IMG/VR virus record: IMGVR_UViG_3300030107_008258
Location: 64,001 to 128,000 of that record
Reading direction: 5' to 3' (one strand)
Length of the DNA stretch: 64,000 nucleotides
Source: a virus
In this document: one piece after another, positions 1 through 64,000 of the stretch
Position numbering within the stretch: the stretch's first letter is position 1
Layout of the letters: each line of letters starts with the position of its first letter
Notes under the pieces: generated by a model
The model's input: the letters and a program-made list of their open reading frames with translations, nothing else
What the model was told of the DNA's origin: nothing
Databases searched by the model: none
Position numbers and translations under genes: made by a program

Positions 1-1
1 C

Positions 2-2950
2 TTTTACGAAGGAGGAAGCGGTGTCTGCACTCAAATATCTTTTAATAGCGGAGCACAATTTGGAGGAGTAGATAATTATTTAAATTTTGAAGATTATGTC
101 ATTACAGGTTACACCAATACAGGAGTAATGGTAGGAGGCACGATAGAAAATATGAGAGTCGCAACGGAAAGCTATTCTGGCGGATGTTTTTCTGGCGAAA
201 ATTTAATATGGAGCGTGGAACCGGACGATAAAGATGACCCAGAATTTGTTAGCGGAAATTACTCTAATTATAAAATAATAAATATTAAAGAAGAAGAAGA
301 CTCTTATTCAGTTTCAGCTCTAGCTTACTCTACAGGAAAATATTCAGAAATAGAAGAGGCGGGTAACGTGCAGGGCAACGGTCTAACTAGAATCCCCTAC
401 TTCCCTACAGGAGATCCGGCCGGATCCTCCACCTCAACGCTATCAACAGTAGGAACTTCTCTAACTAAAGGGCACGCTGTTATGGATGGCTCCACAGAGA
501 CTGTTTATGGCACCCTTGAGGTAAAGTTTCCTGCCGCGGGTTATAAATTAGAAAAATCGGAGGACGATGATGGCACCGCCACTGTATGGTCTTTAGTAGA
601 TGAAAATCTAGACCAATTAGACATTACGTACTATATTGCAGTTATAAATAATTCAAGCGATCTTCCTACTGCTGATTCCAGCTTCACCAATGAAAACCAA
701 GTAAAAATATTACCTCCTTCCCGTTTTAGCGACTACGCATCTTTAATAACTGAAACAATTCCTAATCCAGCAATTTTAGGAACTGATAGTGAAGAAAATA
801 GTATTCTTAATAAAAGAAGAAAAAATAACAATATATATGCAGAATATCTGCTTCAGCCCGGAGTTGGAACATACTGGGTCGCGGTTTTCGCCCTTTCACA
901 AACCAGCACCTGTTCTTACGGTATGCTTTCTTATATTACTCCTGAAGTGGAGGACACTCAACTTTCTAGTGATGTAGGAACTCTTACTTTAAATAATTTA
1001 ACTACCGAAGGAATTGAACATTATGGCGTCGACTCTTTTACTCCATCAGGTATAGAAAGTGTAGAACCGGGTTTCACTTGGAATGTATCTAGCAAAGGAA
1101 TTTTTTCCGCTCCTGAAGACCACGATGATCCCCGTTTTTCCCTACCCATTGATAATAAAGATCGCCAATACAGAATAACAATAAGAAAACCCAGCTCGGA
1201 AGAATCACAGACTAGCCTAAATACCCCAACCCAAGATATATACGTTGAGATTACTGGATACAATTCTCAAACCTCCTCTCCTAATTTCGTATTCCAAAAA
1301 GAATATAATAATCCACATTTTATAACTGGATACAGAGCCGACGCTCACGTTACAGGATGGGACGCTCAAGAAAGTCAGGTAGGAACCTATCAATCTGACA
1401 AAGAAAAAGCTGATTGGCTTTCTGTAAGCGGTAGTGGATTTAATATAAAAAATAATACAAACCTTTTTCCCTTAAGAGAATTTGATGTAGTAGTTGAAGC
1501 CCATGATCGAGATGGTAATACTAGCGCCGGAAACAAAGTATTTCAAAACACTATTCAAAAAATCAAACCTTACTCAACAGAAGAATGGAACCTAAGTAAT
1601 TCCCAATTTGATATATTTGGAGCTAAAATTGAATCTCCTAGTGGAATTTTCTTTGCGCAAACTACAGGTCCAGAAAGCGACCATAATTTAGGTTTAGATT
1701 ATAGCTTTATAACGCGGGCTGCAGCTTTTGATAAAAAATATCCTTATGTTGCCTCTGCATATATTTATCCCAATGGGTACTTTGAGGTAATTTTAAATCA
1801 CGCAACTAGTACAGTTGGAGTGAATGTTTCTAGCGATGAAGAAATAGATCGCTTTTTTAACAATACAGCAGGAATTGTTTACTACTACACAACAGGAGAT
1901 AATACTGTAGACTACGTAGACGGAAAACCTATTGCAATGAATAAGGCCGCTTCCTTTACGCTTGAAACTACCAAGGGCGTTAATGGTACTACACAAAGTC
2001 TTTTAGATAATGATGAGAATATAGGTCTTCAAGATTCAATAACTCCAGCGACTATGACTGCAGCAGGCGAAGTTAGTAGTCCCGCAACTGCATTTGGTGG
2101 ATTGGTTAATTTAGGAGCTCGAACAGTAGAGGTTAATGTTCATAGAGGTTATTATTTATTTAATGATTCCGACACTGCAGAAGCTTTACGAATACCTTTT
2201 CCTGATATTAGTCGAGATAGTATAGAAAATATACAAATAGTTTTTGGATACTTTGATGACCTGCATGTATTATCCGCCTTTGAAGGAGATGGACAAACCG
2301 CAAAAACGCGTAAAGCCATAAAAGATGATATGGAATATTTAACCCCGGAAATATTCTTTGAAAATGGGATTAATTATTCCAGTAGCGCCGAAGGTGCATC
2401 TAAAACAGATCTTAACGCTAATACTTATGGCCAGCATATGGTTGGGGGAGTTGCTCAAAGTTTATTTCTAAACGAAGGGAGTGTTCTTGGTGCCGGAGAC
2501 CGAGCCTTAGCCTTTAGAGCGTGGGGCTCTATAAGAGTCCCGGGCGCAGGAGATCAACCCGTTAATTACATGTCTGGTCCCGTCGCCGAATCAGATTTAA
2601 TTCATAAAATATTAAAAAATATACCGGGAGAAATAGAAATAGAACAAATTATTAGCAGTGAGGGACTTACGGACTCAGAAAAACTGGACCACCATAATAG
2701 TTACTTTAGAAAGATTATATTAAAAATTCCATCCATCCCCGGGCTTAACCCCAACAAGTCTGCTGTTTTTGTCTCAAATGACTATAGCCAAAATTATGGT
2801 TCGAAATATACTATAAATGAAGACGGAGGAGTTGAAATCACCGTCGAGTCTCTGAACCCATACCCTCGTACTCTGTATGATAGGTCTGATTATTTCGCGA
2901 ATCACGTACCGCTGACTATTAATTTTGGAATAGTAATGACTAATCAATAA
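2..2950 (+). CDS. Tail-tip / host-specificity (gpJ-like) protein, C-terminal part; 5'-truncated by window edge
   Basis: The frame is open from base 2 through the ORF-track start at 128. The motif YKIINIKEEEDSYSVSALAYSTGKY resembles the J-type 'FRVISIxE..YxITALxY..KY' segment. Beta-rich, FN3-like stretches follow (GTYWVAVFALS, FDVVVEAHDRDGN). Confidence 0.6.
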   Translation, partial: FYEGGSGVCTQISFNSGAQFGGVDNYLNFEDYVITGYTNTGVMVGGTIENMRVATESYSGGCFSGENLIWSVEPDDKDDPEFVSGNYSNYKIINIKEEEDSYSVSALAYSTGKYSEIEEAGNVQGNGLTRIPYFPTGDPAGSSTSTLSTVGTSLTKGHAVMDGSTETVYGTLEVKFPAAGYKLEKSEDDDGTATVWSLVDENLDQLDITYYIAVINNSSDLPTADSSFTNENQVKILPPSRFSDYASLITETIPNPAILGTDSEENSILNKRRKNNNIYAEYLLQPGVGTYWVAVFALSQTSTCSYGMLSYITPEVEDTQLSSDVGTLTLNNLTTEGIEHYGVDSFTPSGIESVEPGFTWNVSSKGIFSAPEDHDDPRFSLPIDNKDRQYRITIRKPSSEESQTSLNTPTQDIYVEITGYNSQTSSPNFVFQKEYNNPHFITGYRADAHVTGWDAQESQVGTYQSDKEKADWLSVSGSGFNIKNNTNLFPLREFDVVVEAHDRDGNTSAGNKVFQNTIQKIKPYSTEEWNLSNSQFDIFGAKIESPSGIFFAQTTGPESDHNLGLDYSFITRAAAFDKKYPYVASAYIYPNGYFEVILNHATSTVGVNVSSDEEIDRFFNNTAGIVYYYTTGDNTVDYVDGKPIAMNKAASFTLETTKGVNGTTQSLLDNDENIGLQDSITPATMTAAGEVSSPATAFGGLVNLGARTVEVNVHRGYYLFNDSDTAEALRIPFPDISRDSIENIQIVFGYFDDLHVLSAFEGDGQTAKTRKAIKDDMEYLTPEIFFENGINYSSSAEGASKTDLNANTYGQHMVGGVAQSLFLNEGSVLGAGDRALAFRAWGSIRVPGAGDQPVNYMSGPVAESDLIHKILKNIPGEIEIEQIISSEGLTDSEKLDHHNSYFRKIILKIPSIPGLNPNKSAVFVSNDYSQNYGSKYTINEDGGVEITVESLNPYPRTLYDRSDYFANHVPLTINFGIVMTNQ

Positions 2951-2959
2951 AATAAGAAC

Positions 2960-3832
2960 ATGAAACCTGAGACTTTTCAAGCCTCTATTGAAAAAGGCTC
3001 TAATAAATTATATCTTCAATCCAACCGTGAAGCAGCTACTAGAAATGGAGCATTCATAAAGCTTGATTCAAACGATATTTTTTATCGTATTGAATCCTCA
3101 GAAAGCATTAACATAAGAAGAAAGTTTACCTTTGATGGCGACCACTCTATTAAAATAAAAGGTAACTACGACTTTAAGTTAAGTACGGGAGATTCCGCAA
3201 AAATAACTTTTGACGAACTCGAAGCTGTTCATGTAGGTAAGCTTATCGATCAGCAAGGTAAATATAAAGTAGGGCAAAAAATCTATCTTCAAGGAGGCAT
3301 TACATCAAGTTTTAGCGGCAACATTACTGGAGAATATGGAGAAGTAGAAGTATTAAAAGTAGATGAAGCGGGAAAAATCTTATCTGTTGAATTAACTAAA
3401 CCGGGGCTCTATATTAAACCTCCTGAAAACCCAGTAGATATCATGGATGAAACAGGACAAACTTTAAAAGCAGAAGTTGAGTTTGACTCTTCATCACATT
3501 CTTCAATAATAGAAAGAGATTTTACTTCTGTAGAAAATTCTGGATCAGAAACTTTAATAAGACTTTCTTATGATCTACCTAAAGGTGTTTTATTCGGGGA
3601 GATGACAGTGTCTAAGCAGGTTATATTACTAGATAAACCTTATTCAAGTGAATCTTTCGAAAACGGAATATGTCAAATAACTTTCGACTACTCACCCGTT
3701 AATGGAATACCTCTTTTACCACCTAACAGTATAGACCCCCAAACAACTTATAACGAAGCTGTCTTAATAATAGAAAATAAACTTCAAAATATGGAAAAAA
3801 GAATAGTGCGTATGGAAAATATGAATTATTAA
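2960..3832 (+). CDS. Putative tail/baseplate-associated structural protein
   Basis: 290-aa beta-rich ORF with a C-terminal coiled-coil, 9 nt after the J-like gene. GKILSVELTKPGLY resembles virion beta-hairpin repeats. Confidence 0.45.
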   Translation: MKPETFQASIEKGSNKLYLQSNREAATRNGAFIKLDSNDIFYRIESSESINIRRKFTFDGDHSIKIKGNYDFKLSTGDSAKITFDELEAVHVGKLIDQQGKYKVGQKIYLQGGITSSFSGNITGEYGEVEVLKVDEAGKILSVELTKPGLYIKPPENPVDIMDETGQTLKAEVEFDSSSHSSIIERDFTSVENSGSETLIRLSYDLPKGVLFGEMTVSKQVILLDKPYSSESFENGICQITFDYSPVNGIPLLPPNSIDPQTTYNEAVLIIENKLQNMEKRIVRMENMNY

Positions 3833-6800
3833 CCTACTCCCGTGGTCCCTTTATTTAAAAGCCCACCGGGACGCTGTTGTTTGATAATTTCCTGAACAAC
3901 CACATTCTGAAGAACTTTACCAAACTCTTTATTGTTTTCAACCTCTTGCGATTCCTCTCTTTCTGAAGGTCCTCCGCTTTGACTTGTTGCGCTTGTATCA
4001 GCGGAAGCCTTTCCACTTTTATCTATATTGACGCTTACCTTAACATTATTAGTAGTGTTACCTCCCGTGTTTAGACTTGAGCCTCCATTATTAATTACAG
4101 GCCCCGGTTGATTACCAAACAAACCTCCCGCAGCAAAACTAGGAACATTTCCTCGATTAAGCTCCGTCATGAAGTTTACCCCATGGGTACGTACAGCTGA
4201 CGGACTCATGATATATTCGCCGCCCATCACCCTAGCGATACCACCATTAGCGCCGCCTCGAGGATCTCCACCTACTGTAGCTGATAAACCACCTAGTGTT
4301 TCAGGCCCCGGAGTTGCAAATCTTTCACTTAGCGGAAATTTCTCAAGATTGTAATGGGTAGGGATTTTTGCCTGTTCAAAAGCTGCATTGTAAGCTTGAC
4401 CTTGCTCTGCTGCCACTGCCGCAGAGTCCATCCATTTTGCTCCACCTATTAACATGGCCGCATTCATATAAGCCCCTATTAACCTTCCTCTTTTTTGCCT
4501 CTTTACAGCATTAATTTCATCTCTTCTTCTTTGAGTTTCGGTTGTAAGGTAATCTTGATACTTTGCCATCTTTTGCTCTTTATCAAACATTCTTGCAGTT
4601 TGCGGATCATCAGCGCCAAGCCTTCCAAGTAAAGAGAGCTTACTACTTACATCAAATTTCCCTTCTGTGGGCCTTGCTCGTTCGCTTATTAACTGACCTG
4701 TTTTTGGATCACGTCTATAATAAACAAAAGCTTTCCTAAGTGATACTCCGGCTGCTCCGCCTCTCCCTGAAACAACGTCCGCCCCTCCCGCGTCTGGATC
4801 AGGGCCTCCAAAGTACCCATAGGATCCCCTTCCGTAACCATAATTTTGAGAAGGAGCCGGACTTGGAGTTCCGGGCTGCATAGCCGCGCCAATTAAACCT
4901 GAAGCAGCGCTAGCTCCTGCAGCGACCAAACCCATTTGACCCATTGTTGGACCTCCGTTAGCAAAACTTGGAGCTCCATTAATAGCATTTAAAGTAGGCA
5001 ACCCGATTTTGTTTACCGCGGATTTTTTAATAACAAATTCTCCTCCACGCATTCTTGTTATTACGTCATCTTTTTGACCAGAGCCTCCTGTTACCAACCC
5101 TCCATAGTTATAACCGGGTACATAACCACCGTTAGCATACTGGTTTCCTCCCATGCCCATCTTCGCAAACATCATATTTGTAAACATCTGTGATGACATA
5201 CTGGAAATAGAATTAAGTATGCTTTGAGCCATATTAGCCAAAGCCCCTTGAACCGTACTAGCTCCACTAGCTATAGATTGAAATGCATCTGCAAAAGACG
5301 ACTTCATTGTTTGAGCAACCTGTCGTGTGCCGCTTTCAAAATCCTGAAGAGCGTCTACCCCTTCGTAACCAAATTCGTTTGTAAACCCAGCTCTAAAAGC
5401 CGTACCAAAATCTCCACGTTGTAGGCCCCTACCGGCAACTTGCTTGGCTAAGTTGGCTGAAAAAGCAGCATTTCTTCCTCGGGCTCCCATCTGACCCGTG
5501 TTTACCAGCCCTCTAGCTTCAGCTAATTCCTGCTGGGCTAACGCCGCTTCTATTTCCCGCGACTCTTGCCTCCTTGCTGTATTAAGTTTATATGCTAGCT
5601 TTAAAGTCTCAATATCTAATCTATATTTTTCTTTGGCTAACGCAATAGCATTTTCTTCAGTTTCTCTGGCTGCGTCTTTCGCTAAAATATGTTTTTCTTC
5701 TGCTTTTGTAAGAACGTCAATTACTTTTGAAAGATTTTGAAACGCCATTTGCTGCTCTATGCCTTTTAGGTCCCCCTTAAATACTCCAGTCCGTAACTTA
5801 AGACCCTTTACATCCGCTAATTGATTTAGGTAAGTGTCCACACTCTTCCTGTCTCCTCCCGATGCAGAGGCTCTTAGTCCCTCAAAAGCTTGCAACGCCA
5901 TCTTGGCTTGACCTGCTCCTAGCTTTTGCCCTTCTATAAATTTTACAACATCTAAATCTTTTAAACCTGCTTTTACGTCAGTCTCAAGGGCTTGGTCAGC
6001 TATTCTATCTTTTCCTCTTCGGGTTATTCCAGCTCTACCAAATGCAATTCTTTGAGCTACCCCTGCAGCGTCTCGTCTAGTTAATGTAGCCCCAGCTTTA
6101 GCGGTACGATAACTTGCCCCTAGCCCAAACATTGCTCCTTCTTGAGCTACGTTACGTGTCAAAGTAGCCAAAGCTCTTTTAGACCCTAGAACCTCTTGGC
6201 GGTAGCCCTCTTGCGCCAACATGGCTTTTCTTATGGTCTCTGAGAAATCTGCAGTCTCTTTATTTTCTTTTCTTTTTCCTTCATTCCCCTCTGCTATTAA
6301 TTTGTTGTATTCTGCTTGATTGCTAAAAATCTCAATAAGTCGATTTTGAACATCTGCGAAGGCTTGTTCCTGTTCTTCCGGAGTTAAATCTTCTCTAGCG
6401 TATATTGCTTTTTGAGCTGGCCCTAGTAATTTTTTGTTGACGTCTTCAGGAGTAGATCCAGTAAGAGCTGCAATTAAATCATTTTTTTGGGATCTTGACG
6501 CATCCTTGCGAAAAGATGAAAAAGGATTGGCCAGACCACTTTCAAATATATCAGCGCCGCCCAGTATACTCTTTTCCATCATCCAAGGCGATACGCCTCC
6601 CGCAGCTAACCTTTGAGTCACCGCTGCGGAACTAAAAGCAGGACTATTAGTCTGTAGGTTTTTATAAAGCTTATCAGCATATGTTGCCCCAACTCCTCCT
6701 GCAATTCCCATCTTTTTCTGGCTTGCAATTCCAGCTCTATCCCTCATGAACTGCGCATAAATAGCGTCGTCCGCATTATAGTTGGCGAGGCGCTCACCAG

Positions 6801-9800
6801 TTCCTTGCATTATCTCGTAGCGGCTCTGTAAGAGCGTCCGATCCTTTGGACGCCCTTTTCCTGTTATCGAGTCTCTCCCGCTCAACCATCGATTCAGTGA
6901 GTCACCACTCCTTACGCCTTGCCTATTTAAAGAGGCTCCTCTCTCTATTCCTGCAGGATCCTTTTGGAACAGTGCGTTAAATTCGGCCTGTGGTAATAAA
7001 GACTTTGTAAACGTCGTTCTTTGAAACAGTCGTTTATTGAAAGCGCCCAGTGCCGCTCCAAAATTAGTTTTGTCTGAGGCTTCTAGAGCTGCAAGCTCCG
7101 GAGTACCATGCATACTATGAGCCGCTGACGTCTTGCCTCCTGCCTCCGTGCCTATACCTAAGGTTCCTAACACCGCTATTTTCTTACTCATGAACTCTGC
7201 GGTAGAAAGTGACTCTGCCAATTTTCCAAAACCATCAGCCGCTCCCAAGGATGCAGAAAGAAGAGCCTCATTAGCTTCAATTTCTCGTTTTAGAGCCTCG
7301 GCAGCCTCGTCACTCGTATCCATCAAAAGACTTATAATCTCAGTCAAGCCTTGTAACCCAGCTCCTGCAAGAGCCCCCATCGGACCACCCATAGCTCCAG
7401 CCAAACCTGCAGCTCCCACACGTTTCCACCAATCACCGCTGTCATCTGATGTTTGCCCCATAAGGTTCATACCTACCATTCCTATACCCATTCCGGCTCC
7501 TTGCTTCAAGCCTGTCCCTGCATAACCAAGAGCCTTCTTCCCAACTGCTCCCCAGAAATAATTAGGAATAAAGCCAGAGGAAGCTCCATGCGCTCGTGGG
7601 TTTATGCCCATTGCGGCAGACCTTGCCACTCCTTGCCTTAACCCTCCGGGTTCATGAATAGTATTATAAACGCCAACCCCTGCCGGGTTGCCGGGTCCTT
7701 TTAAAGAGGCATTAGAACCTATTCTTATTGCAGATGCAGGAACTCCTGCCGCTACTTCTCTCCCTATGGCGTCACCTAATGGAGAAAAATTTGGTATAAA
7801 ACCTAATGCCTTACCCGGCTTTTTGTTTGGAGTGTGAAACATAAATTGAGCTCCCGGCCCATTTTCAACAAGCTCCTTCGCCATCTTGTTTACCATACTT
7901 GATCTATTACCCTTTGATCTGGAAGCCTTGTAATCTGCTATTCCATATCCTCCTCCAAATATAGGGTGAGTTTTCGCTGCTTGGTTTCCCCTTAGATCGA
8001 AATCTCCTATTTTATTTTCTTCCGCTGCTGCTTCTGCATCTAAAGCTAAATTCATCCCTACTTCAAACCCTGCTCCAGCTGCGGCGGTTAAAGCTCCCTT
8101 GGCTCCCTTAGTACTATCCAAAGCTCCTATAACCTCTGGAAGAGTCACTTCTCGAGCTGGAGGATTTATCTTCATTGCATACTTCATGGTTTCGTTAGCT
8201 ACAGCTTTCGAAATTGATCCAACGATGTCAGTAGGGGCAAGTCTGTCTAAAGTCTCTTGATTGTAACTTCTTATGGGAGACTGCGCTTTAAAATTTTTAT
8301 ATTTCCCTGTTCCCGACACTAATCCTCCTAGAGCATTAGGTTGCCCATCAGGAACCAACATGGCTATACCTCCCTCTAAACCTCCTCCAATTGTTATAAG
8401 CCCCCCAGCTTCCTCCATTGCTTTTCTAGATTTTGCGGTATGTCCTTTTTTAGGTCTATAACCTTTGGCTCCGGCCACCATAGGCCTCGCAAAATTAGGA
8501 ACAAACCCACCAGCAGCATAAGGATTGAAACCATGCGCAGCGCCAAAAGCTGCCTTATAACCCGCTCCAGCCGCACTGTTCGCTGGCGGCATAATTGCAG
8601 ACTGGCTCATTCCCGGGAACCGTTTGACAGTTTCTGCCGAGTTATACATCATTGTTCCGGCGCCGGGTTGACTCATAGTTCTTATAGCCCCAGCTCTATA
8701 TCCACCTGCCGCGGCCGCCGCTCTTTCCGCGCCCGCATTAGCGAAGTTTGGAACAAAACCAGCAGCTTTCCCCGGGGTTCTGCCAAAAGCGCCCCTCCCC
8801 CTAGACATTACTCCTCCCGCAATAGTCGAAGCGGCAATTTGCGCTTGGGCTCTAGCTGTATTTTGTGCTCGTATAGTGGCAAGTATTAGTTTTTCTACTT
8901 CTAAGATTCCGCTTGCTCCAGATTTAACTTTTGTCATCAGAGAGGGCTCTTTCATTAAAATATTAACAATACCTTGTTCTAGCGCCGCCCTCTCTTTGGT
9001 AGCCTGATTAATTCCCACTATGTCCTGAAAAGCCTGCTTAGCAAAACTTCCAAGTTTCATGGCTAGTTTACCAAACACAACACCAGCCATTATTAAACCC
9101 GGGCCACTTATGAACTTGCCCATTCCCGCGAGAAGGTTTTTCCCTATCCCTTCCCCAAAGCTCTCCATCTTACCGCCCTCTCCGAAGGATTCAATTAATT
9201 TATTTATTCCCCCTAGGACATTCTGTATAGCTGGACCAAACATCCCTTCGCCCAATGTCGCACCGGCCGAGGTTAAGTTCGCTAAAGTTTTATTAACTAG
9301 AGCGTCCATGGTTTGATTTAATTTTTCATTCTTCCGTTGAGCTTCATCAGTAGCTGTGTTAGCGGCCTTTAAGGATCCAGCGTAAACGGAATTTGCCGAA
9401 GCTAGGTCAGCCATTGCAGCTTTTAAGATATTAACCTGAAACACTCCAGCCACTTGTTCAGAAACAGAAGACTGTTGCGCTTTTGACAAACCATTAAAAC
9501 TTTTAGCGAGATTCTCTACTATCTTTATACCTGAGAGCATTTGCCCCTGCATATCTCTGGTAGCTACCCCTATGTTTTCCAATCTTTGCTGTACGTCGCT
9601 ACGTTGAATACGAGTAAAAATAGTTTTAAAGGCGTTACCAATTACAGCGCCACCACGAGCAGTTCTTTGTTGGACCGCTGTTGTTATCGCCATCAATTCG
9701 TTCATGCTTACTCCGGCTGAAACGGCTGAAGCACCTACACGGGAAATTGACTTTGCTAAATCTTCTGAACTAACCGCAAACTTAGCATCCACCTTTGCCA

Positions 9801-10413
9801 TACGGTTAATAATTTGAGTTGAATTAACCCCCTCTTTATTAAATGAGTTTACAGCGGCAGTTAAAGACTTAACAGAATCAGCCGCCTTCATTCCTGTCAG
9901 TCGGGTGAGAATTAAAGCGTCTTTAGTACGGACAAGAGTATTTTCCATACTTAAGCCCTGACGAGCAAATTCCGTGGTTGCTTCTGCGACTGTATCGAAA
10001 CTTTGAGCAGTTTCTTTTGCAACCTTAAACATTCCTTTACTGAATTGTTGAAGTTGCTTGTTGTTGAGATTCATGACGATGTTAACATCAGCCATAGCTT
10101 TCTCAACTTTGATGGCGCTTTTGACCATCGCTTTCAACGCATTATCAACTTGATAAATTAATCCAGCAGACGCACCAAAAGCGATAACACGAGCATTGGA
10201 AGCTTCAAGAGATTTACTAAACTCATCAGCCCGAACAGTAGCCTTCGAAAGACCCGTCCCAAGGGCTCGTACCTTATCAGTACCCCCTCCCCCTCCAAAA
10301 CCTGTGCTGAGGCTTTTACCGATCTTAGCAGCAGCTTTTTCAAGCTTGGCAATTTCCCTTGCCGCTTTTGTTGCTTCTAATTCCAGTTCTACTCGAAGTT
10401 TGTCCGTCGCCAT
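3829..10413 (-). CDS. Tail tape measure protein (TP901-type core)
   Basis: 2194 aa, Ala/Gly-rich and helical. TP901 core motifs are present (EFARQG, AVSSEDLAKSISRVG, RGGAVIGNAFKTIFTRI), as are C-terminal A.GG / GGEFVI motifs. It lies downstream of the tube and chaperone genes. Confidence 0.93.
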   Translation of the reverse strand: MATDKLRVELELEATKAAREIAKLEKAAAKIGKSLSTGFGGGGGTDKVRALGTGLSKATVRADEFSKSLEASNARVIAFGASAGLIYQVDNALKAMVKSAIKVEKAMADVNIVMNLNNKQLQQFSKGMFKVAKETAQSFDTVAEATTEFARQGLSMENTLVRTKDALILTRLTGMKAADSVKSLTAAVNSFNKEGVNSTQIINRMAKVDAKFAVSSEDLAKSISRVGASAVSAGVSMNELMAITTAVQQRTARGGAVIGNAFKTIFTRIQRSDVQQRLENIGVATRDMQGQMLSGIKIVENLAKSFNGLSKAQQSSVSEQVAGVFQVNILKAAMADLASANSVYAGSLKAANTATDEAQRKNEKLNQTMDALVNKTLANLTSAGATLGEGMFGPAIQNVLGGINKLIESFGEGGKMESFGEGIGKNLLAGMGKFISGPGLIMAGVVFGKLAMKLGSFAKQAFQDIVGINQATKERAALEQGIVNILMKEPSLMTKVKSGASGILEVEKLILATIRAQNTARAQAQIAASTIAGGVMSRGRGAFGRTPGKAAGFVPNFANAGAERAAAAAGGYRAGAIRTMSQPGAGTMMYNSAETVKRFPGMSQSAIMPPANSAAGAGYKAAFGAAHGFNPYAAGGFVPNFARPMVAGAKGYRPKKGHTAKSRKAMEEAGGLITIGGGLEGGIAMLVPDGQPNALGGLVSGTGKYKNFKAQSPIRSYNQETLDRLAPTDIVGSISKAVANETMKYAMKINPPAREVTLPEVIGALDSTKGAKGALTAAAGAGFEVGMNLALDAEAAAEENKIGDFDLRGNQAAKTHPIFGGGYGIADYKASRSKGNRSSMVNKMAKELVENGPGAQFMFHTPNKKPGKALGFIPNFSPLGDAIGREVAAGVPASAIRIGSNASLKGPGNPAGVGVYNTIHEPGGLRQGVARSAAMGINPRAHGASSGFIPNYFWGAVGKKALGYAGTGLKQGAGMGIGMVGMNLMGQTSDDSGDWWKRVGAAGLAGAMGGPMGALAGAGLQGLTEIISLLMDTSDEAAEALKREIEANEALLSASLGAADGFGKLAESLSTAEFMSKKIAVLGTLGIGTEAGGKTSAAHSMHGTPELAALEASDKTNFGAALGAFNKRLFQRTTFTKSLLPQAEFNALFQKDPAGIERGASLNRQGVRSGDSLNRWLSGRDSITGKGRPKDRTLLQSRYEIMQGTGERLANYNADDAIYAQFMRDRAGIASQKKMGIAGGVGATYADKLYKNLQTNSPAFSSAAVTQRLAAGGVSPWMMEKSILGGADIFESGLANPFSSFRKDASRSQKNDLIAALTGSTPEDVNKKLLGPAQKAIYAREDLTPEEQEQAFADVQNRLIEIFSNQAEYNKLIAEGNEGKRKENKETADFSETIRKAMLAQEGYRQEVLGSKRALATLTRNVAQEGAMFGLGASYRTAKAGATLTRRDAAGVAQRIAFGRAGITRRGKDRIADQALETDVKAGLKDLDVVKFIEGQKLGAGQAKMALQAFEGLRASASGGDRKSVDTYLNQLADVKGLKLRTGVFKGDLKGIEQQMAFQNLSKVIDVLTKAEEKHILAKDAARETEENAIALAKEKYRLDIETLKLAYKLNTARRQESREIEAALAQQELAEARGLVNTGQMGARGRNAAFSANLAKQVAGRGLQRGDFGTAFRAGFTNEFGYEGVDALQDFESGTRQVAQTMKSSFADAFQSIASGASTVQGALANMAQSILNSISSMSSQMFTNMMFAKMGMGGNQYANGGYVPGYNYGGLVTGGSGQKDDVITRMRGGEFVIKKSAVNKIGLPTLNAINGAPSFANGGPTMGQMGLVAAGASAASGLIGAAMQPGTPSPAPSQNYGYGRGSYGYFGGPDPDAGGADVVSGRGGAAGVSLRKAFVYYRRDPKTGQLISERARPTEGKFDVSSKLSLLGRLGADDPQTARMFDKEQKMAKYQDYLTTETQRRRDEINAVKRQKRGRLIGAYMNAAMLIGGAKWMDSAAVAAEQGQAYNAAFEQAKIPTHYNLEKFPLSERFATPGPETLGGLSATVGGDPRGGANGGIARVMGGEYIMSPSAVRTHGVNFMTELNRGNVPSFAAGGLFGNQPGPVINNGGSSLNTGGNTTNNVKVSVNIDKSGKASADTSATSQSGGPSEREESQEVENNKEFGKVLQNVVVQEIIKQQRPGGLLNKGTTGVG

Positions 10414-10443
10414 ATTCCTAGTGTATTATTACACTATTTTTGG

Positions 10444-11439
10444 CTACACTCCGTGAATTTTCATCATATCCTCCATGCTTAAAGATCCACCTTTTTCTGC
10501 GGCTTTTTTAGCGAGGTTTATAGTTTCGTTTGGATTATCTAAGCCTAAACGTTTTAAGTCTTCCTTGGTAGCACCCACTAAAGATACCGCCGAACCTTCT
10601 TTTTCTGCAGCTTTTGACTTATCTAACACTTCTCTAGCGTTTTTAGAGGATTCAAACCATTCTACCAATTTGTCAGGATCATGCCTTATATCGTCAGGAA
10701 CTTGATTTTCAGCGTTTTCTAGAAGGGATTTGTAATATCTTCCATATCCAAAAAGTTCTATTTGATAAAAAGTCAATTCAACTAAAGGTTTTCCAAAGAA
10801 GACGTGAGCATTATTCTCACATAAATAAAATAGATTAACAAAAAAAGTAGAAAGAGAAACCTTTTTTAAAGCTTGTGAATTATATTTTTTAGTGCTTTTA
10901 TTATATAAATCGATCAATCCCATTAGTTTCCGTTCTTCCAACTCCTCAAATTCCTCTGGAGCAAAGAGGCAAGAACCATCCTCTTTTAGTAACGCAAACT
11001 GCATGTAATGCTCGTTGATTCTTCTTTGAGCATAGTTTTCGGCGCAAAAACCTATCAACTCTTCCTTTTCTAATTCTAATTTAGACAATTTGAATTGATT
11101 TTCTTTCAGTTGAGCATTTAAACTTTCTATATGAGATGCTAAAAAGAGTTTTGATTTGGATTTTTTTAACCCTGCTACCATACTCTTAAGGTTTAGAATT
11201 TCCTTATTCTTTCCCTCGTCCCAAATGTTTTCCTTTACTAAATAATCTATACGTTCCCTTTTTGTAGGGAGACCTTGTTTTACTGCTTTCTCGTAAAAAT
11301 AACGATTTTTTATGTCTAATTCGGCAGAATCGAAATTATTGAAGTGTTTAACCTTTATTTTTCCGAATTCCTGAGACTCCGCTAGGGTGAACCCTCTAAG
11401 AACTTCGGAAAATATTACTTTTAAACTGCCATCTTCCAC
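10444..11439 (-). CDS. Putative tail assembly chaperone (pre-tape-measure)
   Basis: 331 aa, helical and charged, directly upstream of the tape measure. Its GTG start overlaps the stop of the upstream ORF (TAGTG). Confidence 0.55.
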   Translation of the reverse strand: MEDGSLKVIFSEVLRGFTLAESQEFGKIKVKHFNNFDSAELDIKNRYFYEKAVKQGLPTKRERIDYLVKENIWDEGKNKEILNLKSMVAGLKKSKSKLFLASHIESLNAQLKENQFKLSKLELEKEELIGFCAENYAQRRINEHYMQFALLKEDGSCLFAPEEFEELEERKLMGLIDLYNKSTKKYNSQALKKVSLSTFFVNLFYLCENNAHVFFGKPLVELTFYQIELFGYGRYYKSLLENAENQVPDDIRHDPDKLVEWFESSKNAREVLDKSKAAEKEGSAVSLVGATKEDLKRLGLDNPNETINLAKKAAEKGGSLSMEDMMKIHGV

Positions 11440-12215
11440 TATTTTTCTTGCTCTTCGACTTCTTTATCTTCTTCGTCTAATTTCATTGCAAGGTCTATCA
11501 TGCTTTGGAACTCCTCCTGACTATTGGGCCTTCCTACGAACCAAAAACTAACATAATAAGCAAATTTTCGAGCAGCTAAAATTGAAAAAACTTCCTCAGA
11601 TTCGTCTATCTCATCATACCGTTCGAGTTTTTCCTCAAAATTACCCTCTCCAAAGAAAGGAACATCTTTTCCGTCTTGCTCCCAATAACCTAAGTGAAGA
11701 AGCCACCATAAAATCACCTTATTTCGCGCTCGATTTTCTGCCGTTTCTTCGTAAAGACCATCTTCCACTAATTGTAAATCTCGGAGGTCTTTTCTCGCTG
11801 GTTTAATTTCTGTCTCTAGTTCTTTTAACCTCTTTTTCTGAGCGGAAGTTCTTTTCTTTTCGGTTACTTCAAGAATTTTTGACTGTTCTTTATGGAAATT
11901 TTGAAGTTTCTCTATTATTTTTTGATACTGTTCGTTTTCATCATCGCTTCGTGTTCCTCCATCATTTTCGAAACGTTTCTCTAATAAAGCGCGGGTTAAT
12001 AGACCGGCTTTGATTCCTTCAGCTAGCTTTACTCCGTAATAAAGCTCTGCTTCGTCAGTCATAGCTCGTGTAGGGCGCCTTAGAAAGAACTTGTGAGGTA
12101 CATCCTTTTTTACATCTTTGGAAATTGTAACTTCTGTCCCGTCTTTTTTCTTTTCTACGGTTTCTTCCTTAACGGTTTCTTCTCGACTTACGGTGAATTC
12201 GTATATACGCTTCAT
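11439..12215 (-). CDS. Putative tail assembly chaperone
   Basis: 258-aa charged protein between tail tube and tape measure. FFLRRPT resembles chaperone 'xxxRxP' motifs. Confidence 0.55.
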   Translation of the reverse strand: MKRIYEFTVSREETVKEETVEKKKDGTEVTISKDVKKDVPHKFFLRRPTRAMTDEAELYYGVKLAEGIKAGLLTRALLEKRFENDGGTRSDDENEQYQKIIEKLQNFHKEQSKILEVTEKKRTSAQKKRLKELETEIKPARKDLRDLQLVEDGLYEETAENRARNKVILWWLLHLGYWEQDGKDVPFFGEGNFEEKLERYDEIDESEEVFSILAARKFAYYVSFWFVGRPNSQEEFQSMIDLAMKLDEEDKEVEEQEK

Positions 12216-12466
12216 TTTGGTTTATTATTGTTATATTCGACAAATTTCTCAAAATATTCCTCTAGTTCACGAATACAATCGTTTCCTAGATCTAATATTC
12301 TTTTTCGGATTCTTTGGTGGGTTTCTTCTGGAATTTTTATTCCATCTACTTGGAGGTCTTCTAAAATAAAGAAAAATTGTTTATAAAGATTTGTTATCTT
12401 TCTTCGCGTTTGGAACGCAAAAAAATTATTGATAATATCCCTATCCTTACCTTCTTCCTTAGACAT
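12212..12466 (-). CDS. Hypothetical protein
   Basis: 84-aa ORF with an AAGG SD and a GTGTA element upstream. It overlaps the next gene by 4 nt (ATGA). Confidence 0.7.
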   Translation of the reverse strand: MSKEEGKDRDIINNFFAFQTRRKITNLYKQFFFILEDLQVDGIKIPEETHQRIRKRILDLGNDCIRELEEYFEKFVEYNNNKPK

Positions 12467-12508
12467 ACCTTGTACCTTATATCTTATGTATAATTACACA
12501 AAAAATAC

Positions 12509-12537
12509 AAAAAAAAGCCCCTCCGAAGAGGGGGCTT
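12509..12537 (-). terminator. Rho-independent terminator after tail tube gene
   Basis: Minus-strand RNA reads AAGCCCCCUC-UUCG-GAGGGGCUUUUUUUU: a GC stem, C(UUCG)G tetraloop and U-tract. Confidence 0.88.
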
Positions 12538-12564
12538 AATTAAATATTAACTAAATATTAGCTA

Positions 12565-13860
12565 TTAGGCAGGACTGTTAGCTAGATAATAACCGCTCAT
12601 AAAGAGGCCCATTCCTGACTGCTCTGGACCACCAATCTGCGAGGTAAAGCTAAGAGACACTGTCTTATTGTCTCCCATCCCTACACTGTAGGATTGGCTA
12701 TCTAATTTAATTCCTTTAAGTATATAGTTAGCTGCAGCGTATCTTTGTTGATGCGCATCTGACATTCCCGCGCATTCTGGGGCTCCAAGTTGTATACGCG
12801 CATCAAATAGATCATCACAATCAATCATTTCAGCCAATGAGCCTGTGGTCAAATCTGAAACCACAGCATCAACTCCTAAACTTACAGTAACCGGAAAGTC
12901 TATTACTCGAGCATAAGCGAACTTCGTTCCGAGCTGTTCAATAGAACTACGACTTAAATCAAAACCAATATTAAAACTTTGAATATGAGCATTTTCTATA
13001 CTTGCTCCAGCGTAGTCCGGTTTACCCATACTTGTACTTGTTGCAGCAGTGCCCACGCTCTTGTCTGCCTGTTTTGAAAGGAATAGCTTGAGGTCGCCGG
13101 GACGCAATACACTAACTGATCCAGCGGCAGTGTCTGAAACACTTCCAGTCGGACAAGGCAGCGCTACAGGGGTTTCGTATCTTTTTCCATCTATTGGATT
13201 GATAGCTGGGTTCCTTCCTGTGATGTACCATGGTCTTTTTAAGTTTTTACCCGGACCGGGGGCGGTGTCAGGCTTTGAATAAGCACCAACTCCTCCATCT
13301 CCAAAATTTTGGAAATTCATATTAAGTCCTTCGGCAGAGAAGGACACTGAAGGAAATCCTCCTACGGCAGCTTCTACAGAATAAGAGGTAAGTCCTGCAT
13401 TTCCGATTCCAATTAAACTTTCAAAATTTCCGCTTGTAGCCGTAGTCGGGTTTAGAGATGTTTCATCAGCGTCTTTACCTTCTTTAGCATTAAGGATGTA
13501 AAAGTTCTTTTGATAAGCATTAGTAGTTGAATCTATAATGTCACTGATACATGACTTAAAAGGTCCGACGACACCGCTTTGAGTTACATGAAAACCAAGT
13601 TTATATTCATTACCAAAATTGGCTAAAAGATAACTGCTATCAAAAGAAACGGAAGGTGATTCGGTAATAATTCTATCAATAGCGCCAAGCTGCCCAAATT
13701 GATTAACGTCTGTGCGACTAATATTAAAAGAATAGTTGCAGCTTTGCACCCTATCTAAATCTATATTGTCCCTGTAGCCAGTTTGCGTACCGCTAAATAC
13801 TACATCTTGAGATGCATAAACTGCTTCACTTTGGTAAATTACTCGATTTCTGGTAGCCAT
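12565..13860 (-). CDS. Major tail tube protein (putative)
   Basis: 431 aa, beta-rich. It sits between neck genes and chaperones/tape measure, has a strong SD and its own terminator, and shows an internally repeated tube-like motif (RVQSCNYSFNISRTDVNQFG / HIQSFNIGFDLSRSSIEQLG). Confidence 0.75.
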   Translation of the reverse strand: MATRNRVIYQSEAVYASQDVVFSGTQTGYRDNIDLDRVQSCNYSFNISRTDVNQFGQLGAIDRIITESPSVSFDSSYLLANFGNEYKLGFHVTQSGVVGPFKSCISDIIDSTTNAYQKNFYILNAKEGKDADETSLNPTTATSGNFESLIGIGNAGLTSYSVEAAVGGFPSVSFSAEGLNMNFQNFGDGGVGAYSKPDTAPGPGKNLKRPWYITGRNPAINPIDGKRYETPVALPCPTGSVSDTAAGSVSVLRPGDLKLFLSKQADKSVGTAATSTSMGKPDYAGASIENAHIQSFNIGFDLSRSSIEQLGTKFAYARVIDFPVTVSLGVDAVVSDLTTGSLAEMIDCDDLFDARIQLGAPECAGMSDAHQQRYAAANYILKGIKLDSQSYSVGMGDNKTVSLSFTSQIGGPEQSGMGLFMSGYYLANSPA

Positions 13861-13921
13861 TTTAAATCCTTAATTGTTATCTTAATTTACAGTTAATATG
13901 GCCAAAAGTGAAATTATTTTA

Positions 13922-14785
13922 CTATTGTCGCGGGAATCTGAATTTACTAAGCTCAAAATCTATTAACGTAGAGTAAACATTAGGATTAAATTTTCTCACT
14001 TCATTTTCTAAAACTCGATCAAAACGAGAAATATTAATATCATTTAGGAAAACTTGATCCGCATTGGTTTTTCCATCCATTATTCCAGTATAATTGTACT
14101 GGCTATTACGATAATAACCAAATTGGTTAAAGGGCATCTCTGAAGCTTCTAATAAATAAAAATTTGTTTGTCTTTGGTCTCTAAAAAGGGAACCAATTGC
14201 ATCGATATCAAACTGACTGTCGGCAATTACTATAGCCCTCACATTAATAATTGTATCATCCATCCCCCCAAAAGCAAGCGGCTCGTTAGAGCTGCCATCC
14301 GGCTTAAGGTAAACAACAGGATAAGTTTTTGTATCCGGCTCTAATCCCGTCGGAACAACTGAACCTATTTTATTTCTATTAGTATATTGAGTTTGGAATA
14401 AAATCTCATCTTCGGTTCTACTCGTTAAGTAAACATTAAAGTCTTTTATAGCGAAACTTCCTGTAATGTTTTGGGATTGAGTCCCTGACCAATAAGAACG
14501 GCCATTTCCGTAATCGATAGCGTATAACCCGGTATTACCCCCTTCCCCCACATTGACCAAAGTATTTCCCGCATAAAGCCCGGTAGGAATAGTAGCTCCT
14601 GTTATAGAAGCATCCGACACAATTTGCGAATAGGAGCTGGCATAAGTGTTATAACCATAGTAATCATCAGATACGCTATAAAACTGTCCTGTTGTGTTCT
14701 GGTAAGCTTCGCCTTTTGTTAAAAGCTTATTGTCAAACCACAATAAAAAACTAGACATTACTTGGTTGTCAAATTGAGCCTTCAT
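13922..14785 (-). CDS. Putative tail terminator / neck protein
   Basis: 287 aa, immediately upstream of the tail tube gene. The YPVVYL..G.....LAFGG segment is typical of tail-completion proteins. Confidence 0.55.
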   Translation of the reverse strand: MKAQFDNQVMSSFLLWFDNKLLTKGEAYQNTTGQFYSVSDDYYGYNTYASSYSQIVSDASITGATIPTGLYAGNTLVNVGEGGNTGLYAIDYGNGRSYWSGTQSQNITGSFAIKDFNVYLTSRTEDEILFQTQYTNRNKIGSVVPTGLEPDTKTYPVVYLKPDGSSNEPLAFGGMDDTIINVRAIVIADSQFDIDAIGSLFRDQRQTNFYLLEASEMPFNQFGYYRNSQYNYTGIMDGKTNADQVFLNDINISRFDRVLENEVRKFNPNVYSTLIDFELSKFRFPRQ

Positions 14786-15384
14786 TTAAATTTTTTCTTT
14801 GCGTTTTTAAGAATTTCGTGAATATAAGGAGTCGGACTAAATCTAATAAAATTTATTTGCTGCTTACTTTGTAACGCTACTCCAGACCGACTATTCTCCG
14901 AATCTTTAAACACGGTGTTAGTATAATTAGTTATACCTCTTTCTATTCCTTTTACCCAACTTTTTGTAGACCAAGTTAATGGAGTCTGCGCGTAAACATC
15001 TGTTATAGAAGGAACAAGACCTATATCGTATTCTAGTAAAAATTTATTTTTTGAAACTTTTCTCAAATGGCCCTGATTTCTACTAACTTTAAACATTTTG
15101 TCAAAAATTCCCCTTACTATCTCTATAGGCTGACTCCCTTGATTAAACCCTAAAAAACCAAAAAGACTTCCTCTTCCACCTAATAAAGGACTCCCCATTG
15201 CGTTAGGGCCAGCTTCTATTTCTTTGGTGACGGGATGAGCATTTAGTTCATCAAGGGCTTCTTTTTTAATTTTATCAACTTTTCTTTTTGCCGCATTATA
15301 GGCAATTTTCTGTAATTCTTTCGACCCTTTAAAATTATAATTTTTAAGCAAGTCGTTTATATTAAGTTTTTTTGATCTTGGCAT
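14782..15384 (-). CDS. Putative neck / tail-completion protein
   Basis: 200-aa basic protein in the head-tail joining cluster, with a C-terminal PTPYI motif. Translationally coupled to its neighbours. Confidence 0.5.
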   Translation of the reverse strand: MPRSKKLNINDLLKNYNFKGSKELQKIAYNAAKRKVDKIKKEALDELNAHPVTKEIEAGPNAMGSPLLGGRGSLFGFLGFNQGSQPIEIVRGIFDKMFKVSRNQGHLRKVSKNKFLLEYDIGLVPSITDVYAQTPLTWSTKSWVKGIERGITNYTNTVFKDSENSRSGVALQSKQQINFIRFSPTPYIHEILKNAKKKFK

Positions 15385-15821
15385 TAGGTAGTTGCCTCCA
15401 AATAATAAACATAATAAGTTTTTCCTATAAAAAATCTAGCTCCATCAGAGCTAACTACGTTAAATAAACTTCCATTAATTTCAATTGACTCAGTTTTCCC
15501 TTTATCGATATAGTTTTTACAGTCAACTTCTACTTTAATTCTAACGTCCCCTTTTTCTATCATAACTTTCAATTCGTCTTGATATTCTAAAGGTTGGTTT
15601 TCTTTATAGTTAACGATAGCGCTAAAGGATTCGCTTACTGGAGTATAGGTTACTTGAGTCTTAGGCGCGCTATAACCTGCGTAAATATTTTGATCAGCCG
15701 TTAAAGAAACGCTTCTTTGCGGCTCCTTATTAACTGTTATAGTAGCTTTAAAAGTATCAAAGTGATCTCCTAGAGCCGTCTGAAAAGCAGTTTTTGCTGC
15801 TGCTGGTATTAAAGAAGCCAT
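15384..15821 (-). CDS. Putative head-closure (stopper) protein
   Basis: 145-aa beta-barrel-like ORF (IEINGSLFNVVS...YYVYYL) following the adaptor gene. Confidence 0.55.
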   Translation of the reverse strand: MASLIPAAAKTAFQTALGDHFDTFKATITVNKEPQRSVSLTADQNIYAGYSAPKTQVTYTPVSESFSAIVNYKENQPLEYQDELKVMIEKGDVRIKVEVDCKNYIDKGKTESIEINGSLFNVVSSDGARFFIGKTYYVYYLEATT

Positions 15822-16444
15822 TAGAATAATCCATTAGTATTTATCCTATTGTAAGGATAGACTTCATTGTTCATTGCATATTCTCCTCGAACTGTATCAT
15901 CTCCTGCTACTTGAATAGGGGAGGCTTTTCGAGATTTATAGGCGTTAATTAAATCTGCAAGCTCTTGATACTCTTCCTTTTTTAAGGCTAAATAAGTTTT
16001 ACTAAGTTCATTTTTATTAATTTTACGAACTCTTGAGCCATCAGACGCAACCTCTACTATGGGATCTGTAGAGGCAGCACCTACAGTGCTTCTAATTTGT
16101 TGATCGTAGTAATGAACGATATACATCTTTTTCAAAATGGAAGCTTCTTCAGGCTGTATAGAAACTATAGCTGGAGTATTAGCTAATCCATCATTGCCAC
16201 TTACAGATAACCCTAATGCCCCGCTCCCTTCATTAAATGCTTGTGGTTCATACTCTGGCGAAACAAAACTTCCAGAAAATTCATAAGCGTCTTCTCCGTA
16301 TTCGCTGATCTTAAAAGTAGTATTGATCCTATTATTTAATTCGCCTACATTGCTTCTAATCCAAAAAGAAATGGCGGGAATAGAAATACTTGAGGGTTCT
16401 CCGAGTTCCCTATAAAGTTCGTCTGCAATATCGACAATTTTCAT
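15821..16444 (-). CDS. Putative head-tail adaptor
   Basis: 207 aa with a helical N-terminus and a 'VEVASDGSRVRKIN' beta-hairpin. First gene of the neck cluster, with a GTGTA element upstream. Confidence 0.5.
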   Translation of the reverse strand: MKIVDIADELYRELGEPSSISIPAISFWIRSNVGELNNRINTTFKISEYGEDAYEFSGSFVSPEYEPQAFNEGSGALGLSVSGNDGLANTPAIVSIQPEEASILKKMYIVHYYDQQIRSTVGAASTDPIVEVASDGSRVRKINKNELSKTYLALKKEEYQELADLINAYKSRKASPIQVAGDDTVRGEYAMNNEVYPYNRINTNGLF

Positions 16445-16455
16445 ATAGTATAAAT

Positions 16456-16460
16456 TACAC
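16456..16460 (-). promoter_or_regulatory. GTGTA late-promoter element (example copy, neck operon)
   Basis: AGTGTAATTTATACTAT-ATG. One of about 20 copies upstream of transcription units (see findings). Confidence 0.75.
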
Positions 16461-16482
16461 TATATGGAGTTTTTTTGGAAAA

Positions 16483-16755
16483 TTAAGTATGTTCGGCCGG
16501 TCTTTCCCCTAAAACCGAAGTATCCCACACGGCACGAACCTCAACCTCCGAAGTAGCGTCGTTAAGGGCCGTGCTATTTGTCACGTCTCTCAAAGCTTGT
16601 TTTTTGGTGGCAACCTCTGTCTTCTTGGATGCATCTCCTGCTTCATCAGCACGTTGATAATCAATATCTAGAGCCTCTAAAAGAGGTTTACGAACTTGAC
16701 GAAAACGTTCCTTTTGAAGCTCTTTGGCTTTTGGTATATTTACTCCTATTGGCAT
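16483..16755 (-). CDS. Tail fibre assembly chaperone-like protein
   Basis: The motif R..RKPLLEALD...KKQALRDVT resembles phage tail assembly chaperones (R..R..LL...D...RQALRD). Confidence 0.6.
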   Translation of the reverse strand: MPIGVNIPKAKELQKERFRQVRKPLLEALDIDYQRADEAGDASKKTEVATKKQALRDVTNSTALNDATSEVEVRAVWDTSVLGERPAEHT

Positions 16756-16758
16756 AAC

Positions 16759-16998
16759 TTATGACTCCGAATACTCCCAAGCGTTTCTGAAATACCTATC
16801 GGCGGGGAGGTCGCCAGTAGAAATAATTTGAAAAGGAACTCCTGCCGGTACGTCTTTAGCGGCGATTCTGGCCATAAACTCTTCATGGGTTTCGCCTTGT
16901 TCAACGGCTTCAGGAGCAGGGACAACTACTGCGACACCGCTGTAACTCTCCCCTTCTGCGGGAGCCGTTGGATAAATAATTCTTCCTGTGATGTCCAT
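16759..16998 (-). CDS. Small fibre-associated phage protein
   Basis: RIIYP..VAVVVPA..IAAKDVPAG.PFQII...DLP.DRYFRNAW is a motif I recognise beside fibre genes in aquatic phages. Confidence 0.6.
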   Translation of the reverse strand: MDITGRIIYPTAPAEGESYSGVAVVVPAPEAVEQGETHEEFMARIAAKDVPAGVPFQIISTGDLPADRYFRNAWEYSES

Positions 16999-17047
16999 TT
17001 CTTTTTATTACACTTATTTTAATTATTTTTGGTTAAAAGTCCATTTT

Positions 17048-18169
17048 TTAACTCCCGAAAAATAGTAGATGAACAGGACCGCAGTCTCCATCATTTGTGT
17101 CATTGTAGTTTAACACGTCTATCCTAAAAGCTGAAGCTGTGGGTAAGCTTGATCCTTGGCTATTAGCTCCGTAAACATGCATACCGCTTCCGTTTGAGCT
17201 ATTATACTCTCCCATCGCAACGCAGCAATAATCTGTAGCTCCACTCATAGCTGTAGAAAAATTCACCGTAAAGCTACCGGTTGTATTGTCTGTGATAGAC
17301 GAAACATTATAACTTGAATTTATCGACCCGTTTGTTCCTACAAAATTCACCCACGCTTTTGCAATCCTATTATTTTCCTCCTTTAACTGCCCTTCTTCTG
17401 TTCCGGTTCCATCTGAGTCAACTACGATATGTTTCGTGGAGCTTCCTGCTACAGCAGCGGTATAATGAGATGATGTCGGAGGAGTGAAGTTTGAAGTATA
17501 CCGAGCGACACCCTTCGTAAGTCTAAAATCATCTAAGTATCCCGTCATGTATTCCGTGCTATGAGATTTACCGATATGTATACCTCCATTAGCGTCCAAG
17601 CTTGTAGTATGAGTCCAAGCAGATCCTTTTTCGACACCGTCTCTGTAAACTTTTATATCGCCACTTGACCGGACAACAGCTACGTGATACCAAGTATCAG
17701 CAGAAAGAGTATCACCCCAATTATTTCCTCCCGCAGTATAGCCATAAGACCAATTGCCAGACCCGCCTCCGCCGCCGTCCCATCTAAAAAGAAAAAATCC
17801 TGCACTATCTGCATTAGCCGCAAGAATATAGTACCCACTACTGGTAACAGTGGAAAATCTTACCCAAAATTCCCAAGTGAAGTCGCCTGTGCCAAAAGTC
17901 CAGTCAGCATGATCAGCAAGAGTTAAATGATCGCTTCCATCTAGATATAAACTACTTGACCCATATTTTTTCTGAGCGGTAACAATTTTGGCATCACCGT
18001 TAAAAGTTATGGAATGCTCTGTAGAACTTCCATCTGTAGTGGAGGTGTCGTTATTAGAACCCTCAAAAGGAAGCATGAGAACCGTTTCTGAAGAACCGGG
18101 CGAAGCTATAGACGCTGCTGAAGCGGGTGTTCCATCTACTTTAATTTTATCTAGTTTAAATTCTTTCAT
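17048..18169 (-). CDS. LamG/concanavalin-A-like fibre tip protein (paralog 2)
   Basis: LamG motifs (FGTGDFTWEFWV, WYHVAVVRS, GYLDDFRLTKGVARYTSNFTPP) plus a C-terminal AKAWVNF..SYNVSSITD domain. Confidence 0.8.
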   Translation of the reverse strand: MKEFKLDKIKVDGTPASAASIASPGSSETVLMLPFEGSNNDTSTTDGSSTEHSITFNGDAKIVTAQKKYGSSSLYLDGSDHLTLADHADWTFGTGDFTWEFWVRFSTVTSSGYYILAANADSAGFFLFRWDGGGGGSGNWSYGYTAGGNNWGDTLSADTWYHVAVVRSSGDIKVYRDGVEKGSAWTHTTSLDANGGIHIGKSHSTEYMTGYLDDFRLTKGVARYTSNFTPPTSSHYTAAVAGSSTKHIVVDSDGTGTEEGQLKEENNRIAKAWVNFVGTNGSINSSYNVSSITDNTTGSFTVNFSTAMSGATDYCCVAMGEYNSSNGSGMHVYGANSQGSSLPTASAFRIDVLNYNDTNDGDCGPVHLLFFGS

Positions 18170-18172
18170 TTT

Positions 18173-19282
18173 TTAATTCCCGAAAACCATCACGCCGATA
18201 TAAGCGTCATCTTGAGTTGAAGAGTCATTATAAGTCACTCTTATTGCTACCCCTGAAGTTGTTCTTGTGCCGTCTAATGATACGTCCCTACCGTTTGTAG
18301 TTACGCCGTTATTTCCTGCACTGCCTGCAAAACAATAATTTGCATCTGTCAAAGCGGTTGAAAAATTAACAGTAAACCTAGCTGTGTCCGTGTCTGTTAT
18401 GCTACTTACGTTATAACTAGCATTGATAGAAGGAGTTCCTGACCCGGTAAAGTTCACCCACGCTTTTGCAAGCCGCACTGGATTTATACCACCTGTTCCA
18501 ACTATGACCCCATCAGCATCTTCGTTAACAATGATTTGCTTGAGAGAATCACCTCCAGTAGTTAGATGCGCAGTAGTCGGTGCAGTAAAGTTAGACGTAT
18601 ACCTAGCTAAACCTTTAGTTATTCTTAAATCGTCCAAATAGTACTTAGCTCGTCCGGACGCGCCCCCACTAAGCTGATCCCCAAAAGCCATACCAGCAGT
18701 CCTTCCGAACTGACCCGTATGACTTTGTGTGTTAGAATCAGCAGTGCCATTTATGTATATTTTTAAAGTACCACTATGCCTAACTAGGGCTATATGTGTC
18801 CACGCCCCAGTAGACACCGCAGGATTAGCTGAATGAAAAACACTAGTGCCAGCGTAATACCAACTAAGCCTCCCTGCAGTTCCAGCGGAAGTTTTACCCA
18901 TCCATATTTGGTGTCTAGTACTACCGCTAGAATCCCATTGGTCAAACAACGCATAACTCTCAGAAAAATCAGTGAAATAGAACCAAGCTTCCATGGTAAA
19001 TTCTCCAGTGCCCATGTTAAATCCGTCACTAGAAGAAAGCTCTATGCCGTCAGCAATATATATACTAGTAGCGCCAAACTTTTTTTGGGTGCTGCTTAAT
19101 TGATCTCCTGTAGCGTAAGAAAGAGTAAGGTTTTTATTGCTTGCATCTAATCCTGTCGTAGTAGTCGCCGTATCACTACCATCAAAATTGAACATCGCAG
19201 TCACTTTTGAAAAATGTGTATCTCCAGCTTCTGCCGTGTCCGCTGGTTTCAATTGTCCTATTCTTAATTTTTGTAAATTCAT
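18173..19282 (-). CDS. LamG/concanavalin-A-like fibre tip protein (paralog 1)
   Basis: Same architecture as 17048..18169 (MGTGEFTMEAWF, WTHIALVRH, YLDDLRITKGLARYTSNFT, AKAWVNF). Confidence 0.8.
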   Translation of the reverse strand: MNLQKLRIGQLKPADTAEAGDTHFSKVTAMFNFDGSDTATTTTGLDASNKNLTLSYATGDQLSSTQKKFGATSIYIADGIELSSSDGFNMGTGEFTMEAWFYFTDFSESYALFDQWDSSGSTRHQIWMGKTSAGTAGRLSWYYAGTSVFHSANPAVSTGAWTHIALVRHSGTLKIYINGTADSNTQSHTGQFGRTAGMAFGDQLSGGASGRAKYYLDDLRITKGLARYTSNFTAPTTAHLTTGGDSLKQIIVNEDADGVIVGTGGINPVRLAKAWVNFTGSGTPSINASYNVSSITDTDTARFTVNFSTALTDANYCFAGSAGNNGVTTNGRDVSLDGTRTTSGVAIRVTYNDSSTQDDAYIGVMVFGN

Positions 19283-22200
19283 TAGTATATGTGCCTCACC
19301 ATTATTTTATCTCCGCTTGCTATTTCCCCATCTGTAAAGTAAAGGCCTGTTCCAGCGGTAACTGAAAAGTTTGCGCCGCTGTCCTGAACCAAGCCATTAA
19401 CGAAAACAAAAATTTCATCCGCGGTTGAAATTGATCGACTCATTTCAAACCCGCTAACCACACCATTTCCGGTAAATCTTTCGGTTAGATAACTAATATC
19501 CGCCGAAGCTCCCGCCGTTCCCGAAGGCCCTAAAGCTAAATGTCGGAAACTAATTTCATGCCCGCTTACAACTCCTGTCGTAAAAGAAACACCGGTTGCC
19601 CCTGCTAATGTATAATCTATAATTGGGGTTTGAATCAAACCCTCAACTGATACCAGCACATCCCTTGCGTTAGAGACGTTCTCTGAAAGTGCGTAATTAG
19701 TCGTGGTTCCATCCCCAGTATATACTTGATCGAAAGCTATACCGTGCCCTAGTGCGCCTAATTTATTAACATTTACGTAAAGTCTGTCGGGAGTAAAAGT
19801 ATTATCCGACAACTTCTTAATCATTAGTTGGGAGTTAGACAGTTTTTCTATGCCATAATCTACATCACTATCGTCTATGCCGCCAATTTGACCAATATAC
19901 TTATTTTCTGTAATGCCTGCTGATGTCGGGTGAGCGGCGGACGTAGGGGTAAAATTACTAGTATAACGAGCAAGTCCTTTTGTAACCCTGAAATCGTCTA
20001 TATAACCTTGGAATCCGTAACCCCCGTCAAGACTTGCGTTATGAATGTTGCCTATCCTAAATGGTCTGGATCTATCAAAATCAGTAGAGTTAGAGCCGGA
20101 ACCTCGAGCTGTTCCATCTATATAAAGAGTCATCGTAGAACCTTCTCTAACTACAGCAAAATGTTGCCATTGGTCATTAGTTTGATGATCTTGATTTATG
20201 TCAATGACATTAGAACGATTTACAGCGACTCTTAATTCATCGTTCCCGCCGCTCCCCAAGTATAAACCTATTCCATCAGTACTAGTAGTATCCTCTCCTC
20301 CTCTTGTTTCAAATATATATCCATAGGCAGTATGAGTCCTATAAACCCACATCTCTATGGTAAAATCACCTGTGCCAAAATTAAAATCAGAACTTCCAGC
20401 TATAGTAACGTGGTCGTTACTCCCTCCCGGTAAATAAAGACTACTCCCTCCGAACTTACTTTGCGCTGTAGAGATATCGGCGCTACCGTTAAAGCTTACG
20501 GTATGATTACTATCACTTTCGTCCGTGGTTGAAGTGGCGTCATTCGCACCATCAAACGGAAGAAGTAACTCTACTTTATCAAAATTTGAGTCTCCAACAG
20601 CCGAGTCTCTCTCCTCTATGACACTGACATCAAACTTATTATCTGCAAGATCAAGGTTAGAAATTGTACCACTTGCGTTTTGTAATATCCCAGTTCCTGT
20701 CCCTCCTAAAGTTAGACCGGTAAAATATCCTTGTTCAACAGATTGATGACCAGATAAAGTAGAAGTGTCGAAAGTTGTTTCTACTGCATTTCCTGCTGAG
20801 TTAACTGTTAAAACTCTATTCGCAGTAAATGATCCCGGCGTATCGCTTAAGCCAACGAATGTAGACGAGCCTCCTCCTCCGCCGCCGCCGCCCTCAAATA
20901 CAGAACCGCTTTGGTATATAGTGCCCGAGATTTCAATATCACCAACAACGTGGAATTTTTTCGAAGGGGTTATTGTACCTACGCCAACGTTCCCATCACC
21001 ATTTACAATTAAGTTGTTCGCATGAGCCGTGTCGTTCGGTCCAAAAGCTCTCGCGCCACCTTCGGCGACAATATATGCTGTAGTGTCGTTATCTGAAACG
21101 GCAATCTTAGCCCTGTTAGTTCTACTCTTAACTTTTAAACCTATTTCAGTTCCACCTTCAGAATTGAAAGTGACTACCTTTGTTTGTCCGCTAACAGAAT
21201 TACCAACTTGAAAATCTACTGATGGATCAGTAGTTCCTATACCAATTTTCCCTCCCGGTAGAATTGTAAGGCGATCAACTAAAGTATCATCTGACGCTCC
21301 CGGAGTTGCAAAAGCTATTTTGGCAGGAGCAGAAACAGTATTTGCCGCTCCATAGCGAGTAACGACTATCGCCGCAGAATTTCTATAAGTAGAACCACTA
21401 GGAGCGTAAGCCACATAAGAAGTTGTCCCAACAATATCTCCATCACTTGTTCCTGTTGGGCTAGCTTCTGTTCCGGTTGACCTTTGGAAAAATTGCCTTA
21501 CTGCACCCGAACTGTGTCCAGACCCGCTGTAATGCAACATAAGGTGACTCCCGTCTCCGGCCGAAATTTGTAATGATTTAGCCGGTGCATCAGTTCCTAT
21601 GCCGACTTTAGCCCCGTAGGGGTTTATAACTAAATCATCGTTGCTCTTGGTTTGAATCCATGCATAGTTTCCTCCGTCATGCGCCCCAATATTTAACCCA
21701 TTAGTAGCTGTTCCAAAATGTACGCCATGTGTGCTGGCCGATCCATCTGAAGAGTCAACTACCACTTGGAGCTTTGTGCTTGGGCTATCTGTTCCTATAC
21801 CAATTTTGCCGTCAGCAGTTATACGCATCGCCTCACTAACAGAAGTTCCGTTATTAGTTGTTAAAAACGACAGGTACCCATTAACCGCACTATCGGTATT
21901 GGACTGAACTCCTCCTCGAACTTCAGAATGGACTATATTAGCCGTACCATCATTATCTTTCCCTAGGAACTGAATGTATCCCAATGCTGCATCATCAGCA
22001 GGAGATGCGGCGTTATTGTATAATTGTAAGGTTACTGCGTTATCAGTTCTTTCGAATTTGATAGCGTCTCCAAGGACATGAAGCTTTTGGGCCGGTGCAT
22101 TAGTCCCTATGCCAACTAAGCCATCCGCTTGAACGCGCATTCTTTCTGCTGTGGAATAATAAATAAAATCATTAGAAGCAGAATAAAACATCAAATCGTT

Positions 22201-25200
22201 AGAAGTACCGCCTACAAGAGAGGCTTTAGTTCCAAAAGATCCCACATCAGTAGCACCCCTTAAGAAATTTATATGAGCACCTTTAGCCGAATCGCTTCCT
22301 CCTTGTAATTTTACTATAACATTAGCGTCGGTAGCGGAATATAAATGAAGCTTCGACGCTGGGGCGTTTGTCCCTATACCGACGCTACCACTTGAATCTA
22401 TCTTAACTGCTTCAGTAATCCCGCTGGTAGTCCCAACAAAAAGTGCTAAATCAGTAGCGGCAGATGCCCCTCCATCCAACGCGTACATTCCAGCGAATTC
22501 CTCTCCAGAATTACCTAAAGAAATACCACCAATTATATTATTGTTCGAGTTAGCTCCCCCACTAAATCCTAATTTAAGCCCGAGGTTTAAGGCGGTTGTG
22601 GTGGTTAAGGCAGTAACAGCTGAACCGTCTTGTCCTACTGCTGGGTAAGAAATATGAAGCTTGGTAGTGGGAGCTGCTATTCCTATACCAACATTACCTC
22701 CGGTCATGAAAGAAGCATTGTCTGAATCTAAACGAACAGTCTCAGTCCCTCCATCTTTCTTTATAGACAATCTTCCATCGCCCGCCGATTGACGGAACAC
22801 GAATAAACTATCTCCATCATGCGCAGCTATTTGTAAAGGGTTGGTATTATTATCTATACTTTTTATAGAAAAAGCATTGTCAGGATCTGCAGCTTGATTA
22901 ACTCCAACTACTGCACCATTATCTTGCATGGCCCCGGAAGTTAAAGTATTGCTATCAGACCATCTTGCCACGTAGCCTGCGACTCCCGCACCGTCCGTAA
23001 AGTTACCAGTCATCGAGGTATCAATTAAACTACCAGTTTCACTATCTAAAGTAGCAAGACCGCTGAGAGTTGATATCTCCGAAGTAAGAGTTTGACCCGT
23101 GGTTATCAAGTTACTGGTCAGCGTAGTAATATCACTATCATTACTTGTGATCTGCGTTTGCAAAGTTTGACCAGTAGTAATCAGATTCCCGCTAACGTCA
23201 TCTACAAAACTTCCAGTAGAGACTAAGTTACTAGTTAACGTAGATATGTCAGAATCGTTACTCGTGATTTGAGTCTGGAGTGTCTGGCCAGTGGTAACTA
23301 AGTTTGGAGCAGTCGCTACAAGACTTCCATCCGCAGCTAGGGGAAAATTCAGCTCGAATCTATCTGTAGAATCGTTAAATAAAATATTTGCATTTGCCGC
23401 GCTTCCCCGATTTATCGTAATACCCCCAGAAACCAAGGTAATCCCAGCGCCAGATTCACCACTGTTAATTTCAATTAAGTTATCCTTAATAGCAAGATTT
23501 GTAGCGGTGATAGTTGTTTGAGTACCTGTTACATTTAAGTCTCCTATAGTTACTGTATCGCTAAAAGTTTTATTGCCCGCAATAGTCTGGTTAGATGTAA
23601 GCTTAACAGTTGTGGTATCTAGAGTATTACCTGTTGAAGCCAAATTTGAAGTTAAAGTAGTTATATCACTATCATTTGAAGTGATTTGAGTTTGTAAGGT
23701 TTGCCCCGTGGTTATTAGGTTCCCGCTAATATCATCAACAACTGCCCCGGTTGAAACTAGGTTAGAGGAAACCGTATTAATATTAGTTGTTAAAGTTTGC
23801 CCAGTAGTAACCAAGTTACTAGTCAAAGTAGAAATATCAGAGTCGTTACTAGTTATCTGCGTCTGTAACGTTTGACCAGTGGTAATCAGATTACCACTAA
23901 TATCGTCAACAACTGCTCCGGTTGAAACTAGGTTGCTAGTTAAGGTCGTTATGTCAGAATCATTGCTAGTTATTTGCGTTTGCAGAGTCTGACCACTAGT
24001 AATAAGGTTTCCACTAACATCGTCGACTACTGAACCCGTTGAAACCAAATTAGTTGAGACTGTGTTTATATTAGTGGTCAATGTTTGACCAGTCGTGACT
24101 AAATTACTTGTTAGCGTCGATATGTCTGAATCATTACTAGTTATCTGAGTCTGTAATGTCTGCCCTGTTGTTATAAGATTTCCGCTAACATCATCAACCA
24201 CACTACCTGTTGAAACCAAATTACTCGATACAGTGTTTGTGTTTGTTGTTAAAGTCTGCCCGGTAGTAACCAAATTAGCGGATGTAGCAAAAACTCCTGT
24301 TTCAGCATCTGTGACCAAAGTTCCCGACTCTAAAAATTCGACAGAATCCCCTGCTGAATTAACAGCGAGCAACCTGCTAGCGGTCAAAGCGCCGGGAGTA
24401 TCACTCAATCCAACAAATGTCGAGCTTCCCCCTCCTCCTCCAGCACTTACTCCTGAAAATATCAATCCATCTCTATCGGCATTTACCACGACAGATTGGC
24501 CTACTGCACCCAAACTACCCGGAGTATCATCCAAATCTAGGAAGTTTACTGCAAAATCCCCCGTCATGGACGTATCAACTAAATTACCAGTTTCAGAATC
24601 GAGCGTTGCGACTCCACTTAATGTATCAATTTTGGAGTCTAACGTACTTCCAGTTGAAGAGAGATTAGATGTTAATGTTGATATATCTGAATCATTGCTG
24701 GTAATTTGTGTTTGCAGCGTTTGGCCGGTGGTAACCAAATTAGAAGTTAGAGTAGTTATATCACTATCGTTAGAAGTTATTTGGGTCTGCAGAGTTTGGC
24801 CCGTTGTTACTAAATTGCTTGTAATTGTAGATATATCGGAATCGTTAGAAGTAATTTGTGACTGAAGTGTTTGTCCAGTTGTAATTAAATTACTTGTTAT
24901 AGTTGATATATCTGAATCATTGCTTGTTGTTAAACCTGACACTATAGCTATTTCGTCAGTTAATGTTTGTCCGGTAGTTATTAAATTAGAAGTAACGGTA
25001 GCTAAATCGGTATCGTTCCCCTGAGTGAGTCCTGAAACTGTTACTATATCAGCGGCTAAAGTTGAACCTGTAGAAGCTAAATTAGTAGTTAAAGTAGTTA
25101 CTTCAGAATCCAAGGTTGAACCTGTAGAAGCGAGGTTGCTAGTTAGGCTTGAAATGTCTGTATCGTTAGAAGTTATTTGTGTTTGTAAAGTCTGCCCTGT

Positions 25201-27444
25201 CGTAATAAGGTTTGCAGCTTCGGCAAAAACTCCTGTTTGACTCTGTTTGACTGCTAGACTTCCCTCAACAGATAAGGGAAAATTAACTTCAAACTGATCG
25301 GTAGAATCATTAAATAAGATATTGGCGTCGGTAGCGCTTCCCCTGTCTATAACAAGACCTCCTGAAGAAAGCGTTATTCCAGCTCCGTCTTCACCACTAT
25401 TCAAAACAATAATATTGTCTTTAATGGCCGTATCGGTTGTTTCAACAATTGTACGAGTACCAGTAACTGTTAAGTTTTTGATTGAGACATCACCAAAAGT
25501 AATAGTTCCTGTCGTATCGAATTTTATTCCTCCTTCTGAAGGAGATGATAAAGTTGCTTCGCTTCCTATTTTAATTGAGTCTGAGGATACAATTAAATCG
25601 TCAAAATGTCCGCTCCTAAACGGTAACGAAGGAGACCCTAAATTAATAGTCCCACTTGCATTAGGTAAGATTTCTCCCGAAATTGTTCCCCCCGCTTTGT
25701 TAAGTTTTATATCTTGTATCTCTCCTGTAGCAGTTTGTAAGGTAGAAATATCGGAATCGTTACTGGTAATTTGGGATTGTAAATTATTTCCCGTCGATAT
25801 TAAGTTGCCGCTTACAGTATCAATATCATCTTGAAGATTTTGGCCTGTCGTAATTAGGTTTCCGCTTAGGGTATCTCTTTTGCTATCTAGGGTGTTACCA
25901 GAAGAAATCAAATTACCGCTTAGGGTATCTCTCTTTTGATCTAAGGTATTACCTGTTGAAATAATGTTTCCGCTTAAAGTATCCCTTTTCTCGTCTAGAG
26001 TATTTCCTGAAGAAATTAAATTTCCGCTCAATATATCTCTTAACGAATCAAGATGATTACCTGTAGATATAATTGTGTTAGTGAGTGTTGTGCCTGTTGT
26101 TATTAAGTTACCACTTAATGTAGTTATGTCGGCATCATTACCAATAATCTGATTCTCTAAATTATTTCCTGTAGAAATTATGTTTGTATTAATTGATGCA
26201 ATGTCTGAATCATTGCTATTAATTTGGGCCTGAAGATTATTACCTGTTGAAATAAGATTCCCACTTAAAGTATCACGCGAAGCATCTAGGGCATTTCCCG
26301 TCGATATTAAATTCCCACTTAAAGTATCCCTTTGTGAATCTAAAGTATTCCCCGTTGCGATTAAATCGGGGTCAGTGGCAAAAGTTCCAGAGTTTAAATA
26401 TAGAAGAGATTCGCTTGATGAATCAACAGCTACTAGCCCTCCATTGGCCGGAAATTGAGTTTGCAAGGAAGAATAATCATTGGGCGCATCAACTAAACCT
26501 GTGAACTTGACCGCCCCACCACCTTCTCCACCTACTCCCGTAACAGGGGGTATATCGTAGGCAATTCCATCTCCCGCGCTATTTACTTTTAAATATTTTC
26601 CTTGGTTTCCTGCTAATGTTACATCATCCAAATCTTTTATATGAGTGGCAAAATTGCCCGTCATGGAATGAAAAACAGACAAGCCGCTTAAGGTGTTTAC
26701 TTCTGTAGTAAGGTATGATCCTGTTGAAGCAAGATTAGTTGTTAAGGTTTGACCAGTAGTTATTAAATTAGCGGCTACTGTAGACCCTGTCGATTGTAAA
26801 TTAGTTGTAAGATTAGCGATATCTGTGTCATTGGTAGTAATTTGGCCTTGTAATGTTTGTCCTGTTACTACAAGGTTGGGAGCTAGCGCTAACTCGCTCC
26901 CGTCTACCGCAACAGGAAAGTTTAATTCAAACCTATCAGTATTATCGTTAAAAAGTATTGTAGCATTTTCTAGAGTTCCCCTATCTACAACTAATCCTCC
27001 CGAAGTAAGAGTAATTCCCGCTCCAGCTTCACCGCTATTTATTACAATTATATTATCTTTGACCGCGAGATCAGTAGAACTTATTATAGATTGAGTTCCT
27101 GTTACAGTTAGATTCTTAACCTTAATATCGCCAAAGATAGTTTCTCCCTCGGTATCGAAACTAAACCCCCCTCCCGGTCCTGCCGAAATCGTAGCCTCAT
27201 CTCCTAATTTTAAAGAGTCAGCCGCAAGATGAGCTGTCTTTGCATAAAGATTCAAAAACCGCTTGGAAGGTGAACCTAAATCTACCGTATCAGTTTGGTG
27301 GGGAAGAAGAGCCCCAGAAATAATACCTCCCTTTGTCCCCAGTTTATCTTCCTGTAGATTTGTGGTGACGATAGCTGTCGATGTTTTTCCCTCTACCGAC
27401 GTTTCGGTTTTGCCGCTGATTACAACATCTACAGAAATAGCCAT
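19282..27444 (-). CDS. Giant fibre protein (2720 aa): coiled-coil repeats, GNVGIGT modules, LamG domain
   Basis: Contains 18- and 25-aa Ser/Thr-rich coiled-coil repeats, three NLTVTGT...KDNII.INSGE.GAGITL beta domains, about 7 G.VGIGT modules, a LamG domain and two terminal (Y/F)TG.G...V.GL.Q domains. Confidence 0.85.
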   Translation of the reverse strand: MAISVDVVISGKTETSVEGKTSTAIVTTNLQEDKLGTKGGIISGALLPHQTDTVDLGSPSKRFLNLYAKTAHLAADSLKLGDEATISAGPGGGFSFDTEGETIFGDIKVKNLTVTGTQSIISSTDLAVKDNIIVINSGEAGAGITLTSGGLVVDRGTLENATILFNDNTDRFELNFPVAVDGSELALAPNLVVTGQTLQGQITTNDTDIANLTTNLQSTGSTVAANLITTGQTLTTNLASTGSYLTTEVNTLSGLSVFHSMTGNFATHIKDLDDVTLAGNQGKYLKVNSAGDGIAYDIPPVTGVGGEGGGAVKFTGLVDAPNDYSSLQTQFPANGGLVAVDSSSESLLYLNSGTFATDPDLIATGNTLDSQRDTLSGNLISTGNALDASRDTLSGNLISTGNNLQAQINSNDSDIASINTNIISTGNNLENQIIGNDADITTLSGNLITTGTTLTNTIISTGNHLDSLRDILSGNLISSGNTLDEKRDTLSGNIISTGNTLDQKRDTLSGNLISSGNTLDSKRDTLSGNLITTGQNLQDDIDTVSGNLISTGNNLQSQITSNDSDISTLQTATGEIQDIKLNKAGGTISGEILPNASGTINLGSPSLPFRSGHFDDLIVSSDSIKIGSEATLSSPSEGGIKFDTTGTITFGDVSIKNLTVTGTRTIVETTDTAIKDNIIVLNSGEDGAGITLSSGGLVIDRGSATDANILFNDSTDQFEVNFPLSVEGSLAVKQSQTGVFAEAANLITTGQTLQTQITSNDTDISSLTSNLASTGSTLDSEVTTLTTNLASTGSTLAADIVTVSGLTQGNDTDLATVTSNLITTGQTLTDEIAIVSGLTTSNDSDISTITSNLITTGQTLQSQITSNDSDISTITSNLVTTGQTLQTQITSNDSDITTLTSNLVTTGQTLQTQITSNDSDISTLTSNLSSTGSTLDSKIDTLSGVATLDSETGNLVDTSMTGDFAVNFLDLDDTPGSLGAVGQSVVVNADRDGLIFSGVSAGGGGGSSTFVGLSDTPGALTASRLLAVNSAGDSVEFLESGTLVTDAETGVFATSANLVTTGQTLTTNTNTVSSNLVSTGSVVDDVSGNLITTGQTLQTQITSNDSDISTLTSNLVTTGQTLTTNINTVSTNLVSTGSVVDDVSGNLITSGQTLQTQITSNDSDITTLTSNLVSTGAVVDDISGNLITTGQTLQTQITSNDSDISTLTSNLVTTGQTLTTNINTVSSNLVSTGAVVDDISGNLITTGQTLQTQITSNDSDITTLTSNLASTGNTLDTTTVKLTSNQTIAGNKTFSDTVTIGDLNVTGTQTTITATNLAIKDNLIEINSGESGAGITLVSGGITINRGSAANANILFNDSTDRFELNFPLAADGSLVATAPNLVTTGQTLQTQITSNDSDISTLTSNLVSTGSFVDDVSGNLITTGQTLQTQITSNDSDITTLTSNLITTGQTLTSEISTLSGLATLDSETGSLIDTSMTGNFTDGAGVAGYVARWSDSNTLTSGAMQDNGAVVGVNQAADPDNAFSIKSIDNNTNPLQIAAHDGDSLFVFRQSAGDGRLSIKKDGGTETVRLDSDNASFMTGGNVGIGIAAPTTKLHISYPAVGQDGSAVTALTTTTALNLGLKLGFSGGANSNNNIIGGISLGNSGEEFAGMYALDGGASAATDLALFVGTTSGITEAVKIDSSGSVGIGTNAPASKLHLYSATDANVIVKLQGGSDSAKGAHINFLRGATDVGSFGTKASLVGGTSNDLMFYSASNDFIYYSTAERMRVQADGLVGIGTNAPAQKLHVLGDAIKFERTDNAVTLQLYNNAASPADDAALGYIQFLGKDNDGTANIVHSEVRGGVQSNTDSAVNGYLSFLTTNNGTSVSEAMRITADGKIGIGTDSPSTKLQVVVDSSDGSASTHGVHFGTATNGLNIGAHDGGNYAWIQTKSNDDLVINPYGAKVGIGTDAPAKSLQISAGDGSHLMLHYSGSGHSSGAVRQFFQRSTGTEASPTGTSDGDIVGTTSYVAYAPSGSTYRNSAAIVVTRYGAANTVSAPAKIAFATPGASDDTLVDRLTILPGGKIGIGTTDPSVDFQVGNSVSGQTKVVTFNSEGGTEIGLKVKSRTNRAKIAVSDNDTTAYIVAEGGARAFGPNDTAHANNLIVNGDGNVGVGTITPSKKFHVVGDIEISGTIYQSGSVFEGGGGGGGGSSTFVGLSDTPGSFTANRVLTVNSAGNAVETTFDTSTLSGHQSVEQGYFTGLTLGGTGTGILQNASGTISNLDLADNKFDVSVIEERDSAVGDSNFDKVELLLPFDGANDATSTTDESDSNHTVSFNGSADISTAQSKFGGSSLYLPGGSNDHVTIAGSSDFNFGTGDFTIEMWVYRTHTAYGYIFETRGGEDTTSTDGIGLYLGSGGNDELRVAVNRSNVIDINQDHQTNDQWQHFAVVREGSTMTLYIDGTARGSGSNSTDFDRSRPFRIGNIHNASLDGGYGFQGYIDDFRVTKGLARYTSNFTPTSAAHPTSAGITENKYIGQIGGIDDSDVDYGIEKLSNSQLMIKKLSDNTFTPDRLYVNVNKLGALGHGIAFDQVYTGDGTTTNYALSENVSNARDVLVSVEGLIQTPIIDYTLAGATGVSFTTGVVSGHEISFRHLALGPSGTAGASADISYLTERFTGNGVVSGFEMSRSISTADEIFVFVNGLVQDSGANFSVTAGTGLYFTDGEIASGDKIMVRHIY
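23050..26900 (-). repeat. Tandem 18-aa and 25-aa coiled-coil repeats (LSGNLISTGNTLDxKRDT; LTSNLVTTGQTLQTQITSNDSDIST)
   Basis: Directly visible in the translation. The DNA repeats are synonymously diverged. Confidence 0.9.
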
Positions 27445-27445
27445 T

Positions 27446-27829
27446 TTAAGAATTAGATGGTTGAGTCACTTCAGGAAAGACATTGAAATCGCCTTTCATT
27501 AATTTTACTACAGCGCCATTAGCGTCTTCTCCGGCTCCTGTTGGGTATCTTTCTATATCATAAACAAATTGACCCACGGGCAAGTCTACAGTTTGAGTTC
27601 CACTTAAATAAATGTCAATTAAACCACTTATCCATGCGTCTCCATTATTTCCCGAAACAATAGTAGGCGAAAGATCTATAAGAGAAGAAGCGCTACTGTA
27701 ACGATATTTAACTACTCCTCGAGCTCCATAACCGCTCAAATCTATAGCGTTTCCGTTCGTGTCCTTTACATTTAACCGAACACTTAATTCCGAACCTTGA
27801 GAAGCGTCAAAATTATAAACCGTTGCCAT
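27446..27829 (-). CDS. Fibre/baseplate adaptor (BppU-N-like Ig fold)
   Basis: QGS...LNVKDTNGNAIDLSGY.ARG.VK...G.FVYDIE....VKLMKGDF.VFPEVT is typical of BppU N-terminal-like phage proteins. Confidence 0.7.
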   Translation of the reverse strand: MATVYNFDASQGSELSVRLNVKDTNGNAIDLSGYGARGVVKYRYSSASSLIDLSPTIVSGNNGDAWISGLIDIYLSGTQTVDLPVGQFVYDIERYPTGAGEDANGAVVKLMKGDFNVFPEVTQPSNS

Positions 27830-27868
27830 ATAGTTTTATTACACTATATGCAGGTTTTTTTTGAAATA

Positions 27869-28234
27869 TTATCTTCCTTCTGAAAGTATTTTCATGCCTT
27901 CGGCATTTATCTTCGCATTAGCATCCGGTTCTGTGATGGGTTTTTTATAAGCGGATACATGTTTTCTAAATTCTCGCATTAACCTTTCCCTTAACATTCC
28001 TCTATTATCAATAGGAATAATACCTACCCTAGAAGCATGACTTTGCAGGTCTGACATGTTCATGTCGTCTAAACGCTTTTGATATTGCATGTCATCCATC
28101 GTACCATACATACTGCTTCCATCGTCTCCCCATATTTGGTCTAGAGTAGTTGCCTCAAATTTTTCTACTTTTGCATGAGTTTGAGACATTTTTTTAACAG
28201 AAGTCTTTTTTGAAGTTTTCCTTTTTGCTGCCAT
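27869..28234 (-). CDS. Hypothetical protein downstream of capsid gene
   Basis: 121 aa with an AAGGAA SD and a GTGTA element. It has a small helical domain (LDDMNMSDLQSHASRVGI). Confidence 0.7.
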   Translation of the reverse strand: MAAKRKTSKKTSVKKMSQTHAKVEKFEATTLDQIWGDDGSSMYGTMDDMQYQKRLDDMNMSDLQSHASRVGIIPIDNRGMLRERLMREFRKHVSAYKKPITEPDANAKINAEGMKILSEGR

Positions 28235-28275
28235 AATCTTATTCCTTATAGTAGTAGAAAATACACTTTTTTTCC

Positions 28276-28312
28276 AAAAAATAGAAAACCCCGACCCTTA
28301 CGGGCCGGGGTT
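28276..28312 (-). terminator. Rho-independent terminator after major capsid gene
   Basis: Minus-strand RNA reads AACCCCGGCCC-GUAA-GGGUCGGGGUUUUCUAUUUUUU (GNRA loop). Confidence 0.88.
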
Positions 28313-28334
28313 GCTAAATGTTATTTATTAGCGA

Positions 28335-29426
28335 TTATGGACGCTCAAACACTAAACCAACCAAAACACGAGCATCAAGAAGGACACGTCCTTCTTCGAT
28401 ACCGCCGTAAAAGCCGGTCTTGTCTTGACGTTGAGCGAATTGGTCATCCGGAAGAGCGGTGAAAGTACCACCTGTCTCAGAATTCCGAGCAACTGGACGA
28501 ACCAATGCTTCACGAGAACGATCCACACCTACAACAACCTGATCATCACCAGTAAAGGTACCTCCATAAAAGGTGCCAAACAAAGTGTTGTACTTCTGGC
28601 CATTACCGAATTCGATAAGATCAATAACATTGATACCGAAAAGGTTCTGGAATCCAGCGGTGCGATACATTTCGTCCTTCACGCCGTCTCCAACCTGCTC
28701 AGCACTAGAGCTAAACGGATTGAAGGCAAGGTGACGGATGTCTCCTACGATCTCTGGAGAAACGAACAAGTCCGTAATTCCACGAGAATAAGGAGCAGCT
28801 GGAGTACCACCAGCATAAGAAGTATTAAGCCTCTTCATCTTTACCATCATATCGTTAAGATAAGCTAAGCTAAACTTAGCGTCACTCTCAGATGTCTTAT
28901 CAACAACGTTATCGCCAGCAGAACCACTACCAGTGGCGCCTTTAGCTTCTGCAAGGCCCTTCAAAAGAACTGCCCAAGCGTTACGATCCTGCTTGACCAA
29001 TACTTCGTTAGCCATACGCTCAACTGATTTGCTTACGACGTCCAAGCGACTCTTACGAGCATACTTTTTAAGGAAGCTTACCGCACTATCAAGTTTGTAA
29101 GTTGAGATTTTCAACTCAGCGTTACCTGCAATTTGAGAAGATGGAAGACCACCTGCCATTTGCTGGGACCAAATAGTAACGTAGTTATCAGTTCCACGTT
29201 GATCATAGAACAAATCTAGCGGATAACTAGGATTGTCGTCTTCATCATACTCTACGTTAGTATAAACATACGCAGCCGTATTTGCTTGATCTAGAACCTG
29301 CTGAACAACTGGTCCGATAAAAGCGGCAAAAGCCTCTGTTGCCGGACGAGAAATATCTGGGTTCTTGGAGCCCATAGCCTTGATTAGTTCGACCTGCTCC
29401 GGAGTATTTTTAAGTTTTAATTTCAT
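28335..29426 (-). CDS. Major capsid protein (HK97-fold, putative)
   Basis: 363 aa with a strong AGGAG SD. Last gene of the protease-decoration-capsid operon and followed by a terminator. TDLFVSPE and NLFGINVI resemble HK97 A-domain motifs. Confidence 0.82.
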   Translation of the reverse strand: MKLKLKNTPEQVELIKAMGSKNPDISRPATEAFAAFIGPVVQQVLDQANTAAYVYTNVEYDEDDNPSYPLDLFYDQRGTDNYVTIWSQQMAGGLPSSQIAGNAELKISTYKLDSAVSFLKKYARKSRLDVVSKSVERMANEVLVKQDRNAWAVLLKGLAEAKGATGSGSAGDNVVDKTSESDAKFSLAYLNDMMVKMKRLNTSYAGGTPAAPYSRGITDLFVSPEIVGDIRHLAFNPFSSSAEQVGDGVKDEMYRTAGFQNLFGINVIDLIEFGNGQKYNTLFGTFYGGTFTGDDQVVVGVDRSREALVRPVARNSETGGTFTALPDDQFAQRQDKTGFYGGIEEGRVLLDARVLVGLVFERP

Positions 29427-29444
29427 ATCAATTTTCTCCTTTTA

Positions 29445-30032
29445 TTAACCTTGGGTGAAGTCGAATTTAACCAAAACTGAACCGTCCGCATCTGGACCGC
29501 CCAAAGTTCTGCCGATTCTGTTATTAGTAGCCTTGGCTCCCAAATTGGTTACCTGACCACTACCTGTAGCGAAAACGTCTTGATCCTGAAGGATGCCTGC
29601 AGAACTAGCCCATGCACCAGTTGCCATAAGGAAAATTCCTCGTGTAGCAATTGGAACTGCCTGACCTGTTAAACTGCACTGCAATTCAGCCTGCTTACGC
29701 GGGTTGAACTTCAAAGCTTCTCCGTTTTCGTCATATTCCCGAACGTCATAAAGCATAATGCCTAGAGCAGCTTCATCAGCTCCTCCATCAGTATACTGAA
29801 CGTCCGCCGCCACTCCCCACCGTGTAGAAACGGTGTTTGCGTATCCAGCACCAACATTGCCAATTTGGCTTAGCTCATTGGTATTGCTCCAACCTGTCAA
29901 AACCTTAACACATGATCCAGCATAAACTACATCACTTGTGCCAAGTGCTTGATTGGGGTCACCAAAAGCGAACAAATTGATAACATCGTGCTCACTGTAA
30001 TCCCTAAAGGGCTTTAGTCTTTCGTTTGCCAT
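29445..30032 (-). CDS. Capsid decoration/cement protein (putative)
   Basis: 195 aa, Gly/Ala-rich with a beta-tulip-like pattern (ALGIML, GQAVPIATRG). It has an AGGAG SD and lies between the scaffold and capsid genes. Confidence 0.65.
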   Translation of the reverse strand: MANERLKPFRDYSEHDVINLFAFGDPNQALGTSDVVYAGSCVKVLTGWSNTNELSQIGNVGAGYANTVSTRWGVAADVQYTDGGADEAALGIMLYDVREYDENGEALKFNPRKQAELQCSLTGQAVPIATRGIFLMATGAWASSAGILQDQDVFATGSGQVTNLGAKATNNRIGRTLGGPDADGSVLVKFDFTQG

Positions 30033-30052
30033 AATGTATATCTCCTAATTAT

Positions 30053-31570
30053 TTATTTACTAAAATCGAATTGATCCATAGCAAAAGCTTTGCTATACTT
30101 TTCGAAAACCGTAGGTTCTTCAGCAGGAGAAGATGTCGGAATATTTTCCGTTTCACTTTTAGCGTTATCTACTGCATGCTCAACAACCTCCTTAACTGCA
30201 GAAGCGGAAGCTTCTGCGGGTGCTTCTTCAGCTGGTGTCTCAGCTGGTGCTTCAGCAGGAGCCTCAGCCGGAGCTGCTTCTTCTGCTGGCGCTTCCTCAT
30301 CCTCATCAGAGTTAGCTTTTGAGGATAAAAGAACTGAAAGCGTTTTATCCAATTCAGTGAAAGCCTCTTCGTCAAGGTCTCGAATCTGAGAGGCGATAAC
30401 CTTGCGGTCTTCGTCTGTCAATTTAAAACGCTCATCGTAAGATGCCATTCTCTGATTGAATGCTTCCAATTTTTCAGCTTCGGCTTTTTCAGCCTCAAGC
30501 TTTTCTAATTGAGCCTTAATATCTTCCAACTGCGTCTTCAAGGAATCGTGTTCCTTGGAGAGCGTCTCGTGCTGTTCACGAGCGTCTTTCAAGGACTCCT
30601 CTTTTTCAGCTTGCTCGGAGGAATACTCCTCCGAAGCTTTCTTGAGGCTCTCCTGAATAAACTCATGAATAGCAGAAGCAGTTAGCGTTTGTAAAGACTC
30701 GTCCGTTATGTCTTTCAAGTTTTCTATTTTCATAGCTTCTACTTTCTTTGTTTTTACAGTATTATTTGTATTTTGGGAAATCGTTTCTTCCTCAAGAGAC
30801 TCTTCCGCCAAAGCTTTTTGTTCAGCAACGCCATTTTCAGTAAGGACACCTTTAACATCCGCAGCTGGATTTTCGGTCAACCCTATACCTAATGGCACTA
30901 CATTATTGATAACCTTTCTATAAACATTCGAGTTATCATCAAATTTTCCTTCTCCCCCAAAACCTTTAAGTTTATCCATATGTTTTTCTACTTCTTCGGG
31001 GTCAGTTATTTCAAGGGCGTTTTCTATATTCTTTTCCTCTCCCTCTAAAACGACTAAATTATATTCGCTAAAACCAAGTTCCCAACTTGCGCTAATACCC
31101 ATATACTCTTCACTAGTAGGGTCACTAGAGCTTTCAATTTTATCAGCTAAAGTTTCGTTTACTACTTTCCATATAACTCCACCTAGAGTTACATTGAAAG
31201 GTTCTTTTAAATTCTTAACTTCTTCTTTCTTTAATGGCTCATCACTTCCGAAACGAGAAAACCCTGCGGTTAAAATAGTGCCCACTACTGATTTTCGATT
31301 GTGTTCAATATTAATAGGTTTATTGACAAAGTTATCATACATTGCCACCGCTGTATCAGTATCCACCACGTCCCCATTTTTATTTACTCTGTTAGCTACA
31401 AAAGCATTAAAGGCTACGGGGAGAAGGTCTACGTTTTTTTCTACATCAACGTCAGGAAGAAACTTTTCCAGCTCTACCATTGAAGCCAGAGCTAAATATT
31501 TATCCTTTTCTTCGGAAACTACCGGTTTGATAACCGAACTAAAAGTAGTAGTATATTTAGGTTTTTTCAT
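30053..31570 (-). CDS. Prohead protease - scaffold fusion
   Basis: N-terminal protease-like motifs (NKNGD, KPINIEH, ISASWE, GIGLTENPAA) followed by an acidic coiled-coil scaffold with a PAEA linker. Confidence 0.8.
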   Translation of the reverse strand: MKKPKYTTTFSSVIKPVVSEEKDKYLALASMVELEKFLPDVDVEKNVDLLPVAFNAFVANRVNKNGDVVDTDTAVAMYDNFVNKPINIEHNRKSVVGTILTAGFSRFGSDEPLKKEEVKNLKEPFNVTLGGVIWKVVNETLADKIESSSDPTSEEYMGISASWELGFSEYNLVVLEGEEKNIENALEITDPEEVEKHMDKLKGFGGEGKFDDNSNVYRKVINNVVPLGIGLTENPAADVKGVLTENGVAEQKALAEESLEEETISQNTNNTVKTKKVEAMKIENLKDITDESLQTLTASAIHEFIQESLKKASEEYSSEQAEKEESLKDAREQHETLSKEHDSLKTQLEDIKAQLEKLEAEKAEAEKLEAFNQRMASYDERFKLTDEDRKVIASQIRDLDEEAFTELDKTLSVLLSSKANSDEDEEAPAEEAAPAEAPAEAPAETPAEEAPAEASASAVKEVVEHAVDNAKSETENIPTSSPAEEPTVFEKYSKAFAMDQFDFSK

Positions 31571-31571
31571 A

Positions 31572-32060
31572 TTAAAATTCTCTTTCTAACCTATAGTTTA
31601 TAATGTTTTGAATTGACTCTTTACGTGTTTCTATATAAAGATCATTAACACTTTCAAAGTTAAATTCTAAATTAAGCTCTTTAAGCTCTTCTTTTGCTTG
31701 TGTAACATATGAATCCATAGTGGACACATTAAAATCTTTTCCTTCCGCTACGCTTAAAAAACGATTAACGTTAGCCATACACCATGTAGGAAGATTATAG
31801 GTAGAGTTGGGCACGTAGGATTCTTCTGCGCTTTTATAAGTCTCTATTAGTGAATCGACTCGTAACTTTGCAGGACTCTTTTTTACCTTTGATTTAAAAC
31901 ACTTTATTAAATCAGAAGAAAAAACAATATATTCATCAATCTCAACTTCTTTACTTATAGAAGGCGAAGACTTACCATAGACATCAATCATTTTAACATT
32001 TTCCCCTTTTGGAAAGGCGTCGCCCGTAATGTCAAAATCTAGTCTGTCTAAATTACCCAT
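31572..32060 (-). CDS. Hypothetical head-operon protein
   Basis: 162 aa, first gene after a GTGTA element, 1 nt from the protease gene. Contains the motif WCMANVNRFL. Confidence 0.65.
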   Translation of the reverse strand: MGNLDRLDFDITGDAFPKGENVKMIDVYGKSSPSISKEVEIDEYIVFSSDLIKCFKSKVKKSPAKLRVDSLIETYKSAEESYVPNSTYNLPTWCMANVNRFLSVAEGKDFNVSTMDSYVTQAKEELKELNLEFNFESVNDLYIETRKESIQNIINYRLEREF

Positions 32061-32075
32061 TGTTACTATATATTC

Positions 32076-32080
32076 TACAC
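32076..32080 (-). promoter_or_regulatory. GTGTA late-promoter element (capsid operon)
   Basis: TGTGTAGAATATATAGTAACA-ATG, just downstream of the terminator at 32099-32135. Confidence 0.7.
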
Positions 32081-32098
32081 ATTCTTTTACAAAAATGG

Positions 32099-32135
32099 AA
32101 AAAAAGAAAGCCCTAGACCCCCGGCCTAGAGCTTC
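32099..32135 (-). terminator. Rho-independent terminator after lysis-like cassette
   Basis: Minus-strand RNA reads GAAGCUCUAGG...UCUAGGGCUUUCUUUUUUU. Confidence 0.75.
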
Positions 32136-32158
32136 CTCACAAAGGAATTGTATTTAAA

Positions 32159-32464
32159 TTACTTCTTCCCGATAGTAACCTTTTTGTCTCCCCTACCTAA
32201 AGACACACCGGGAAATTCCCAATCGAACTTAAAATAAGGAAGCTTGAAGGTGACGCCGCTTTTGCTGCATTTGAAATCGAAAGATGCGGAAACATCTTTA
32301 CCAGCACAAGCAGTTGGTAACGGGGCTTTTACCCCTAGAAAAGGAATGGTGAAATGGGGATCAGGCTTAACGCCTGCGCCAAACCACTTTTCCTTTTTAC
32401 CCTCAGCTGCTGAGAGACTAGTAGTCAATCCCAGCAGTATTATTAATGCGATAATGTTTTTCAT
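32159..32464 (-). CDS. Secreted small beta-rich protein
   Basis: Sec signal peptide MKNIIALIILLGLTTSLSA, with two Cys in the mature part. Confidence 0.65.
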   Translation of the reverse strand: MKNIIALIILLGLTTSLSAAEGKKEKWFGAGVKPDPHFTIPFLGVKAPLPTACAGKDVSASFDFKCSKSGVTFKLPYFKFDWEFPGVSLGRGDKKVTIGKK

Positions 32465-32468
32465 ATTA

Positions 32469-32705
32469 TTATTCGTTATCTATGTTATTCAACTCAATCC
32501 TTGCGGCTTGATCTGAAATTGTTTTTAAAGCGTCGCGAGTAAATTCAGGGACATGTTCCCAAGCTTGTTCAATTTGCGGATGGGTCATCATCCTTTGAAC
32601 TATGTTTTGGGGAACCTCAGGAATAGAAGTGACTTCAGCTTTCGTCGTTTTGCACCCGCTCACGAGAACGAGACTTAGCAGCGTTAAAAGCGCGGTCAAT
32701 TTCAT
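32469..32705 (-). CDS. Outer-membrane lipoprotein, o-spanin (Rz1)-like
   Basis: Lipobox MKLTALLTLLSLVLVSG|C (probable start 32705). It overlaps the 3' end of the upstream ORF in another frame. Confidence 0.6.
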   Translation of the reverse strand: MKLTALLTLLSLVLVSGCKTTKAEVTSIPEVPQNIVQRMMTHPQIEQAWEHVPEFTRDALKTISDQAARIELNNIDNE

Positions 32706-32850
32706 CTTGAGTATGCGTCCAATCATCTTTTACTTGCTTTTTCTCCTCTTTCTTAATTCTCGCTATTTTCTCCTCCTCCGTCAATGTTTTTTTATCTAAA
32801 ACACTAAAAAAGGATTTAAGTATAGATAGAATAGAGGATAGCCAACTCAT
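32635..32850 (-). CDS. i-spanin (Rz)-like protein
   Basis: Amphipathic/hydrophobic N-terminus followed by a charged coiled-coil. It lies between the holin-like gene and the overlapping lipoprotein. Confidence 0.45.
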   Translation of the reverse strand: MSWLSSILSILKSFFSVLDKKTLTEEEKIARIKKEEKKQVKDDWTHTQDEIDRAFNAAKSRSRERVQNDES

Positions 32851-33044
32851 TACTCAGCAGGCTTATCCGTTGTTTTAGCGGCCTCCGAAGTAACTCCTTT
32901 ACGAAGGAATACTACCATAAGGGCCGCAAAACAGCTTTGAATAGTAACTGTGAGATCTACCTCTCCAGCGAAATATGCGCCGAGAGCCGTTAAAACCGCT
33001 GCACCAGCGGTAAAATAGGTTTTTTTGCCTGAAAGTGCTTTCAT
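32850..33044 (-). CDS. Holin-like membrane protein
   Basis: 64 aa with a GKKTY start, two hydrophobic segments and a charged tail (FLRKGV). A GTGTA element lies upstream. Confidence 0.6.
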   Translation of the reverse strand: MKALSGKKTYFTAGAAVLTALGAYFAGEVDLTVTIQSCFAALMVVFLRKGVTSEAAKTTDKPAE

Positions 33045-33069
33045 ATCAGATTATCTTACACATTGGAAA

Positions 33070-33576
33070 TTAAGTCATCCACTTTTTTTTGATCTTCTCA
33101 ATATACTCATAACTATCAGAAATAGCTTCTACATAGTCTTTTCCTTTATACTGAACAAAAGAATCCATTGTATATTTTAAAATTTTATGGACTTGAGGGG
33201 CTGACATTTGAGCCGCCATATCATCTGAGAAAAAAGAGGCTAATGTGAAAAAATACTGAGCGTTTTCCTCTGTATGCTTTCGCGGCACTTTAGTCTTTAT
33301 TCGTTTAGCCATCATAATCTGAGGATAAAAAACTCCTAGAAAATCAGAAATATAATTTTTATATTTTTGATCTATAGTTTTAGCCTCTTTATTCACTAAT
33401 AATTTAATAAAAAGGGGAAAGGACAATTCAATCAGCTCTTTTCGAGTGAGTCTTTTAGTGCCGAGTTGCTCTAAAACTAAATCACCATCTCCTTTTTCCT
33501 CGAAAAGAAGATGGGTTCTTTCCTTACTCAATTTTGTTTTCTTGCTCAGAAAACTAATGTCGCTGACCGTCAGCAT
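33070..33576 (-). CDS. Hypothetical protein (probable start ATG 33576, MLTVSD...)
   Basis: The ORF-track TTG start lies in a GC-rich structured leader. ATG 33576 has a GGGUGAG SD 10 nt upstream. Confidence 0.6.
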   Translation of the reverse strand: MLTVSDISFLSKKTKLSKERTHLLFEEKGDGDLVLEQLGTKRLTRKELIELSFPLFIKLLVNKEAKTIDQKYKNYISDFLGVFYPQIMMAKRIKTKVPRKHTEENAQYFFTLASFFSDDMAAQMSAPQVHKILKYTMDSFVQYKGKDYVEAISDSYEYIEKIKKKWMT

Positions 33577-33713
33577 AATAAAGTGGCTCACCCTTTTGTT
33601 TTTTTTGCTACCGTCGCCGCCAACTGGGTGAGGCTCTACTCGCTCGCAATGAGCCAAGTAGCAATAGGTTGCGTCAGCTTTGATTTAAGGTAGCTCAAGT
33701 TGCAACTACTACT
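33577..33713 (-). ncRNA. Candidate structured cis-regulatory 5' leader (riboswitch-like pseudoknot)
   Basis: Complementary segments UUGCUACU/GGUAGCAA, GGCUC/GAGCC, GUUG/CGAC and UCACCC/GGGUGA (the last covers the SD), with an A-rich linker. It follows a GTGTA element at 33721-33725. Confidence 0.5.
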
Positions 33714-33731
33714 TTTAAATTACACTATTGT

Positions 33732-33760
33732 TTGACATATTTCTAAATTACCGCTAAAAT
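33732..33760 (+). promoter_or_regulatory. Sigma-70-type promoter for glycosyltransferase
   Basis: TTGACA (33732-33737), 17-nt spacer, TAAAAT (33755-33760). The ATG is 8 nt downstream. Confidence 0.8.
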
Positions 33761-33768
33761 AATTACGC

Positions 33769-34422
33769 ATGAAGAATATTGTTTTTGCGATTCCGGGTAG
33801 GGAGTTTTCAGGAAATTTTTTACAGTGTTGGACTGACACGGTTTTAAAATGTATGAAGAACGGAATCAACCCATTGCTTTCTAATAGGTTTTCTTCAATG
33901 GTAAGTTATGCACGATGCCTGTGTCTTGGTGCTGATGTAAGACGAGGTATTCATCAGGCGCCATTTGATGGCAAAATCGATTACGAATATATAATGTGGA
34001 TTGACTCGGATATAGTTTTTAGCTTCGATCAAATTCAAAAATTAATTTCCTACGATAAAGATATTGTATCAGGCATTTACAAAACCGAGAACGGGCAAAG
34101 CTTCGCCTGTGTCAAAGACTGGGATCAAGATTTTTACAGAAAGCATGGGTCATTTTATTTTCTGCAGCAAGAGGACGTAGTAAATCATCGCGGCCTTATG
34201 GAAGTCGATTATAATGGCATGGGTTTTATGTTAATTAAAAAAGGAGTATTTGAAAAAGTTGAGTACCCATGGTTTTGCCAACTTAAAAAACAAATTGGTG
34301 ACCTAGAAGATTACTGCTCCGAAGATGTTGCCTTTTGTCACCTTGCAAAAAAAGCTGGATTTAAAATTTTTATTGATCCACAAATTGTTGTGGGTCACGA
34401 GAAAATGAGGATACTAACTTGA
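33769..34422 (+). CDS. Glycosyltransferase, GT-A fold (GT2-like)
   Basis: YIMWIDSD (DxD), GMGFMLIKKGVFE, PWF, SEDVAFC and VGHEK motifs. Confidence 0.85.
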   Translation: MKNIVFAIPGREFSGNFLQCWTDTVLKCMKNGINPLLSNRFSSMVSYARCLCLGADVRRGIHQAPFDGKIDYEYIMWIDSDIVFSFDQIQKLISYDKDIVSGIYKTENGQSFACVKDWDQDFYRKHGSFYFLQQEDVVNHRGLMEVDYNGMGFMLIKKGVFEKVEYPWFCQLKKQIGDLEDYCSEDVAFCHLAKKAGFKIFIDPQIVVGHEKMRILT

Positions 34423-34785
34423 TTTAGGGTACGTAGCTTTTACGCCACTACAGCTCTGAAACCATTGAGAGCTCTTAGCGCTTTCGCCGAAAACTCCTGA
34501 CTGTATATCCCAATAAAGCATATCTAATTGATCCGAAACTGGGGCATACCCTGACACCGCTTCAACTCGTTGATTTCTATACTGCGCGGCTTCTATTTCT
34601 GCTTCTATAATATCCCACGTAGACTCAAACTCTTCCTTTGATTTTAAGGGCGCGTTTCCCGTAGGCCAATTGGCAGCTAGGTCTTCGTATGTATTGTCAC
34701 TAGTTGAACAAGGACCCCACCATGTTTTAGGTCCGACATAATATCCCAATCTTCTTAGGACAAGTGGTAAATGCATTTTTCCCAT
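34414..34785 (-). CDS. Fibre-associated chaperone-like protein
   Basis: Y...R....Y....DQLDMLYWD...W......VK..YPK motif, seen after fibre genes in aquatic phages. Confidence 0.65.
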   Translation of the reverse strand: MGKMHLPLVLRRLGYYVGPKTWWGPCSTSDNTYEDLAANWPTGNAPLKSKEEFESTWDIIEAEIEAAQYRNQRVEAVSGYAPVSDQLDMLYWDIQSGVFGESAKSSQWFQSCSGVKATYPKSS

Positions 34786-34804
34786 AATTATTTATATCTG
34801 TTTA

Positions 34805-37800
34805 TCAAGCTACTCTCCAAATTTGTACACTAACATAAGTGTCGTAATCGTAATCTATTCCTGCAGTAGGAGATTGAGTACCACCTTCTAAAGGTCTTCC
34901 TCCTCCATAAGTGTTTGTCTCGGCAGTGTTCGCCCAGTGGTAAGCTATTACCTCGTGACCGTTCGTGGTAATAGCGAAAGTACCTTCGGACATAGCCACT
35001 GCTGGATTCGAAGGTGAAGTACCTTTAGTGCTCATAGGGGCTGTCAGCAATAAAGTATTACCGGTAGTTACGTTGGCTAAATTAATTTGTTGTTCATCTA
35101 TATCGTAAGCTACAGCCCAAACTCTAGCGTAATAAGTTCCCGCTTGGAGACTGATCTTATTACTACTTAAGGAAGCCCAAGCACTACCGGTGGTATAATT
35201 GTTTACAACAGTAGTATTTAAAATTCTAGTGTTCCATTGTCCCCCAGAAAGAGCCCCTCCTGAACTTCCGTCATCATAACGTTGAGCAAATAATGCGTAG
35301 TCACCATAATTTAAGAGACCTCCTGCCCATTCAGCTGTTCCCGCGCTTGCATACGCTAAGAATTTAAGGTCGGCGCCATCTGCTGGTATATGTTTATAGC
35401 CGTTTGCAGTGCTGTGCGTTATTGTTCCGCTAGTGGTTATAGTGCCGCCGGTTATAGCGCCAGAAGTTGCCACTGAAGTAACTGTACCACTTCCTCCGCT
35501 TACTGTAGCCCATGTATTATCTCCTCTTAAATAGGTAGAAGAACTAGCTGTCCCCGAACCTAATCGAGCAGTGGGAACTGTCCCCGAGCCTAAATTACTT
35601 GCATTTAAACTGGTTAAGCTCGCGCCGCTTCCACTAAATGTCGTAGCAGTGGCCGTGCCGGTAATAGTGACCCCTCCAGTATTAGATATTGACAACACGT
35701 TTGTGCCGCCACTGATTGCCGTGGCTCTTGCACCCAAATAATTAATGTTAAATGAATTTGGATTAGCGTCAGCAAATATGCCCCAAGTTTTATCCGCACT
35801 GCCAGAACTTGCGTGGATCTGTAGCCCGCCCTCACGAGTTGTTCCGTCAATTGTCGTTGGGCCAAAATTGGCATAAACTGTAGCACTAGCCGTATTGTCA
35901 ATTACGGATAACGGATTGGTGGGGTCATTTGTTCCTATACCAACTAACTTACTGTTAGTGATTGACATTGAAGGGACGCTAGAACTTCCTGTAAAAAATT
36001 CTAAAGTATTCTCACCTGTCGCTCCGTCATTACCAATCTCGGCCCAGTTATTATTAGAATCATTAGCGATTTTATAACGAAGGTTTGTGGCACCACGTAA
36101 CGTCATGTTACCTTTTACTTCGAGTAACTCTGACGGTGCATTTGTTCCTATGCCAACATTACCGTCACCCTGAATGGTCATCTGATCTGTGCCCTGCAGA
36201 TCAAAATGCAGGGTAGCATTCGTATACAATCTACTTATATAAGCGTGTTCAGCATTTTCGGAATCATACTTAATTTCCAATGCGCTGTTACTTGCCTTCC
36301 CTCTTCCTAATTTTAGAGCCGCTACATAATTGTTCCCACTTGGAGAAGTTCCGCTATAAAAATCAACTTGTTTTTGAGAGGCAAAATATATATTAAGGGC
36401 AGACCCCGGACCAGTTGTTCCTATACCAACATTACCGTCGCCAATAATCCGCATTGATTCCCCCGTATCGCCAGTAACAATTGCCAACTCTGAATCATCG
36501 GCTCCGCTATCGATACTAACAATACGGCACCCACCTACACTTGATGACCTATTACGTAAAAGAAGTTGCGAAAACGATCCAGCCGTTGTGGATTCGTTGT
36601 TAATCATTAAGGTTGAACCCTCATCTCGTTGATGACTCGCTTGACTTGCGTCATAAACGGTATTATCGGAGTTGCTTACCATTAACTTACCGCCATTAGT
36701 AGTTGCGGACCCTATAAGAACTTGGCCTCCGTCTACGAATTTTACATGTTGAGTTATACCAGTTTCTACAAATTTAAGTCCGCCGTCATAGGCCATGTAC
36801 CATTCCTGCCCACCTGTATCATGAAAGTATAGAAGATTACTAGTAGTTGCGTTTGCTCCTCCTATTATCACGTCGTCATCAAAAGCTGTAGTGCTTCCCG
36901 AATACGACGTAATAGAATTTACTGTAAGATTCCCAGTAACGCTAGTAGTAGGGGCATCCAGAACTACCTGCGAACCACTATGGCCATTCTTAATAGTTAG
37001 ATGTGTATTTCCGCTGGACCCATATCCCATCCATCCTTTTTCAGCTCCCGCTGAATCGAGAAAACTAACATACCCCACCTGAGAAGCGCCAGTGTGGTCG
37101 GTGTCCTTCATTATTAGTATAGGGGAACCAGTATTTATTTGAACTTGGGTAGCATATGCTGTGGTACAAGCCATAGTCCCTGCGAATGTGGCGTTTTGTG
37201 ATGCATTTATAGTCAAGGCGGCTGTGCCGCCGTTAGTGCGGAGAATCCATTGGTTTCCCGCGCCATAAACGGTTTGGTAAACGTCATTAGCCCCATCTAA
37301 TTCTGTGCGGAATATGTTTGTTCCACCTTGGGATAGATCAATTGCAGGATTGGTGCCAGAGACCTCTAATTGAACTGTAGGATCAGTTGTTCCTATGCCG
37401 ACATAGCCATTGTTCAACATTGATACTTTGTGCGTAGCGCCGTAACCGAAACGTAATGCGGTTGAATCATCAGCTAATATATGATAATAATCTCCCCCAG
37501 ATATATCTCCATTAACTCCATCCAACCAAATGACTGCGCCATTAGACCACTCTCCCAAAGAAACTGAGCTACTTCCTTCCCATACCATTAGCTGCTGCGT
37601 TGGATCATTTGTTCCTATACCAACCTCGCCATCGGAATTAATAGTTAACTTAGCATCGCTATTCTCTACGTTGTCGTCATTGGCTGTGTTTTCAGTAGCG
37701 AAAATCAGCGAACCTCGTCCGTAATTCGCAGTACGCTTAAAAAAGATTCCCCCTTTATTAGCGTTATCATTTCCCGCAAAACCAAATCTTATTGCAGCGG

Positions 37801-39472
37801 AGTCACCATCCGTGTTGTGGGTGTTCTGTATGTATAACGCTTTATTATCACCAGTTGCAGAGTCGTCAATGTGCAGCTTTGCAACGGGAGAATTAATCCC
37901 TATACCGACTTTGCCTCCTGTATCTATGTTTAAATTTGTAGAAGCAAAAGAATTACTGAAGCCAAGTGACATTATATCAGCAGAAGCATCTAGACCTACA
38001 TAGACAGCATCCGTATCATCTTTGATAGATATTAAAGCATCATTATCTGAAGATTGAAAACGTGCTATCTCGTTAGTAGTTCCCGAGTTAACAGTCAATG
38101 TATAGTCGGGGCTATCTGTTCCTATACCAACTTTACCACCTTTCGGGTTTAGTATTATAGCCTGTGCTACGGGAGAGGTAGAATTTTGCGCTTGAAACCA
38201 AAAATTATTAGTCGCACTATCAATATCAATACTTAATCCAATATGTCCGTCTGCTCGACGCAAATTAAAAAGGCTTCCGTAAGTACCTAAATTGGGAATG
38301 GCTGCCGATCCCCCACGTACCTCTAATTTAGCTCCCGGAGCTGTTGTTCCTATTCCAACATTGCCTCCCTCTTCTATAAAAACTTTTACTGATGAGGTAC
38401 TTGCGTCATAAAAACTAAAACCGCCGGGAGCACCATTATAATGGCCTACATACCATTTACCTGTGCCAGCGTTTTCATACACGATTCCCGCACTGTAAGT
38501 ATCCGAAGACGTAATAGAAACCCAGTTATTTGCGCTGCCTCCATCAAATCTAGCCAGTGTAGTGGAGGTTGCGGAAACATGAAGTTTGTAGGTAGGACTC
38601 TCTATCCCTATACCAACATTACCGTCACCCAAGATAGTCATATTAGTGCCGCCACCGTCCTTAAACTTAATTGGTAGTCCAGTGTCAGTATTGAATGAAA
38701 ACGCTCCTCCACGCATACTAATATACCCTCTTTGGGTATTAGCGGAACGCTCAATAATTATTCCGCTTGCGTCGGAGTTATCAACTTTATCTTTGACGTG
38801 CAACGGAGCAAGTGGATCAGTAATACCGTTAACACCAACATTCCCCCCGCTCTTTAATCTTAAATTTTCTACACCTGCACTAACGCCATCGTAGGTGACC
38901 AAGCGCATATGGTAACCGCTTACGCTTTGAATATAACAGTCACCGTTACTCCATGTTATTGTTCCACTGCTTCCCGGTAACCATATATTACCGTTTACTG
39001 TTAATGTCTGATATTTACCGCTTGTATTAACAGATAAATAATCATCAAATCTACCGTTGCCGTTAACATGAAATAACTCTGCTGGATCAGTTGTGCCTAT
39101 TCCAACTTTGCCGTCAGCAGCTATACGCATTCGTTCACTACTACCAGTTTTAATAATGAGCGCTCTACTGGTTCCCCCGTCAGCTGCATCACAGACATTA
39201 AACGTAACATCTGAGTTCTCTGATGACGTAATGTCCAATCTAGTATCTCCTGTAGTATTGCCTACGGTCAAGCCTACTGAGCCAGTAGCAGATTTAAAGG
39301 TTCCGGCTAAACCATAAAGAGCCCCATTATTTCTAATATTAAGAACGGTTGAATCAGAATTATTTTTTAAGTCCAGTAATATATTATCGACAATATCATT
39401 ACCGCCTTTTGCAGTCAGAGCTACCGCAGACCCTGCTGCCGAAGTTACAGTTGTGTTTACTAGTGATGCCAT
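34805..39472 (-). CDS. Long fibre protein (1555 aa) with GNVGIGT repeat modules
   Basis: About 11 G.VGIG modules. It also has a LNASNLGSGTVPTARLGSGTASSSTYLRGD.TW fibre motif and a C-terminal beta-sandwich tip. Confidence 0.85.
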   Translation of the reverse strand: MASLVNTTVTSAAGSAVALTAKGGNDIVDNILLDLKNNSDSTVLNIRNNGALYGLAGTFKSATGSVGLTVGNTTGDTRLDITSSENSDVTFNVCDAADGGTSRALIIKTGSSERMRIAADGKVGIGTTDPAELFHVNGNGRFDDYLSVNTSGKYQTLTVNGNIWLPGSSGTITWSNGDCYIQSVSGYHMRLVTYDGVSAGVENLRLKSGGNVGVNGITDPLAPLHVKDKVDNSDASGIIIERSANTQRGYISMRGGAFSFNTDTGLPIKFKDGGGTNMTILGDGNVGIGIESPTYKLHVSATSTTLARFDGGSANNWVSITSSDTYSAGIVYENAGTGKWYVGHYNGAPGGFSFYDASTSSVKVFIEEGGNVGIGTTAPGAKLEVRGGSAAIPNLGTYGSLFNLRRADGHIGLSIDIDSATNNFWFQAQNSTSPVAQAIILNPKGGKVGIGTDSPDYTLTVNSGTTNEIARFQSSDNDALISIKDDTDAVYVGLDASADIMSLGFSNSFASTNLNIDTGGKVGIGINSPVAKLHIDDSATGDNKALYIQNTHNTDGDSAAIRFGFAGNDNANKGGIFFKRTANYGRGSLIFATENTANDDNVENSDAKLTINSDGEVGIGTNDPTQQLMVWEGSSSVSLGEWSNGAVIWLDGVNGDISGGDYYHILADDSTALRFGYGATHKVSMLNNGYVGIGTTDPTVQLEVSGTNPAIDLSQGGTNIFRTELDGANDVYQTVYGAGNQWILRTNGGTAALTINASQNATFAGTMACTTAYATQVQINTGSPILIMKDTDHTGASQVGYVSFLDSAGAEKGWMGYGSSGNTHLTIKNGHSGSQVVLDAPTTSVTGNLTVNSITSYSGSTTAFDDDVIIGGANATTSNLLYFHDTGGQEWYMAYDGGLKFVETGITQHVKFVDGGQVLIGSATTNGGKLMVSNSDNTVYDASQASHQRDEGSTLMINNESTTAGSFSQLLLRNRSSSVGGCRIVSIDSGADDSELAIVTGDTGESMRIIGDGNVGIGTTGPGSALNIYFASQKQVDFYSGTSPSGNNYVAALKLGRGKASNSALEIKYDSENAEHAYISRLYTNATLHFDLQGTDQMTIQGDGNVGIGTNAPSELLEVKGNMTLRGATNLRYKIANDSNNNWAEIGNDGATGENTLEFFTGSSSVPSMSITNSKLVGIGTNDPTNPLSVIDNTASATVYANFGPTTIDGTTREGGLQIHASSGSADKTWGIFADANPNSFNINYLGARATAISGGTNVLSISNTGGVTITGTATATTFSGSGASLTSLNASNLGSGTVPTARLGSGTASSSTYLRGDNTWATVSGGSGTVTSVATSGAITGGTITTSGTITHSTANGYKHIPADGADLKFLAYASAGTAEWAGGLLNYGDYALFAQRYDDGSSGGALSGGQWNTRILNTTVVNNYTTGSAWASLSSNKISLQAGTYYARVWAVAYDIDEQQINLANVTTGNTLLLTAPMSTKGTSPSNPAVAMSEGTFAITTNGHEVIAYHWANTAETNTYGGGRPLEGGTQSPTAGIDYDYDTYVSVQIWRVA

Positions 39473-42400
39473 TTAAATCCTTTTTTTCAATTCTTGAACC
39501 TCTTTATAGAGTTCTTTAAACCCGCCTAATAATACAGTCACTGCTCGACTATAATTTACACTGGAAGGATTACCTTTTTCGTCCTTCTCGACCAATTCCG
39601 GGAACAATTCCGCAAGTTCTTCCGCGATTAAACCGATTTCTTTTTTCTTATTTTCTTTTCTATTGTATTTTACTGGGCGGATTTTATTTATTATATCTAA
39701 GCTTGGAGTATAAGTTTCAACGTTTTCTTTTATAGCGATACTTGAAGTTTCAGTTAAGGTTCCTGTTACCGTAACGCCAGCTGATGTTGTAGCTATTTTA
39801 GTACTACCTTGATACAGTAAACTAGTAACTCCCGCTTGAGTCATGACTACGTGATAATAACTTGCCGTCCCTAATTTATAGGTCTCATCAGCCAAAACCA
39901 ATACGCTACCCATAATTGTGGTAGTTCCCGGTTTATCTATAACAATACCAGACCTCGTACTTGCTGAAGTAAACCTTGCGTTATAATCGGACCCTCCGTT
40001 AACATGAAACAGTCTACTTGGATTAGTTATACCTATGCCGACATTACCTGTAGTCTTAGCAATCGTAAAAGGATCTTTAGTACTGGTAACATCCGTTATT
40101 CTAAAGCCATTTGTAAAGTCACAACTAATGTCGTAGACATAATTTGAGCTTGTAGAATCTTCAAGCCGAAGTGCCGCAGTTCCTCCGTACTTAATGTGAA
40201 TTGGTTTAGCGGCGACATTAGCCACTGACGAGTTACCAAACATTCCAGTCGTAGCCCTAGCTTGGCCATTTACTTCTAGTAAATTAGCGGCATTTGGAGA
40301 GACATTAATTCCCACTGATGTTCCGTCATCAGTTATTTGAGAGTTCCCTATTGCACTCCCTCCTGTGAATTTAGCTACTTTGTTAGTGGAACCACTTCCG
40401 CTTATACTCCCAGCGCCGGGAGAAGCTTCCCACGCAATTCCTCCTGCGCCATCTGTTGTTAAAACATAACCATCAGTTCCGGCGCTGCCTCCTATCTTCA
40501 TTTTAGAGGAAGCGATATTTACTACTCCATCCCCAGTAATATCCAAAACTGCCCCACTAGAATTTTCAACGTAAAGTAAAGACTTAGTAGCGCTGCTAGT
40601 ATTCATATAGGAGTGAATTGCCTTATTAGTCCCGTATGCGGTTCCTACTACTTTAAGAGCAGCTGCGCCTGATTGGTCTGATGCTACTTGGTTAACTTGA
40701 AGCCTGCCTGCTGGATTAGTTACCCCTATACCGACATTACCCTCTTTATTAATAACCATCCTTTGCCGGATGCCATTAGTCGCAGCTCCAGCTGTGGCAA
40801 AAATTAATTCACCATCAATCCAACTATCACCATCTCCTGTGCCTAATGGTGATCTAGTATAAATAGCTGCCGTCGCTGCCTTATAAGGACTAGATCCAGC
40901 TTCCCTTTTCGCGAAAAGAAGCATTGGGGAGAACCCGCCTGCGGTAGTGTCGTCATTATATAACACTAAACCGGGTTTTGTTGGGCCAGTCGCACCATTA
41001 TCTGAAATGGTGATTAACGCCCCGAAATCATCAGTATTAGTAACGTAAGGATCGTAGCTGGCATGAGACCCTGTACTAGCAATATAAATGTCATCATTAC
41101 CATAACTGGCATTGATGGTATAGTTATTTCCTATTTGTAAGTTACCGGTGGGGTTATCTGTGCCGATGCCGACATTACCTGCAGAGGTAATACGCATATG
41201 CTCCGTGTTTGAAGTTACAGCAAATCGGATATAATCATCATTCTTACATTGAATCGTCCAACTCCCCCCTGAATCTAAAAACCCTACGTTTCCATTTATG
41301 GCATATATATAACCATCTGTAGTGCCACCACTGTCCTCAAATTGTATTCCTGTCTCACTACCCGAACTTTTTATTTTAAGCGATGAATTCCAACCTCCGC
41401 CTACGATTTCTAACTTTGAATCTGGTGTAGTTGTTCCTATACCAACATTACCAGTAGAGACTATACGCATTGCTTCGTTAGGCCCACCGCCACCTGAAGT
41501 ACCCAACTTAAATATAATATTACTATTCGCACCTAAATTAGCTGGATTCCCATTAGATATTAATTGTAAATCTGCGCCACCCACCACCTGACTATAAGTA
41601 TAAGTAGAGCTACCTAATGCGATAGCGCTGTTAACATGTATTTTGCTACCTGTATTAAGATCACTTGTCAGTCCCACTAATAACTCACCATCAGCATTTA
41701 TTCGAGCTCGTTCAGTAGCATTTGTAATAAAATTTAACGTACTGGTAGTTGGTCGACTCATACCAGTGGTAGTATCGTTGGTGAAAGAAAAAGACGGAGC
41801 AGTCACAGCTCCTGAAAGAGACCGTATTTGCCCACCACTTTCTATAGTAGCTACCTGAGTACTCTCGTATCTTACGCTTAAAACAGTACCAGCTGAAGAA
41901 TGACGCCCTAGTTCTAAAGCCGTAGTTTCGTCTGCTGCTATCTGCAATTGACCAGCGCTCTTATCAAATCCCATCCCAGTTTGATTACTAAAACCTGAAG
42001 CTATATTAAGAACAGTATTACCAAAAAATACATCGTCGCGTAAGTATGCAGTTCCGTTAAGGTCTAGTAATTTACTTGGCGCAGTTATTCCTATACCAAC
42101 ACTTCCACCCCACGGACTTATTGCTATAGGTTTCTTGGGCGCTCTGTCTGCGCTAGTATCCCAAGCTTCCATGAAAGCGTAATCAGCATAAGTTCCGAAC
42201 TGAAGTTCGCTATCTTCACGAACAGATATTCTTCCTCTAACATCTAGTTTTGCACTATTGGCTGGAGCATTTGTCCCTATACCAACGTTAGCACCAACAA
42301 TATGCATGGTTTCGGTATCGGTGCCCGCCACCATAGTACTAAACGTTAAACGACCATCTTCTTCTGTATCAGTATTATCAACGATAAATGATTCGATAGA

Positions 42401-45400
42401 AGAATAACGAACGTTATTGCCCCCATCATCAGCCGCGTCAAAATATATGAAATTAGCACGACCAGCATCAGTAGCAAAGTCTGTCCTAAAAGTCATGCCC
42501 ATTGCTCCAGTTCCATCATTGTCGAAAAATAACTCTTGAGTAGAAGCTGAATCTGCATGTATATGGAAAATACTTGCGGGTGCATTTGTCCCTATACCGA
42601 CACTACCCCCTTGAGTCAAAATCATTACCTCAGTAGCAGGGCTTCCATCGCCATCTAAACCAAAACCTAAATAAATTTTAGCATTAGCGCCGCCAGTATT
42701 ATTTAATGATGAAATAGTTAAGCGCCCAGAGCTAGTAGAGTTATATCCAAAATATCCACCTAAAGAGGCGCTACTTCCTCCGGCCTGTAACGCTCCTTCA
42801 AAATTATCACTATCAGCTGCTTGGTAAATGTGAGCATTACGGTAAGGCGTAACGGTTCCTATGCCAACATTGCCGCCTCTAAAATATGAATTCCCGTTTG
42901 AATTTAAATTTACTTGTGTGCCGCCAGTATTGGAGCCGACCTGAAAAACACCGTCAGAGCCGTTGCTATAGACTCCAGCAATTAAATTCCCACTTGAGTT
43001 GTCCCATTCTTGAACATAAGCACTAGTCGCGGCAGCTTTAACATGAAGCGGACTGTCTGGCGCCGTATTCCCAATGCCAACTTTACCTCCGGAAGTCACT
43101 ATCATTCTTACAGCACCATTTGTTCCGAACTGTAAAGGATAATCCCCTGTCCCGGCTACTACCGTTGCGTAGGCTAACGCTCCCGTAACGGTTCCTCCCC
43201 CTGAGCTAGACTCTCTATAAAAATAACTTGTTCCACCGGTATTGGCCGCTTGGAAACCTGTACGATTAGTCCCCGTGGTGGAACTAACAAATACATCTCC
43301 AGCAGCCTGTCTTATATCAAGCGAATAAGCCGGATCAGTTGTTCCTATACCAATTAAACCACCAACAGGATCAATGCACATTCTTTCTAAAGGTACATCG
43401 CTTGAGGTTAGCCCACTCCCACTTTTAGTTGAGAAAACTAAAAATGCTCGTTCAGACCCCGAAGTGTCATGCAGTCTTGTACCTATCCATGCTTGTGGAT
43501 GATTATTCCAAGTTGTTGCTCCACCATTATTTAATAAATGATTAAACGCTATACCGGGGTAGTATGTATTAGCAGTAGTAGACCTAGTGTGCTCTGGCCC
43601 CATCATTATTCCCCATGTCCCAGTGCCGAGAGTTGTAGCTCCCGTGCTTGGACCTTGAGTTGTGAGCATACCCGGGGGAGCTTGAGTATATGCGTTGATG
43701 GAAATTAATTGTTTAGCACCCGTGATTACAATATCTCCGGCATTAACATGAAGCTTTGCGCTGGGTGTAGTTATTCCTATACCAACGTTGCCGTCATACT
43801 GGATCGTCATACGCGAGTCTGCCAAGGTTGCGCTATTAGAACCGTTTTGAGCGTTGTTAAGGATGTGTATCTTCCCCCTAGCCGCGCCATCCTCTCTTTC
43901 AAATGCCAATATAGATTTTCGGTAATTGGCATTGTTCTCACGATAGCCAAAATGAATACCCTGCCATTTCCCAGCCGCAATTGTTCCTGCGAATGTTACA
44001 TATTGACCATCTGTGGTTCCTGTATCTACTTCTAATACTTTTTGTGGATTATTCGTCCCTATTCCAATATCTCCATCATCATATATTACTGAGTCGCCAA
44101 GAGTATCCGAATCAACCCACTTCGGTACATAATTAGCTGTTCCGTTTCCTCCTACGCCCGAAAGCACATCCTCAATCATCTTCCATTGAGGACCATCTTC
44201 TTTGCTTGTTAAAACATAACCATCAACTCCTGTGGAGTTTGTTGAGTCATAAAGATAACCGCTGATTATGGCATCGCCAGCAACATGAAGTCTGTGCTCT
44301 GGTGATGTATTATTGATTCCGACATTACCATCTGTATTTATTAAAAACTGAGAGCTTCCACCTTTTTGTATTTGAAAATTATTGTCGCCGTTGCCTGCGA
44401 ATGATCTATCTAGAATAAAGTTGTGGTTACCATCACTATCTGAATCTTGATCTGCTACTATTTTACAATTAAGGTCGTCTACATAAAATTCTATATCTTG
44501 AGCTGTATCTCTTCCAACTACTAATCTAGCTCCATAACTAGGAGATGCTGTAGAGTCTAATATTCTAACTTGCCCACCGTAAACATGAAGATTCCCGACA
44601 GGAGCCGTTGTTCCTATACCAACGTTACCATCAGTTAAAACAGTTATTTTATCACTAGTTCCCGGCACACCGCTAGTGTTGGAAATCTTAAAAGCTCCCG
44701 ACTCCGACCTGTCAACCCCCACCGCCCAGTTGGTATTGTTGTCTCCAAACGAAATATAGGGATCATCATTCCCAGAAAAGAGACGTAGCTTTGTGGCTCC
44801 GCTGCTTTTAGTAATGGTAGTGTCCCCGGCGACCTCTAATTTTGCAGAAGGTGCATTTGTTCCTATACCTACATTACCGTCAGCCTTTATCCGCATATAC
44901 TCCGTTAGAGTATCTCCAGAGCCGTTTGCTGAAGTAGAGAACGTAATTAAGCCGTCATCTGCTCCATCGGTAAGGGCTTTAATCGCAGCTATGGAATTTC
45001 CACTATTAGCAAATAGAACTTGAGCCGTGTCATTTGCACTTGTCCTTTTACCTTCTAGTTTTAAAACAGCAGCATCATCATTTTTATCGTTATGAATATA
45101 AATCTGCGTATTACCTGCGCTTGAATCATCTTCGTAAACAGTTAATAAAGAAGCGGGATCGTTTGTTCCTATGCCAACATTACCGGCTTGATTAATTGAA
45201 ATATTAGCGGCTCCTGCACTGGTGAAAGTTAATGTATGATCTGTCCCACCTGTAACTTGAGTATCATTTTTAATTCTCCATTTTGTGGCGCCTGCCGCTT
45301 CCCATCTTAAGGTAACGTCAGTGGTTGCGCCGGAAGAGTTCAATGTAGCGTCGCCATAAACCTCAAGAAGATATTGAGGATCAGTTGTTCCTATACCCAC

Positions 45401-47719
45401 CTTTCCATCAGCGGCAATACGAACTCTTTCCTCAGCAACTGCGCTTTGAGGACGAGTTACAAAAGCTAACCCAGCTCCGTAGTCACTCGACCCAACTTCC
45501 TTAACTGCGGCTATACCTGCGGCCGCATTCGCATGATAAGTTCCATTAAGTTCAAAAGCTAAACCAACTGCCGCATTCTGAGTATTGTTGGGGTTACGTA
45601 CAATTAAGTCGTGCCATGTAGCGCCGTTGCTCGGGGCAAATGTCGTGCTACGAGATGGAGTAAGTACGTCTACTTTGCTATTAGGGGCACCTGATCCTAT
45701 CCCTACATTGCCATCAGTTCTTTTTATAACCAATGCGTTAGTAACGTCGCTTGTATCTATAATAAATTTATTGTTAGCTCCATCGTATCTAAGGTCAACC
45801 CCTGTAGTTCCTCCAGCATTTTCCCTATAACTTATCTTTCCAGAGTTTGCGCTATCAACAGTAACAGGACGAATTAAAATTGTGGGATCAGAATCGCTCA
45901 CAACTTCTAATATTTCGGCGGGCGCATTTGTTCCTATACCAACATTCCCCACACTATTTAAAGTCACCTGCTGCGTTAGCGTTCCCCCTTCCATTGTCCA
46001 TAACGCTAACTCACCATCCTCGCTTCCATCAGTTGAGTCTTTTATTTGACTTGTAATTGCGCCATATTCAACATCTTCTGGGGTTCCATTATCATTTTTC
46101 CCACGAAACCTAATGACACCAATATAATCGTTATCTGCCGCAGACGTAGAACTACGATATAAAACTAGGTCAGGTGCGGTTGACCCTCCTGTTTCGCTGC
46201 TTTCAAGTATTAAATTGTTATTAAGATCTGAGCTAAGGATATGCAATTTACCAGCAGGTGAATTTGTTCCTATGCCAACATTACCGTCGCCAATAATACG
46301 CACTTTTTCTGAAGATGTACCAGCATTGTCTGTGGAGAACGAAATGTAACCGGTATTGTTAGCTCCCGTAGTCCCCCCTTGAATCATTGCTACTCCACCG
46401 ACATTATTTCCAAAAAGTATTGTACCAACAATATCTGTGGTATTGTTATTGGCATGTTTTAAGAATATTTCCGCCCCTTCGTCATGCGCCCCATCACTTA
46501 AAAGTTGTAATAGCGCAGCTGGAGTATTTGTTCCTATACCGACATTACCGTTAGGCTTTACCACGAACCTATAAGTACCGTTGGCGTTCGCCCCTAAAAT
46601 AATTCCAGTGCTTGAAGGGTTGTCTATACGGACCAAAAGGCCGCTATGATTACCTGTAGTCGCAGTGTTATAAATTCTTGAAAGCCAATCTCCCGTAATT
46701 GAAGCTTTAACTTCAAGTCTATAGGCAGGATCAGTTGTCCCTATGCCAACGTTGCCATCGCGCTTAATGACCATGTCGTCATTAGTGCCATCAGGTCTAA
46801 ATGAAATATATTTTAAATCACTATAACCTCCCTGTGCCCCTAGTACGAAATAATGGTTGGCGTGATCTAAAGCGAGAAAAGTTTTATTAGTATCATTATT
46901 GGCAAAATTAAGCTGAGTCCATGTATCGCCATCATTATCTAGTTTTAACTGATCCCCATTATCCCCAACTATATGAAGTTTGTTATCTGGATAAGCCGTA
47001 CCTAATCCAAGGCTACCAGTAATATAAGAATCCCCATCCGAATGAAGTTGTATGGTTTGCGTTCCTCCATTTTTATAAGCCCGTATTAAAGCATCGTTAG
47101 AACTTTGACGCACATTAAATAAAGCATCATTAGAACTATGAACTAAATTTAAAACATTAGTTCCGTCACCGGTAGACTTTACAGCAAGATTTCCGTCTGG
47201 AGCCATGTTTATCCCCACGCCCCATAAACCGTTATCTTGACTCACTCCAGAAGTTAGAGTATCCTCATCAGACCAACGAGCTACATAATTAGCAACGCCG
47301 GAACCCCCAACGCCCGAAAGAACTGACTCAATATTTTTCCAATTAACACCAGTTGTTCCCTCGTTAGTGAGAACCATACCTCCATTACCTACGGAGTTGT
47401 TAGAATCATAAATGATTCCACTCATGGCAATAGTGTTAACTGAGAGCTTACTGCCATCAAAAGTTAAATTGGCATTAGCCCCGAAAACCCCATTATCATT
47501 AAACTGAACTTGGTGGTCAGCTCCCGCCGGATCAGTACTCCCGCCCCCTCCGCCACCCGCTACTTGAGCCCAGCCCGCGGCCCTTTTAACAAAGGTTTTA
47601 AGGTTACCAGTAGATACGTAGAAAGCGCCATCAAGTACTCCCGTTACTTGAGAGTCGAGGGCCGTAGTAGTATTAACATCTCCTACAAATCTATCTCCTG
47701 CGTATCTTGTGATTGCCAT
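39473..47719 (-). CDS. Giant fibre protein (2748 aa) with GNVGIGT modules and C-terminal Peptidase_S74 autocleaving chaperone
   Basis: More than 20 G.VGIGT modules. The C-terminus TSSIAIKEN...IRPVKY...IGLIAEEL...PELV...VNY...KEL is an intramolecular chaperone domain. Confidence 0.88.
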   Translation of the reverse strand: MAITRYAGDRFVGDVNTTTALDSQVTGVLDGAFYVSTGNLKTFVKRAAGWAQVAGGGGGGSTDPAGADHQVQFNDNGVFGANANLTFDGSKLSVNTIAMSGIIYDSNNSVGNGGMVLTNEGTTGVNWKNIESVLSGVGGSGVANYVARWSDEDTLTSGVSQDNGLWGVGINMAPDGNLAVKSTGDGTNVLNLVHSSNDALFNVRQSSNDALIRAYKNGGTQTIQLHSDGDSYITGSLGLGTAYPDNKLHIVGDNGDQLKLDNDGDTWTQLNFANNDTNKTFLALDHANHYFVLGAQGGYSDLKYISFRPDGTNDDMVIKRDGNVGIGTTDPAYRLEVKASITGDWLSRIYNTATTGNHSGLLVRIDNPSSTGIILGANANGTYRFVVKPNGNVGIGTNTPAALLQLLSDGAHDEGAEIFLKHANNNTTDIVGTILFGNNVGGVAMIQGGTTGANNTGYISFSTDNAGTSSEKVRIIGDGNVGIGTNSPAGKLHILSSDLNNNLILESSETGGSTAPDLVLYRSSTSAADNDYIGVIRFRGKNDNGTPEDVEYGAITSQIKDSTDGSEDGELALWTMEGGTLTQQVTLNSVGNVGIGTNAPAEILEVVSDSDPTILIRPVTVDSANSGKISYRENAGGTTGVDLRYDGANNKFIIDTSDVTNALVIKRTDGNVGIGSGAPNSKVDVLTPSRSTTFAPSNGATWHDLIVRNPNNTQNAAVGLAFELNGTYHANAAAGIAAVKEVGSSDYGAGLAFVTRPQSAVAEERVRIAADGKVGIGTTDPQYLLEVYGDATLNSSGATTDVTLRWEAAGATKWRIKNDTQVTGGTDHTLTFTSAGAANISINQAGNVGIGTNDPASLLTVYEDDSSAGNTQIYIHNDKNDDAAVLKLEGKRTSANDTAQVLFANSGNSIAAIKALTDGADDGLITFSTSANGSGDTLTEYMRIKADGNVGIGTNAPSAKLEVAGDTTITKSSGATKLRLFSGNDDPYISFGDNNTNWAVGVDRSESGAFKISNTSGVPGTSDKITVLTDGNVGIGTTAPVGNLHVYGGQVRILDSTASPSYGARLVVGRDTAQDIEFYVDDLNCKIVADQDSDSDGNHNFILDRSFAGNGDNNFQIQKGGSSQFLINTDGNVGINNTSPEHRLHVAGDAIISGYLYDSTNSTGVDGYVLTSKEDGPQWKMIEDVLSGVGGNGTANYVPKWVDSDTLGDSVIYDDGDIGIGTNNPQKVLEVDTGTTDGQYVTFAGTIAAGKWQGIHFGYRENNANYRKSILAFEREDGAARGKIHILNNAQNGSNSATLADSRMTIQYDGNVGIGITTPSAKLHVNAGDIVITGAKQLISINAYTQAPPGMLTTQGPSTGATTLGTGTWGIMMGPEHTRSTTANTYYPGIAFNHLLNNGGATTWNNHPQAWIGTRLHDTSGSERAFLVFSTKSGSGLTSSDVPLERMCIDPVGGLIGIGTTDPAYSLDIRQAAGDVFVSSTTGTNRTGFQAANTGGTSYFYRESSSGGGTVTGALAYATVVAGTGDYPLQFGTNGAVRMIVTSGGKVGIGNTAPDSPLHVKAAATSAYVQEWDNSSGNLIAGVYSNGSDGVFQVGSNTGGTQVNLNSNGNSYFRGGNVGIGTVTPYRNAHIYQAADSDNFEGALQAGGSSASLGGYFGYNSTSSGRLTISSLNNTGGANAKIYLGFGLDGDGSPATEVMILTQGGSVGIGTNAPASIFHIHADSASTQELFFDNDGTGAMGMTFRTDFATDAGRANFIYFDAADDGGNNVRYSSIESFIVDNTDTEEDGRLTFSTMVAGTDTETMHIVGANVGIGTNAPANSAKLDVRGRISVREDSELQFGTYADYAFMEAWDTSADRAPKKPIAISPWGGSVGIGITAPSKLLDLNGTAYLRDDVFFGNTVLNIASGFSNQTGMGFDKSAGQLQIAADETTALELGRHSSAGTVLSVRYESTQVATIESGGQIRSLSGAVTAPSFSFTNDTTTGMSRPTTSTLNFITNATERARINADGELLVGLTSDLNTGSKIHVNSAIALGSSTYTYSQVVGGADLQLISNGNPANLGANSNIIFKLGTSGGGGPNEAMRIVSTGNVGIGTTTPDSKLEIVGGGWNSSLKIKSSGSETGIQFEDSGGTTDGYIYAINGNVGFLDSGGSWTIQCKNDDYIRFAVTSNTEHMRITSAGNVGIGTDNPTGNLQIGNNYTINASYGNDDIYIASTGSHASYDPYVTNTDDFGALITISDNGATGPTKPGLVLYNDDTTAGGFSPMLLFAKREAGSSPYKAATAAIYTRSPLGTGDGDSWIDGELIFATAGAATNGIRQRMVINKEGNVGIGVTNPAGRLQVNQVASDQSGAAALKVVGTAYGTNKAIHSYMNTSSATKSLLYVENSSGAVLDITGDGVVNIASSKMKIGGSAGTDGYVLTTDGAGGIAWEASPGAGSISGSGSTNKVAKFTGGSAIGNSQITDDGTSVGINVSPNAANLLEVNGQARATTGMFGNSSVANVAAKPIHIKYGGTAALRLEDSTSSNYVYDISCDFTNGFRITDVTSTKDPFTIAKTTGNVGIGITNPSRLFHVNGGSDYNARFTSASTRSGIVIDKPGTTTIMGSVLVLADETYKLGTASYYHVVMTQAGVTSLLYQGSTKIATTSAGVTVTGTLTETSSIAIKENVETYTPSLDIINKIRPVKYNRKENKKKEIGLIAEELAELFPELVEKDEKGNPSSVNYSRAVTVLLGGFKELYKEVQELKKRI

Positions 47720-47722
47720 AAC

Positions 47723-48628
47723 TTATGAAAAACTAAATTTAAATCCGTAAAAAGCCCCACTGTTATATATTCCATCATTACTATTAAAATAAATTTTTAT
47801 TTGATGTTCTCCCGCACTTAATGACGCAGAAGTAAAAGTTCCTTGACCTGCTGTTGTAGTATAGCCAAATCTTCTAGAGTCTTGATCAACAAATTGCGAA
47901 CCAGCCTCCCCAAAAACAAAATTTCTATCCGGAGCGGGATTAGGTGTTTGCGTTCCTGCCGAATTAAAGAGTTTTACTTGATTCATGTCCCAATCGTAAT
48001 AATCATTAGCGGTCCAATCTGCAGGAGCCTCGCCTTTGCATAAATGGGTTGAATCTATTCCTAAATGCATTCTATCATGAATTGTAGCTTGATAGATTCT
48101 TTCGCCTAATCCTGATACTTTAACCTGTAAGGTCTTGGGCGAGTTTAAAGTGAAAGTCCCCACGGCACTACCGCTTTGTATAAATTTATTAAACTGTTCT
48201 TGATAGTTTAAATGACCTGAGTCTGGATAAAGATCATCTCTCTGCAATACTTCACAAGTATCTACATCCGCCTCAAAATAAAAGTTTAACTCTCCGTTAG
48301 GTACTGTGTCATTATCATTAATAATAAATGGACTAGCCCGGTGATATCCGTTAGTAGGAAACTCACTATTACCATGTAAGAACCATCCCCAATAAGCATC
48401 GTCTTCATCCGGTGTCGTGTTTGTTCCTATATGCCAGTATTCCGGGTGAAAACTTTCCCATGCGTCAGAATAGGTATTATATTCAATAAAAGGAAAATTT
48501 CTGGTTGTGCCAACGTTAGCGATACCATCACCGCTATAGTAAAGATTAAATGACCAATCTATTTCAATGACTCCATCGTCAACCTCAGTAGAGTCTTTCC
48601 AAAAAGCTGTTGGAAAATTTAATGACAT
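47723..48628 (-). CDS. Putative virion appendage protein
   Basis: 301 aa, aromatic and Asp-rich, with a beta-sandwich C-terminus (LSAGEHQIKIYF). Coupled to the fibre genes. Confidence 0.5.
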   Translation of the reverse strand: MSLNFPTAFWKDSTEVDDGVIEIDWSFNLYYSGDGIANVGTTRNFPFIEYNTYSDAWESFHPEYWHIGTNTTPDEDDAYWGWFLHGNSEFPTNGYHRASPFIINDNDTVPNGELNFYFEADVDTCEVLQRDDLYPDSGHLNYQEQFNKFIQSGSAVGTFTLNSPKTLQVKVSGLGERIYQATIHDRMHLGIDSTHLCKGEAPADWTANDYYDWDMNQVKLFNSAGTQTPNPAPDRNFVFGEAGSQFVDQDSRRFGYTTTAGQGTFTSASLSAGEHQIKIYFNSNDGIYNSGAFYGFKFSFS

Positions 48629-49578
48629 TAGCCAGATGGGTTAACATATCCAGTAATCGCGGAAGCAAAAAGCATTCCATCATAACATGCGAAAGTATAA
48701 ACGTTCGTCCTGCCGTTGTCTAAATGAGGAGGGCCTCCCGTCCCTCCCCACAATACTGTAGACCCAGATGTAAAAGTAGGTATAAGTGGAGCGCTGTGTG
48801 TATTTTTAACATACATAGTTAAAGTCTGCCCTGCTAAAGCTTCGGAAAAAGTATACGCAGGTGAAGTAGTGTCTGTTAATGTGTCATATTGTATATTAGA
48901 ATCACTCCAGTTAACCGTAAAATCCGTTTCATGAGGCAAGTGTCTAGAGGTTTTATTTATAACTATATTATCTCCAGTCAAGCCTTGGCCATCCGGTATG
49001 GTTATCCCCCCATCTTTCATGGTCATGTCTCCTGAAACGGGAGTCTCGGTAAGTCGTAGAACTTGACCGCTAATCTCAACGTGACGTCTTCCAGAAAGAA
49101 TTAGGTCCTCTTGTGCTCTGAGTAAAATATCAGTAGTATCATTTTTTTGAATCAAAGAATAAGAAGTCCCCTGAAAACGAATCCTGTTTGCAAGAATTAT
49201 ATCATTCCCATTCATGTTAATATTTTCCGTAGCGTCATAATCCCAAGGAACAGTAGTTGAATCAAACGCTACCCCACTACCCGTCATCAAAAGTCCATCA
49301 GATTCTCTAATTTGAAGGAAAGGATAAGAAGCTACACTTTGATTTGAAGCATTGCCCCAGTTACTTTTATCAATATAAACATCATCACTCCCAGTGAATC
49401 CAATAGCGTTTGAATCGGTATTCCATCCATCAAGAATAAAATTCTTAAGCTTTTGAGCACTTACTTGACAAGTGGTGTAAGTAGAAGGTCCTGTGCCGGA
49501 AACTATAGGAAACACCATATCGGTTCCTACTCCTACTGGGCCAAGTTCACTTAATTGAGATATTTTTTTATTCGCCAT
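48628..49578 (-). CDS. Short fibre/appendage protein with MANKKISQL N-terminus
   Basis: The MANKKISQL docking-type N-terminus is common in phage fibres. The C-terminal W.GG..P...NGRTNVYTF..YDG domain fits an appendage. Confidence 0.65.
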   Translation of the reverse strand: MANKKISQLSELGPVGVGTDMVFPIVSGTGPSTYTTCQVSAQKLKNFILDGWNTDSNAIGFTGSDDVYIDKSNWGNASNQSVASYPFLQIRESDGLLMTGSGVAFDSTTVPWDYDATENINMNGNDIILANRIRFQGTSYSLIQKNDTTDILLRAQEDLILSGRRHVEISGQVLRLTETPVSGDMTMKDGGITIPDGQGLTGDNIVINKTSRHLPHETDFTVNWSDSNIQYDTLTDTTSPAYTFSEALAGQTLTMYVKNTHSAPLIPTFTSGSTVLWGGTGGPPHLDNGRTNVYTFACYDGMLFASAITGYVNPSG

Positions 49579-49611
49579 TTTTCCTTAAACCTTATTATAA
49601 TATACACTATT

Positions 49612-51036
49612 TTAATAGGGAGGAATTAGATTTGTTACAAATAGGCTTTCGGTTTCATTTTGAAGGTAAAAACCGTCATCTTCTCCTCCTTCTAACAATA
49701 TAAAATCTTCTAATTTCTCCATTCCTAATACCCCGCTTATGAAAAGTCCGTAAGACGATTGGTCATCAGGATTTATTTCAACATCAAAAGAAGCGTCAAA
49801 AATTTTATTAGAGCCAATAGATGTCTCGTATCCAAAATTATTTAATTTAGCTCCTTTAAAGGTGTATCTCAACGCTTCGTCTTGTCTATTTATCGGAATA
49901 GCTCCGGCATTAATGGGAGCGTCCGTGCTTTTTACACATCCCTGCGGGTCAACTTTTATAGTAAAATCGTAACCACTATTTATAGAAATAACATCCACTA
50001 AAGATCCACTACTTCCCGACTCTACTACTCCCCCTAAGGCTAAATTAGCAAAAATAGGGCTAGTAGCCTTATTATCTACAGGAAATTTATATCCTAAATT
50101 ATCAAGAGGCTCGCGGTTTAAATTAATAGAAATATTGTAACTCTGAATATGAAGCTTATCAAAATCTACTCCCAGTCCCGAAAATGAATCAGTAGTTATA
50201 GTAATGTCTCCGGGCTTAAGCGCAGGATAGCCTTCTTCAGAAAGGATTCTTGGTATTACTACATTTTTTTCTGGACTAACCGTTCCGCTTTGAGTTTCGA
50301 TACATGGAGCCTTAAAACCGCTTCCACTCATATCAAAACTAGCGTTATAAGCTGTATACGAGACAGAAGCTCCGGGAACCCTTCCTACCGCGCCTTGAGT
50401 TTGATAAGAATTTAGATAACAATTACCAAAACTTATAACATGATAGCCGCTTGCATTAGGATCTATAGATTGATAAATATCAGGTGCAGTAAAGTCTTCT
50501 TTAAAATAAGCACTATCTACATCATCTCCCTCTTGGTTAACAACAAGATATATATTCTTACAATCTCGATATTGATTGACTCCAAAATCTTCCCATGGCT
50601 GCCTTAAAACATAATTTTTATTCTCCTCAAAAAACCCTTCCAGAAGAGATACGTCTTCATTTACTGTATAATAAGGCGCCCCTTCTTTGGGAAAGGTAAA
50701 AACAGGATGATTTACATTTAAACCTAATCGAGCCTCATTCTTTGTACCACACAATAAATAACTAAAATTTAGGTCAACTGTAGGATGATTGATAATTGGC
50801 CTGTCTACCGTTCCTCTCTGATTTAATTTAAGGACATCGGTATGTGGTACATTAATAGAATAAGATACGCTCTGAACTCTATCTATGGGTTTTAGCCTAT
50901 TAAGCTTGCGAACTAAAGAGCTATAATCATTAGTAGGAGGGCTTCCCGGCCTATAGGATAAAAAGTTATCCCCAGTTTCAGGCGTCGGTCCGACGAACAA
51001 GGCCTGACAATTGTAAATTACCGTTGGCCTTGCCAT
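49612..51036 (-). CDS. Second tail-tube-like paralog
   Basis: Colinear similarity to 12565..13860: VIY..QA, DRVQS.SYS.N...TDV, IGN..L.SY, L(K/R)PGD, HIQS.NI...L.R....LG.KF, (F/L)KG.KL....Y....G.NK, GLF.SG. Confidence 0.75.
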   Translation of the reverse strand: MARPTVIYNCQALFVGPTPETGDNFLSYRPGSPPTNDYSSLVRKLNRLKPIDRVQSVSYSINVPHTDVLKLNQRGTVDRPIINHPTVDLNFSYLLCGTKNEARLGLNVNHPVFTFPKEGAPYYTVNEDVSLLEGFFEENKNYVLRQPWEDFGVNQYRDCKNIYLVVNQEGDDVDSAYFKEDFTAPDIYQSIDPNASGYHVISFGNCYLNSYQTQGAVGRVPGASVSYTAYNASFDMSGSGFKAPCIETQSGTVSPEKNVVIPRILSEEGYPALKPGDITITTDSFSGLGVDFDKLHIQSYNISINLNREPLDNLGYKFPVDNKATSPIFANLALGGVVESGSSGSLVDVISINSGYDFTIKVDPQGCVKSTDAPINAGAIPINRQDEALRYTFKGAKLNNFGYETSIGSNKIFDASFDVEINPDDQSSYGLFISGVLGMEKLEDFILLEGGEDDGFYLQNETESLFVTNLIPPY

Positions 51037-52910
51037 TATTTATCTCCTTCATAAATACTTGAATACAATATCCCTGCTAAAAAATCATCTACTTGGTGCT
51101 CGAGAGCAACGTCTTGAATTTTTTTAACCCTTTCATGATTCCTATCTGTTGGTTCGGCCGCATATCTCCCTGCTTTAGCCAGCCAGTTTTGAGGCTCTTC
51201 GTTAGCTATAACAATATTGGTTATTTCGCGAGCCACCTCTTTCTGCTGTTTACTCAGTCTTTTGCGATTATGAAGTTGCCTTAAGGAAGACTCCACTTCC
51301 AAATTAAGCTTATCAGAAAGATTTAAATTATCCTGTATTTTTGATAAACTAAAATTTAAGGCAGCTTTAGTTCCAACTGGAGTTTTTGTATCATTTTCTT
51401 TAGGCTTTTTGCTCCCAGATGGTCTTCCACTCATTTGAGGAGCTTTAGCTCCCCCTATGAGGGGTTCATACAAACCCTCATTTTTAAGCTCTTTAAAACG
51501 TTTTTGAGCTTCTACAGATTCTTCAGGAGTAGGAAACCGTCCTGACTCTATAGCTTGCATTCCTTCTTCCGCTGTAAGAACCCCAAGCTCAATTAAACGA
51601 CTATAAATTCTAGAGTATACTGAAGTATCCCTTAAATCTACGTCTTCAAAATGAGCAGTAGGATAATTCTTAAAACCTAATTCTTTAGAAACTCGTCTTA
51701 TTTCAGGCATTAAGAAGTTTTCTAAAAAGACCCTTCGACCTTGCTTCAGTCTCTCCATGAATACTTGCACTTTAATACTTGTGTTCGCAAACTTTTCATC
51801 ACTAAGCAAGATGTTATTTAATCCCATTTGAATGTCTTGATTAACTACATCATATTTTTTAGGGTCAAGAATATTGCCAATATCTGGAATTACAAATTTA
51901 GCATCTGTGGTATAGTCAGAAATTAAAACACGACCTACAGATTCATTTTCAAAGAGCTTTTGCATGGCCATCAAATTTCTTTGATTGACTCCTCCATCAG
52001 CTGGCTTTGCTCCCATTGTGACTAATAAAATAGCTTGATTAGTGGTTCTGGCTACAGCCATATCCATTTGTTTCATCTCTTGTTTCCAGTTTATATCCTC
52101 CAAAACTGGATAACCCATTGGAACAGCAAAAGGTTCGTAATCCTGTTTTTTGTAAAAAACGGCTACTAACTTTTTAGTATTGAGGGGTATAGTCACTGCT
52201 GACATCCCCACGTTTTTAGTATCCTCTATAAGTTTTTTAGTTTCATCTGGAAGACTGTCAAAAACTTCTTTATCCTCTTCTGTCTGGGGATACCTTAAAC
52301 GTTGCAACTCGTAATCAGTAACGACTTTATAATAAACGCCGCTACTAAATGAAATACTTCCTTGTAATTGAATATCCGAAGGATTTAAAATGATATATTT
52401 TGACGGAATTTCAAGATCTTCAGCTGCCTGACTTATGCCAAAAGTCTGGTTGATTTTAAAAACATCAGACTTTTCCATTTTTGCATTAAAACGATAAATA
52501 AAAACATTCCCAGAACGATAATATTCTCTAAAGAAACGGCTCTGTAAATCATCTATATTTATTTTTTTAAATAGGGTCTCAAAAAAGTCTCTCGATTTTT
52601 TACTACCTCCAGTGTAGTAAAGATCGCTAATAGAAAACTCGGTCATTAAATCGATAGTGTTTCTAAAAACGGAAAAGTTATAATAAGCTTTTTGACATAG
52701 AATAATAGTGTCCCTAACGTCAATGTTAGAATTGTTAGAAACTCCATGGGAATATTTGAACGGAATCATTCCGTTTTCGATATTTCTAAAACGATCAGTC
52801 CGAGGAATATCAGCGGCCTTGTTACGTCGCGTGCGAGTGGAGTTAGCCACCGCCTCCTGCATCGCCATCAAAGGCTCCGCGCCTTGTTCCGTTTTCTTCC
52901 TTACAGCCAT
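51036..52910 (-). CDS. Portal protein
   Basis: 624 aa directly after terminase. Portal-like motifs include FRNTIDLMTEFS, EYYRSGNVFIY and YEPFAVP, with a GRP tail. Confidence 0.85.
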   Translation of the reverse strand: MAVRKKTEQGAEPLMAMQEAVANSTRTRRNKAADIPRTDRFRNIENGMIPFKYSHGVSNNSNIDVRDTIILCQKAYYNFSVFRNTIDLMTEFSISDLYYTGGSKKSRDFFETLFKKINIDDLQSRFFREYYRSGNVFIYRFNAKMEKSDVFKINQTFGISQAAEDLEIPSKYIILNPSDIQLQGSISFSSGVYYKVVTDYELQRLRYPQTEEDKEVFDSLPDETKKLIEDTKNVGMSAVTIPLNTKKLVAVFYKKQDYEPFAVPMGYPVLEDINWKQEMKQMDMAVARTTNQAILLVTMGAKPADGGVNQRNLMAMQKLFENESVGRVLISDYTTDAKFVIPDIGNILDPKKYDVVNQDIQMGLNNILLSDEKFANTSIKVQVFMERLKQGRRVFLENFLMPEIRRVSKELGFKNYPTAHFEDVDLRDTSVYSRIYSRLIELGVLTAEEGMQAIESGRFPTPEESVEAQKRFKELKNEGLYEPLIGGAKAPQMSGRPSGSKKPKENDTKTPVGTKAALNFSLSKIQDNLNLSDKLNLEVESSLRQLHNRKRLSKQQKEVAREITNIVIANEEPQNWLAKAGRYAAEPTDRNHERVKKIQDVALEHQVDDFLAGILYSSIYEGDK

Positions 52911-52930
52911 AATTTACTTTAAATTTACAC

Positions 52931-54763
52931 TTAACCAAGCATTCTGGGAGTAAATGTATGGTTAATTTGTTGCACTTCTGTATTTTTAAGATCATTATAG
53001 GCTTTAACGGCCCAATTTCCTAACATTAAAGTGGTGTAATTATCCTTACGAGCACGATTAGCCGAAGTACTTCTTTTAAGGTGCTGGGGCAGGTCAAAGG
53101 TTTGAATTCCTTTGGCTGTAGTCTTAACTTCAACTAACGCACATTGCTTTCTGGTTTGATAAATAATGTCATCTTGGAACTCTATCAAATCACCTTTATT
53201 TTCATAAGGCATTAATTTAATAGGAACGGCTTGAGACGAAACTTTGTCAAAAAAACTTCCACATGCTGCCGTACGAGAACCAAACCAAATCCTCTTATGG
53301 TCGATTGAAGCTTGAAGATATTCATTAGCTTCTCGCAAAAAAGTACTAGAAAACAACTGTTTAAAACAAATAACATTCTCTTTTTTATTATACTGCTGTT
53401 TCGCTGTGAGTAGCATTTTCTGATAATCTGTTCCTTCCTTATCGCTATTAAAACTAAAAAACTTTAAGTTGATATGAGAATCTCGAAATAGCTCTGACTC
53501 ATTAGCGCTATCTATAAATTGATATCCAGCATTATCAATTATAATCAGTGAAAAATTAAAATGAGTCACTAGATAGTGAAGGTACTTTATGTGGTCTTTA
53601 AGATCCCCTCCAGCAACCGCATAAGCATGAACCAGAGTAGACTCGTTTTTCTTTTCGGGATCCAACTCTAAAACAGACATTGCAAAATAGTCGGAGCTAG
53701 GACTATTACTGAAACTAGGGTCAATACCTAGAATGTATTCTTTATCTTTCTCCCCCTTGATTAAAGTGTGTTGTTTTTCTCCGTCAGGAATGGTGCAGTC
53801 GTGCATTTTTTTAGCGCTAAAGTAGCTGTCGCTACCATCAGTGAATTGAGCACAATATTCCCGTTGAAAAGAAGAATTAGAAGAACCTCCAGATTGAGCT
53901 TCCTCAATAACTGTGCTATCAATCATGTCGCTAGGGATTGAATCGAACGCCATCTGCGATATGAAGTAATTAGACTGTTGAACGTCTTCAGAATAGATAT
54001 TGTTCATCCATTCCTTGTAAGTCTTAAAAAGATTTTCAAAACTAAAACTAGCTGAAGAAAGTGCAATCATTTTAGAATTGTTCTCAAATTGAATTCTATC
54101 TTCTTCCTTCATTTGTCCTTTTTTAATTAAATCGTCTTCCATCTCACGTATTTTAATACGTTCGGCCATATCTTGAGGAGCGACCAAAAAAGGCATTAGA
54201 ACTGTTTTAATAGTTTCTTCGGGTAATAATAAAAATTCATCAAGCACTAATATGTTTGCGCGAAAACCACGAATCTTTTCACCGCTTAAAGGTATAGCTG
54301 TGATAGTCCCTTCGTTTATCTTCCACTCAAACTGATCATTACGTTTAGATTTAGCCCCAAAGGCATGAGCAAGCATTTGAGCTTCTTTAGATTCAACTAT
54401 TTTTTCAAGGTTATTAAATATAAACCTTGCAGTACGAAAAGTAGGTCCCGCAATAAGGATCTTGGTTCGGGGCTCAAAAATACATTGAAGAAAACAATAT
54501 ACTGCAGCGATGAAACTTTTTCCACAACCACGACCCCACACGCACATGCTAAAATTTCGATTGAAAAAAGCTTTTAAAGTAATTTCTTGGTACAGGGCTA
54601 ATTTTATACCCGAAAGAAGTTCGGTAGTGAATCCCAAGTTAGACCGCATGAATTTAGCTAAACTTATTTTAGCCTGACGATCAGGAAGCTCCCCTTTTAA
54701 ATTAAGAAATTCTTCATTTAAATTAGGAATAGATTTTTTGTATTTATCTGGACAGTACCACAT
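52931..54763 (-). CDS. terL: Terminase large subunit
   Basis: Walker A GRGCGKS, IRG.RA..LVLDE Walker B, FQREY motif, and a nuclease domain (ILGIDP...SDYFA; KDNYTT). Confidence 0.93.
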   Translation of the reverse strand: MWYCPDKYKKSIPNLNEEFLNLKGELPDRQAKISLAKFMRSNLGFTTELLSGIKLALYQEITLKAFFNRNFSMCVWGRGCGKSFIAAVYCFLQCIFEPRTKILIAGPTFRTARFIFNNLEKIVESKEAQMLAHAFGAKSKRNDQFEWKINEGTITAIPLSGEKIRGFRANILVLDEFLLLPEETIKTVLMPFLVAPQDMAERIKIREMEDDLIKKGQMKEEDRIQFENNSKMIALSSASFSFENLFKTYKEWMNNIYSEDVQQSNYFISQMAFDSIPSDMIDSTVIEEAQSGGSSNSSFQREYCAQFTDGSDSYFSAKKMHDCTIPDGEKQHTLIKGEKDKEYILGIDPSFSNSPSSDYFAMSVLELDPEKKNESTLVHAYAVAGGDLKDHIKYLHYLVTHFNFSLIIIDNAGYQFIDSANESELFRDSHINLKFFSFNSDKEGTDYQKMLLTAKQQYNKKENVICFKQLFSSTFLREANEYLQASIDHKRIWFGSRTAACGSFFDKVSSQAVPIKLMPYENKGDLIEFQDDIIYQTRKQCALVEVKTTAKGIQTFDLPQHLKRSTSANRARKDNYTTLMLGNWAVKAYNDLKNTEVQQINHTFTPRMLG

Positions 54764-55702
54764 TTATAATAATTTTAAATCATAGGCCAACTGTAAGTCG
54801 TACCTTTCCCTTAAGGCTCCCGAAAGTAAAAGCTTTTTTACTATTCTTACGCACTCATTCCTGCCGTTTACGAAAAGAAATTGTATGTGAGGAAATTCTT
54901 GAATTAAGTCTCTAACGTTATGAAAAATGAAATCAGGAGTAACTCGTGTATTCTTTTTGTAAACATGTTTAAGTCGATTAAAAGCTAAACAGTCAGAAAG
55001 ATTTCTTTCCACTAAAACTACCATATAAGCTTTTTCTTCCGCAGCTCTATTTATTTCATTTTTAAATCTTTCGAGACCTGAACTTAAAGTCCCTATCAAG
55101 TCTGGAACAGATTTTCTTTCTATATAAGTATTGCGGGTTTTTTTCTTATCGTTTAAACAATAATCACCAAATTTGAGTCCTTTAACTTCTGTGGGAAAAT
55201 CATTTATACGTAAAGGATTTTGCTCGCGTGAATCAATATAAATAAGGTGGTCTTTATTAAAAGTTTCTCTGTAATTTTTTTTGATTGGAATTTTTTTAAA
55301 TTTATTTTTATATCCTATCTCCTCACATAATTTATAGTAGCTACCGAATAATTCTTCATAAAAAGGAATAGGTGGCATCGGTAATGTACGTAGTTCTACT
55401 TCAGTCGGAGAATAAAGAAGTCCTTTTTCTTTCTTTCTATTAACAAGGAGATCCCTACAATAAGCTTTGGCATCAGCCAGTGGAATTTTTTTGAGCCAAT
55501 TTTTTAAATTTCTTTTATTATTAAAGTCAGAAGAAAAATACTGTTCTTTATTTTTAAATTTAATTAATTCTTTTGTATACTTATCGTAACGAGGAAAATA
55601 CTTATGGTAATAGTTCTTAATAGATAATTTATGCGCTTTAATATGAAGGTGGAGCCCCCTATCTTTATCAAACTCTTTATTACAACTTCTGCATTTAACC
55701 AT
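54764..55702 (-). CDS. C2H2 zinc finger + ERCC4/XPF-type nuclease
   Basis: N-terminal CRSC...H...H finger. IYIDSREQ, GDY and IERKS..DL..TL are the ERCC4 catalytic motifs. Confidence 0.82.
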   Translation of the reverse strand: MVKCRSCNKEFDKDRGLHLHIKAHKLSIKNYYHKYFPRYDKYTKELIKFKNKEQYFSSDFNNKRNLKNWLKKIPLADAKAYCRDLLVNRKKEKGLLYSPTEVELRTLPMPPIPFYEELFGSYYKLCEEIGYKNKFKKIPIKKNYRETFNKDHLIYIDSREQNPLRINDFPTEVKGLKFGDYCLNDKKKTRNTYIERKSVPDLIGTLSSGLERFKNEINRAAEEKAYMVVLVERNLSDCLAFNRLKHVYKKNTRVTPDFIFHNVRDLIQEFPHIQFLFVNGRNECVRIVKKLLLSGALRERYDLQLAYDLKLL

Positions 55703-56804
55703 TTAAAACCTCTTCTTCGCTAATGCCCATAATACGCGATTTGATATCTTCCATTGAAGATAATCTTTCTATTTCAGATGATATGTTCTTTTTACGTATT
55801 TCAGCTATCTTTATCATTTTATTCCTTGACTCTTCATCTTTCCAAAGTTCTACAAGGTTTAAAATAGAAGCGGATTCTTGAAGCACTTTACTTAGGCGTT
55901 GACTTCTCTTTTCTTTTAATTCGTTAAGAAGTTTGGTCTGTCGATTAACGCATTGGTTGTATTCTGTTTGAGCTGTATTAATGGCTTCCACTAAACTCAT
56001 CGCCATGCGTCTCCCCTCTGTGTCTTCGGCATTTTGATCTAATAAAGTCTGTAGTCTCTCAACCCTTCGTTGGATATTTGAAGCTATGACGACTTCCGCA
56101 GAAAGAACTATATATTGATCTACCTCTTCTTGAGAAAGATCCGATTTATCCCATGTATACCTTACAAAGCTACTCTCAAAAAGCTCCCTATCAGTTTCAA
56201 CTGAATAGGTACTAATTTGATGTAAAAAACGAAAAGTATGCATATAGGCAATTAACGTAGATAAATTCTTTTTTATTTTAGGAGTAATCTTTTCTTTATC
56301 AATTCCATTATGTACGTACTTATTAACTCTCACGACAGCGCGTGATTCTGATTTTGGTGGAGCGTATCCTCCTTCAGCTGGAATCTCTTCGCTGTTATCG
56401 CTATATTTAACTTGATTAGGTATAGTGTTTATAAAGTCCGCCACGACTTTGTAACGCAAGTCTAGTGCTGAAATTTTATTATCATCAAAAATGAGTCTTG
56501 CCATATCCATTGGTTTCATGGCGCTGCAATTATTGGTAATAAATTCTTTTTGATCTTCGGTGAGTTCTACTTTCTCCTTGGGATAATACTTATGAGAGAC
56601 TTTTGCTGATAGACTTTTTTTAGCAAGAAATTTCTTAACAGCCCTCCCGTATTTAGACCTACCGTCTCTTTTGTTTTCGGGAATATCGGGGAAAACAAGT
56701 TCTATTAATTCTGCAATGTAAGGAGGGTCGTCCACCCTTTTATTCCACTCTTCTAGAATAGCTAATTCTTGATCTTCATTTAATTGTATAGTATTCTCTT
56801 TCAC
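55695..56804 (-). CDS. Hypothetical packaging-operon protein (terminase small subunit candidate)
   Basis: 369 aa with an HTH-like middle and a long C-terminal coiled-coil, upstream of terL. The function is positional inference only. Confidence 0.4.
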   Translation of the reverse strand: MKENTIQLNEDQELAILEEWNKRVDDPPYIAELIELVFPDIPENKRDGRSKYGRAVKKFLAKKSLSAKVSHKYYPKEKVELTEDQKEFITNNCSAMKPMDMARLIFDDNKISALDLRYKVVADFINTIPNQVKYSDNSEEIPAEGGYAPPKSESRAVVRVNKYVHNGIDKEKITPKIKKNLSTLIAYMHTFRFLHQISTYSVETDRELFESSFVRYTWDKSDLSQEEVDQYIVLSAEVVIASNIQRRVERLQTLLDQNAEDTEGRRMAMSLVEAINTAQTEYNQCVNRQTKLLNELKEKRSQRLSKVLQESASILNLVELWKDEESRNKMIKIAEIRKKNISSEIERLSSMEDIKSRIMGISEEEVLNG

Positions 56805-57484
56805 AACATTTCTATTTCTCCATTAGAAATAATCTTTTTAACTTTTTGTATAATAGCTTTTTTTACATTTTTAATTTGTTTATAACCCGGGACCCTGTTT
56901 TTTTCATTAGTCTTATACCCCATGAGGGAAGCTGCTTTTTCTTCAGATAAATTGTCTATATAAAGCGCTTTATAAATTTTCCATTCGGCAGGCTTAAGCA
57001 CTTCTTTCATTTTCTCATTTAGCTTTACCATTAAAGAAATAATATCTATATCATTATATTCAGCAGCATTAATTTCTGTAGAATGTTCGTTAATAGAAAC
57101 TGGGAGCTTAGCATCGTAAGCTTGTTTTTTAGTTCTTACCCAATTAGCAAAAAGGGGACACGTTTCAGATTGTTTCCCATAAATATAGCACAAATCTCCC
57201 GATTCTGCAGCTGCGCACTTTAAACATGGCCTACAATAATTACCGTAATTGTTACGTATTAGATTTTTAATCTGATTGGATATAATCCTATTGATCCACG
57301 GATTAAGTGGCTTTTTAGTGTCATAAAGATGCCACTTTTTAAATATATGAATTCTTAGAATTTGGGAAACGTCATCGAAATCCATCCACGAAAGCGCAGT
57401 CAAGTTCCACTTGGATTTTCTTTTTTTTATTTCTGCATCTATCTGTTCTATATAATCTTCAAATTTAGGTTTAGGTGTCGGCAT
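56801..57484 (-). CDS. Phage RNA polymerase sigma factor (sigma-70 family, regions 2 and 4) with Cys-rich insertion
   Basis: Region-2-like DFDDVSQ..RIHI.KKW..YD...LNPWINRIISNQIKNLIRN and region-4-like LKPAEWKIY..LYIDNLSEEKAASLMGY. Confidence 0.78.
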   Translation of the reverse strand: MPTPKPKFEDYIEQIDAEIKKRKSKWNLTALSWMDFDDVSQILRIHIFKKWHLYDTKKPLNPWINRIISNQIKNLIRNNYGNYCRPCLKCAAAESGDLCYIYGKQSETCPLFANWVRTKKQAYDAKLPVSINEHSTEINAAEYNDIDIISLMVKLNEKMKEVLKPAEWKIYKALYIDNLSEEKAASLMGYKTNEKNRVPGYKQIKNVKKAIIQKVKKIISNGEIEML

Positions 57485-57860
57485 TATCGCGGCGAGATGA
57501 GCCAGCGTCCCGAAGGAAGTCCTGTTGTATAGTGTCCTTTGAGTAACTGGGGTCTACCTCCCTCTGATAGCCGTCGTCTAAAGCGTTAGGATTGGATCCT
57601 GCAATATCTTGAATTTTATGAGAACTAAGTCCTATTTGGCCCTCTAGTTCAAAATCTAATTTATTAATCCTCGGAGGCGAAAATTTCTCTTCTTCCTCGA
57701 TAACACTATCTTTTGTAATCTTTGGTGAGTTAGTTTTAAAAACTTTTGGAGTAGTGGACTGACCCATTGAACCAAACAAACTACCGCAAGAACCACAAAA
57801 CTTAGGTTTCTGAAGAGAATACTCTGTCCCGGACCCACAAGTTGGACAATATTGTTTCAT
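57471..57860 (-). CDS. Zinc-ribbon protein
   Basis: YCPTCG...KPKFCGSCG double CxxC. First gene of the sigma/terminase operon. Confidence 0.8.
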   Translation of the reverse strand: MKQYCPTCGSGTEYSLQKPKFCGSCGSLFGSMGQSTTPKVFKTNSPKITKDSVIEEEEKFSPPRINKLDFELEGQIGLSSHKIQDIAGSNPNALDDGYQREVDPSYSKDTIQQDFLRDAGSSRRDNADT

Positions 57861-57869
57861 GAATGATAT

Positions 57870-57874
57870 TACAC
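57870..57874 (-). promoter_or_regulatory. GTGTA element upstream of the Zn-ribbon/sigma/terminase operon
   Basis: AGTGTAATATCATTC-ATG, with a 9-nt spacer. Confidence 0.7.
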
Positions 57875-57924
57875 TAAATATATTATTAAAAAATATAGGT
57901 TTTTCAAAAAAAGTGTATACCTAT

Positions 57925-58200
57925 ATGGATATGGAAAATGTCAAATTCAAGACTTCGGATGGTGTAGAATACGAGTTAATATGGAAAAAACCCCACCATA
58001 CTTATAATGCTGATGGCTTATGTTATTCTCCAGAAGCTGATAATCCTAAAATTCTTGTTGACCCAAAACTTAAAAAAAGACGTAAAATGAGCACTCTTAT
58101 AGAAGAGGTTACTCATGCATTCTTTTGGGACAAGACAGAAAAAGAAGTAAGAAAATTCTCCTCTGTTCTTGCCGGGTTAATAAATAAACAAATTAAATAG
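57925..58200 (+). CDS. Minimal metallopeptidase-like protein (variant motif EEVTH); probable start 57925 or 57931
   Basis: ADGLC...P.I.VDPKL.....TLIEEVTHA matches phage zincin-like proteins except for H->E. A GTGTA element lies at 57913. Confidence 0.55.
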   Translation: MDMENVKFKTSDGVEYELIWKKPHHTYNADGLCYSPEADNPKILVDPKLKKRRKMSTLIEEVTHAFFWDKTEKEVRKFSSVLAGLINKQIK

Positions 58201-58954
58201 TGTCACAATCTGCTAATTTTGAAACGATAAATTTAGTCAACTCTGATCGAACAATATCTTCTTCACTAAATTCAAAAGTGTGAATGCCCATGTCCCTGCT
58301 CTCTTTATTATTGAAAATATCATAAAGTTTGACAAACCCTCCCCGATTTCCATTTTTTAAATCGGTTTGCATGGGATCTGCCATAATAATGCATCTTGAA
58401 TACTTACCGATTCTGGTAAGAACAGTTACTATTTCCCTAAAAGAGCTGTTTTGGGCCTCGTCCATCAATATAGCTTTTCCGTTCCAGCTCATTCCTCGAG
58501 CAAAATTAACAGGATGAATGGAAACTCTTTTTTCTTTCTGAAGTTTTCGCACGGTATCTTCACTAAGTAATTCGTCCAATTTATCCATAAAAGGCAAGTT
58601 ATAATAATGAAGCTTTTCATCAGCGTCTCCGGGAAGAAACCCAAGACGAGAGTCTGAACTTTCTACCGCTGAACGCATATATATAACATCTGAAACTTTT
58701 GATTGATTAAGTAAGCTTAAAGATGAATATACTGCCGTTAAAGTTTTTGAGCTCCCTGCCGGACCTTTACATAAAATAAGACGAGTATTTTTGTCTTGAG
58801 AAATTTCAATAAAACGTTTCTGTTTTTCCGTCCAAGGTAATTCTTCTATGTAGAAATTATCCTTAGGTTTAATTGGATCTCGTTGATGAATCTTGATCCG
58901 TCCGTCCGCAACTTCGAGAGAATCAAAATTCCCTGCGCTTTTTACTTTTGGCAT
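58193..58954 (-). CDS. phoH: PhoH-like ATPase
   Basis: GPAGSSKT, RSAVE...LGFLPGD..EK, RGMSW, DEAQN, LTRIG, DPMQTD and F..EDIVRS motifs. Confidence 0.95.
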   Translation of the reverse strand: MPKVKSAGNFDSLEVADGRIKIHQRDPIKPKDNFYIEELPWTEKQKRFIEISQDKNTRLILCKGPAGSSKTLTAVYSSLSLLNQSKVSDVIYMRSAVESSDSRLGFLPGDADEKLHYYNLPFMDKLDELLSEDTVRKLQKEKRVSIHPVNFARGMSWNGKAILMDEAQNSSFREIVTVLTRIGKYSRCIIMADPMQTDLKNGNRGGFVKLYDIFNNKESRDMGIHTFEFSEEDIVRSELTKFIVSKLADCDTI

Positions 58955-58963
58955 TATAGTAAA

Positions 58964-58982
58964 TTACACTAAATTAGTGTAA
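58964..58982. promoter_or_regulatory. Back-to-back GTGTA elements forming an inverted repeat (TTACACTAA-A-TTAGTGTAA)
   Basis: Perfect 9-bp arms between the divergent phoH and MscS-like genes. Confidence 0.7.
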
Positions 58983-58998
58983 CATAAATAGAAAAGTT

Positions 58999-59490
58999 AT
59001 GAATGAATTAACAAACGCTATTCCCGATATCGTAAATTTAACCTCTAATATACAAAAAGAAGAGGTAAAGGGCTTTTTGGAAAATTTAATCGGCGAATAT
59101 GGATGGCTCTTGTTTGCGGCGGTACTAACAATCTTGGCTAAAGATATGATTATGAATTTTGTTCAGGGATTGCTTGTTTTTATGGGGAATGATTTTAATA
59201 ATGACGACATTATTTATATTTCCGGCCGTCAAGCACGTATAGTTCGCGTCGGAATTCGTAATACGGTTTTTTACATGACAGACCGCCGGACTAAAATGTT
59301 GGTTCCCAACGAACAATTAAAATTACTAACTATTGAAAAAAGATTACCTAAAAACGGGGGAGAGCCCTATCTTGCCAAAGGTAGTGATTCTAATTTCATG
59401 GGATTTGAAGAAGTTCCCATAGCTCCCTCTCCTATGCAGGTGGAAGTAGTAGAGGCACCTTCTCCTCCCTCCAAAAGAACAAGAAAATGA
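58999..59490 (+). CDS. MscS-like (mechanosensitive channel beta-domain) membrane protein
   Basis: A TM helix followed by KDMIMNFVQGL....FN.DDII.ISG..ARIVRVGIRNT.F......LVPNE, which is the MscS TM3/Sm-like domain signature. Confidence 0.75.
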   Translation: MNELTNAIPDIVNLTSNIQKEEVKGFLENLIGEYGWLLFAAVLTILAKDMIMNFVQGLLVFMGNDFNNDDIIYISGRQARIVRVGIRNTVFYMTDRRTKMLVPNEQLKLLTIEKRLPKNGGEPYLAKGSDSNFMGFEEVPIAPSPMQVEVVEAPSPPSKRTRK

Positions 59491-59717
59491 AAAAAATAAC
59501 AGCATTAGCATCTATCTTTCTCATGGGATGTACTAGCGTCCCCAACCTTAAAGAAGTTGATTTAAGCATAACAGGATTAGAAATGGAGTTCTATGACAAC
59601 CGAGAAGCTCCCATCATTTTTGATTATAATGCGGACATAGAAAGAAGATACCAAGAAAGAAAAAATCGCAATAAAGTCACTAATTATGGAAAATTAATGC
59701 CCATGACTAAAAAATAA
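59487..59717 (+). CDS. Lipoprotein
   Basis: Lipobox MKKITALASIFLMG|C. ATGA overlap with the upstream gene. Confidence 0.7.
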   Translation: MKKITALASIFLMGCTSVPNLKEVDLSITGLEMEFYDNREAPIIFDYNADIERRYQERKNRNKVTNYGKLMPMTKK

Positions 59718-59734
59718 GTGTAAAGATTATTGAA

Positions 59735-60277
59735 ATGAAAGAGATAGATTTTACAGAGCAGATCATTAAATGGCGCGAAGAAGAAGCTGCTAAAACAAAG
59801 AAGCAGTGGGAAAAGATCGATACTAAAGAACTTAAACGTGACACTAAAAAAGAAAAGAAGGAGCACGAAAAAGACGCCATTAAAGACGACGAGAGTAAAA
59901 TCAAAAAACTTAAAAAAGGAAAGCCATCCGAAAAAAAGAGCGTTGAAATTCACGACATTAAAAAGGACGAGAAGTACGATAAAGCTAAAGCTGCCAAACT
60001 AAGCAGTAAGCAAAAAAACGATTTGCCTGATTCTGATTTCGCTTATATAGAGCCCGGTGGAAAAAAAGATTCCGAAGGAAAAACAACTCCTCGGTCATTA
60101 CGTCATCTTCCTATTAATGACGCAGCACATGTGCGAAATGCTTTAGCCAGACTCGATCAAACTGATATTAGTGCAGAGGCTAAAAAAGCGGCTCTGAAAA
60201 AAATTAAAGCCGCAGCCAAAAAATTCGGTATTAAGGTTAGCGCGTCAGCTCAAATCGACTATTCTGACTTATACTAA
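59735..60277 (+). CDS. Lys-rich protein with DUF6582-like C-terminal domain
   Basis: L....KNDLPDSDFA...RHLPINDAAHVRNALAR.....A.KKI.AAAKKFGI motif. A GTGTA element lies upstream. Confidence 0.7.
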   Translation: MKEIDFTEQIIKWREEEAAKTKKQWEKIDTKELKRDTKKEKKEHEKDAIKDDESKIKKLKKGKPSEKKSVEIHDIKKDEKYDKAKAAKLSSKQKNDLPDSDFAYIEPGGKKDSEGKTTPRSLRHLPINDAAHVRNALARLDQTDISAEAKKAALKKIKAAAKKFGIKVSASAQIDYSDLY

Positions 60278-60297
60278 TCTTTCTTTTAGTTTCGCTA

Positions 60298-60332
60298 AAG
60301 AAAAAGCCCCGCGACGGCGGGGCTTTTGTTTT
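60298..60332. terminator. Bidirectional rho-independent terminator
   Basis: AAAAAGCCCCGC-GACG-GCGGGGCTTTTGTTTT lies between convergent genes, with A/T tracts on both sides. Confidence 0.88.
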
Positions 60333-60344
60333 ATAGAGTTGTGA

Positions 60345-60581
60345 TTATTTAATGCGACGTCTTAAAAGCAGTGGATCGAAGTTATCGTTGCTATCCCAAG
60401 CAAAAGGTTCCCATCCTTTGGGGATATTTTTGCCAGTAGAAGTTTTGAATTCCCACTGTTGATTTGTGTCCCAAGGGGTAATTTCAAGTTTCGATGCACC
60501 TGTTCCGAGAACTACAGTAGCAGTTAATAAAACGCCAATCGCGAACGATTTCCAGTCGAGTAGTCTCATATTCATTATCAC
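60345..60581 (-). CDS. Small membrane-anchored/secreted protein
   Basis: N-terminal DWKSFAIGVLLTATVVLGTGA hydrophobic segment, then QQWEFK..GWEP...LLRR. Confidence 0.65.
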   Translation of the reverse strand: MIMNMRLLDWKSFAIGVLLTATVVLGTGASKLEITPWDTNQQWEFKTSTGKNIPKGWEPFAWDSNDNFDPLLLRRRIK

Positions 60582-61093
60582 TCCCCGGGCTCGTTGCCGT
60601 CAATAACCTTGTCTCTATTGTTTTTAAACTCTTCGCGGATTTCTTTAATCCTTGAATGAACTTCTTTTTGGTGAGCCCTCATTGCTTCAGCCCATTCTTT
60701 GCGAGAAGCCTTCATTTGTTCCCGAAGCGCTGCTTTTTCTTCGTCAGTAGCATCTTTCCATTTGTTTTTGTCGAATCCGACTTTCATTTTTTCAGTAGCT
60801 TGTTTAAACGCTTCCTTCAACTCTTTGATTTTTGCGTCGTCTCTAATAAGCTTGCCAAAAGCCTTGCCTCTATGGTTGACTTTATGACCGCGTTTCTTAG
60901 CGTCTCCTCTACGCTTCTTTCTTTTATCAAAAGCGGCTTTAAGGCGTTCTTTAATCTTCTCGCGATCAATTTTATTTTCAGGACGTGGCTTCTCTGGTTT
61001 TTCCTTGTCTTTTTTAGGTCGAGCTTCCGCGGTTGATAACACTGATGCAATAACTGCGACCAGTCCGTATTTTAGTATACGAGATGTAAACAT
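60578..61093 (-). CDS. Periplasmic helical protein (Spy/CpxP/ZraP-like composition)
   Basis: Signal peptide ending AEA, with a highly charged all-helical mature region. A sigma-54 promoter lies upstream. Confidence 0.55.
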   Translation of the reverse strand: MFTSRILKYGLVAVIASVLSTAEARPKKDKEKPEKPRPENKIDREKIKERLKAAFDKRKKRRGDAKKRGHKVNHRGKAFGKLIRDDAKIKELKEAFKQATEKMKVGFDKNKWKDATDEEKAALREQMKASRKEWAEAMRAHQKEVHSRIKEIREEFKNNRDKVIDGNEPGE

Positions 61094-61108
61094 AACATTC
61101 TTTACACT

Positions 61109-61124
61109 GCAGGAAATGTGCCAA
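61109..61124 (-). promoter_or_regulatory. Sigma-54 (RpoN) -24/-12 promoter
   Basis: Minus strand TTGGCACATTTCCTGC has exact GG-N10-GC spacing and a TGGCAC core. Confidence 0.72.
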
Positions 61125-61172
61125 ACAATAAATGGGCATTTGTTGGGAATTTAATATATTTGCAAACAAAGC

Positions 61173-61221
61173 GCGGGTAATAATTCCCACTTAATTAAAA
61201 TGAGCGGGAAATGTTCCCCAC
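61173..61221. promoter_or_regulatory. Two palindromic enhancer-like sites (GCGGG-N8-CCCAC), 31 bp apart
   Basis: GCGGGTAATAATTCCCAC at 61173-61190 and GCGGGAAATGTTCCCCAC at 61204-61221, about -85 and -115 from the sigma-54 start. Confidence 0.65.
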
Positions 61222-61237
61222 TAGTGTAATAAATAAA

Positions 61238-61450
61238 GTGAAAAAGAAACATGTCGTTATAGGCGCTATAGTGGCTGCTGTGGCCGTTTTAGCTTTCTGG
61301 TTAGTCCGTGGTGAAGAAATTAAAGAAAAAGCCGCAGAGACAGCAAAGGAGGCCGCAAAAGAAGCTATTGTAAACAAGGTAGTGGACGAGGCCGCTGACA
61401 AAGCTAAAGAAAAACTTAAAGAAGAAGTTTTAGATAAGTTGCTTCCGTGA
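61238..61450 (+). CDS. Single-TM membrane protein (probable GTG start 61238)
   Basis: MKKKHVVIGAIVAAVAVLAFWLV followed by a charged helix. The GTGTA element is 9 nt upstream of the GTG. Confidence 0.65.
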   Translation: MKKKHVVIGAIVAAVAVLAFWLVRGEEIKEKAAETAKEAAKEAIVNKVVDEAADKAKEKLKEEVLDKLLP

Positions 61451-61798
61451 ATGAAGTTTCATCTCTATTTAAGAGAACTGCGGCAACGTAGATTTAAAGA
61501 CACTCGCAAACTATGCCTTATGTTAGGAGTGAGTAAGGATATGTGGCGCAAATTAGAACGTGGAATTAATCCTCCCCCTAGAAGATCAATACTGAGAAAA
61601 TTTTGCATTTTAGTAAACGCTTTAAGCTACGAAGAAAATCAATTATATACTTTAGCTAGAAGATGGGAGCCTCACGAAGATACTAATACCGCCAACCACA
61701 TTTTAATGGATTCTCGATCTAAGCCAGAATGGAAAGAAGCACTTATGGATCAAAACCGTCCCGACTATGCTCATAAATATTGGAAACCTCTAGATTAG
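61451..61798 (+). CDS. XRE-family HTH protein
   Basis: LRELRQRR...RKLCLMLGVSKDMWRKLERGINPPP matches the HTH_XRE pattern. Confidence 0.78.
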   Translation: MKFHLYLRELRQRRFKDTRKLCLMLGVSKDMWRKLERGINPPPRRSILRKFCILVNALSYEENQLYTLARRWEPHEDTNTANHILMDSRSKPEWKEALMDQNRPDYAHKYWKPLD

Positions 61799-62109
61799 CG
61801 AATACGAGTTAATAAATCGTTCAGATTTTCAAAGGCTATACGATCTACCCTTATAGAAGGTGGCCTTACTCTAGTGTTGGCTATACGAAGCCCAAAAATA
61901 TCATCTGAAGGAGAAATTATATCTTCTACAAAATCCCACAGGCCGGTGTGCTTAGCCCAGTTGTAGTAAAGATCAGTATTGTCTTTCTCAGCTTCTAATA
62001 ATATCTGCCGCTCTTTTTGAAATATACTTAAATAAAGACATACTCCCCGAATGGCTAATGAGTCACTGGGAGGTTCCACAACACTTTCGTAGAAAATGAG
62101 CGAATGCAC
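61795..62109 (-). CDS. Hypothetical protein
   Basis: 104 aa with a GTG start 9 nt after a GTGTA element. Confidence 0.6.
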   Translation of the reverse strand: MHSLIFYESVVEPPSDSLAIRGVCLYLSIFQKERQILLEAEKDNTDLYYNWAKHTGLWDFVEDIISPSDDIFGLRIANTRVRPPSIRVDRIAFENLNDLLTRIR

Positions 62110-62124
62110 TCAATGTTTTACACT

Positions 62125-62835
62125 TTATATATCGTGGTATATTTTAGACCTTAATGGGGATGGCTTTTTATTCAATTCCGTTTTCTTTTCTTCGTCCGGA
62201 TAATGGTTGTAAAAAAAATAAGGACTATTACCATATGATCGATCAATATCTTCTGAAGTCATTTCTTTATCATAGATTCTAACTCTTGGAGGCTTTTCCT
62301 TATCATACGGAATAATAAAATCAGGATTATGCCAGCGCAAAAGATTATTGGGAGGTATGGCATAGTTTCCATCATCCATTTCCAGAAAGTGATAACATTT
62401 TGAATCTTGGTCGTTAGCGTATCCAATATTGAGCTCATTAAGGTCCCCCTCGTAATCGTCAATAGTAAATACATACTTACCAGAACGCCATACTCTGTCG
62501 CGGCAGAATACGTCCACGCGACGGTTTTGCAAAAAACCGAATGTCGTAACTGCGATATCATTATCTTGGCAATCCCACGTCTGTAGGAGCGACAATCTTG
62601 TTTGCTCATCTTCAGATAAAACATCGTAGTCCTCTTTATGACAAAAGGCCGAAATTGGCATCTGCCAAAAAATCGCCCCAAAGCACGATTGGAAATGAAA
62701 GTGCATAGGACGATTGATCATTGATTTTACACCAAATATGTACCCTTCTGTCAATCCAGAGCTTTCGGGGCCAAAAATATAACTGTTTCTTATAAAACAT
62801 CCAATGTAGGGAGTGTTAGCGTTTAGTTGAGCCAT
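62125..62835 (-). CDS. Conserved phage hypothetical protein
   Basis: LNANTPYI.C.IR..Y, GAIF..MPISAF, LQ.WDC, GKY.FTID and GNYA..PNN is a family I recall from aquatic phages; function unknown. Confidence 0.7.
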   Translation of the reverse strand: MAQLNANTPYIGCFIRNSYIFGPESSGLTEGYIFGVKSMINRPMHFHFQSCFGAIFWQMPISAFCHKEDYDVLSEDEQTRLSLLQTWDCQDNDIAVTTFGFLQNRRVDVFCRDRVWRSGKYVFTIDDYEGDLNELNIGYANDQDSKCYHFLEMDDGNYAIPPNNLLRWHNPDFIIPYDKEKPPRVRIYDKEMTSEDIDRSYGNSPYFFYNHYPDEEKKTELNKKPSPLRSKIYHDI

Positions 62836-62867
62836 TTTTAGTTAATCTCGTGTAATATTATTCTATA

Positions 62868-63155
62868 ATGCCAAGTGATAATAAAAAAATTACTTTTGCG
62901 GATCTGGATGGGTTCCTCAAAATTGCGCCAATATTAGGTATATGTGTTTTAGCTTATCTTCAAACTATGTTTCCAAGTAAAGTGGAATTTGAAAAACTAG
63001 AGAATCATTTAATCCAAATGGATAAGAAACTAACTGAAATGGCGGTAGTCAATAAAACCATAACTAATAACTCAAGTGAAATAAGAAATATTAACGACAG
63101 AGTAAGACAATTAGAAATTCAACTAGCAAAACACGATAATCACGACAAATCATGA
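62868..63155 (+). CDS. Single-TM coiled-coil protein
   Basis: A TM segment followed by heptads ending RVRQLE. A GTGTA element lies 13 nt upstream. Confidence 0.65.
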   Translation: MPSDNKKITFADLDGFLKIAPILGICVLAYLQTMFPSKVEFEKLENHLIQMDKKLTEMAVVNKTITNNSSEIRNINDRVRQLEIQLAKHDNHDKS

Positions 63156-63463
63156 AATGGGCACTACCTCTTCTTTTCGTCGTTAGCTTATACGCGTCCC
63201 CCACTATAGATCCAGATATAGAAATCAAGATACCGGGTTTGGTTTGTCAATCTTGCGCTATTGGCGTTAAAAGAGGACTAAAGAAGACTAACCTTATTAA
63301 AGATATAAAATTTAACGTCGAAAAAGAAATATGCCTTGTTGAGTACATCAGTATAGAAATTCACCCGAGCCAAATTAAAAAAATTGTTAAAGACGCCGGG
63401 TATGAAGTGAGATACATTAAATGGCTTAAAGACAAAAAACCAAATAGGTACAACAAGCCATGA
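63152..63463 (+). CDS. Secreted heavy-metal-associated (HMA) domain protein, MerP/CopZ-like
   Basis: Signal peptide, IPGLVCQSC (GxxCxxC) and I...V.DAGYEV HMA signature. Confidence 0.85.
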   Translation: MKWALPLLFVVSLYASPTIDPDIEIKIPGLVCQSCAIGVKRGLKKTNLIKDIKFNVEKEICLVEYISIEIHPSQIKKIVKDAGYEVRYIKWLKDKKPNRYNKP

Positions 63464-63591
63464 TCTGCAAAAACAGATATTGTTTCGACGATACCTGTAA
63501 AGGCGAATGCACAAAAAAACAAACTAAAAAAAACCTCCCACCAGTTAAGGTGAGAGGTTCTGATTATAAGCTACTCTCAGACAACTAAAAA

Positions 63592-63918
63592 TTATTTAGT
63601 CTCAATAGTTAGTCCGTTGGTGAAATGAAGCACCCAGTTAGCAATCCACGCATAAACTGCGCCTCCTACCCAGCCGCCAATTCCAAATGCTGCGATACTA
63701 CCTAAGTCAGCAGAAACCGCCTCACTAATCTTATTTATTCCACCATCAACATCACCTAATGCTCCAGCGCCGATTAAAGCCAACACAGGGAGCACTACGC
63801 CTTTGATAGCGCCAGTAGCTACTCCGAGCAAACCTAAAAAGTTAGCAGCAGAGCGTGTATGTATTTTTGTAATAGTCATTTTTTTCATAACAGAAACAAA
63901 CTGTTTAATCACAATCAT
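63592..63918 (-). CDS. Small two-TM membrane protein (DUF3566-like); start may be 63888
   Basis: TITKI...SAA..LG...G.VGGAVYAWIANWV....GLTIE pattern. Confidence 0.6.
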   Translation of the reverse strand: MIVIKQFVSVMKKMTITKIHTRSAANFLGLLGVATGAIKGVVLPVLALIGAGALGDVDGGINKISEAVSADLGSIAAFGIGGWVGGAVYAWIANWVLHFTNGLTIETK

Positions 63919-63969
63919 AAACAGTTAATACTATTACACGGCTTAGTTCCTTGAGAGAGAAGGCTGTAT

Positions 63970-64000
63970 AAAAAAATCGCAGCCCCCGAAGAGGCTGCGA
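63970..64000 (-). terminator. Rho-independent terminator (of a gene beyond the window)
   Basis: Minus-strand RNA reads UCGCAGCCUC-UUCG-GGGGCUGCGAUUUUUUU. Confidence 0.85.

Follow-up and report, generated by a model that had tools for sequence, protein, structure and literature searches.

What does a five-letter word, GTGTA, do in front of so many genes of an uncultured marine phage? The DNA analysed here, which we call the window, is a stretch of 64,000 nt comprising bases 64001-128000 of a 144,418-bp phage record in IMG/VR. An initial annotation had noticed GTGTA upstream of gene starts in it, and we confirmed this observation: all 20 sites are present on the coding strand, and all 21 spacings listed, including that of a CTGTA site regarded as a variant, are correct. 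Between motif and start codon there are 9-13 nt at 12 of the 20 sites, 15-17 nt at five and 24-28 nt at three. The copies, with one intergenic orphan, are:

10430..10434, minus strand: 16 nt before ATG 10413 of a 2194-aa tape-measure gene (PhageMin_Tail)
12495..12499, minus strand: 28 nt before ATG 12466, with AAGG words in between; a terminator (12533-12518) directly precedes it
16456..16460, minus strand: 11 nt before ATG 16444
17009..17013, minus strand: 10 nt before ATG 16998
27840..27844, minus strand: 10 nt before ATG 27829
28262..28266, minus strand: 27 nt before ATG 28234; AAGGA in the spacer; after a terminator with an 11-bp stem (28312-28287)
32076..32080, minus strand: 15 nt before ATG 32060; hairpin (-24 kcal/mol) and T-run upstream
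33057..33061, minus strand: 12 nt before ATG 33044
33721..33725, minus strand: the intergenic orphan, GTGTAA, with no start codon within 60 nt
49603..49607, minus strand: 24 nt before ATG 49578, with AAGG words in between; kept in 6/6 orthologous upstream variants
52926..52930, minus strand: 15 nt before ATG 52910 of a portal-like 624-aa gene; kept in 17/17 orthologous variants
57870..57874, minus strand: 9 nt before ATG 57860, at the head of the sigma operon
57913..57917, plus strand: 13 nt before ATG 57931 and 7 nt before the in-frame ATG 57925; divergent partner of the putative sigma-operon promoter, it shifts the start of its ORF away from 57859
58965..58969, minus strand: 10 nt before ATG 58954 (PhoH); kept in 25/25 orthologous variants
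58977..58981, plus strand: 17 nt before ATG 58999; divergent from the putative PhoH promoter
59718..59722, plus strand: 12 nt before ATG 59735; kept in 20/20 orthologous variants
61103..61107, minus strand: 9 nt before ATG 61093; directly after a sigma-54-like TGGCAC-N5-CTGCA
61224..61228, plus strand: 9 nt before GTG 61238, within the longest ORF (start 61211); kept in 9/9 variants with flanks only 41% identical
62119..62123, minus strand: 9 nt before GTG 62109
62850..62854, plus strand: 13 nt before ATG 62868
63935..63939, minus strand: 16 nt before ATG 63918; terminator hairpin about 35 nt upstream

The terminators that had been placed directly upstream of the motif at 12.5, 28.3 and 32.1 kb are there. 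A further one lies at genome base 42506; its T-run reaches right up to GTGTA, and an ATG lies 9 nt beyond the motif. Between terminator and motif these sites leave no space for another promoter. The description of the motif as 'late' proved too narrow: PhoH is headed by it as well, and so are numerous small genes and a few units of the replication and nucleotide region.

We found that the motif, with consensus aGTGTAA in AT-rich DNA, is strongly concentrated at gene starts. The 45 nt before each called start together cover 2.4% of positions and contain 28 of the 109 copies of GTGTA that the whole genome holds on both strands (10.8-fold, p 4.6e-21). Longer forms were more concentrated still, with 23 of 50 GTGTAA copies (20-fold, p 1.6e-24) and 14 of 17 GTGTAAT copies upstream of starts, and the three words head an unbiased ranking of upstream 5-, 6- and 7-mers. 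The positional enrichment that the initial annotation had proposed to look for also exists against a shuffled background: the intergenic DNA, 4-5% of the genome (4.2% from gene calls), contains 27 copies compared with 7.8 +/- 2.6 (maximum 18) when its segments were shuffled 1000 times with dinucleotides preserved, and 24 of the 27 are aimed at a start codon within about 30 nt. Across the window as a whole GTGTA is under-represented (57 versus 84 +/- 10 expected). Furthermore, the motif occurs at 25 of 81 transcription-unit heads, whereas inside operons one gene of 87 has it (Fisher p 2.5e-8), and diverging genes have one copy apiece, the two lying 4, 7 or 10 nt apart.

None of the single-mismatch variants of GTGTAA was enriched upstream of genes, so that all five letters of GTGTA are required. 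ATGTAA was found there in 1 of 75 copies (0.8-fold) and CTGTAA in 1 of 104 (0.6-fold), which leaves the proposed CTGTA variant at 13860 without support. As the initial annotation had noted, no -35 box was seen: upstream of position -6 relative to the motif, no information was present in any of four clades of related phages. We found no paper describing the motif.

The motif is also conserved. Anchoring orthologous upstream regions through coding sequence only, we found GTGTA kept in 148 of 148 unique variants at 12 window sites, with flanks 41-96% identical and the motif offset often shifted. Co-occurrence of the motif with a phage sigma gene, another check that had been suggested, was found in four sigma clades spanning 92% down to about 31% identity; in the IMG/VR loci around each of them GTGTA is the top upstream 5-mer (9-14-fold). 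In T4 and phiEco32, used as controls, the leading words are Shine-Dalgarno (SD) ones, and GTGTA shows no enrichment.

The explanation that best fits the whole, to which we give a probability of about 0.68, is that GTGTA is a promoter used with a phage sigma, most likely a zinc-ribbon one, to make mostly leaderless mRNA. In this phage lineage GTGTA would serve as the -10-like part of a middle/late promoter made of one piece, and it would be read by host core RNA polymerase carrying a phage-encoded factor of the sigma-70 family. The promoter role, the start site and the identity of the sigma are what we infer from sequence here. This reading retains the single element, the tie to a phage sigma and the leaderless short class of the initial annotation, and departs from it on CTGTA, on 'late' and on the start distance.

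Among 481 unique GTGTA sites there is a hard floor: 8 nt occurs 4 times, 9 nt 116 times, 10 nt 65 times, 11 nt 29 times and 12 nt 58 times. Of the 'two discrete distances' first described, the sharp short class beginning at 9 nt stands, and the rest dissolves into a diffuse tail of 14-33 nt. In the 9-nt class a pyrimidine immediately precedes the start codon in 93% of cases, in all four clades, compared with 50% in other genes, and genes of this class begin with ATG or GTG, TTG being absent. The signature is weak in the 10-12-nt classes, a point against our explanation. ATG is strongly preferred across 9-12 nt (n=268: ATG 252, GTG 15, TTG 1). Canonical TTG-N16-18-TAnnnT promoters of the same phages behave alike, with 67 of 173 ending exactly 6 nt before ATG and a pyrimidine before the start codon in 91% of these. 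Since the signature is common to both promoter classes, transcripts of the 9-nt class should begin at the start codon. The motif would then occupy about -14 to -10, which puts the start about 10 nt (+/-1) after its last A rather than at the 7-9 nt suggested earlier. In this commonest layout the first transcribed base would be the A of ATG, giving a leaderless mRNA.

SD-like words follow the same division. They were found in 1% of spacers of 9-13 nt, 12% of those of 14-19 nt and 43% of those of 20-33 nt, and in 26% of genes without the motif. The prediction that short-class genes are leaderless is indirectly supported by the spacing floor, the pyrimidine, its counterpart at canonical promoters and the scarcity of SD-like words, and the AAGG words described for the long class were borne out. 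Spacers of at least 20 nt would yield a short leader with an AAGG-type ribosome-binding word.

Could the motif act in the mRNA instead, recruiting ribosomes or governing stability or processing in place of SD in an SD-poor host? Its closeness to start codons and the rarity of SD-like words in these phages fit such a post-transcriptional signal. However, operon-internal genes, which need a translation signal equally, have it in just 1 of 87 cases; its spacing ranges over 9-30 nt, with a separate SD once the spacer is long; the 9-nt floor and a pyrimidine signature confined to the 9-nt class match canonical promoters; copies abut terminators with no other promoter upstream; and GTGTA is not complementary to the usual anti-SD sequence. 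We therefore regard a role in the mRNA as very improbable.

Which sigma would read the promoter? The features concerned are:

56801..57484, minus strand: zinc-ribbon sigma, 227 aa, hereafter Sigma-W, sigma-70 family, candidate reader of GTGTA
57471..57860, minus strand: zinc-ribbon protein, 129 aa, preceding the sigma gene in 181/197 related loci
57880..57907, minus strand: conserved promoter of host type, TTGAAA-N16-TAATAT, just upstream of the sigma-operon GTGTA
38785-39384 of the genome: second phage sigma, 200 aa, ordinary ECF type, with an early promoter TTGAAG-N16-TATAAT

Judged by its sequence and predicted structure, the protein at 56801-57484 is a sigma factor. It matches Pfam Sigma70_r2 at 26.2 bits (cut-off 24), indicating a sigma2 domain with regions 2.1-2.4, and its family profile matches the sigma2 domains of the ECF sigmas SigR, SigW and CnrH; against TIGR02937 it gives E 1e-7, under the model's own cut-off. 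No Pfam r4 match was found. The AlphaFold model (pLDDT 94) has a sigma4-like C-terminal four-helix bundle (residues 148-220), and four invariant cysteines lie between sigma2 and sigma4. All top Foldseek matches of the model are sigma factors, with full-length alignments to ECF, SigB and sigma28 chains at weak E values (5e-3 to 1e-1). A sigma4-like domain alongside the absence of a conserved -35 word is a feature that we count against our explanation. The family is new and comprises 444 clusters at 50% identity. In its operon the zinc-ribbon protein, the sigma, a 369-aa protein, an ERCC4 nuclease and the terminase follow one another. A search of the large proteins of the phage turned up no phage RNA polymerase, and GenBank phage isolates contain no detectable homologue of either phage sigma.

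The initial annotation had named the sigma at 56801-57484 as the reader. The motif is indeed tied to its family, and with two sigma genes in the phage this assignment is the better guess rather than a result. Both are present in 7 of 7 near-complete relatives, so presence or absence cannot tell them apart. The second sigma might read GTGTA, with Sigma-W merely a target or otherwise employed. Its presence in all these relatives fits this, as does its strong conserved host-type promoter, from which it would be made early. It also scores above the sigma70-ECF superfamily cut-off and has a C-terminal part like RinA late activators; in this clade the operon of the zinc-ribbon sigma is itself under GTGTA, and for three sigmas, the host's included, we found no more than two classes of promoter. 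Several observations speak for Sigma-W instead. GTGTA precedes its operon in all close and some distant relatives, beside a conserved host-type promoter; because that promoter is kept, bootstrapping is no problem. Alternative sigmas usually regulate themselves, and the second sigma has GTGTA upstream in 0 of 14 cases. In the same close relatives the zinc-ribbon sigma is 82-92% conserved versus 62-82% for the second, and its gene leads the packaging and structural module. Moreover, one would expect an ordinary two-domain ECF sigma to depend on a -35 word. Together these points make the second sigma an unlikely reader, if one to be taken seriously. Sigma-W, the most likely reader, would first be expressed from the host-type TTGAAA-N16-TAnnAT promoter, and its own GTGTA promoter would later boost its production.

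The motif might also be used with no phage sigma at all, either by host polymerase with a host sigma (extended -10 or ECF) or as the place where a regulatory protein of the phage binds DNA. The AT-rich stretch after the motif loosely resembles TAATAT, and a cellular ECF sigma of Mycobacterium tuberculosis (Mtb), sigmaL, reads cGTGTc/a (PMC6372665). However, the sixth position of a TAATAT-like hexamer is T in only 13 of 25 sites, and placing its TA at -12/-11 would put the start inside the start codon at all 116 sites of the 9-nt class. The -35 word of a host ECF sigma is absent, and across clades GTGTA goes together with the phage sigma family, while it is missing from early regions bearing TTGACA-type promoters. 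A dimeric regulator agrees poorly with a 5-bp asymmetric -10 site that has variable partners, its divergent copies being 4, 7 and 10 nt apart. Use without a phage sigma thus appears highly unlikely.

Several known systems resemble the proposed promoter. In T4, gp55 recognises the late promoters, TATAAATA, together with gp33 and the sliding clamp. These promoters likewise consist of one -10-like element with no -35 box, have a phage sigma as reader and drive structural genes. In contrast, their word is TATAAATA rather than GTGTA(A), gp55 lacks the sigma4 region for which Sigma-W has a predicted counterpart, and T4 late mRNAs carry SD leaders. In Actinobacteria, Deinococcus and archaea, genes with leaderless mRNAs have the -10 a short, constant distance ahead of the ATG with which the transcript begins, and no SD; the layout predicted here differs in belonging to a phage of a marine lineage and in serving host-type and own promoter classes alike. 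Two-part promoters of ECF-like sigmas have a conserved -35 word, which the putative GTGTA promoters lack.

In phiEco32, gp36 with gp79 reads AATGTA at -14 to -9 of middle/late promoters, G at -11 being the first unpaired base; there is no conspicuous -35 consensus, and host sigma-70 serves early genes (PMC12276001). There, as proposed here, a phage-encoded distant sigma-70 relative turns host polymerase to a short TGTA-containing -10 word. However, only TGTA is common to both words, and the first G is obligatory here. The sigma families are unrelated beyond a generic sigma2 motif: gp36 has no zinc ribbon, is absent among the Foldseek matches listed for Sigma-W, and in hhalign against the zinc-ribbon family alignment (A1) reached a probability of 1.6% over 17 aligned columns. 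The genes of phiEco32 have SD leaders, whereas the putative promoters here adjoin start codons.

The -10 of Mtb sigmaL is C-14 G-13 T-12 G-11 N-10 C/A-9 A-8 G-7 (PMC6372665), and, when promoter words alone are compared, GTGTAA fits each specified position from -13 to -8. SigmaL also shares an ECF-type sigma2 domain and a flipped 'master' nucleotide, G at -11. It differs in being cellular, in needing a -35 element, in lacking a zinc ribbon and in that leaderless mRNAs are not its rule. The phage was not found in any public RNA run; one Flavobacteriales MAG bin is the sole lead to its host.

We ranked 5-, 6- and 7-mers by their enrichment on the coding strand within the 45 nt before gene starts. 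Genes were called mechanically as the longest non-overlapping ORFs, giving 169 genes that covered 95% of the genome. The non-trivial top words were GTGTA (28 of its 109 copies upstream of starts, 10.8-fold, p = 4.6e-21), GTGTAA (23 of 50, 20-fold, p = 1.6e-24) and GTGTAAT (14 of 17). Shine-Dalgarno (SD) words were absent from this genome's top lists at all three lengths. When T4 and phiEco32 were ranked in the same way, SD words came first and GTGTA was at background. The enrichment also held against an AT-matched background, the check proposed in the initial annotation. Intergenic DNA, which makes up 4-5% of the genome (4.2% by the gene calls), contained 27 copies of GTGTA, compared with 7.8 ± 2.6 in 1,000 dinucleotide-preserving shuffles of the intergenic segments (maximum 18), and 24 of the 27 aimed at a start no more than about 30 nt away. 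Outside those positions the word was avoided (57 copies in the window versus 84 ± 10 expected). Every GTGTA site and spacing listed initially was correct. The CTGTA variant suggested at 13860 was rejected, because enrichment was lost with every single mismatch to GTGTAA (15 variants). A logo of 25 sites read aGTGTAA within AT-rich DNA and, as had been noticed, showed nothing at -35. A TTTCAAAAAAA-like A-tract was seen 0-25 nt upstream of several sites at variable distance (window 16456-16485, 27840-27870 and 57913-57930; genome, that is, whole-record, 129132-129170), and may be an UP-like element.

The proposed reader of GTGTA is a zinc-ribbon protein of the sigma-70 family encoded in the window, here called sigma-W. 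IMG/VR contained 425 contigs with a close sigma-W, and loci were also fetched around four distant members of its family. These were arranged in four groups, one of 80 loci with sigma-W 67-92% identical, and three of 7, 35 and 75 loci around members about 31-44% identical. GTGTA was the top upstream 5-mer in each of the four groups, at 9-14-fold; co-occurrence of motif and sigma homologue was one of the checks proposed initially. For 12 window sites, orthologues were anchored on coding sequence only; GTGTA was kept in 148 of 148 unique upstream variants, with flanks 41-96% identical and the offset often shifted by indels. The same layout was found in NZWA01000041.1, a 77-kb contig assigned to a Flavobacteriales MAG. 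This contig encodes a sigma-W homologue (65% identity), and GTGTA precedes starts by 9-21 nt at seven of its sites. It is probably of phage origin, and the MAG into which it was binned may represent a host. That pointer to a Flavobacteriales host is weak, since the early promoters here conform to the TTGACA/TATAAT type.

The pooled loci gave 481 unique GTGTA sites, whose individual spacings may be off since the gene starts were called mechanically.

Spacing classes among the 481 sites (nt between the last A of GTGTA and the start codon)
8 nt: 4 sites
9 nt: 116 sites
10 nt: 65 sites
11 nt: 29 sites
12 nt: 58 sites
13 nt: 13 sites
15-17 nt: 77 sites
24-27 nt: 40 sites

Instead of the two discrete distances described at first, we found a sharp lower limit of 9 nt, above which the counts decay and run out into a diffuse tail. 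This limit is robust, because the few shorter cases come mostly from ORFs that were extended to a TTG or GTG 'start'. In the 9-nt class a pyrimidine stood just before the start codon at 108 of 116 sites, in all four clades, compared with 50% at other genes, and the start codon was ATG or GTG, never TTG. Canonical TTG-N16-18-TAnnnT promoters of the same phages served as a calibrator. They ended exactly 6 nt before the ATG at 67 of 173 heads, which places +1 on the A of the ATG, and showed the same pyrimidine preference (82 of 90). The simplest reading of this geometry is that GTGTA would occupy about -14 to -10, with transcription starting about 10 nt after its last A. SD-like words occurred in 1% of spacers of 9-13 nt, 12% of those of 14-19 nt and 43% of those of 20-33 nt; all five long spacers in this genome carried one, as had been claimed. 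We also considered that GTGTA might be a host extended -10 element, with TA at -12/-11 of the host hexamer. This was rejected: the start would then fall inside the start codon for the largest, 9-nt class, and the sixth hexamer position was T in only 13 of 25 sites.

Host-type promoters abut start codons as well (related loci L091-L207; genome 130-144 kb). Their -10 hexamer ends 6 nt before the ATG in distant relatives; in this genome, where many early genes begin GTTATGAG, the gap is 8-11 nt. This suggests that the near-leaderless layout is general for the lineage and not special to GTGTA.

GTGTA stood at 25 of 81 transcription-unit heads versus 1 of 87 operon-internal genes (p = 2.5e-8). Diverging gene pairs had their own copy for each direction, and the distance between the copies varied (genome 58319/58330; window 58969/58977), which led us to reject a dimeric operator. 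The copies at window 10421/10434 form a third inverted pair, this one convergent, with no gene facing the plus-strand copy. The strong intrinsic terminators reported directly upstream of GTGTA at 12.5, 28.3 and 32.1 kb were confirmed, and another was found at genome 42506. There the T-run abuts the motif and the ATG follows 9 nt further on, leaving no room for any other promoter. The motif also corrected gene starts as anticipated, for example to 57931 rather than 57859 and to 61238 rather than 61211, where callers had extended ORFs across the promoter. GTGTA-headed units spanned about 42 kb to 129 kb of the genome, plus one at 16.7 kb; TTGAC-N17-TAnnnT promoters were used instead in 0-44 kb and 130-144 kb. 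The class is thus better described as middle plus late, so that the original designation as a late promoter was right in part and too strict.

Two sites in the window were unusual. An orphan intergenic GTGTAA at 33721-33725 (minus strand) had no start codon for 63 nt, and the RNA downstream was not unusually structured (z = -0.84) and had no Rfam match, as was the case for the window throughout. It may head a long leader of a 195-aa gene, or a small RNA. At 61107-61103 (minus strand), GTGTA directly follows TGGCAC-N5-CTGCA, a good sigma-54-type -24/-12 word, and two promoter types may overlap in this region (61103-61130), for which there is one orthologous variant to compare.

We next consider the sigma factors. 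Two genes in the genome scored above the Pfam Sigma70_r2 cut-off, and their products have no mutual similarity. They are listed with the elements of the sigma-W operon.

Sigma genes and sigma-W operon elements
Window 56801-57484, minus strand: sigma-W, 227 aa
Window 57471-57860, minus strand: 129-aa protein with an N-terminal CPxCG...CGSCG zinc ribbon and an acidic tail
Window 57880-57907, minus strand: host-type promoter TTGAAA-N16-TAnnAT, 1-6 nt upstream of the sigma-operon GTGTA
Genome 38785-39384: sigma-2, the second phage sigma, 200 aa

Scanning 1.84 billion representative proteins, we obtained 444 clusters related to sigma-W. In an alignment of 113 of them, four cysteines (C87, C90, C99 and C109) together with N74 and W115 were invariant, and these residues sit between the sigma2 helices and the C-terminal helical domain. 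The family profile matched sigma2 domains of ECF sigmas in the PDB. The AlphaFold model was confident (pLDDT 94), and its top Foldseek matches were all sigma factors, with weak E-values. We detected no relation between phiEco32 gp36 and this family, and tblastn against GenBank phages gave no match for three zinc-ribbon sigma family members or for sigma-2.

The head of the sigma-W operon in about 40 unique orthologues consisted of an invariant TTGAAA, a variable 16-nt spacer, TAnnAT, 1-6 variable nt, GTGTAA, 9-10 variable nt and the ATG. This arrangement reads as a tandem pair of early and self-amplifying promoters, in which the host-type promoter would furnish the first sigma-W and the GTGTA promoter would then amplify it. 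The majority of distant clades have a host-type promoter at the sigma-W operon, and some also have GTGTA. The 129-aa zinc-ribbon protein is encoded ahead of the sigma gene at 181 of 197 related loci and is absent from the clade around P0128. It had no family match in Pfam or PHROGs, and could be a co-factor or an anti-sigma.

Sigma-2 might read GTGTA in place of sigma-W. It is an ordinary sigma of the ECF type, with a C-terminal part resembling RinA. All seven near-complete relatives (148-205 kb) had both sigmas, and a further 27 records were fragmentary, so that the two cannot be told apart by co-occurrence. No third promoter word assignable to sigma-2 was found among 731 unit heads lacking both promoter classes. 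However, GTGTA was upstream of sigma-2 in 0 of 14 cases, with a conserved TTGAAG-N16-TATAAT promoter about 100 nt upstream instead (genome 38785-39500), whereas the sigma-W operon carries both a conserved host-type promoter and its own GTGTA. Of the two sigmas, sigma-W also shows the higher conservation. It stands at the head of the packaging and structural module, and its unusual zinc-ribbon build would suit an unusual one-piece target. Taken together, these points favour sigma-W over sigma-2 as the GTGTA reader at roughly three to one.

The closest working analogues of the GTGTA system are the phiEco32 gp36 promoters and the T4 late promoters, although on the features tested it belongs to neither the gp36 nor the gp55 system. 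The gp36 factor recognises AATGTA spanning -14 to -9, in which G at -11 is the first base to be unpaired (PMC12276001). The -10 word nearest in sequence belongs to the M. tuberculosis ECF sigma L, C-14 G-13 T-12 G-11 N C/A-9 A-8 G-7 (PMC6372665), and GTGTAA fits every specified position from -13 to -8. Full-text literature searches found no paper on the GTGTA motif.

A joint reading, to which we give a probability of about 0.35, is that a large, uncultured lineage of marine phages with genomes of 140-205 kb expresses almost its entire programme from leaderless messages, using host-type and five-base promoters that both start on the start codon. The five-base class would be read by an undescribed sigma family, in which the four-cysteine zinc ribbon between sigma2 and sigma4 replaces -35 recognition by contacting the upstream GTG, like an extended -10, with the small zinc-ribbon protein encoded upstream as partner. 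More generally, the GTGTA system offers a promoter code, open to testing, for marine phages that are very abundant but entirely uncultured (over 400 related contigs have the close sigma alone). With it, transcription units, gene starts and temporal classes can be read from sequence. The system also defines a new sigma family in which the zinc ribbon is invariant and the proposed target is a single, strict five-base element, a combination that could serve as an orthogonal expression part. Furthermore, it points to large-scale acceptance of leaderless messages by translation in a marine bacterial host.

The window belongs to one phage record of 144,418 bp and carries the structural and packaging module. 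It encodes a tape measure of 2194 aa (PhageMin_Tail), fibre proteins of 2720 and 2748 aa, a portal-like gene, a T4-type large terminase, PhoH and an ERCC4 nuclease, and had no DNA-level match among GenBank phages. Two metatranscriptome runs from its own sample yielded just four short contig pieces, all spurious. The terminase showed only a remote likeness to SPbeta-type phage terminases, and the genome was therefore checked for a YonO-like or other phage RNA polymerase. None was found among its large proteins, which are the tape measure, the fibres, a GpJ-like tail protein, DNA polymerase III alpha and ribonucleotide reductase. Outside the window, at genome 135-143 kb, early units are preceded by recurring copies of TAAGTCG and CAACGACTTAGG; the same region contains GC-rich stretches in a genome of 38% GC overall.

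Follow-up and report, generated by a model that had tools for sequence, protein, structure and literature searches.

A conserved structured RNA with a probable pseudoknot precedes a lysis-like gene cassette in one lineage of uncultured marine phages

In the pseudoknot riboswitches SAM-II, SAM-V and preQ1-I, preQ1-II and preQ1-III, a 3' strand that lies near the start codon pairs with the loop of an upstream helix. The autoregulatory leader of phage T4 gene 32 is built from a 5' pseudoknot followed by an unstructured A/U-rich spacer that runs to the start codon. In lambdoid phages, short RNAs are found directly after a promoter: the lambda late leader (the PR'-tR' 6S leader) precedes the lysis genes, and the put RNAs of HK022, each made up of two simple stem-loops, have terminators to read through. 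At a larger scale, a catalogue of 10,006 candidate structured RNAs has been drawn from IMG/VR (Fremin, Bhatt and Kyrpides 2023, PMC10690425), in which covarying intergenic motifs were collected from IMG/VR phage contigs by a pipeline that required at least three unique regions. Some of these motifs lie consistently upstream of one gene; the main text of that paper describes motifs before GP20 and GP32, and not the RNA that is the subject of this report.

The RNA described here is encoded on the minus strand of a 64,000-nt stretch of DNA (the window, which spans bases 64001-128000 of a virus record of 144 kb in IMG/VR), in a 192-nt gap that separates two divergent genes: a glycosyltransferase-like (GT-like) gene and a gene for a 168-amino acid protein (Table 1). 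Like the pseudoknot riboswitches, it has a 3' strand close to a start codon that could pair with the loop of an upstream helix; like those of the H-type, it contains a purine-rich single strand that could occupy a helix groove, and its unpaired nucleotides are highly conserved. It differs from H-type riboswitches in being much larger, with about 125 nt and four helices, in having its 3' strand off Shine-Dalgarno (SD) distance in two of three clades, and in a knot that does not covary. The likeness to the T4 gene 32 leader lies in the order of parts, a phage mRNA pseudoknot and then, up to the ATG, an A/U-rich spacer that varies in length, and in a downstream product that is basic and might be a binder; there is, however, no relationship in sequence or covariance model, and the 168-aa protein is not a single-stranded DNA-binding protein (SSB) and has no fold match. 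With the lambdoid leaders it shares its position as a short RNA right after a promoter, with lambda in particular an operon headed by lysis genes and with put the presence of terminators to be read through. Unlike the lambdoid leaders, it is not followed by an intrinsic terminator, and it has no Rfam match; its architecture is also unlike the two stem-loops of put.

Table 1. Positions of the RNA, its parts and the flanking features in the window.
Feature	Position	Strand	Remarks
GT-like gene	33769-34422	+	divergent from the 168-aa gene
Sigma-70-like promoter TTGACA-17-TAAAAT	33732..33760	+	drives the divergent GT-like gene
Late-type promoter-like motif TAGTGTAAT	33720..33728	-	wider block TGTCAAACAWTAGTGTAAT invariant among homologous loci
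Conserved structured RNA	33584..33709	-	126 nt matched by model R1; begins (A)GUAGUUGCAACUUGAG
P0 palindrome AGUUGCAACU	33698..33707	-	10 nt, lying within the 16-nt 5' segment that is invariant; may form a 3-bp hairpin, AGU/ACU
P1 5' strand GCUACC	33689..33694	-	pairs with 33612-33607
P1b 5' strand AUC	33682..33684	-	first pair is an A-C mismatch in the window
P2 5' strand GCUGAC	33673..33678	-	pairs with 33624-33619
P3 5' strand CUACU	33657..33661	-	pairs with AGUAG 33640-33636
P3 apical hairpin CUC-AUNGC-GAG	33643..33653	-	invariant save for loop N
P3 3' strand AGUAG	33636..33640	-	partner of CUACU 33661-33657
Pseudoknot 5' strand CUCACCC	33626..33632	-	in the P3-P2 internal loop; 1 nt separates it from the P2 3' strand
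P2 3' strand GUUGGC	33619..33624	-	partner of GCUGAC 33678-33673
P1b 3' strand GAC	33613..33615	-	partner of AUC 33684-33682
P1 3' strand GGUAGC	33607..33612	-	the 3' arm of S1 in the sequence-only reading; true partner GCUACC 33694-33689
A-rich linker A8 C A4	33594..33606	-	from the P1 3' strand to the pseudoknot 3' strand
Pseudoknot 3' strand GGGUGAG	33587..33593	-	taken for an SD in the sequence-only reading
168-aa gene	33070..33576	-	ATG 33576; first gene of the lysis-like cassette

The novelty of the element was assessed against Rfam 15, which gave no match at the gathering score across the whole window; when the RNA alone was searched, using both the window copy and a homologue from the distant clade, no family matched even at E<=10. 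The families covered include SAM-II (RF00521), SAM-V (RF01826), preQ1-I (RF00522), preQ1-II (RF01054) and preQ1-III (RF02680), as well as glnA, Downstream-peptide, EAR and the self-cleaving ribozymes. The only weak Rfam matches between 33300 and 34000 fell within coding sequence or on the opposite strand, and no tRNA or tmRNA is present. In the literature, a search for riboswitches or structured RNAs ahead of holin or lysis genes turned up no relevant report. The suggestion that this is an undescribed RNA, made earlier from the window's sequence, thus held up: it is a new family of structured phage leader or non-coding RNA with a probable pseudoknot, absent from Rfam 15. It is the same kind of object as the motifs in the IMG/VR catalogue and, with at least 6 copies in IMG/VR, passes the three-region minimum stated for that pipeline; beyond the main text of PMC10690425, it may correspond to one of the unnamed DNAVirus_X entries of the catalogue.

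The position of the RNA is unusual for this genome. A motif of the form (T)AGTGTAA(T) precedes about 17 genes of the window, with the ATG 8-27 nt past AGTGTAA and often only 8-10 nt past it, a spacing which implies that the late transcripts are leaderless or nearly so; the promoter-like 10-mer itself has four exact copies in the window. The copy at the head of the leader is the exception, lying about 140 nt before ATG 33576, and we could verify that its GTGTA unit (33725-33721) is the only one in the window far from a start codon, the others being 8-27 nt away. Downstream, the window has in order, counted from the divergent GT-like gene, the RNA, the 168-aa gene, a holin-like gene of 64-66 aa with two transmembrane segments, a gene of 69-71 aa, a lipoprotein with a weak match to Rz-like spanins and a secreted protein of about 101 aa. 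Since the same order was found again at a locus of the distant clade (L048), the RNA heads a lysis-like cassette under a late-type promoter. The closest relatives of the GT-like gene, 45-47% identical, come almost exclusively from Synechococcus and Prochlorococcus phages. They are the only hint at a host: the large terminase subunit (TerL) is only about 27% identical to that of any isolate, and a 363-aa ORF that is likely to encode the major capsid protein gave no match and has no close cultured relatives.

To place the leader in a comparative frame, we used homologues of the 168-aa protein, of which marine metagenomes contain 189, down to about 63% identity. We fetched 5 loci from IMG/VR and 64 from marine metagenomes; the comparative set consisted of 63 related marine-metagenome and IMG/VR loci that form three clades of a single lineage, and from 42 distinct sequences we derived a covariance model, R1. 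On the RNA of the window R1 scored 137.7 bits (E 7e-27), which was its sole match in the 144-kb genome. The model found the RNA before the gene at every locus with enough upstream DNA, and a single copy in every one of the related records searched, a 100% complete genome of 170 kb among them. In 63 of 63 loci, one copy of the RNA lies between the invariant TAGTGTAAT and the ATG of the 168-aa gene. Across the three clades, identity was 76% in the RNA region, against 72% in the coding sequence and 54% at its third codon positions. All the loci fetched show conservation of the DNA that precedes the ATG, several blocks of which do not vary, whereas the gene's own first codons diverge. Conservation ahead of the RNA can in part be put down to the promoter of the divergent GT-like gene, which is located there; this promoter overlaps the far upstream part of the region and lies outside the RNA.

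The RNA and the 168-aa gene co-occur strictly one to one. In scans of IMG/VR with sequence patterns, matches were confined to contigs that also carry the gene (at least 6 IMG/VR occurrences), and a scan of 185,579 prokaryote genomes returned five matches, none of which matched R1 and which we attribute to chance only; one of these (L077) was rejected on inspection, as it lies inside a coding ORF. More distant homologues of the protein (E 1e-17 to 1e-13) have only 33-70 nt of upstream sequence and gave no R1 match, and in one of them a TTGACT-17-CATAAT promoter stands 7 nt ahead of the ATG. The absence of the RNA from these distant homologues indicates that it is an addition specific to one phage lineage, rather than an ancient partner of the gene, and that the gene does not need it. 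The RNA is thus restricted to one lineage of uncultured marine phages, with genomes of about 145-170 kb, which is found in many ocean metagenomes (Tara and others).

Folding of the window's sequence by itself was uninformative. The minimum free energy (MFE) of the 156-nt leader was -42.4 kcal/mol (z = -1.44), and 18 of 200 shuffled sequences folded as well. Because shuffles fold comparably, the single sequence provides no structural evidence, and support for a fold comes only from the comparison of homologues; moreover, the MFE structures of single sequences differ from the conserved fold. When the homologous loci were compared, a consistent set of four helices emerged. In a MAFFT alignment (A3), 97.6% of cells were paired, as opposed to 30-49% with slid partners, and 10 pairs showed double changes. 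In a model-based alignment of the 63 loci (A5), the paired fraction rose to 99.0%, as opposed to 33-51% with slid partners, and 13 pairs showed double changes. The covariation score observed in A5 was reached by none of 500 shuffles, and RNAalifold recovered P1, P1b, P2 and P3 independently.

The strongest support falls on P1 and P2. P1 occurs in 13 haplotypes with 99.6% of cells paired and double changes in 4 of its 6 pairs, giving variants such as GUUACC/GGUAAC, GUUAUC/GAUAAC, GCUACU/AGUGGC and GUUGUU/AACAAC. P2 occurs in 15 haplotypes, among them GUCGGC/GCUGAU, ACUGGC/GUCAGU and AUCGGC/GUCGAU, with 100% of cells paired. All the P1 and P2 haplotypes are complementary, each with at most one non-standard or gapped position. 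When these changes were placed on a tree made from the neighbouring coding sequence, pair 21-105 of P1 was found to have changed five times on each side, and single pairs of P2 to have switched state 2-9 times while remaining paired throughout. As the compensatory switches recur on this tree, the covariation signal is not the product of a single inherited event. In P1b, 89.7% of cells are paired and all three pairs show double changes, mostly between clades, so that its support is weaker than that of P1 and P2. P3 takes the forms AUGCU/AGCAU, AUACU/AGUAU and ACACU/AGUGU in other clades. Its cap is a different case: all three pairs are invariant, and there is accordingly no covariation evidence either way. 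The alignment covers one lineage, and for the three invariant parts of the RNA, namely the P3 cap, the pseudoknot and the 5' segment, covariation is uninformative. Taken together, the comparison of loci shows that a conserved RNA of about 125 nt, encoded on the minus strand of the window, is structured and folds as a single long irregular hairpin, P1-P1b-P2-P3.

This fold differs from the one first proposed. The sequence-only reading had quoted its stretches and coordinates correctly, every one being present on the minus strand, and had named covariation among homologues as a check; covariation proved abundant, though in helices other than those drawn. The enclosing stem S1, UUGCUACU with GGUAGCAA, is paired in only 61% of cells. 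Its 3' arm GGUAGC is real, but the partner of that arm is the first copy of GCUAC and not the second. The two hairpins drawn inside S1 did not survive the comparison, since in homologues GGCUC/GAGCC is paired in 68% of cells and GUUG/CGAC in 77%, both with many broken pairs. Similarly, the competing 5' helix, at 73% of cells paired, shows no covariation, which leaves the proposed switch between S1 and this helix unsupported.

The pseudoknot fared better. The two strands it was drawn from, UCACCC (33631-33626) and GGGUGA (33593-33588), are both present and invariant, and what is lacking is any compensatory change in their pairing. In the slightly longer form that we use here, CUCACCC is invariant in the 63 loci, and GGGUGAG is invariant but for an A to G change that arose three times independently on the tree and keeps the pair as a U-G wobble. 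The A-rich linker was likewise confirmed as conserved in composition and length: it measures 12-15 nt in all loci, mostly 13-14, with the A run kept and the 3' part variable. We calculated -11.3 kcal/mol for the isolated CUCACCC/GGGUGAG duplex. The nested fold alone, at -16 to -30 kcal/mol, is less stable than the MFE structures (-27 to -34), and with the pseudoknot duplex added it matches or passes the MFE in most sequences. In terms of an H-type pseudoknot, stem 1 would be P2 extended by P1b and P1, a helix supported by covariation, and stem 2 would be the CUCACCC/GGGUGAG duplex, for which the 63 loci hold no compensatory change. An H-type pseudoknot stacked on P2 through a 1-nt junction, in which the A-rich strand would return alongside P1 and P2, is therefore plausible but unproven.

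The 5' and 3' ends of the RNA can be inferred from where conservation starts and stops. The invariant TGTCAAACAWTAGTGTAAT, which holds the promoter-like motif, is followed in the homologous loci by 8-9 variable nt and then by the invariant 16-nt block (A)GUAGUUGCAACUUGAG. This block begins 10 nt after AGTGTAA, the register at which the leaderless late genes put their ATG, so its start is a likely transcription start and the transcript probably begins there. The palindrome P0 within it, which is unique within the genome, reads AGCUGCAGCU in one clade, where UA has become CG by a symmetric double change; the tree shows a single occurrence of this change. The genome was searched for a second copy or a trans target of the 5' palindrome and of the invariant loop motif of P3, and none was found; a match of CUCAU to the start of an early gene, GUUAUGAG, was set aside, 5 nt being too short to count. 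At the other end, conservation stops sharply just past GGGUGAG. The spacer from there to the ATG is clade-specific, at 10-11, 15 or 22-23 nt, and no terminator-like site was found between the RNA and the ATG. The most distant clade has an invariant TATAAT 6-7 nt before the ATG, possibly a second promoter, by which the leader would be bypassed.

The same minus-strand ORF is also open from TTG 33657, which would give a protein of 195 aa ending at the same position, 33070. Conservation of these upstream 27 codons among homologues, which had been named as a result that would speak against an RNA, was not observed: nearly all of the 120 homologue clusters listed (of 189) are 168-169 aa long and start with MLT. 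A few close relatives are called with N-terminal extensions, to 195 aa, and these extensions differ by clade in sequence and frame. We therefore rejected the TTG start, as its upstream codons are not conserved in length, frame or sequence, and the comparison places the true start at ATG 33576. An upstream ORF starting with AUG was also rejected, being limited to one clade and in a frame other than that of the window's TTG. As for the protein itself, family searches produced no useful match in Pfam, PHROGs or NCBIfam; a search of the ESM Atlas returned nothing; Foldseek against PDB and BFVD gave no fold match; a wide VIA-align search reached a best Z of 5.3, which is below the meaningful level for helical bundles; and tblastn against GenBank phages gave no match. 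The AlphaFold 2 model is all-helical (pLDDT 88), and the protein has a basic pI of 9.35 and contains a basic loop, RIKTKxPRK, that does not vary among homologues.

Our best reading of these data is that the RNA is a cis-acting leader, functionally closest to the pseudoknot riboswitches and the T4 gene 32 operator. It would form the 5' leader of a late transcript for the 168-aa gene and the holin- and spanin-like cassette behind it, and would serve there as a binding platform in cis for a trans-acting factor that sets the translation or the survival of that transcript. This factor may be a small ligand or a protein, and one candidate is the basic 168-aa product itself, in the manner of the T4 gene 32 operator; the idea of a protein partner rests on the pI and the invariant basic loop, which are circumstantial. 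Control would more probably be exerted through structure near a start codon that lacks an SD, or through mRNA stability, than through SD masking. In the window's clade the knot ends 10 nt from an SD-less start, which makes a translational effect possible, and a knot in this position could hinder loading of the 30S subunit. The element also has one of the features that define a riboswitch, a conserved, structured, aptamer-like domain in a 5' leader, if the lack of a terminator is taken to make it a leader. In favour of a leader in cis are the presence, at all 63 loci, of a single copy that lies 10-23 nt from the ATG, the conserved gene order and the lack of an intervening terminator. Against it are the spacing that varies by clade, the TATAAT of one clade, the homologues without an RNA and the sharp 3' boundary of conservation, together with a pseudoknot that shows no compensatory change and a protein of no known fold or family. 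On balance, we consider that a leader which binds a trans factor and so tunes the translation or stability of the late lysis-cassette transcript has an even chance of being correct.

Several of these same points would fit a standalone non-coding RNA gene, in which some 125 nt are transcribed from their own late promoter and act in trans, or form a ribonucleoprotein (RNP) with the 168-aa protein. The RNA has an invariant promoter of its own and a conserved 5' end; conservation ends after the pseudoknot 3' strand, with a clade-specific spacer beyond it; one clade has the invariant TATAAT just before the ATG; and the gene has relatives that lack the RNA. Contacts between RNAs, or between RNA and protein, could be mediated by the invariant 16-nt segment at the 5' end and its palindrome, and the strict one-to-one occurrence of RNA and gene would be in keeping with this reading. 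What weighs on the other side is that no terminator-like structure follows the RNA, that it stands only 10-23 nt from an ATG on the same strand, and that no complementary target for its invariant loops was found in the genome. We regard a standalone RNA or an RNP as the main rival, possible but less likely than a leader in cis.

The mechanism first proposed for the leader was of the SAM-II/preQ1 type, a translational riboswitch whose ligand-stabilised pseudoknot hides an SD formed by GGGUGA. The invariant pseudoknot strands and the A-rich linker are what such a riboswitch would have, and the distance from the end of GGGUGAG to the ATG is 10-11 nt in the window's clade. GGUGA can, furthermore, pair with UCACC of the 16S 3' tail. 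The geometry of the 16S tail, however, means that this register wants a spacing shorter than that of GGAGG, not longer. In addition, GGGUGAG does not resemble the SDs of this phage. GGAG, GAGG or AGGA was found at -18 to -4 in only 29 of 147 crudely called genes of the window's genome, and about 80% of the phage's genes have no SD; where clear SDs do occur, they read AGGAG or AAGGA and lie 7-9 nt before the ATG, as in the 363-aa ORF and its neighbours. In the other clades GGGUGAG is just as invariant at distances of 15 or 22-23 nt from the ATG, so that its conservation is explained by the RNA fold rather than by ribosome binding. No SAM-II, SAM-V or preQ1 model matches at E 10, and the helix proposed for the switch is not conserved. 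Burial of an SD is thus doubtful as a mechanism, and we judge an SD-masking riboswitch of this type unlikely.

It is very unlikely, in our estimation, that the element works instead on transcription, as a promoter-proximal RNA of the put or EAR kind, or as a Q-type pause and engagement site, that allows read-through of terminator-like hairpins downstream. Its place directly after a late promoter, with a 16-nt invariant segment that would be transcribed first, would suit this role, as would the lysis-like cassette downstream, for which the lambda late leader offers a parallel. There are also hairpins to be read through: one of 12 bp with a U-rich tail in the coding sequence (33514-33485) and a strong terminator at 32138-32104, downstream in the cassette region. 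The intragenic hairpin, however, is strong only in the window's clade and stems partly from the codons of a conserved LFEEK peptide, no Rfam antitermination family matches, and no Q-like gene was identified. Finally, that there is no RNA function at all, the conservation reflecting an N-terminal coding extension from TTG 33657 or DNA-level constraint from divergent promoters, is scarcely credible, as the open 195-aa frame, its few 195-aa relatives and the overlap of the GT promoter with the far upstream part of the region are outweighed by homologues that nearly all start at MLT among those listed, by extensions that change sequence and frame between clades, by a promoter that lies outside the RNA and by compensatory changes in four helices, which are not expected of coding sequence or DNA sites.

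Among the regulatory RNAs known so far, very few are both specific to phages and defined in their fold. For the RNA described here the comparative support is unusually clean, comprising four helices, 13 pairs that covary and compensations that arose independently more than once, and its invariant loops resemble those of RNAs that bind ligands or proteins. It may be a new kind of phage ribo-regulator that, at a late stage of infection, senses a host metabolite or a phage protein and so times expression of the lysis cassette in an abundant marine lineage, possibly of cyanophages, or else part of a dedicated RNP with the basic protein; we put this forward as a speculative and rather doubtful prospect. 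Its small size also suits the RNA to direct probing in vitro and to work with reporters. As an exception among late genes that are apparently leaderless, it could show how phages add post-transcriptional control.

The conserved structured RNA, a putative leader, carries at its 5' end a 10-nt perfect palindrome, AGUUGCAACU, which occurs once in the genome. One clade of RNA-bearing loci has AGCUGCAGCU in its place, where two symmetric substitutions leave the sequence palindromic; the element could be a tiny hairpin, a site of RNA dimerisation or a DNA operator. The 168-aa protein encoded directly after the RNA yields a confident, all-helical predicted model, for which no fold or family match was found. 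Its distant homologues (L083 and L086) lie in other large phage contigs, where they are neighboured by methyltransferase or glycosyltransferase genes or by an intein-bearing RNR gene, and where lysis genes do not adjoin them.

Between 60 and 90 nt into the 168-aa coding sequence lies a terminator-like hairpin. Within the window's clade its predicted energy ranges from -19 to -26 kcal/mol, and U-G to C-G changes occur in it. In other clades this hairpin is reduced to 7 bp, which are largely a consequence of the codons for an invariant LFEEK peptide. A weak Rfam match to 'freshwater-2' stems from the same hairpin. The lysis-like cassette that begins with the 168-aa gene is closed by a very strong intrinsic terminator.

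Features in and around the putative leader RNA and the lysis-like cassette (window coordinates unless a locus is named)
Feature	Position	Strand	Remark
Glycosyltransferase-like gene (phrog_1574)	33769-34422	+	near-consensus promoter TTGACA-17-TAAAAT
Palindrome AGUUGCAACU	33698-33707	-	5' end of RNA
168-aa gene	33070-33576	-	
Terminator-like hairpin	33485-33514	-	12-14 bp, U-rich tail; inside 168-aa CDS
Intrinsic terminator	32104-32138	-	16-bp stem, then T run
TATAAT site, L044-L076 clade	e.g. L051:1485-1500		6-13 nt before ATG
Late-type motif (T)AGTGTAA(T)	~17 sites, e.g. 10435, 16461, 17014, 27845, 57875, 58970, 61108	-	before ATG

The glycosyltransferase-like gene is the sole plus-strand gene of the region. 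The closest relatives of its product, at 45-47% identity, come almost exclusively from phages of Synechococcus and Prochlorococcus, S-TIM5 among them, a distribution that gives a slight hint of a marine cyanobacterium as the host.

Turning to the way in which the genes of this phage may be read, the most distant RNA-bearing clade (L044-L076) has an invariant TATAAT, set in variable flanks, that precedes the start codon of the 168-aa gene by 6-7 nt. The hexamer may serve as a second promoter, giving rise to a leaderless transcript that bypasses the RNA. At many genes in the window, the ATG follows the late-type motif by only 8-10 nt, a spacing from which many late mRNAs of the phage would have no leader, or almost none; an AGGAG-type SD is present in only ~20% of its genes. 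Past the window's end, GTTATGAG occurs in 21 copies (130990-144200 in G000:C1, the window's own genome record), most of which form the start of small early-region genes with the common beginning MR(D/E). Most of these gene starts have a TGnTAnaCT-like -10 box ~7 nt upstream. The arrangement suggests that the early region holds another class of leaderless genes, distinct from the late one.
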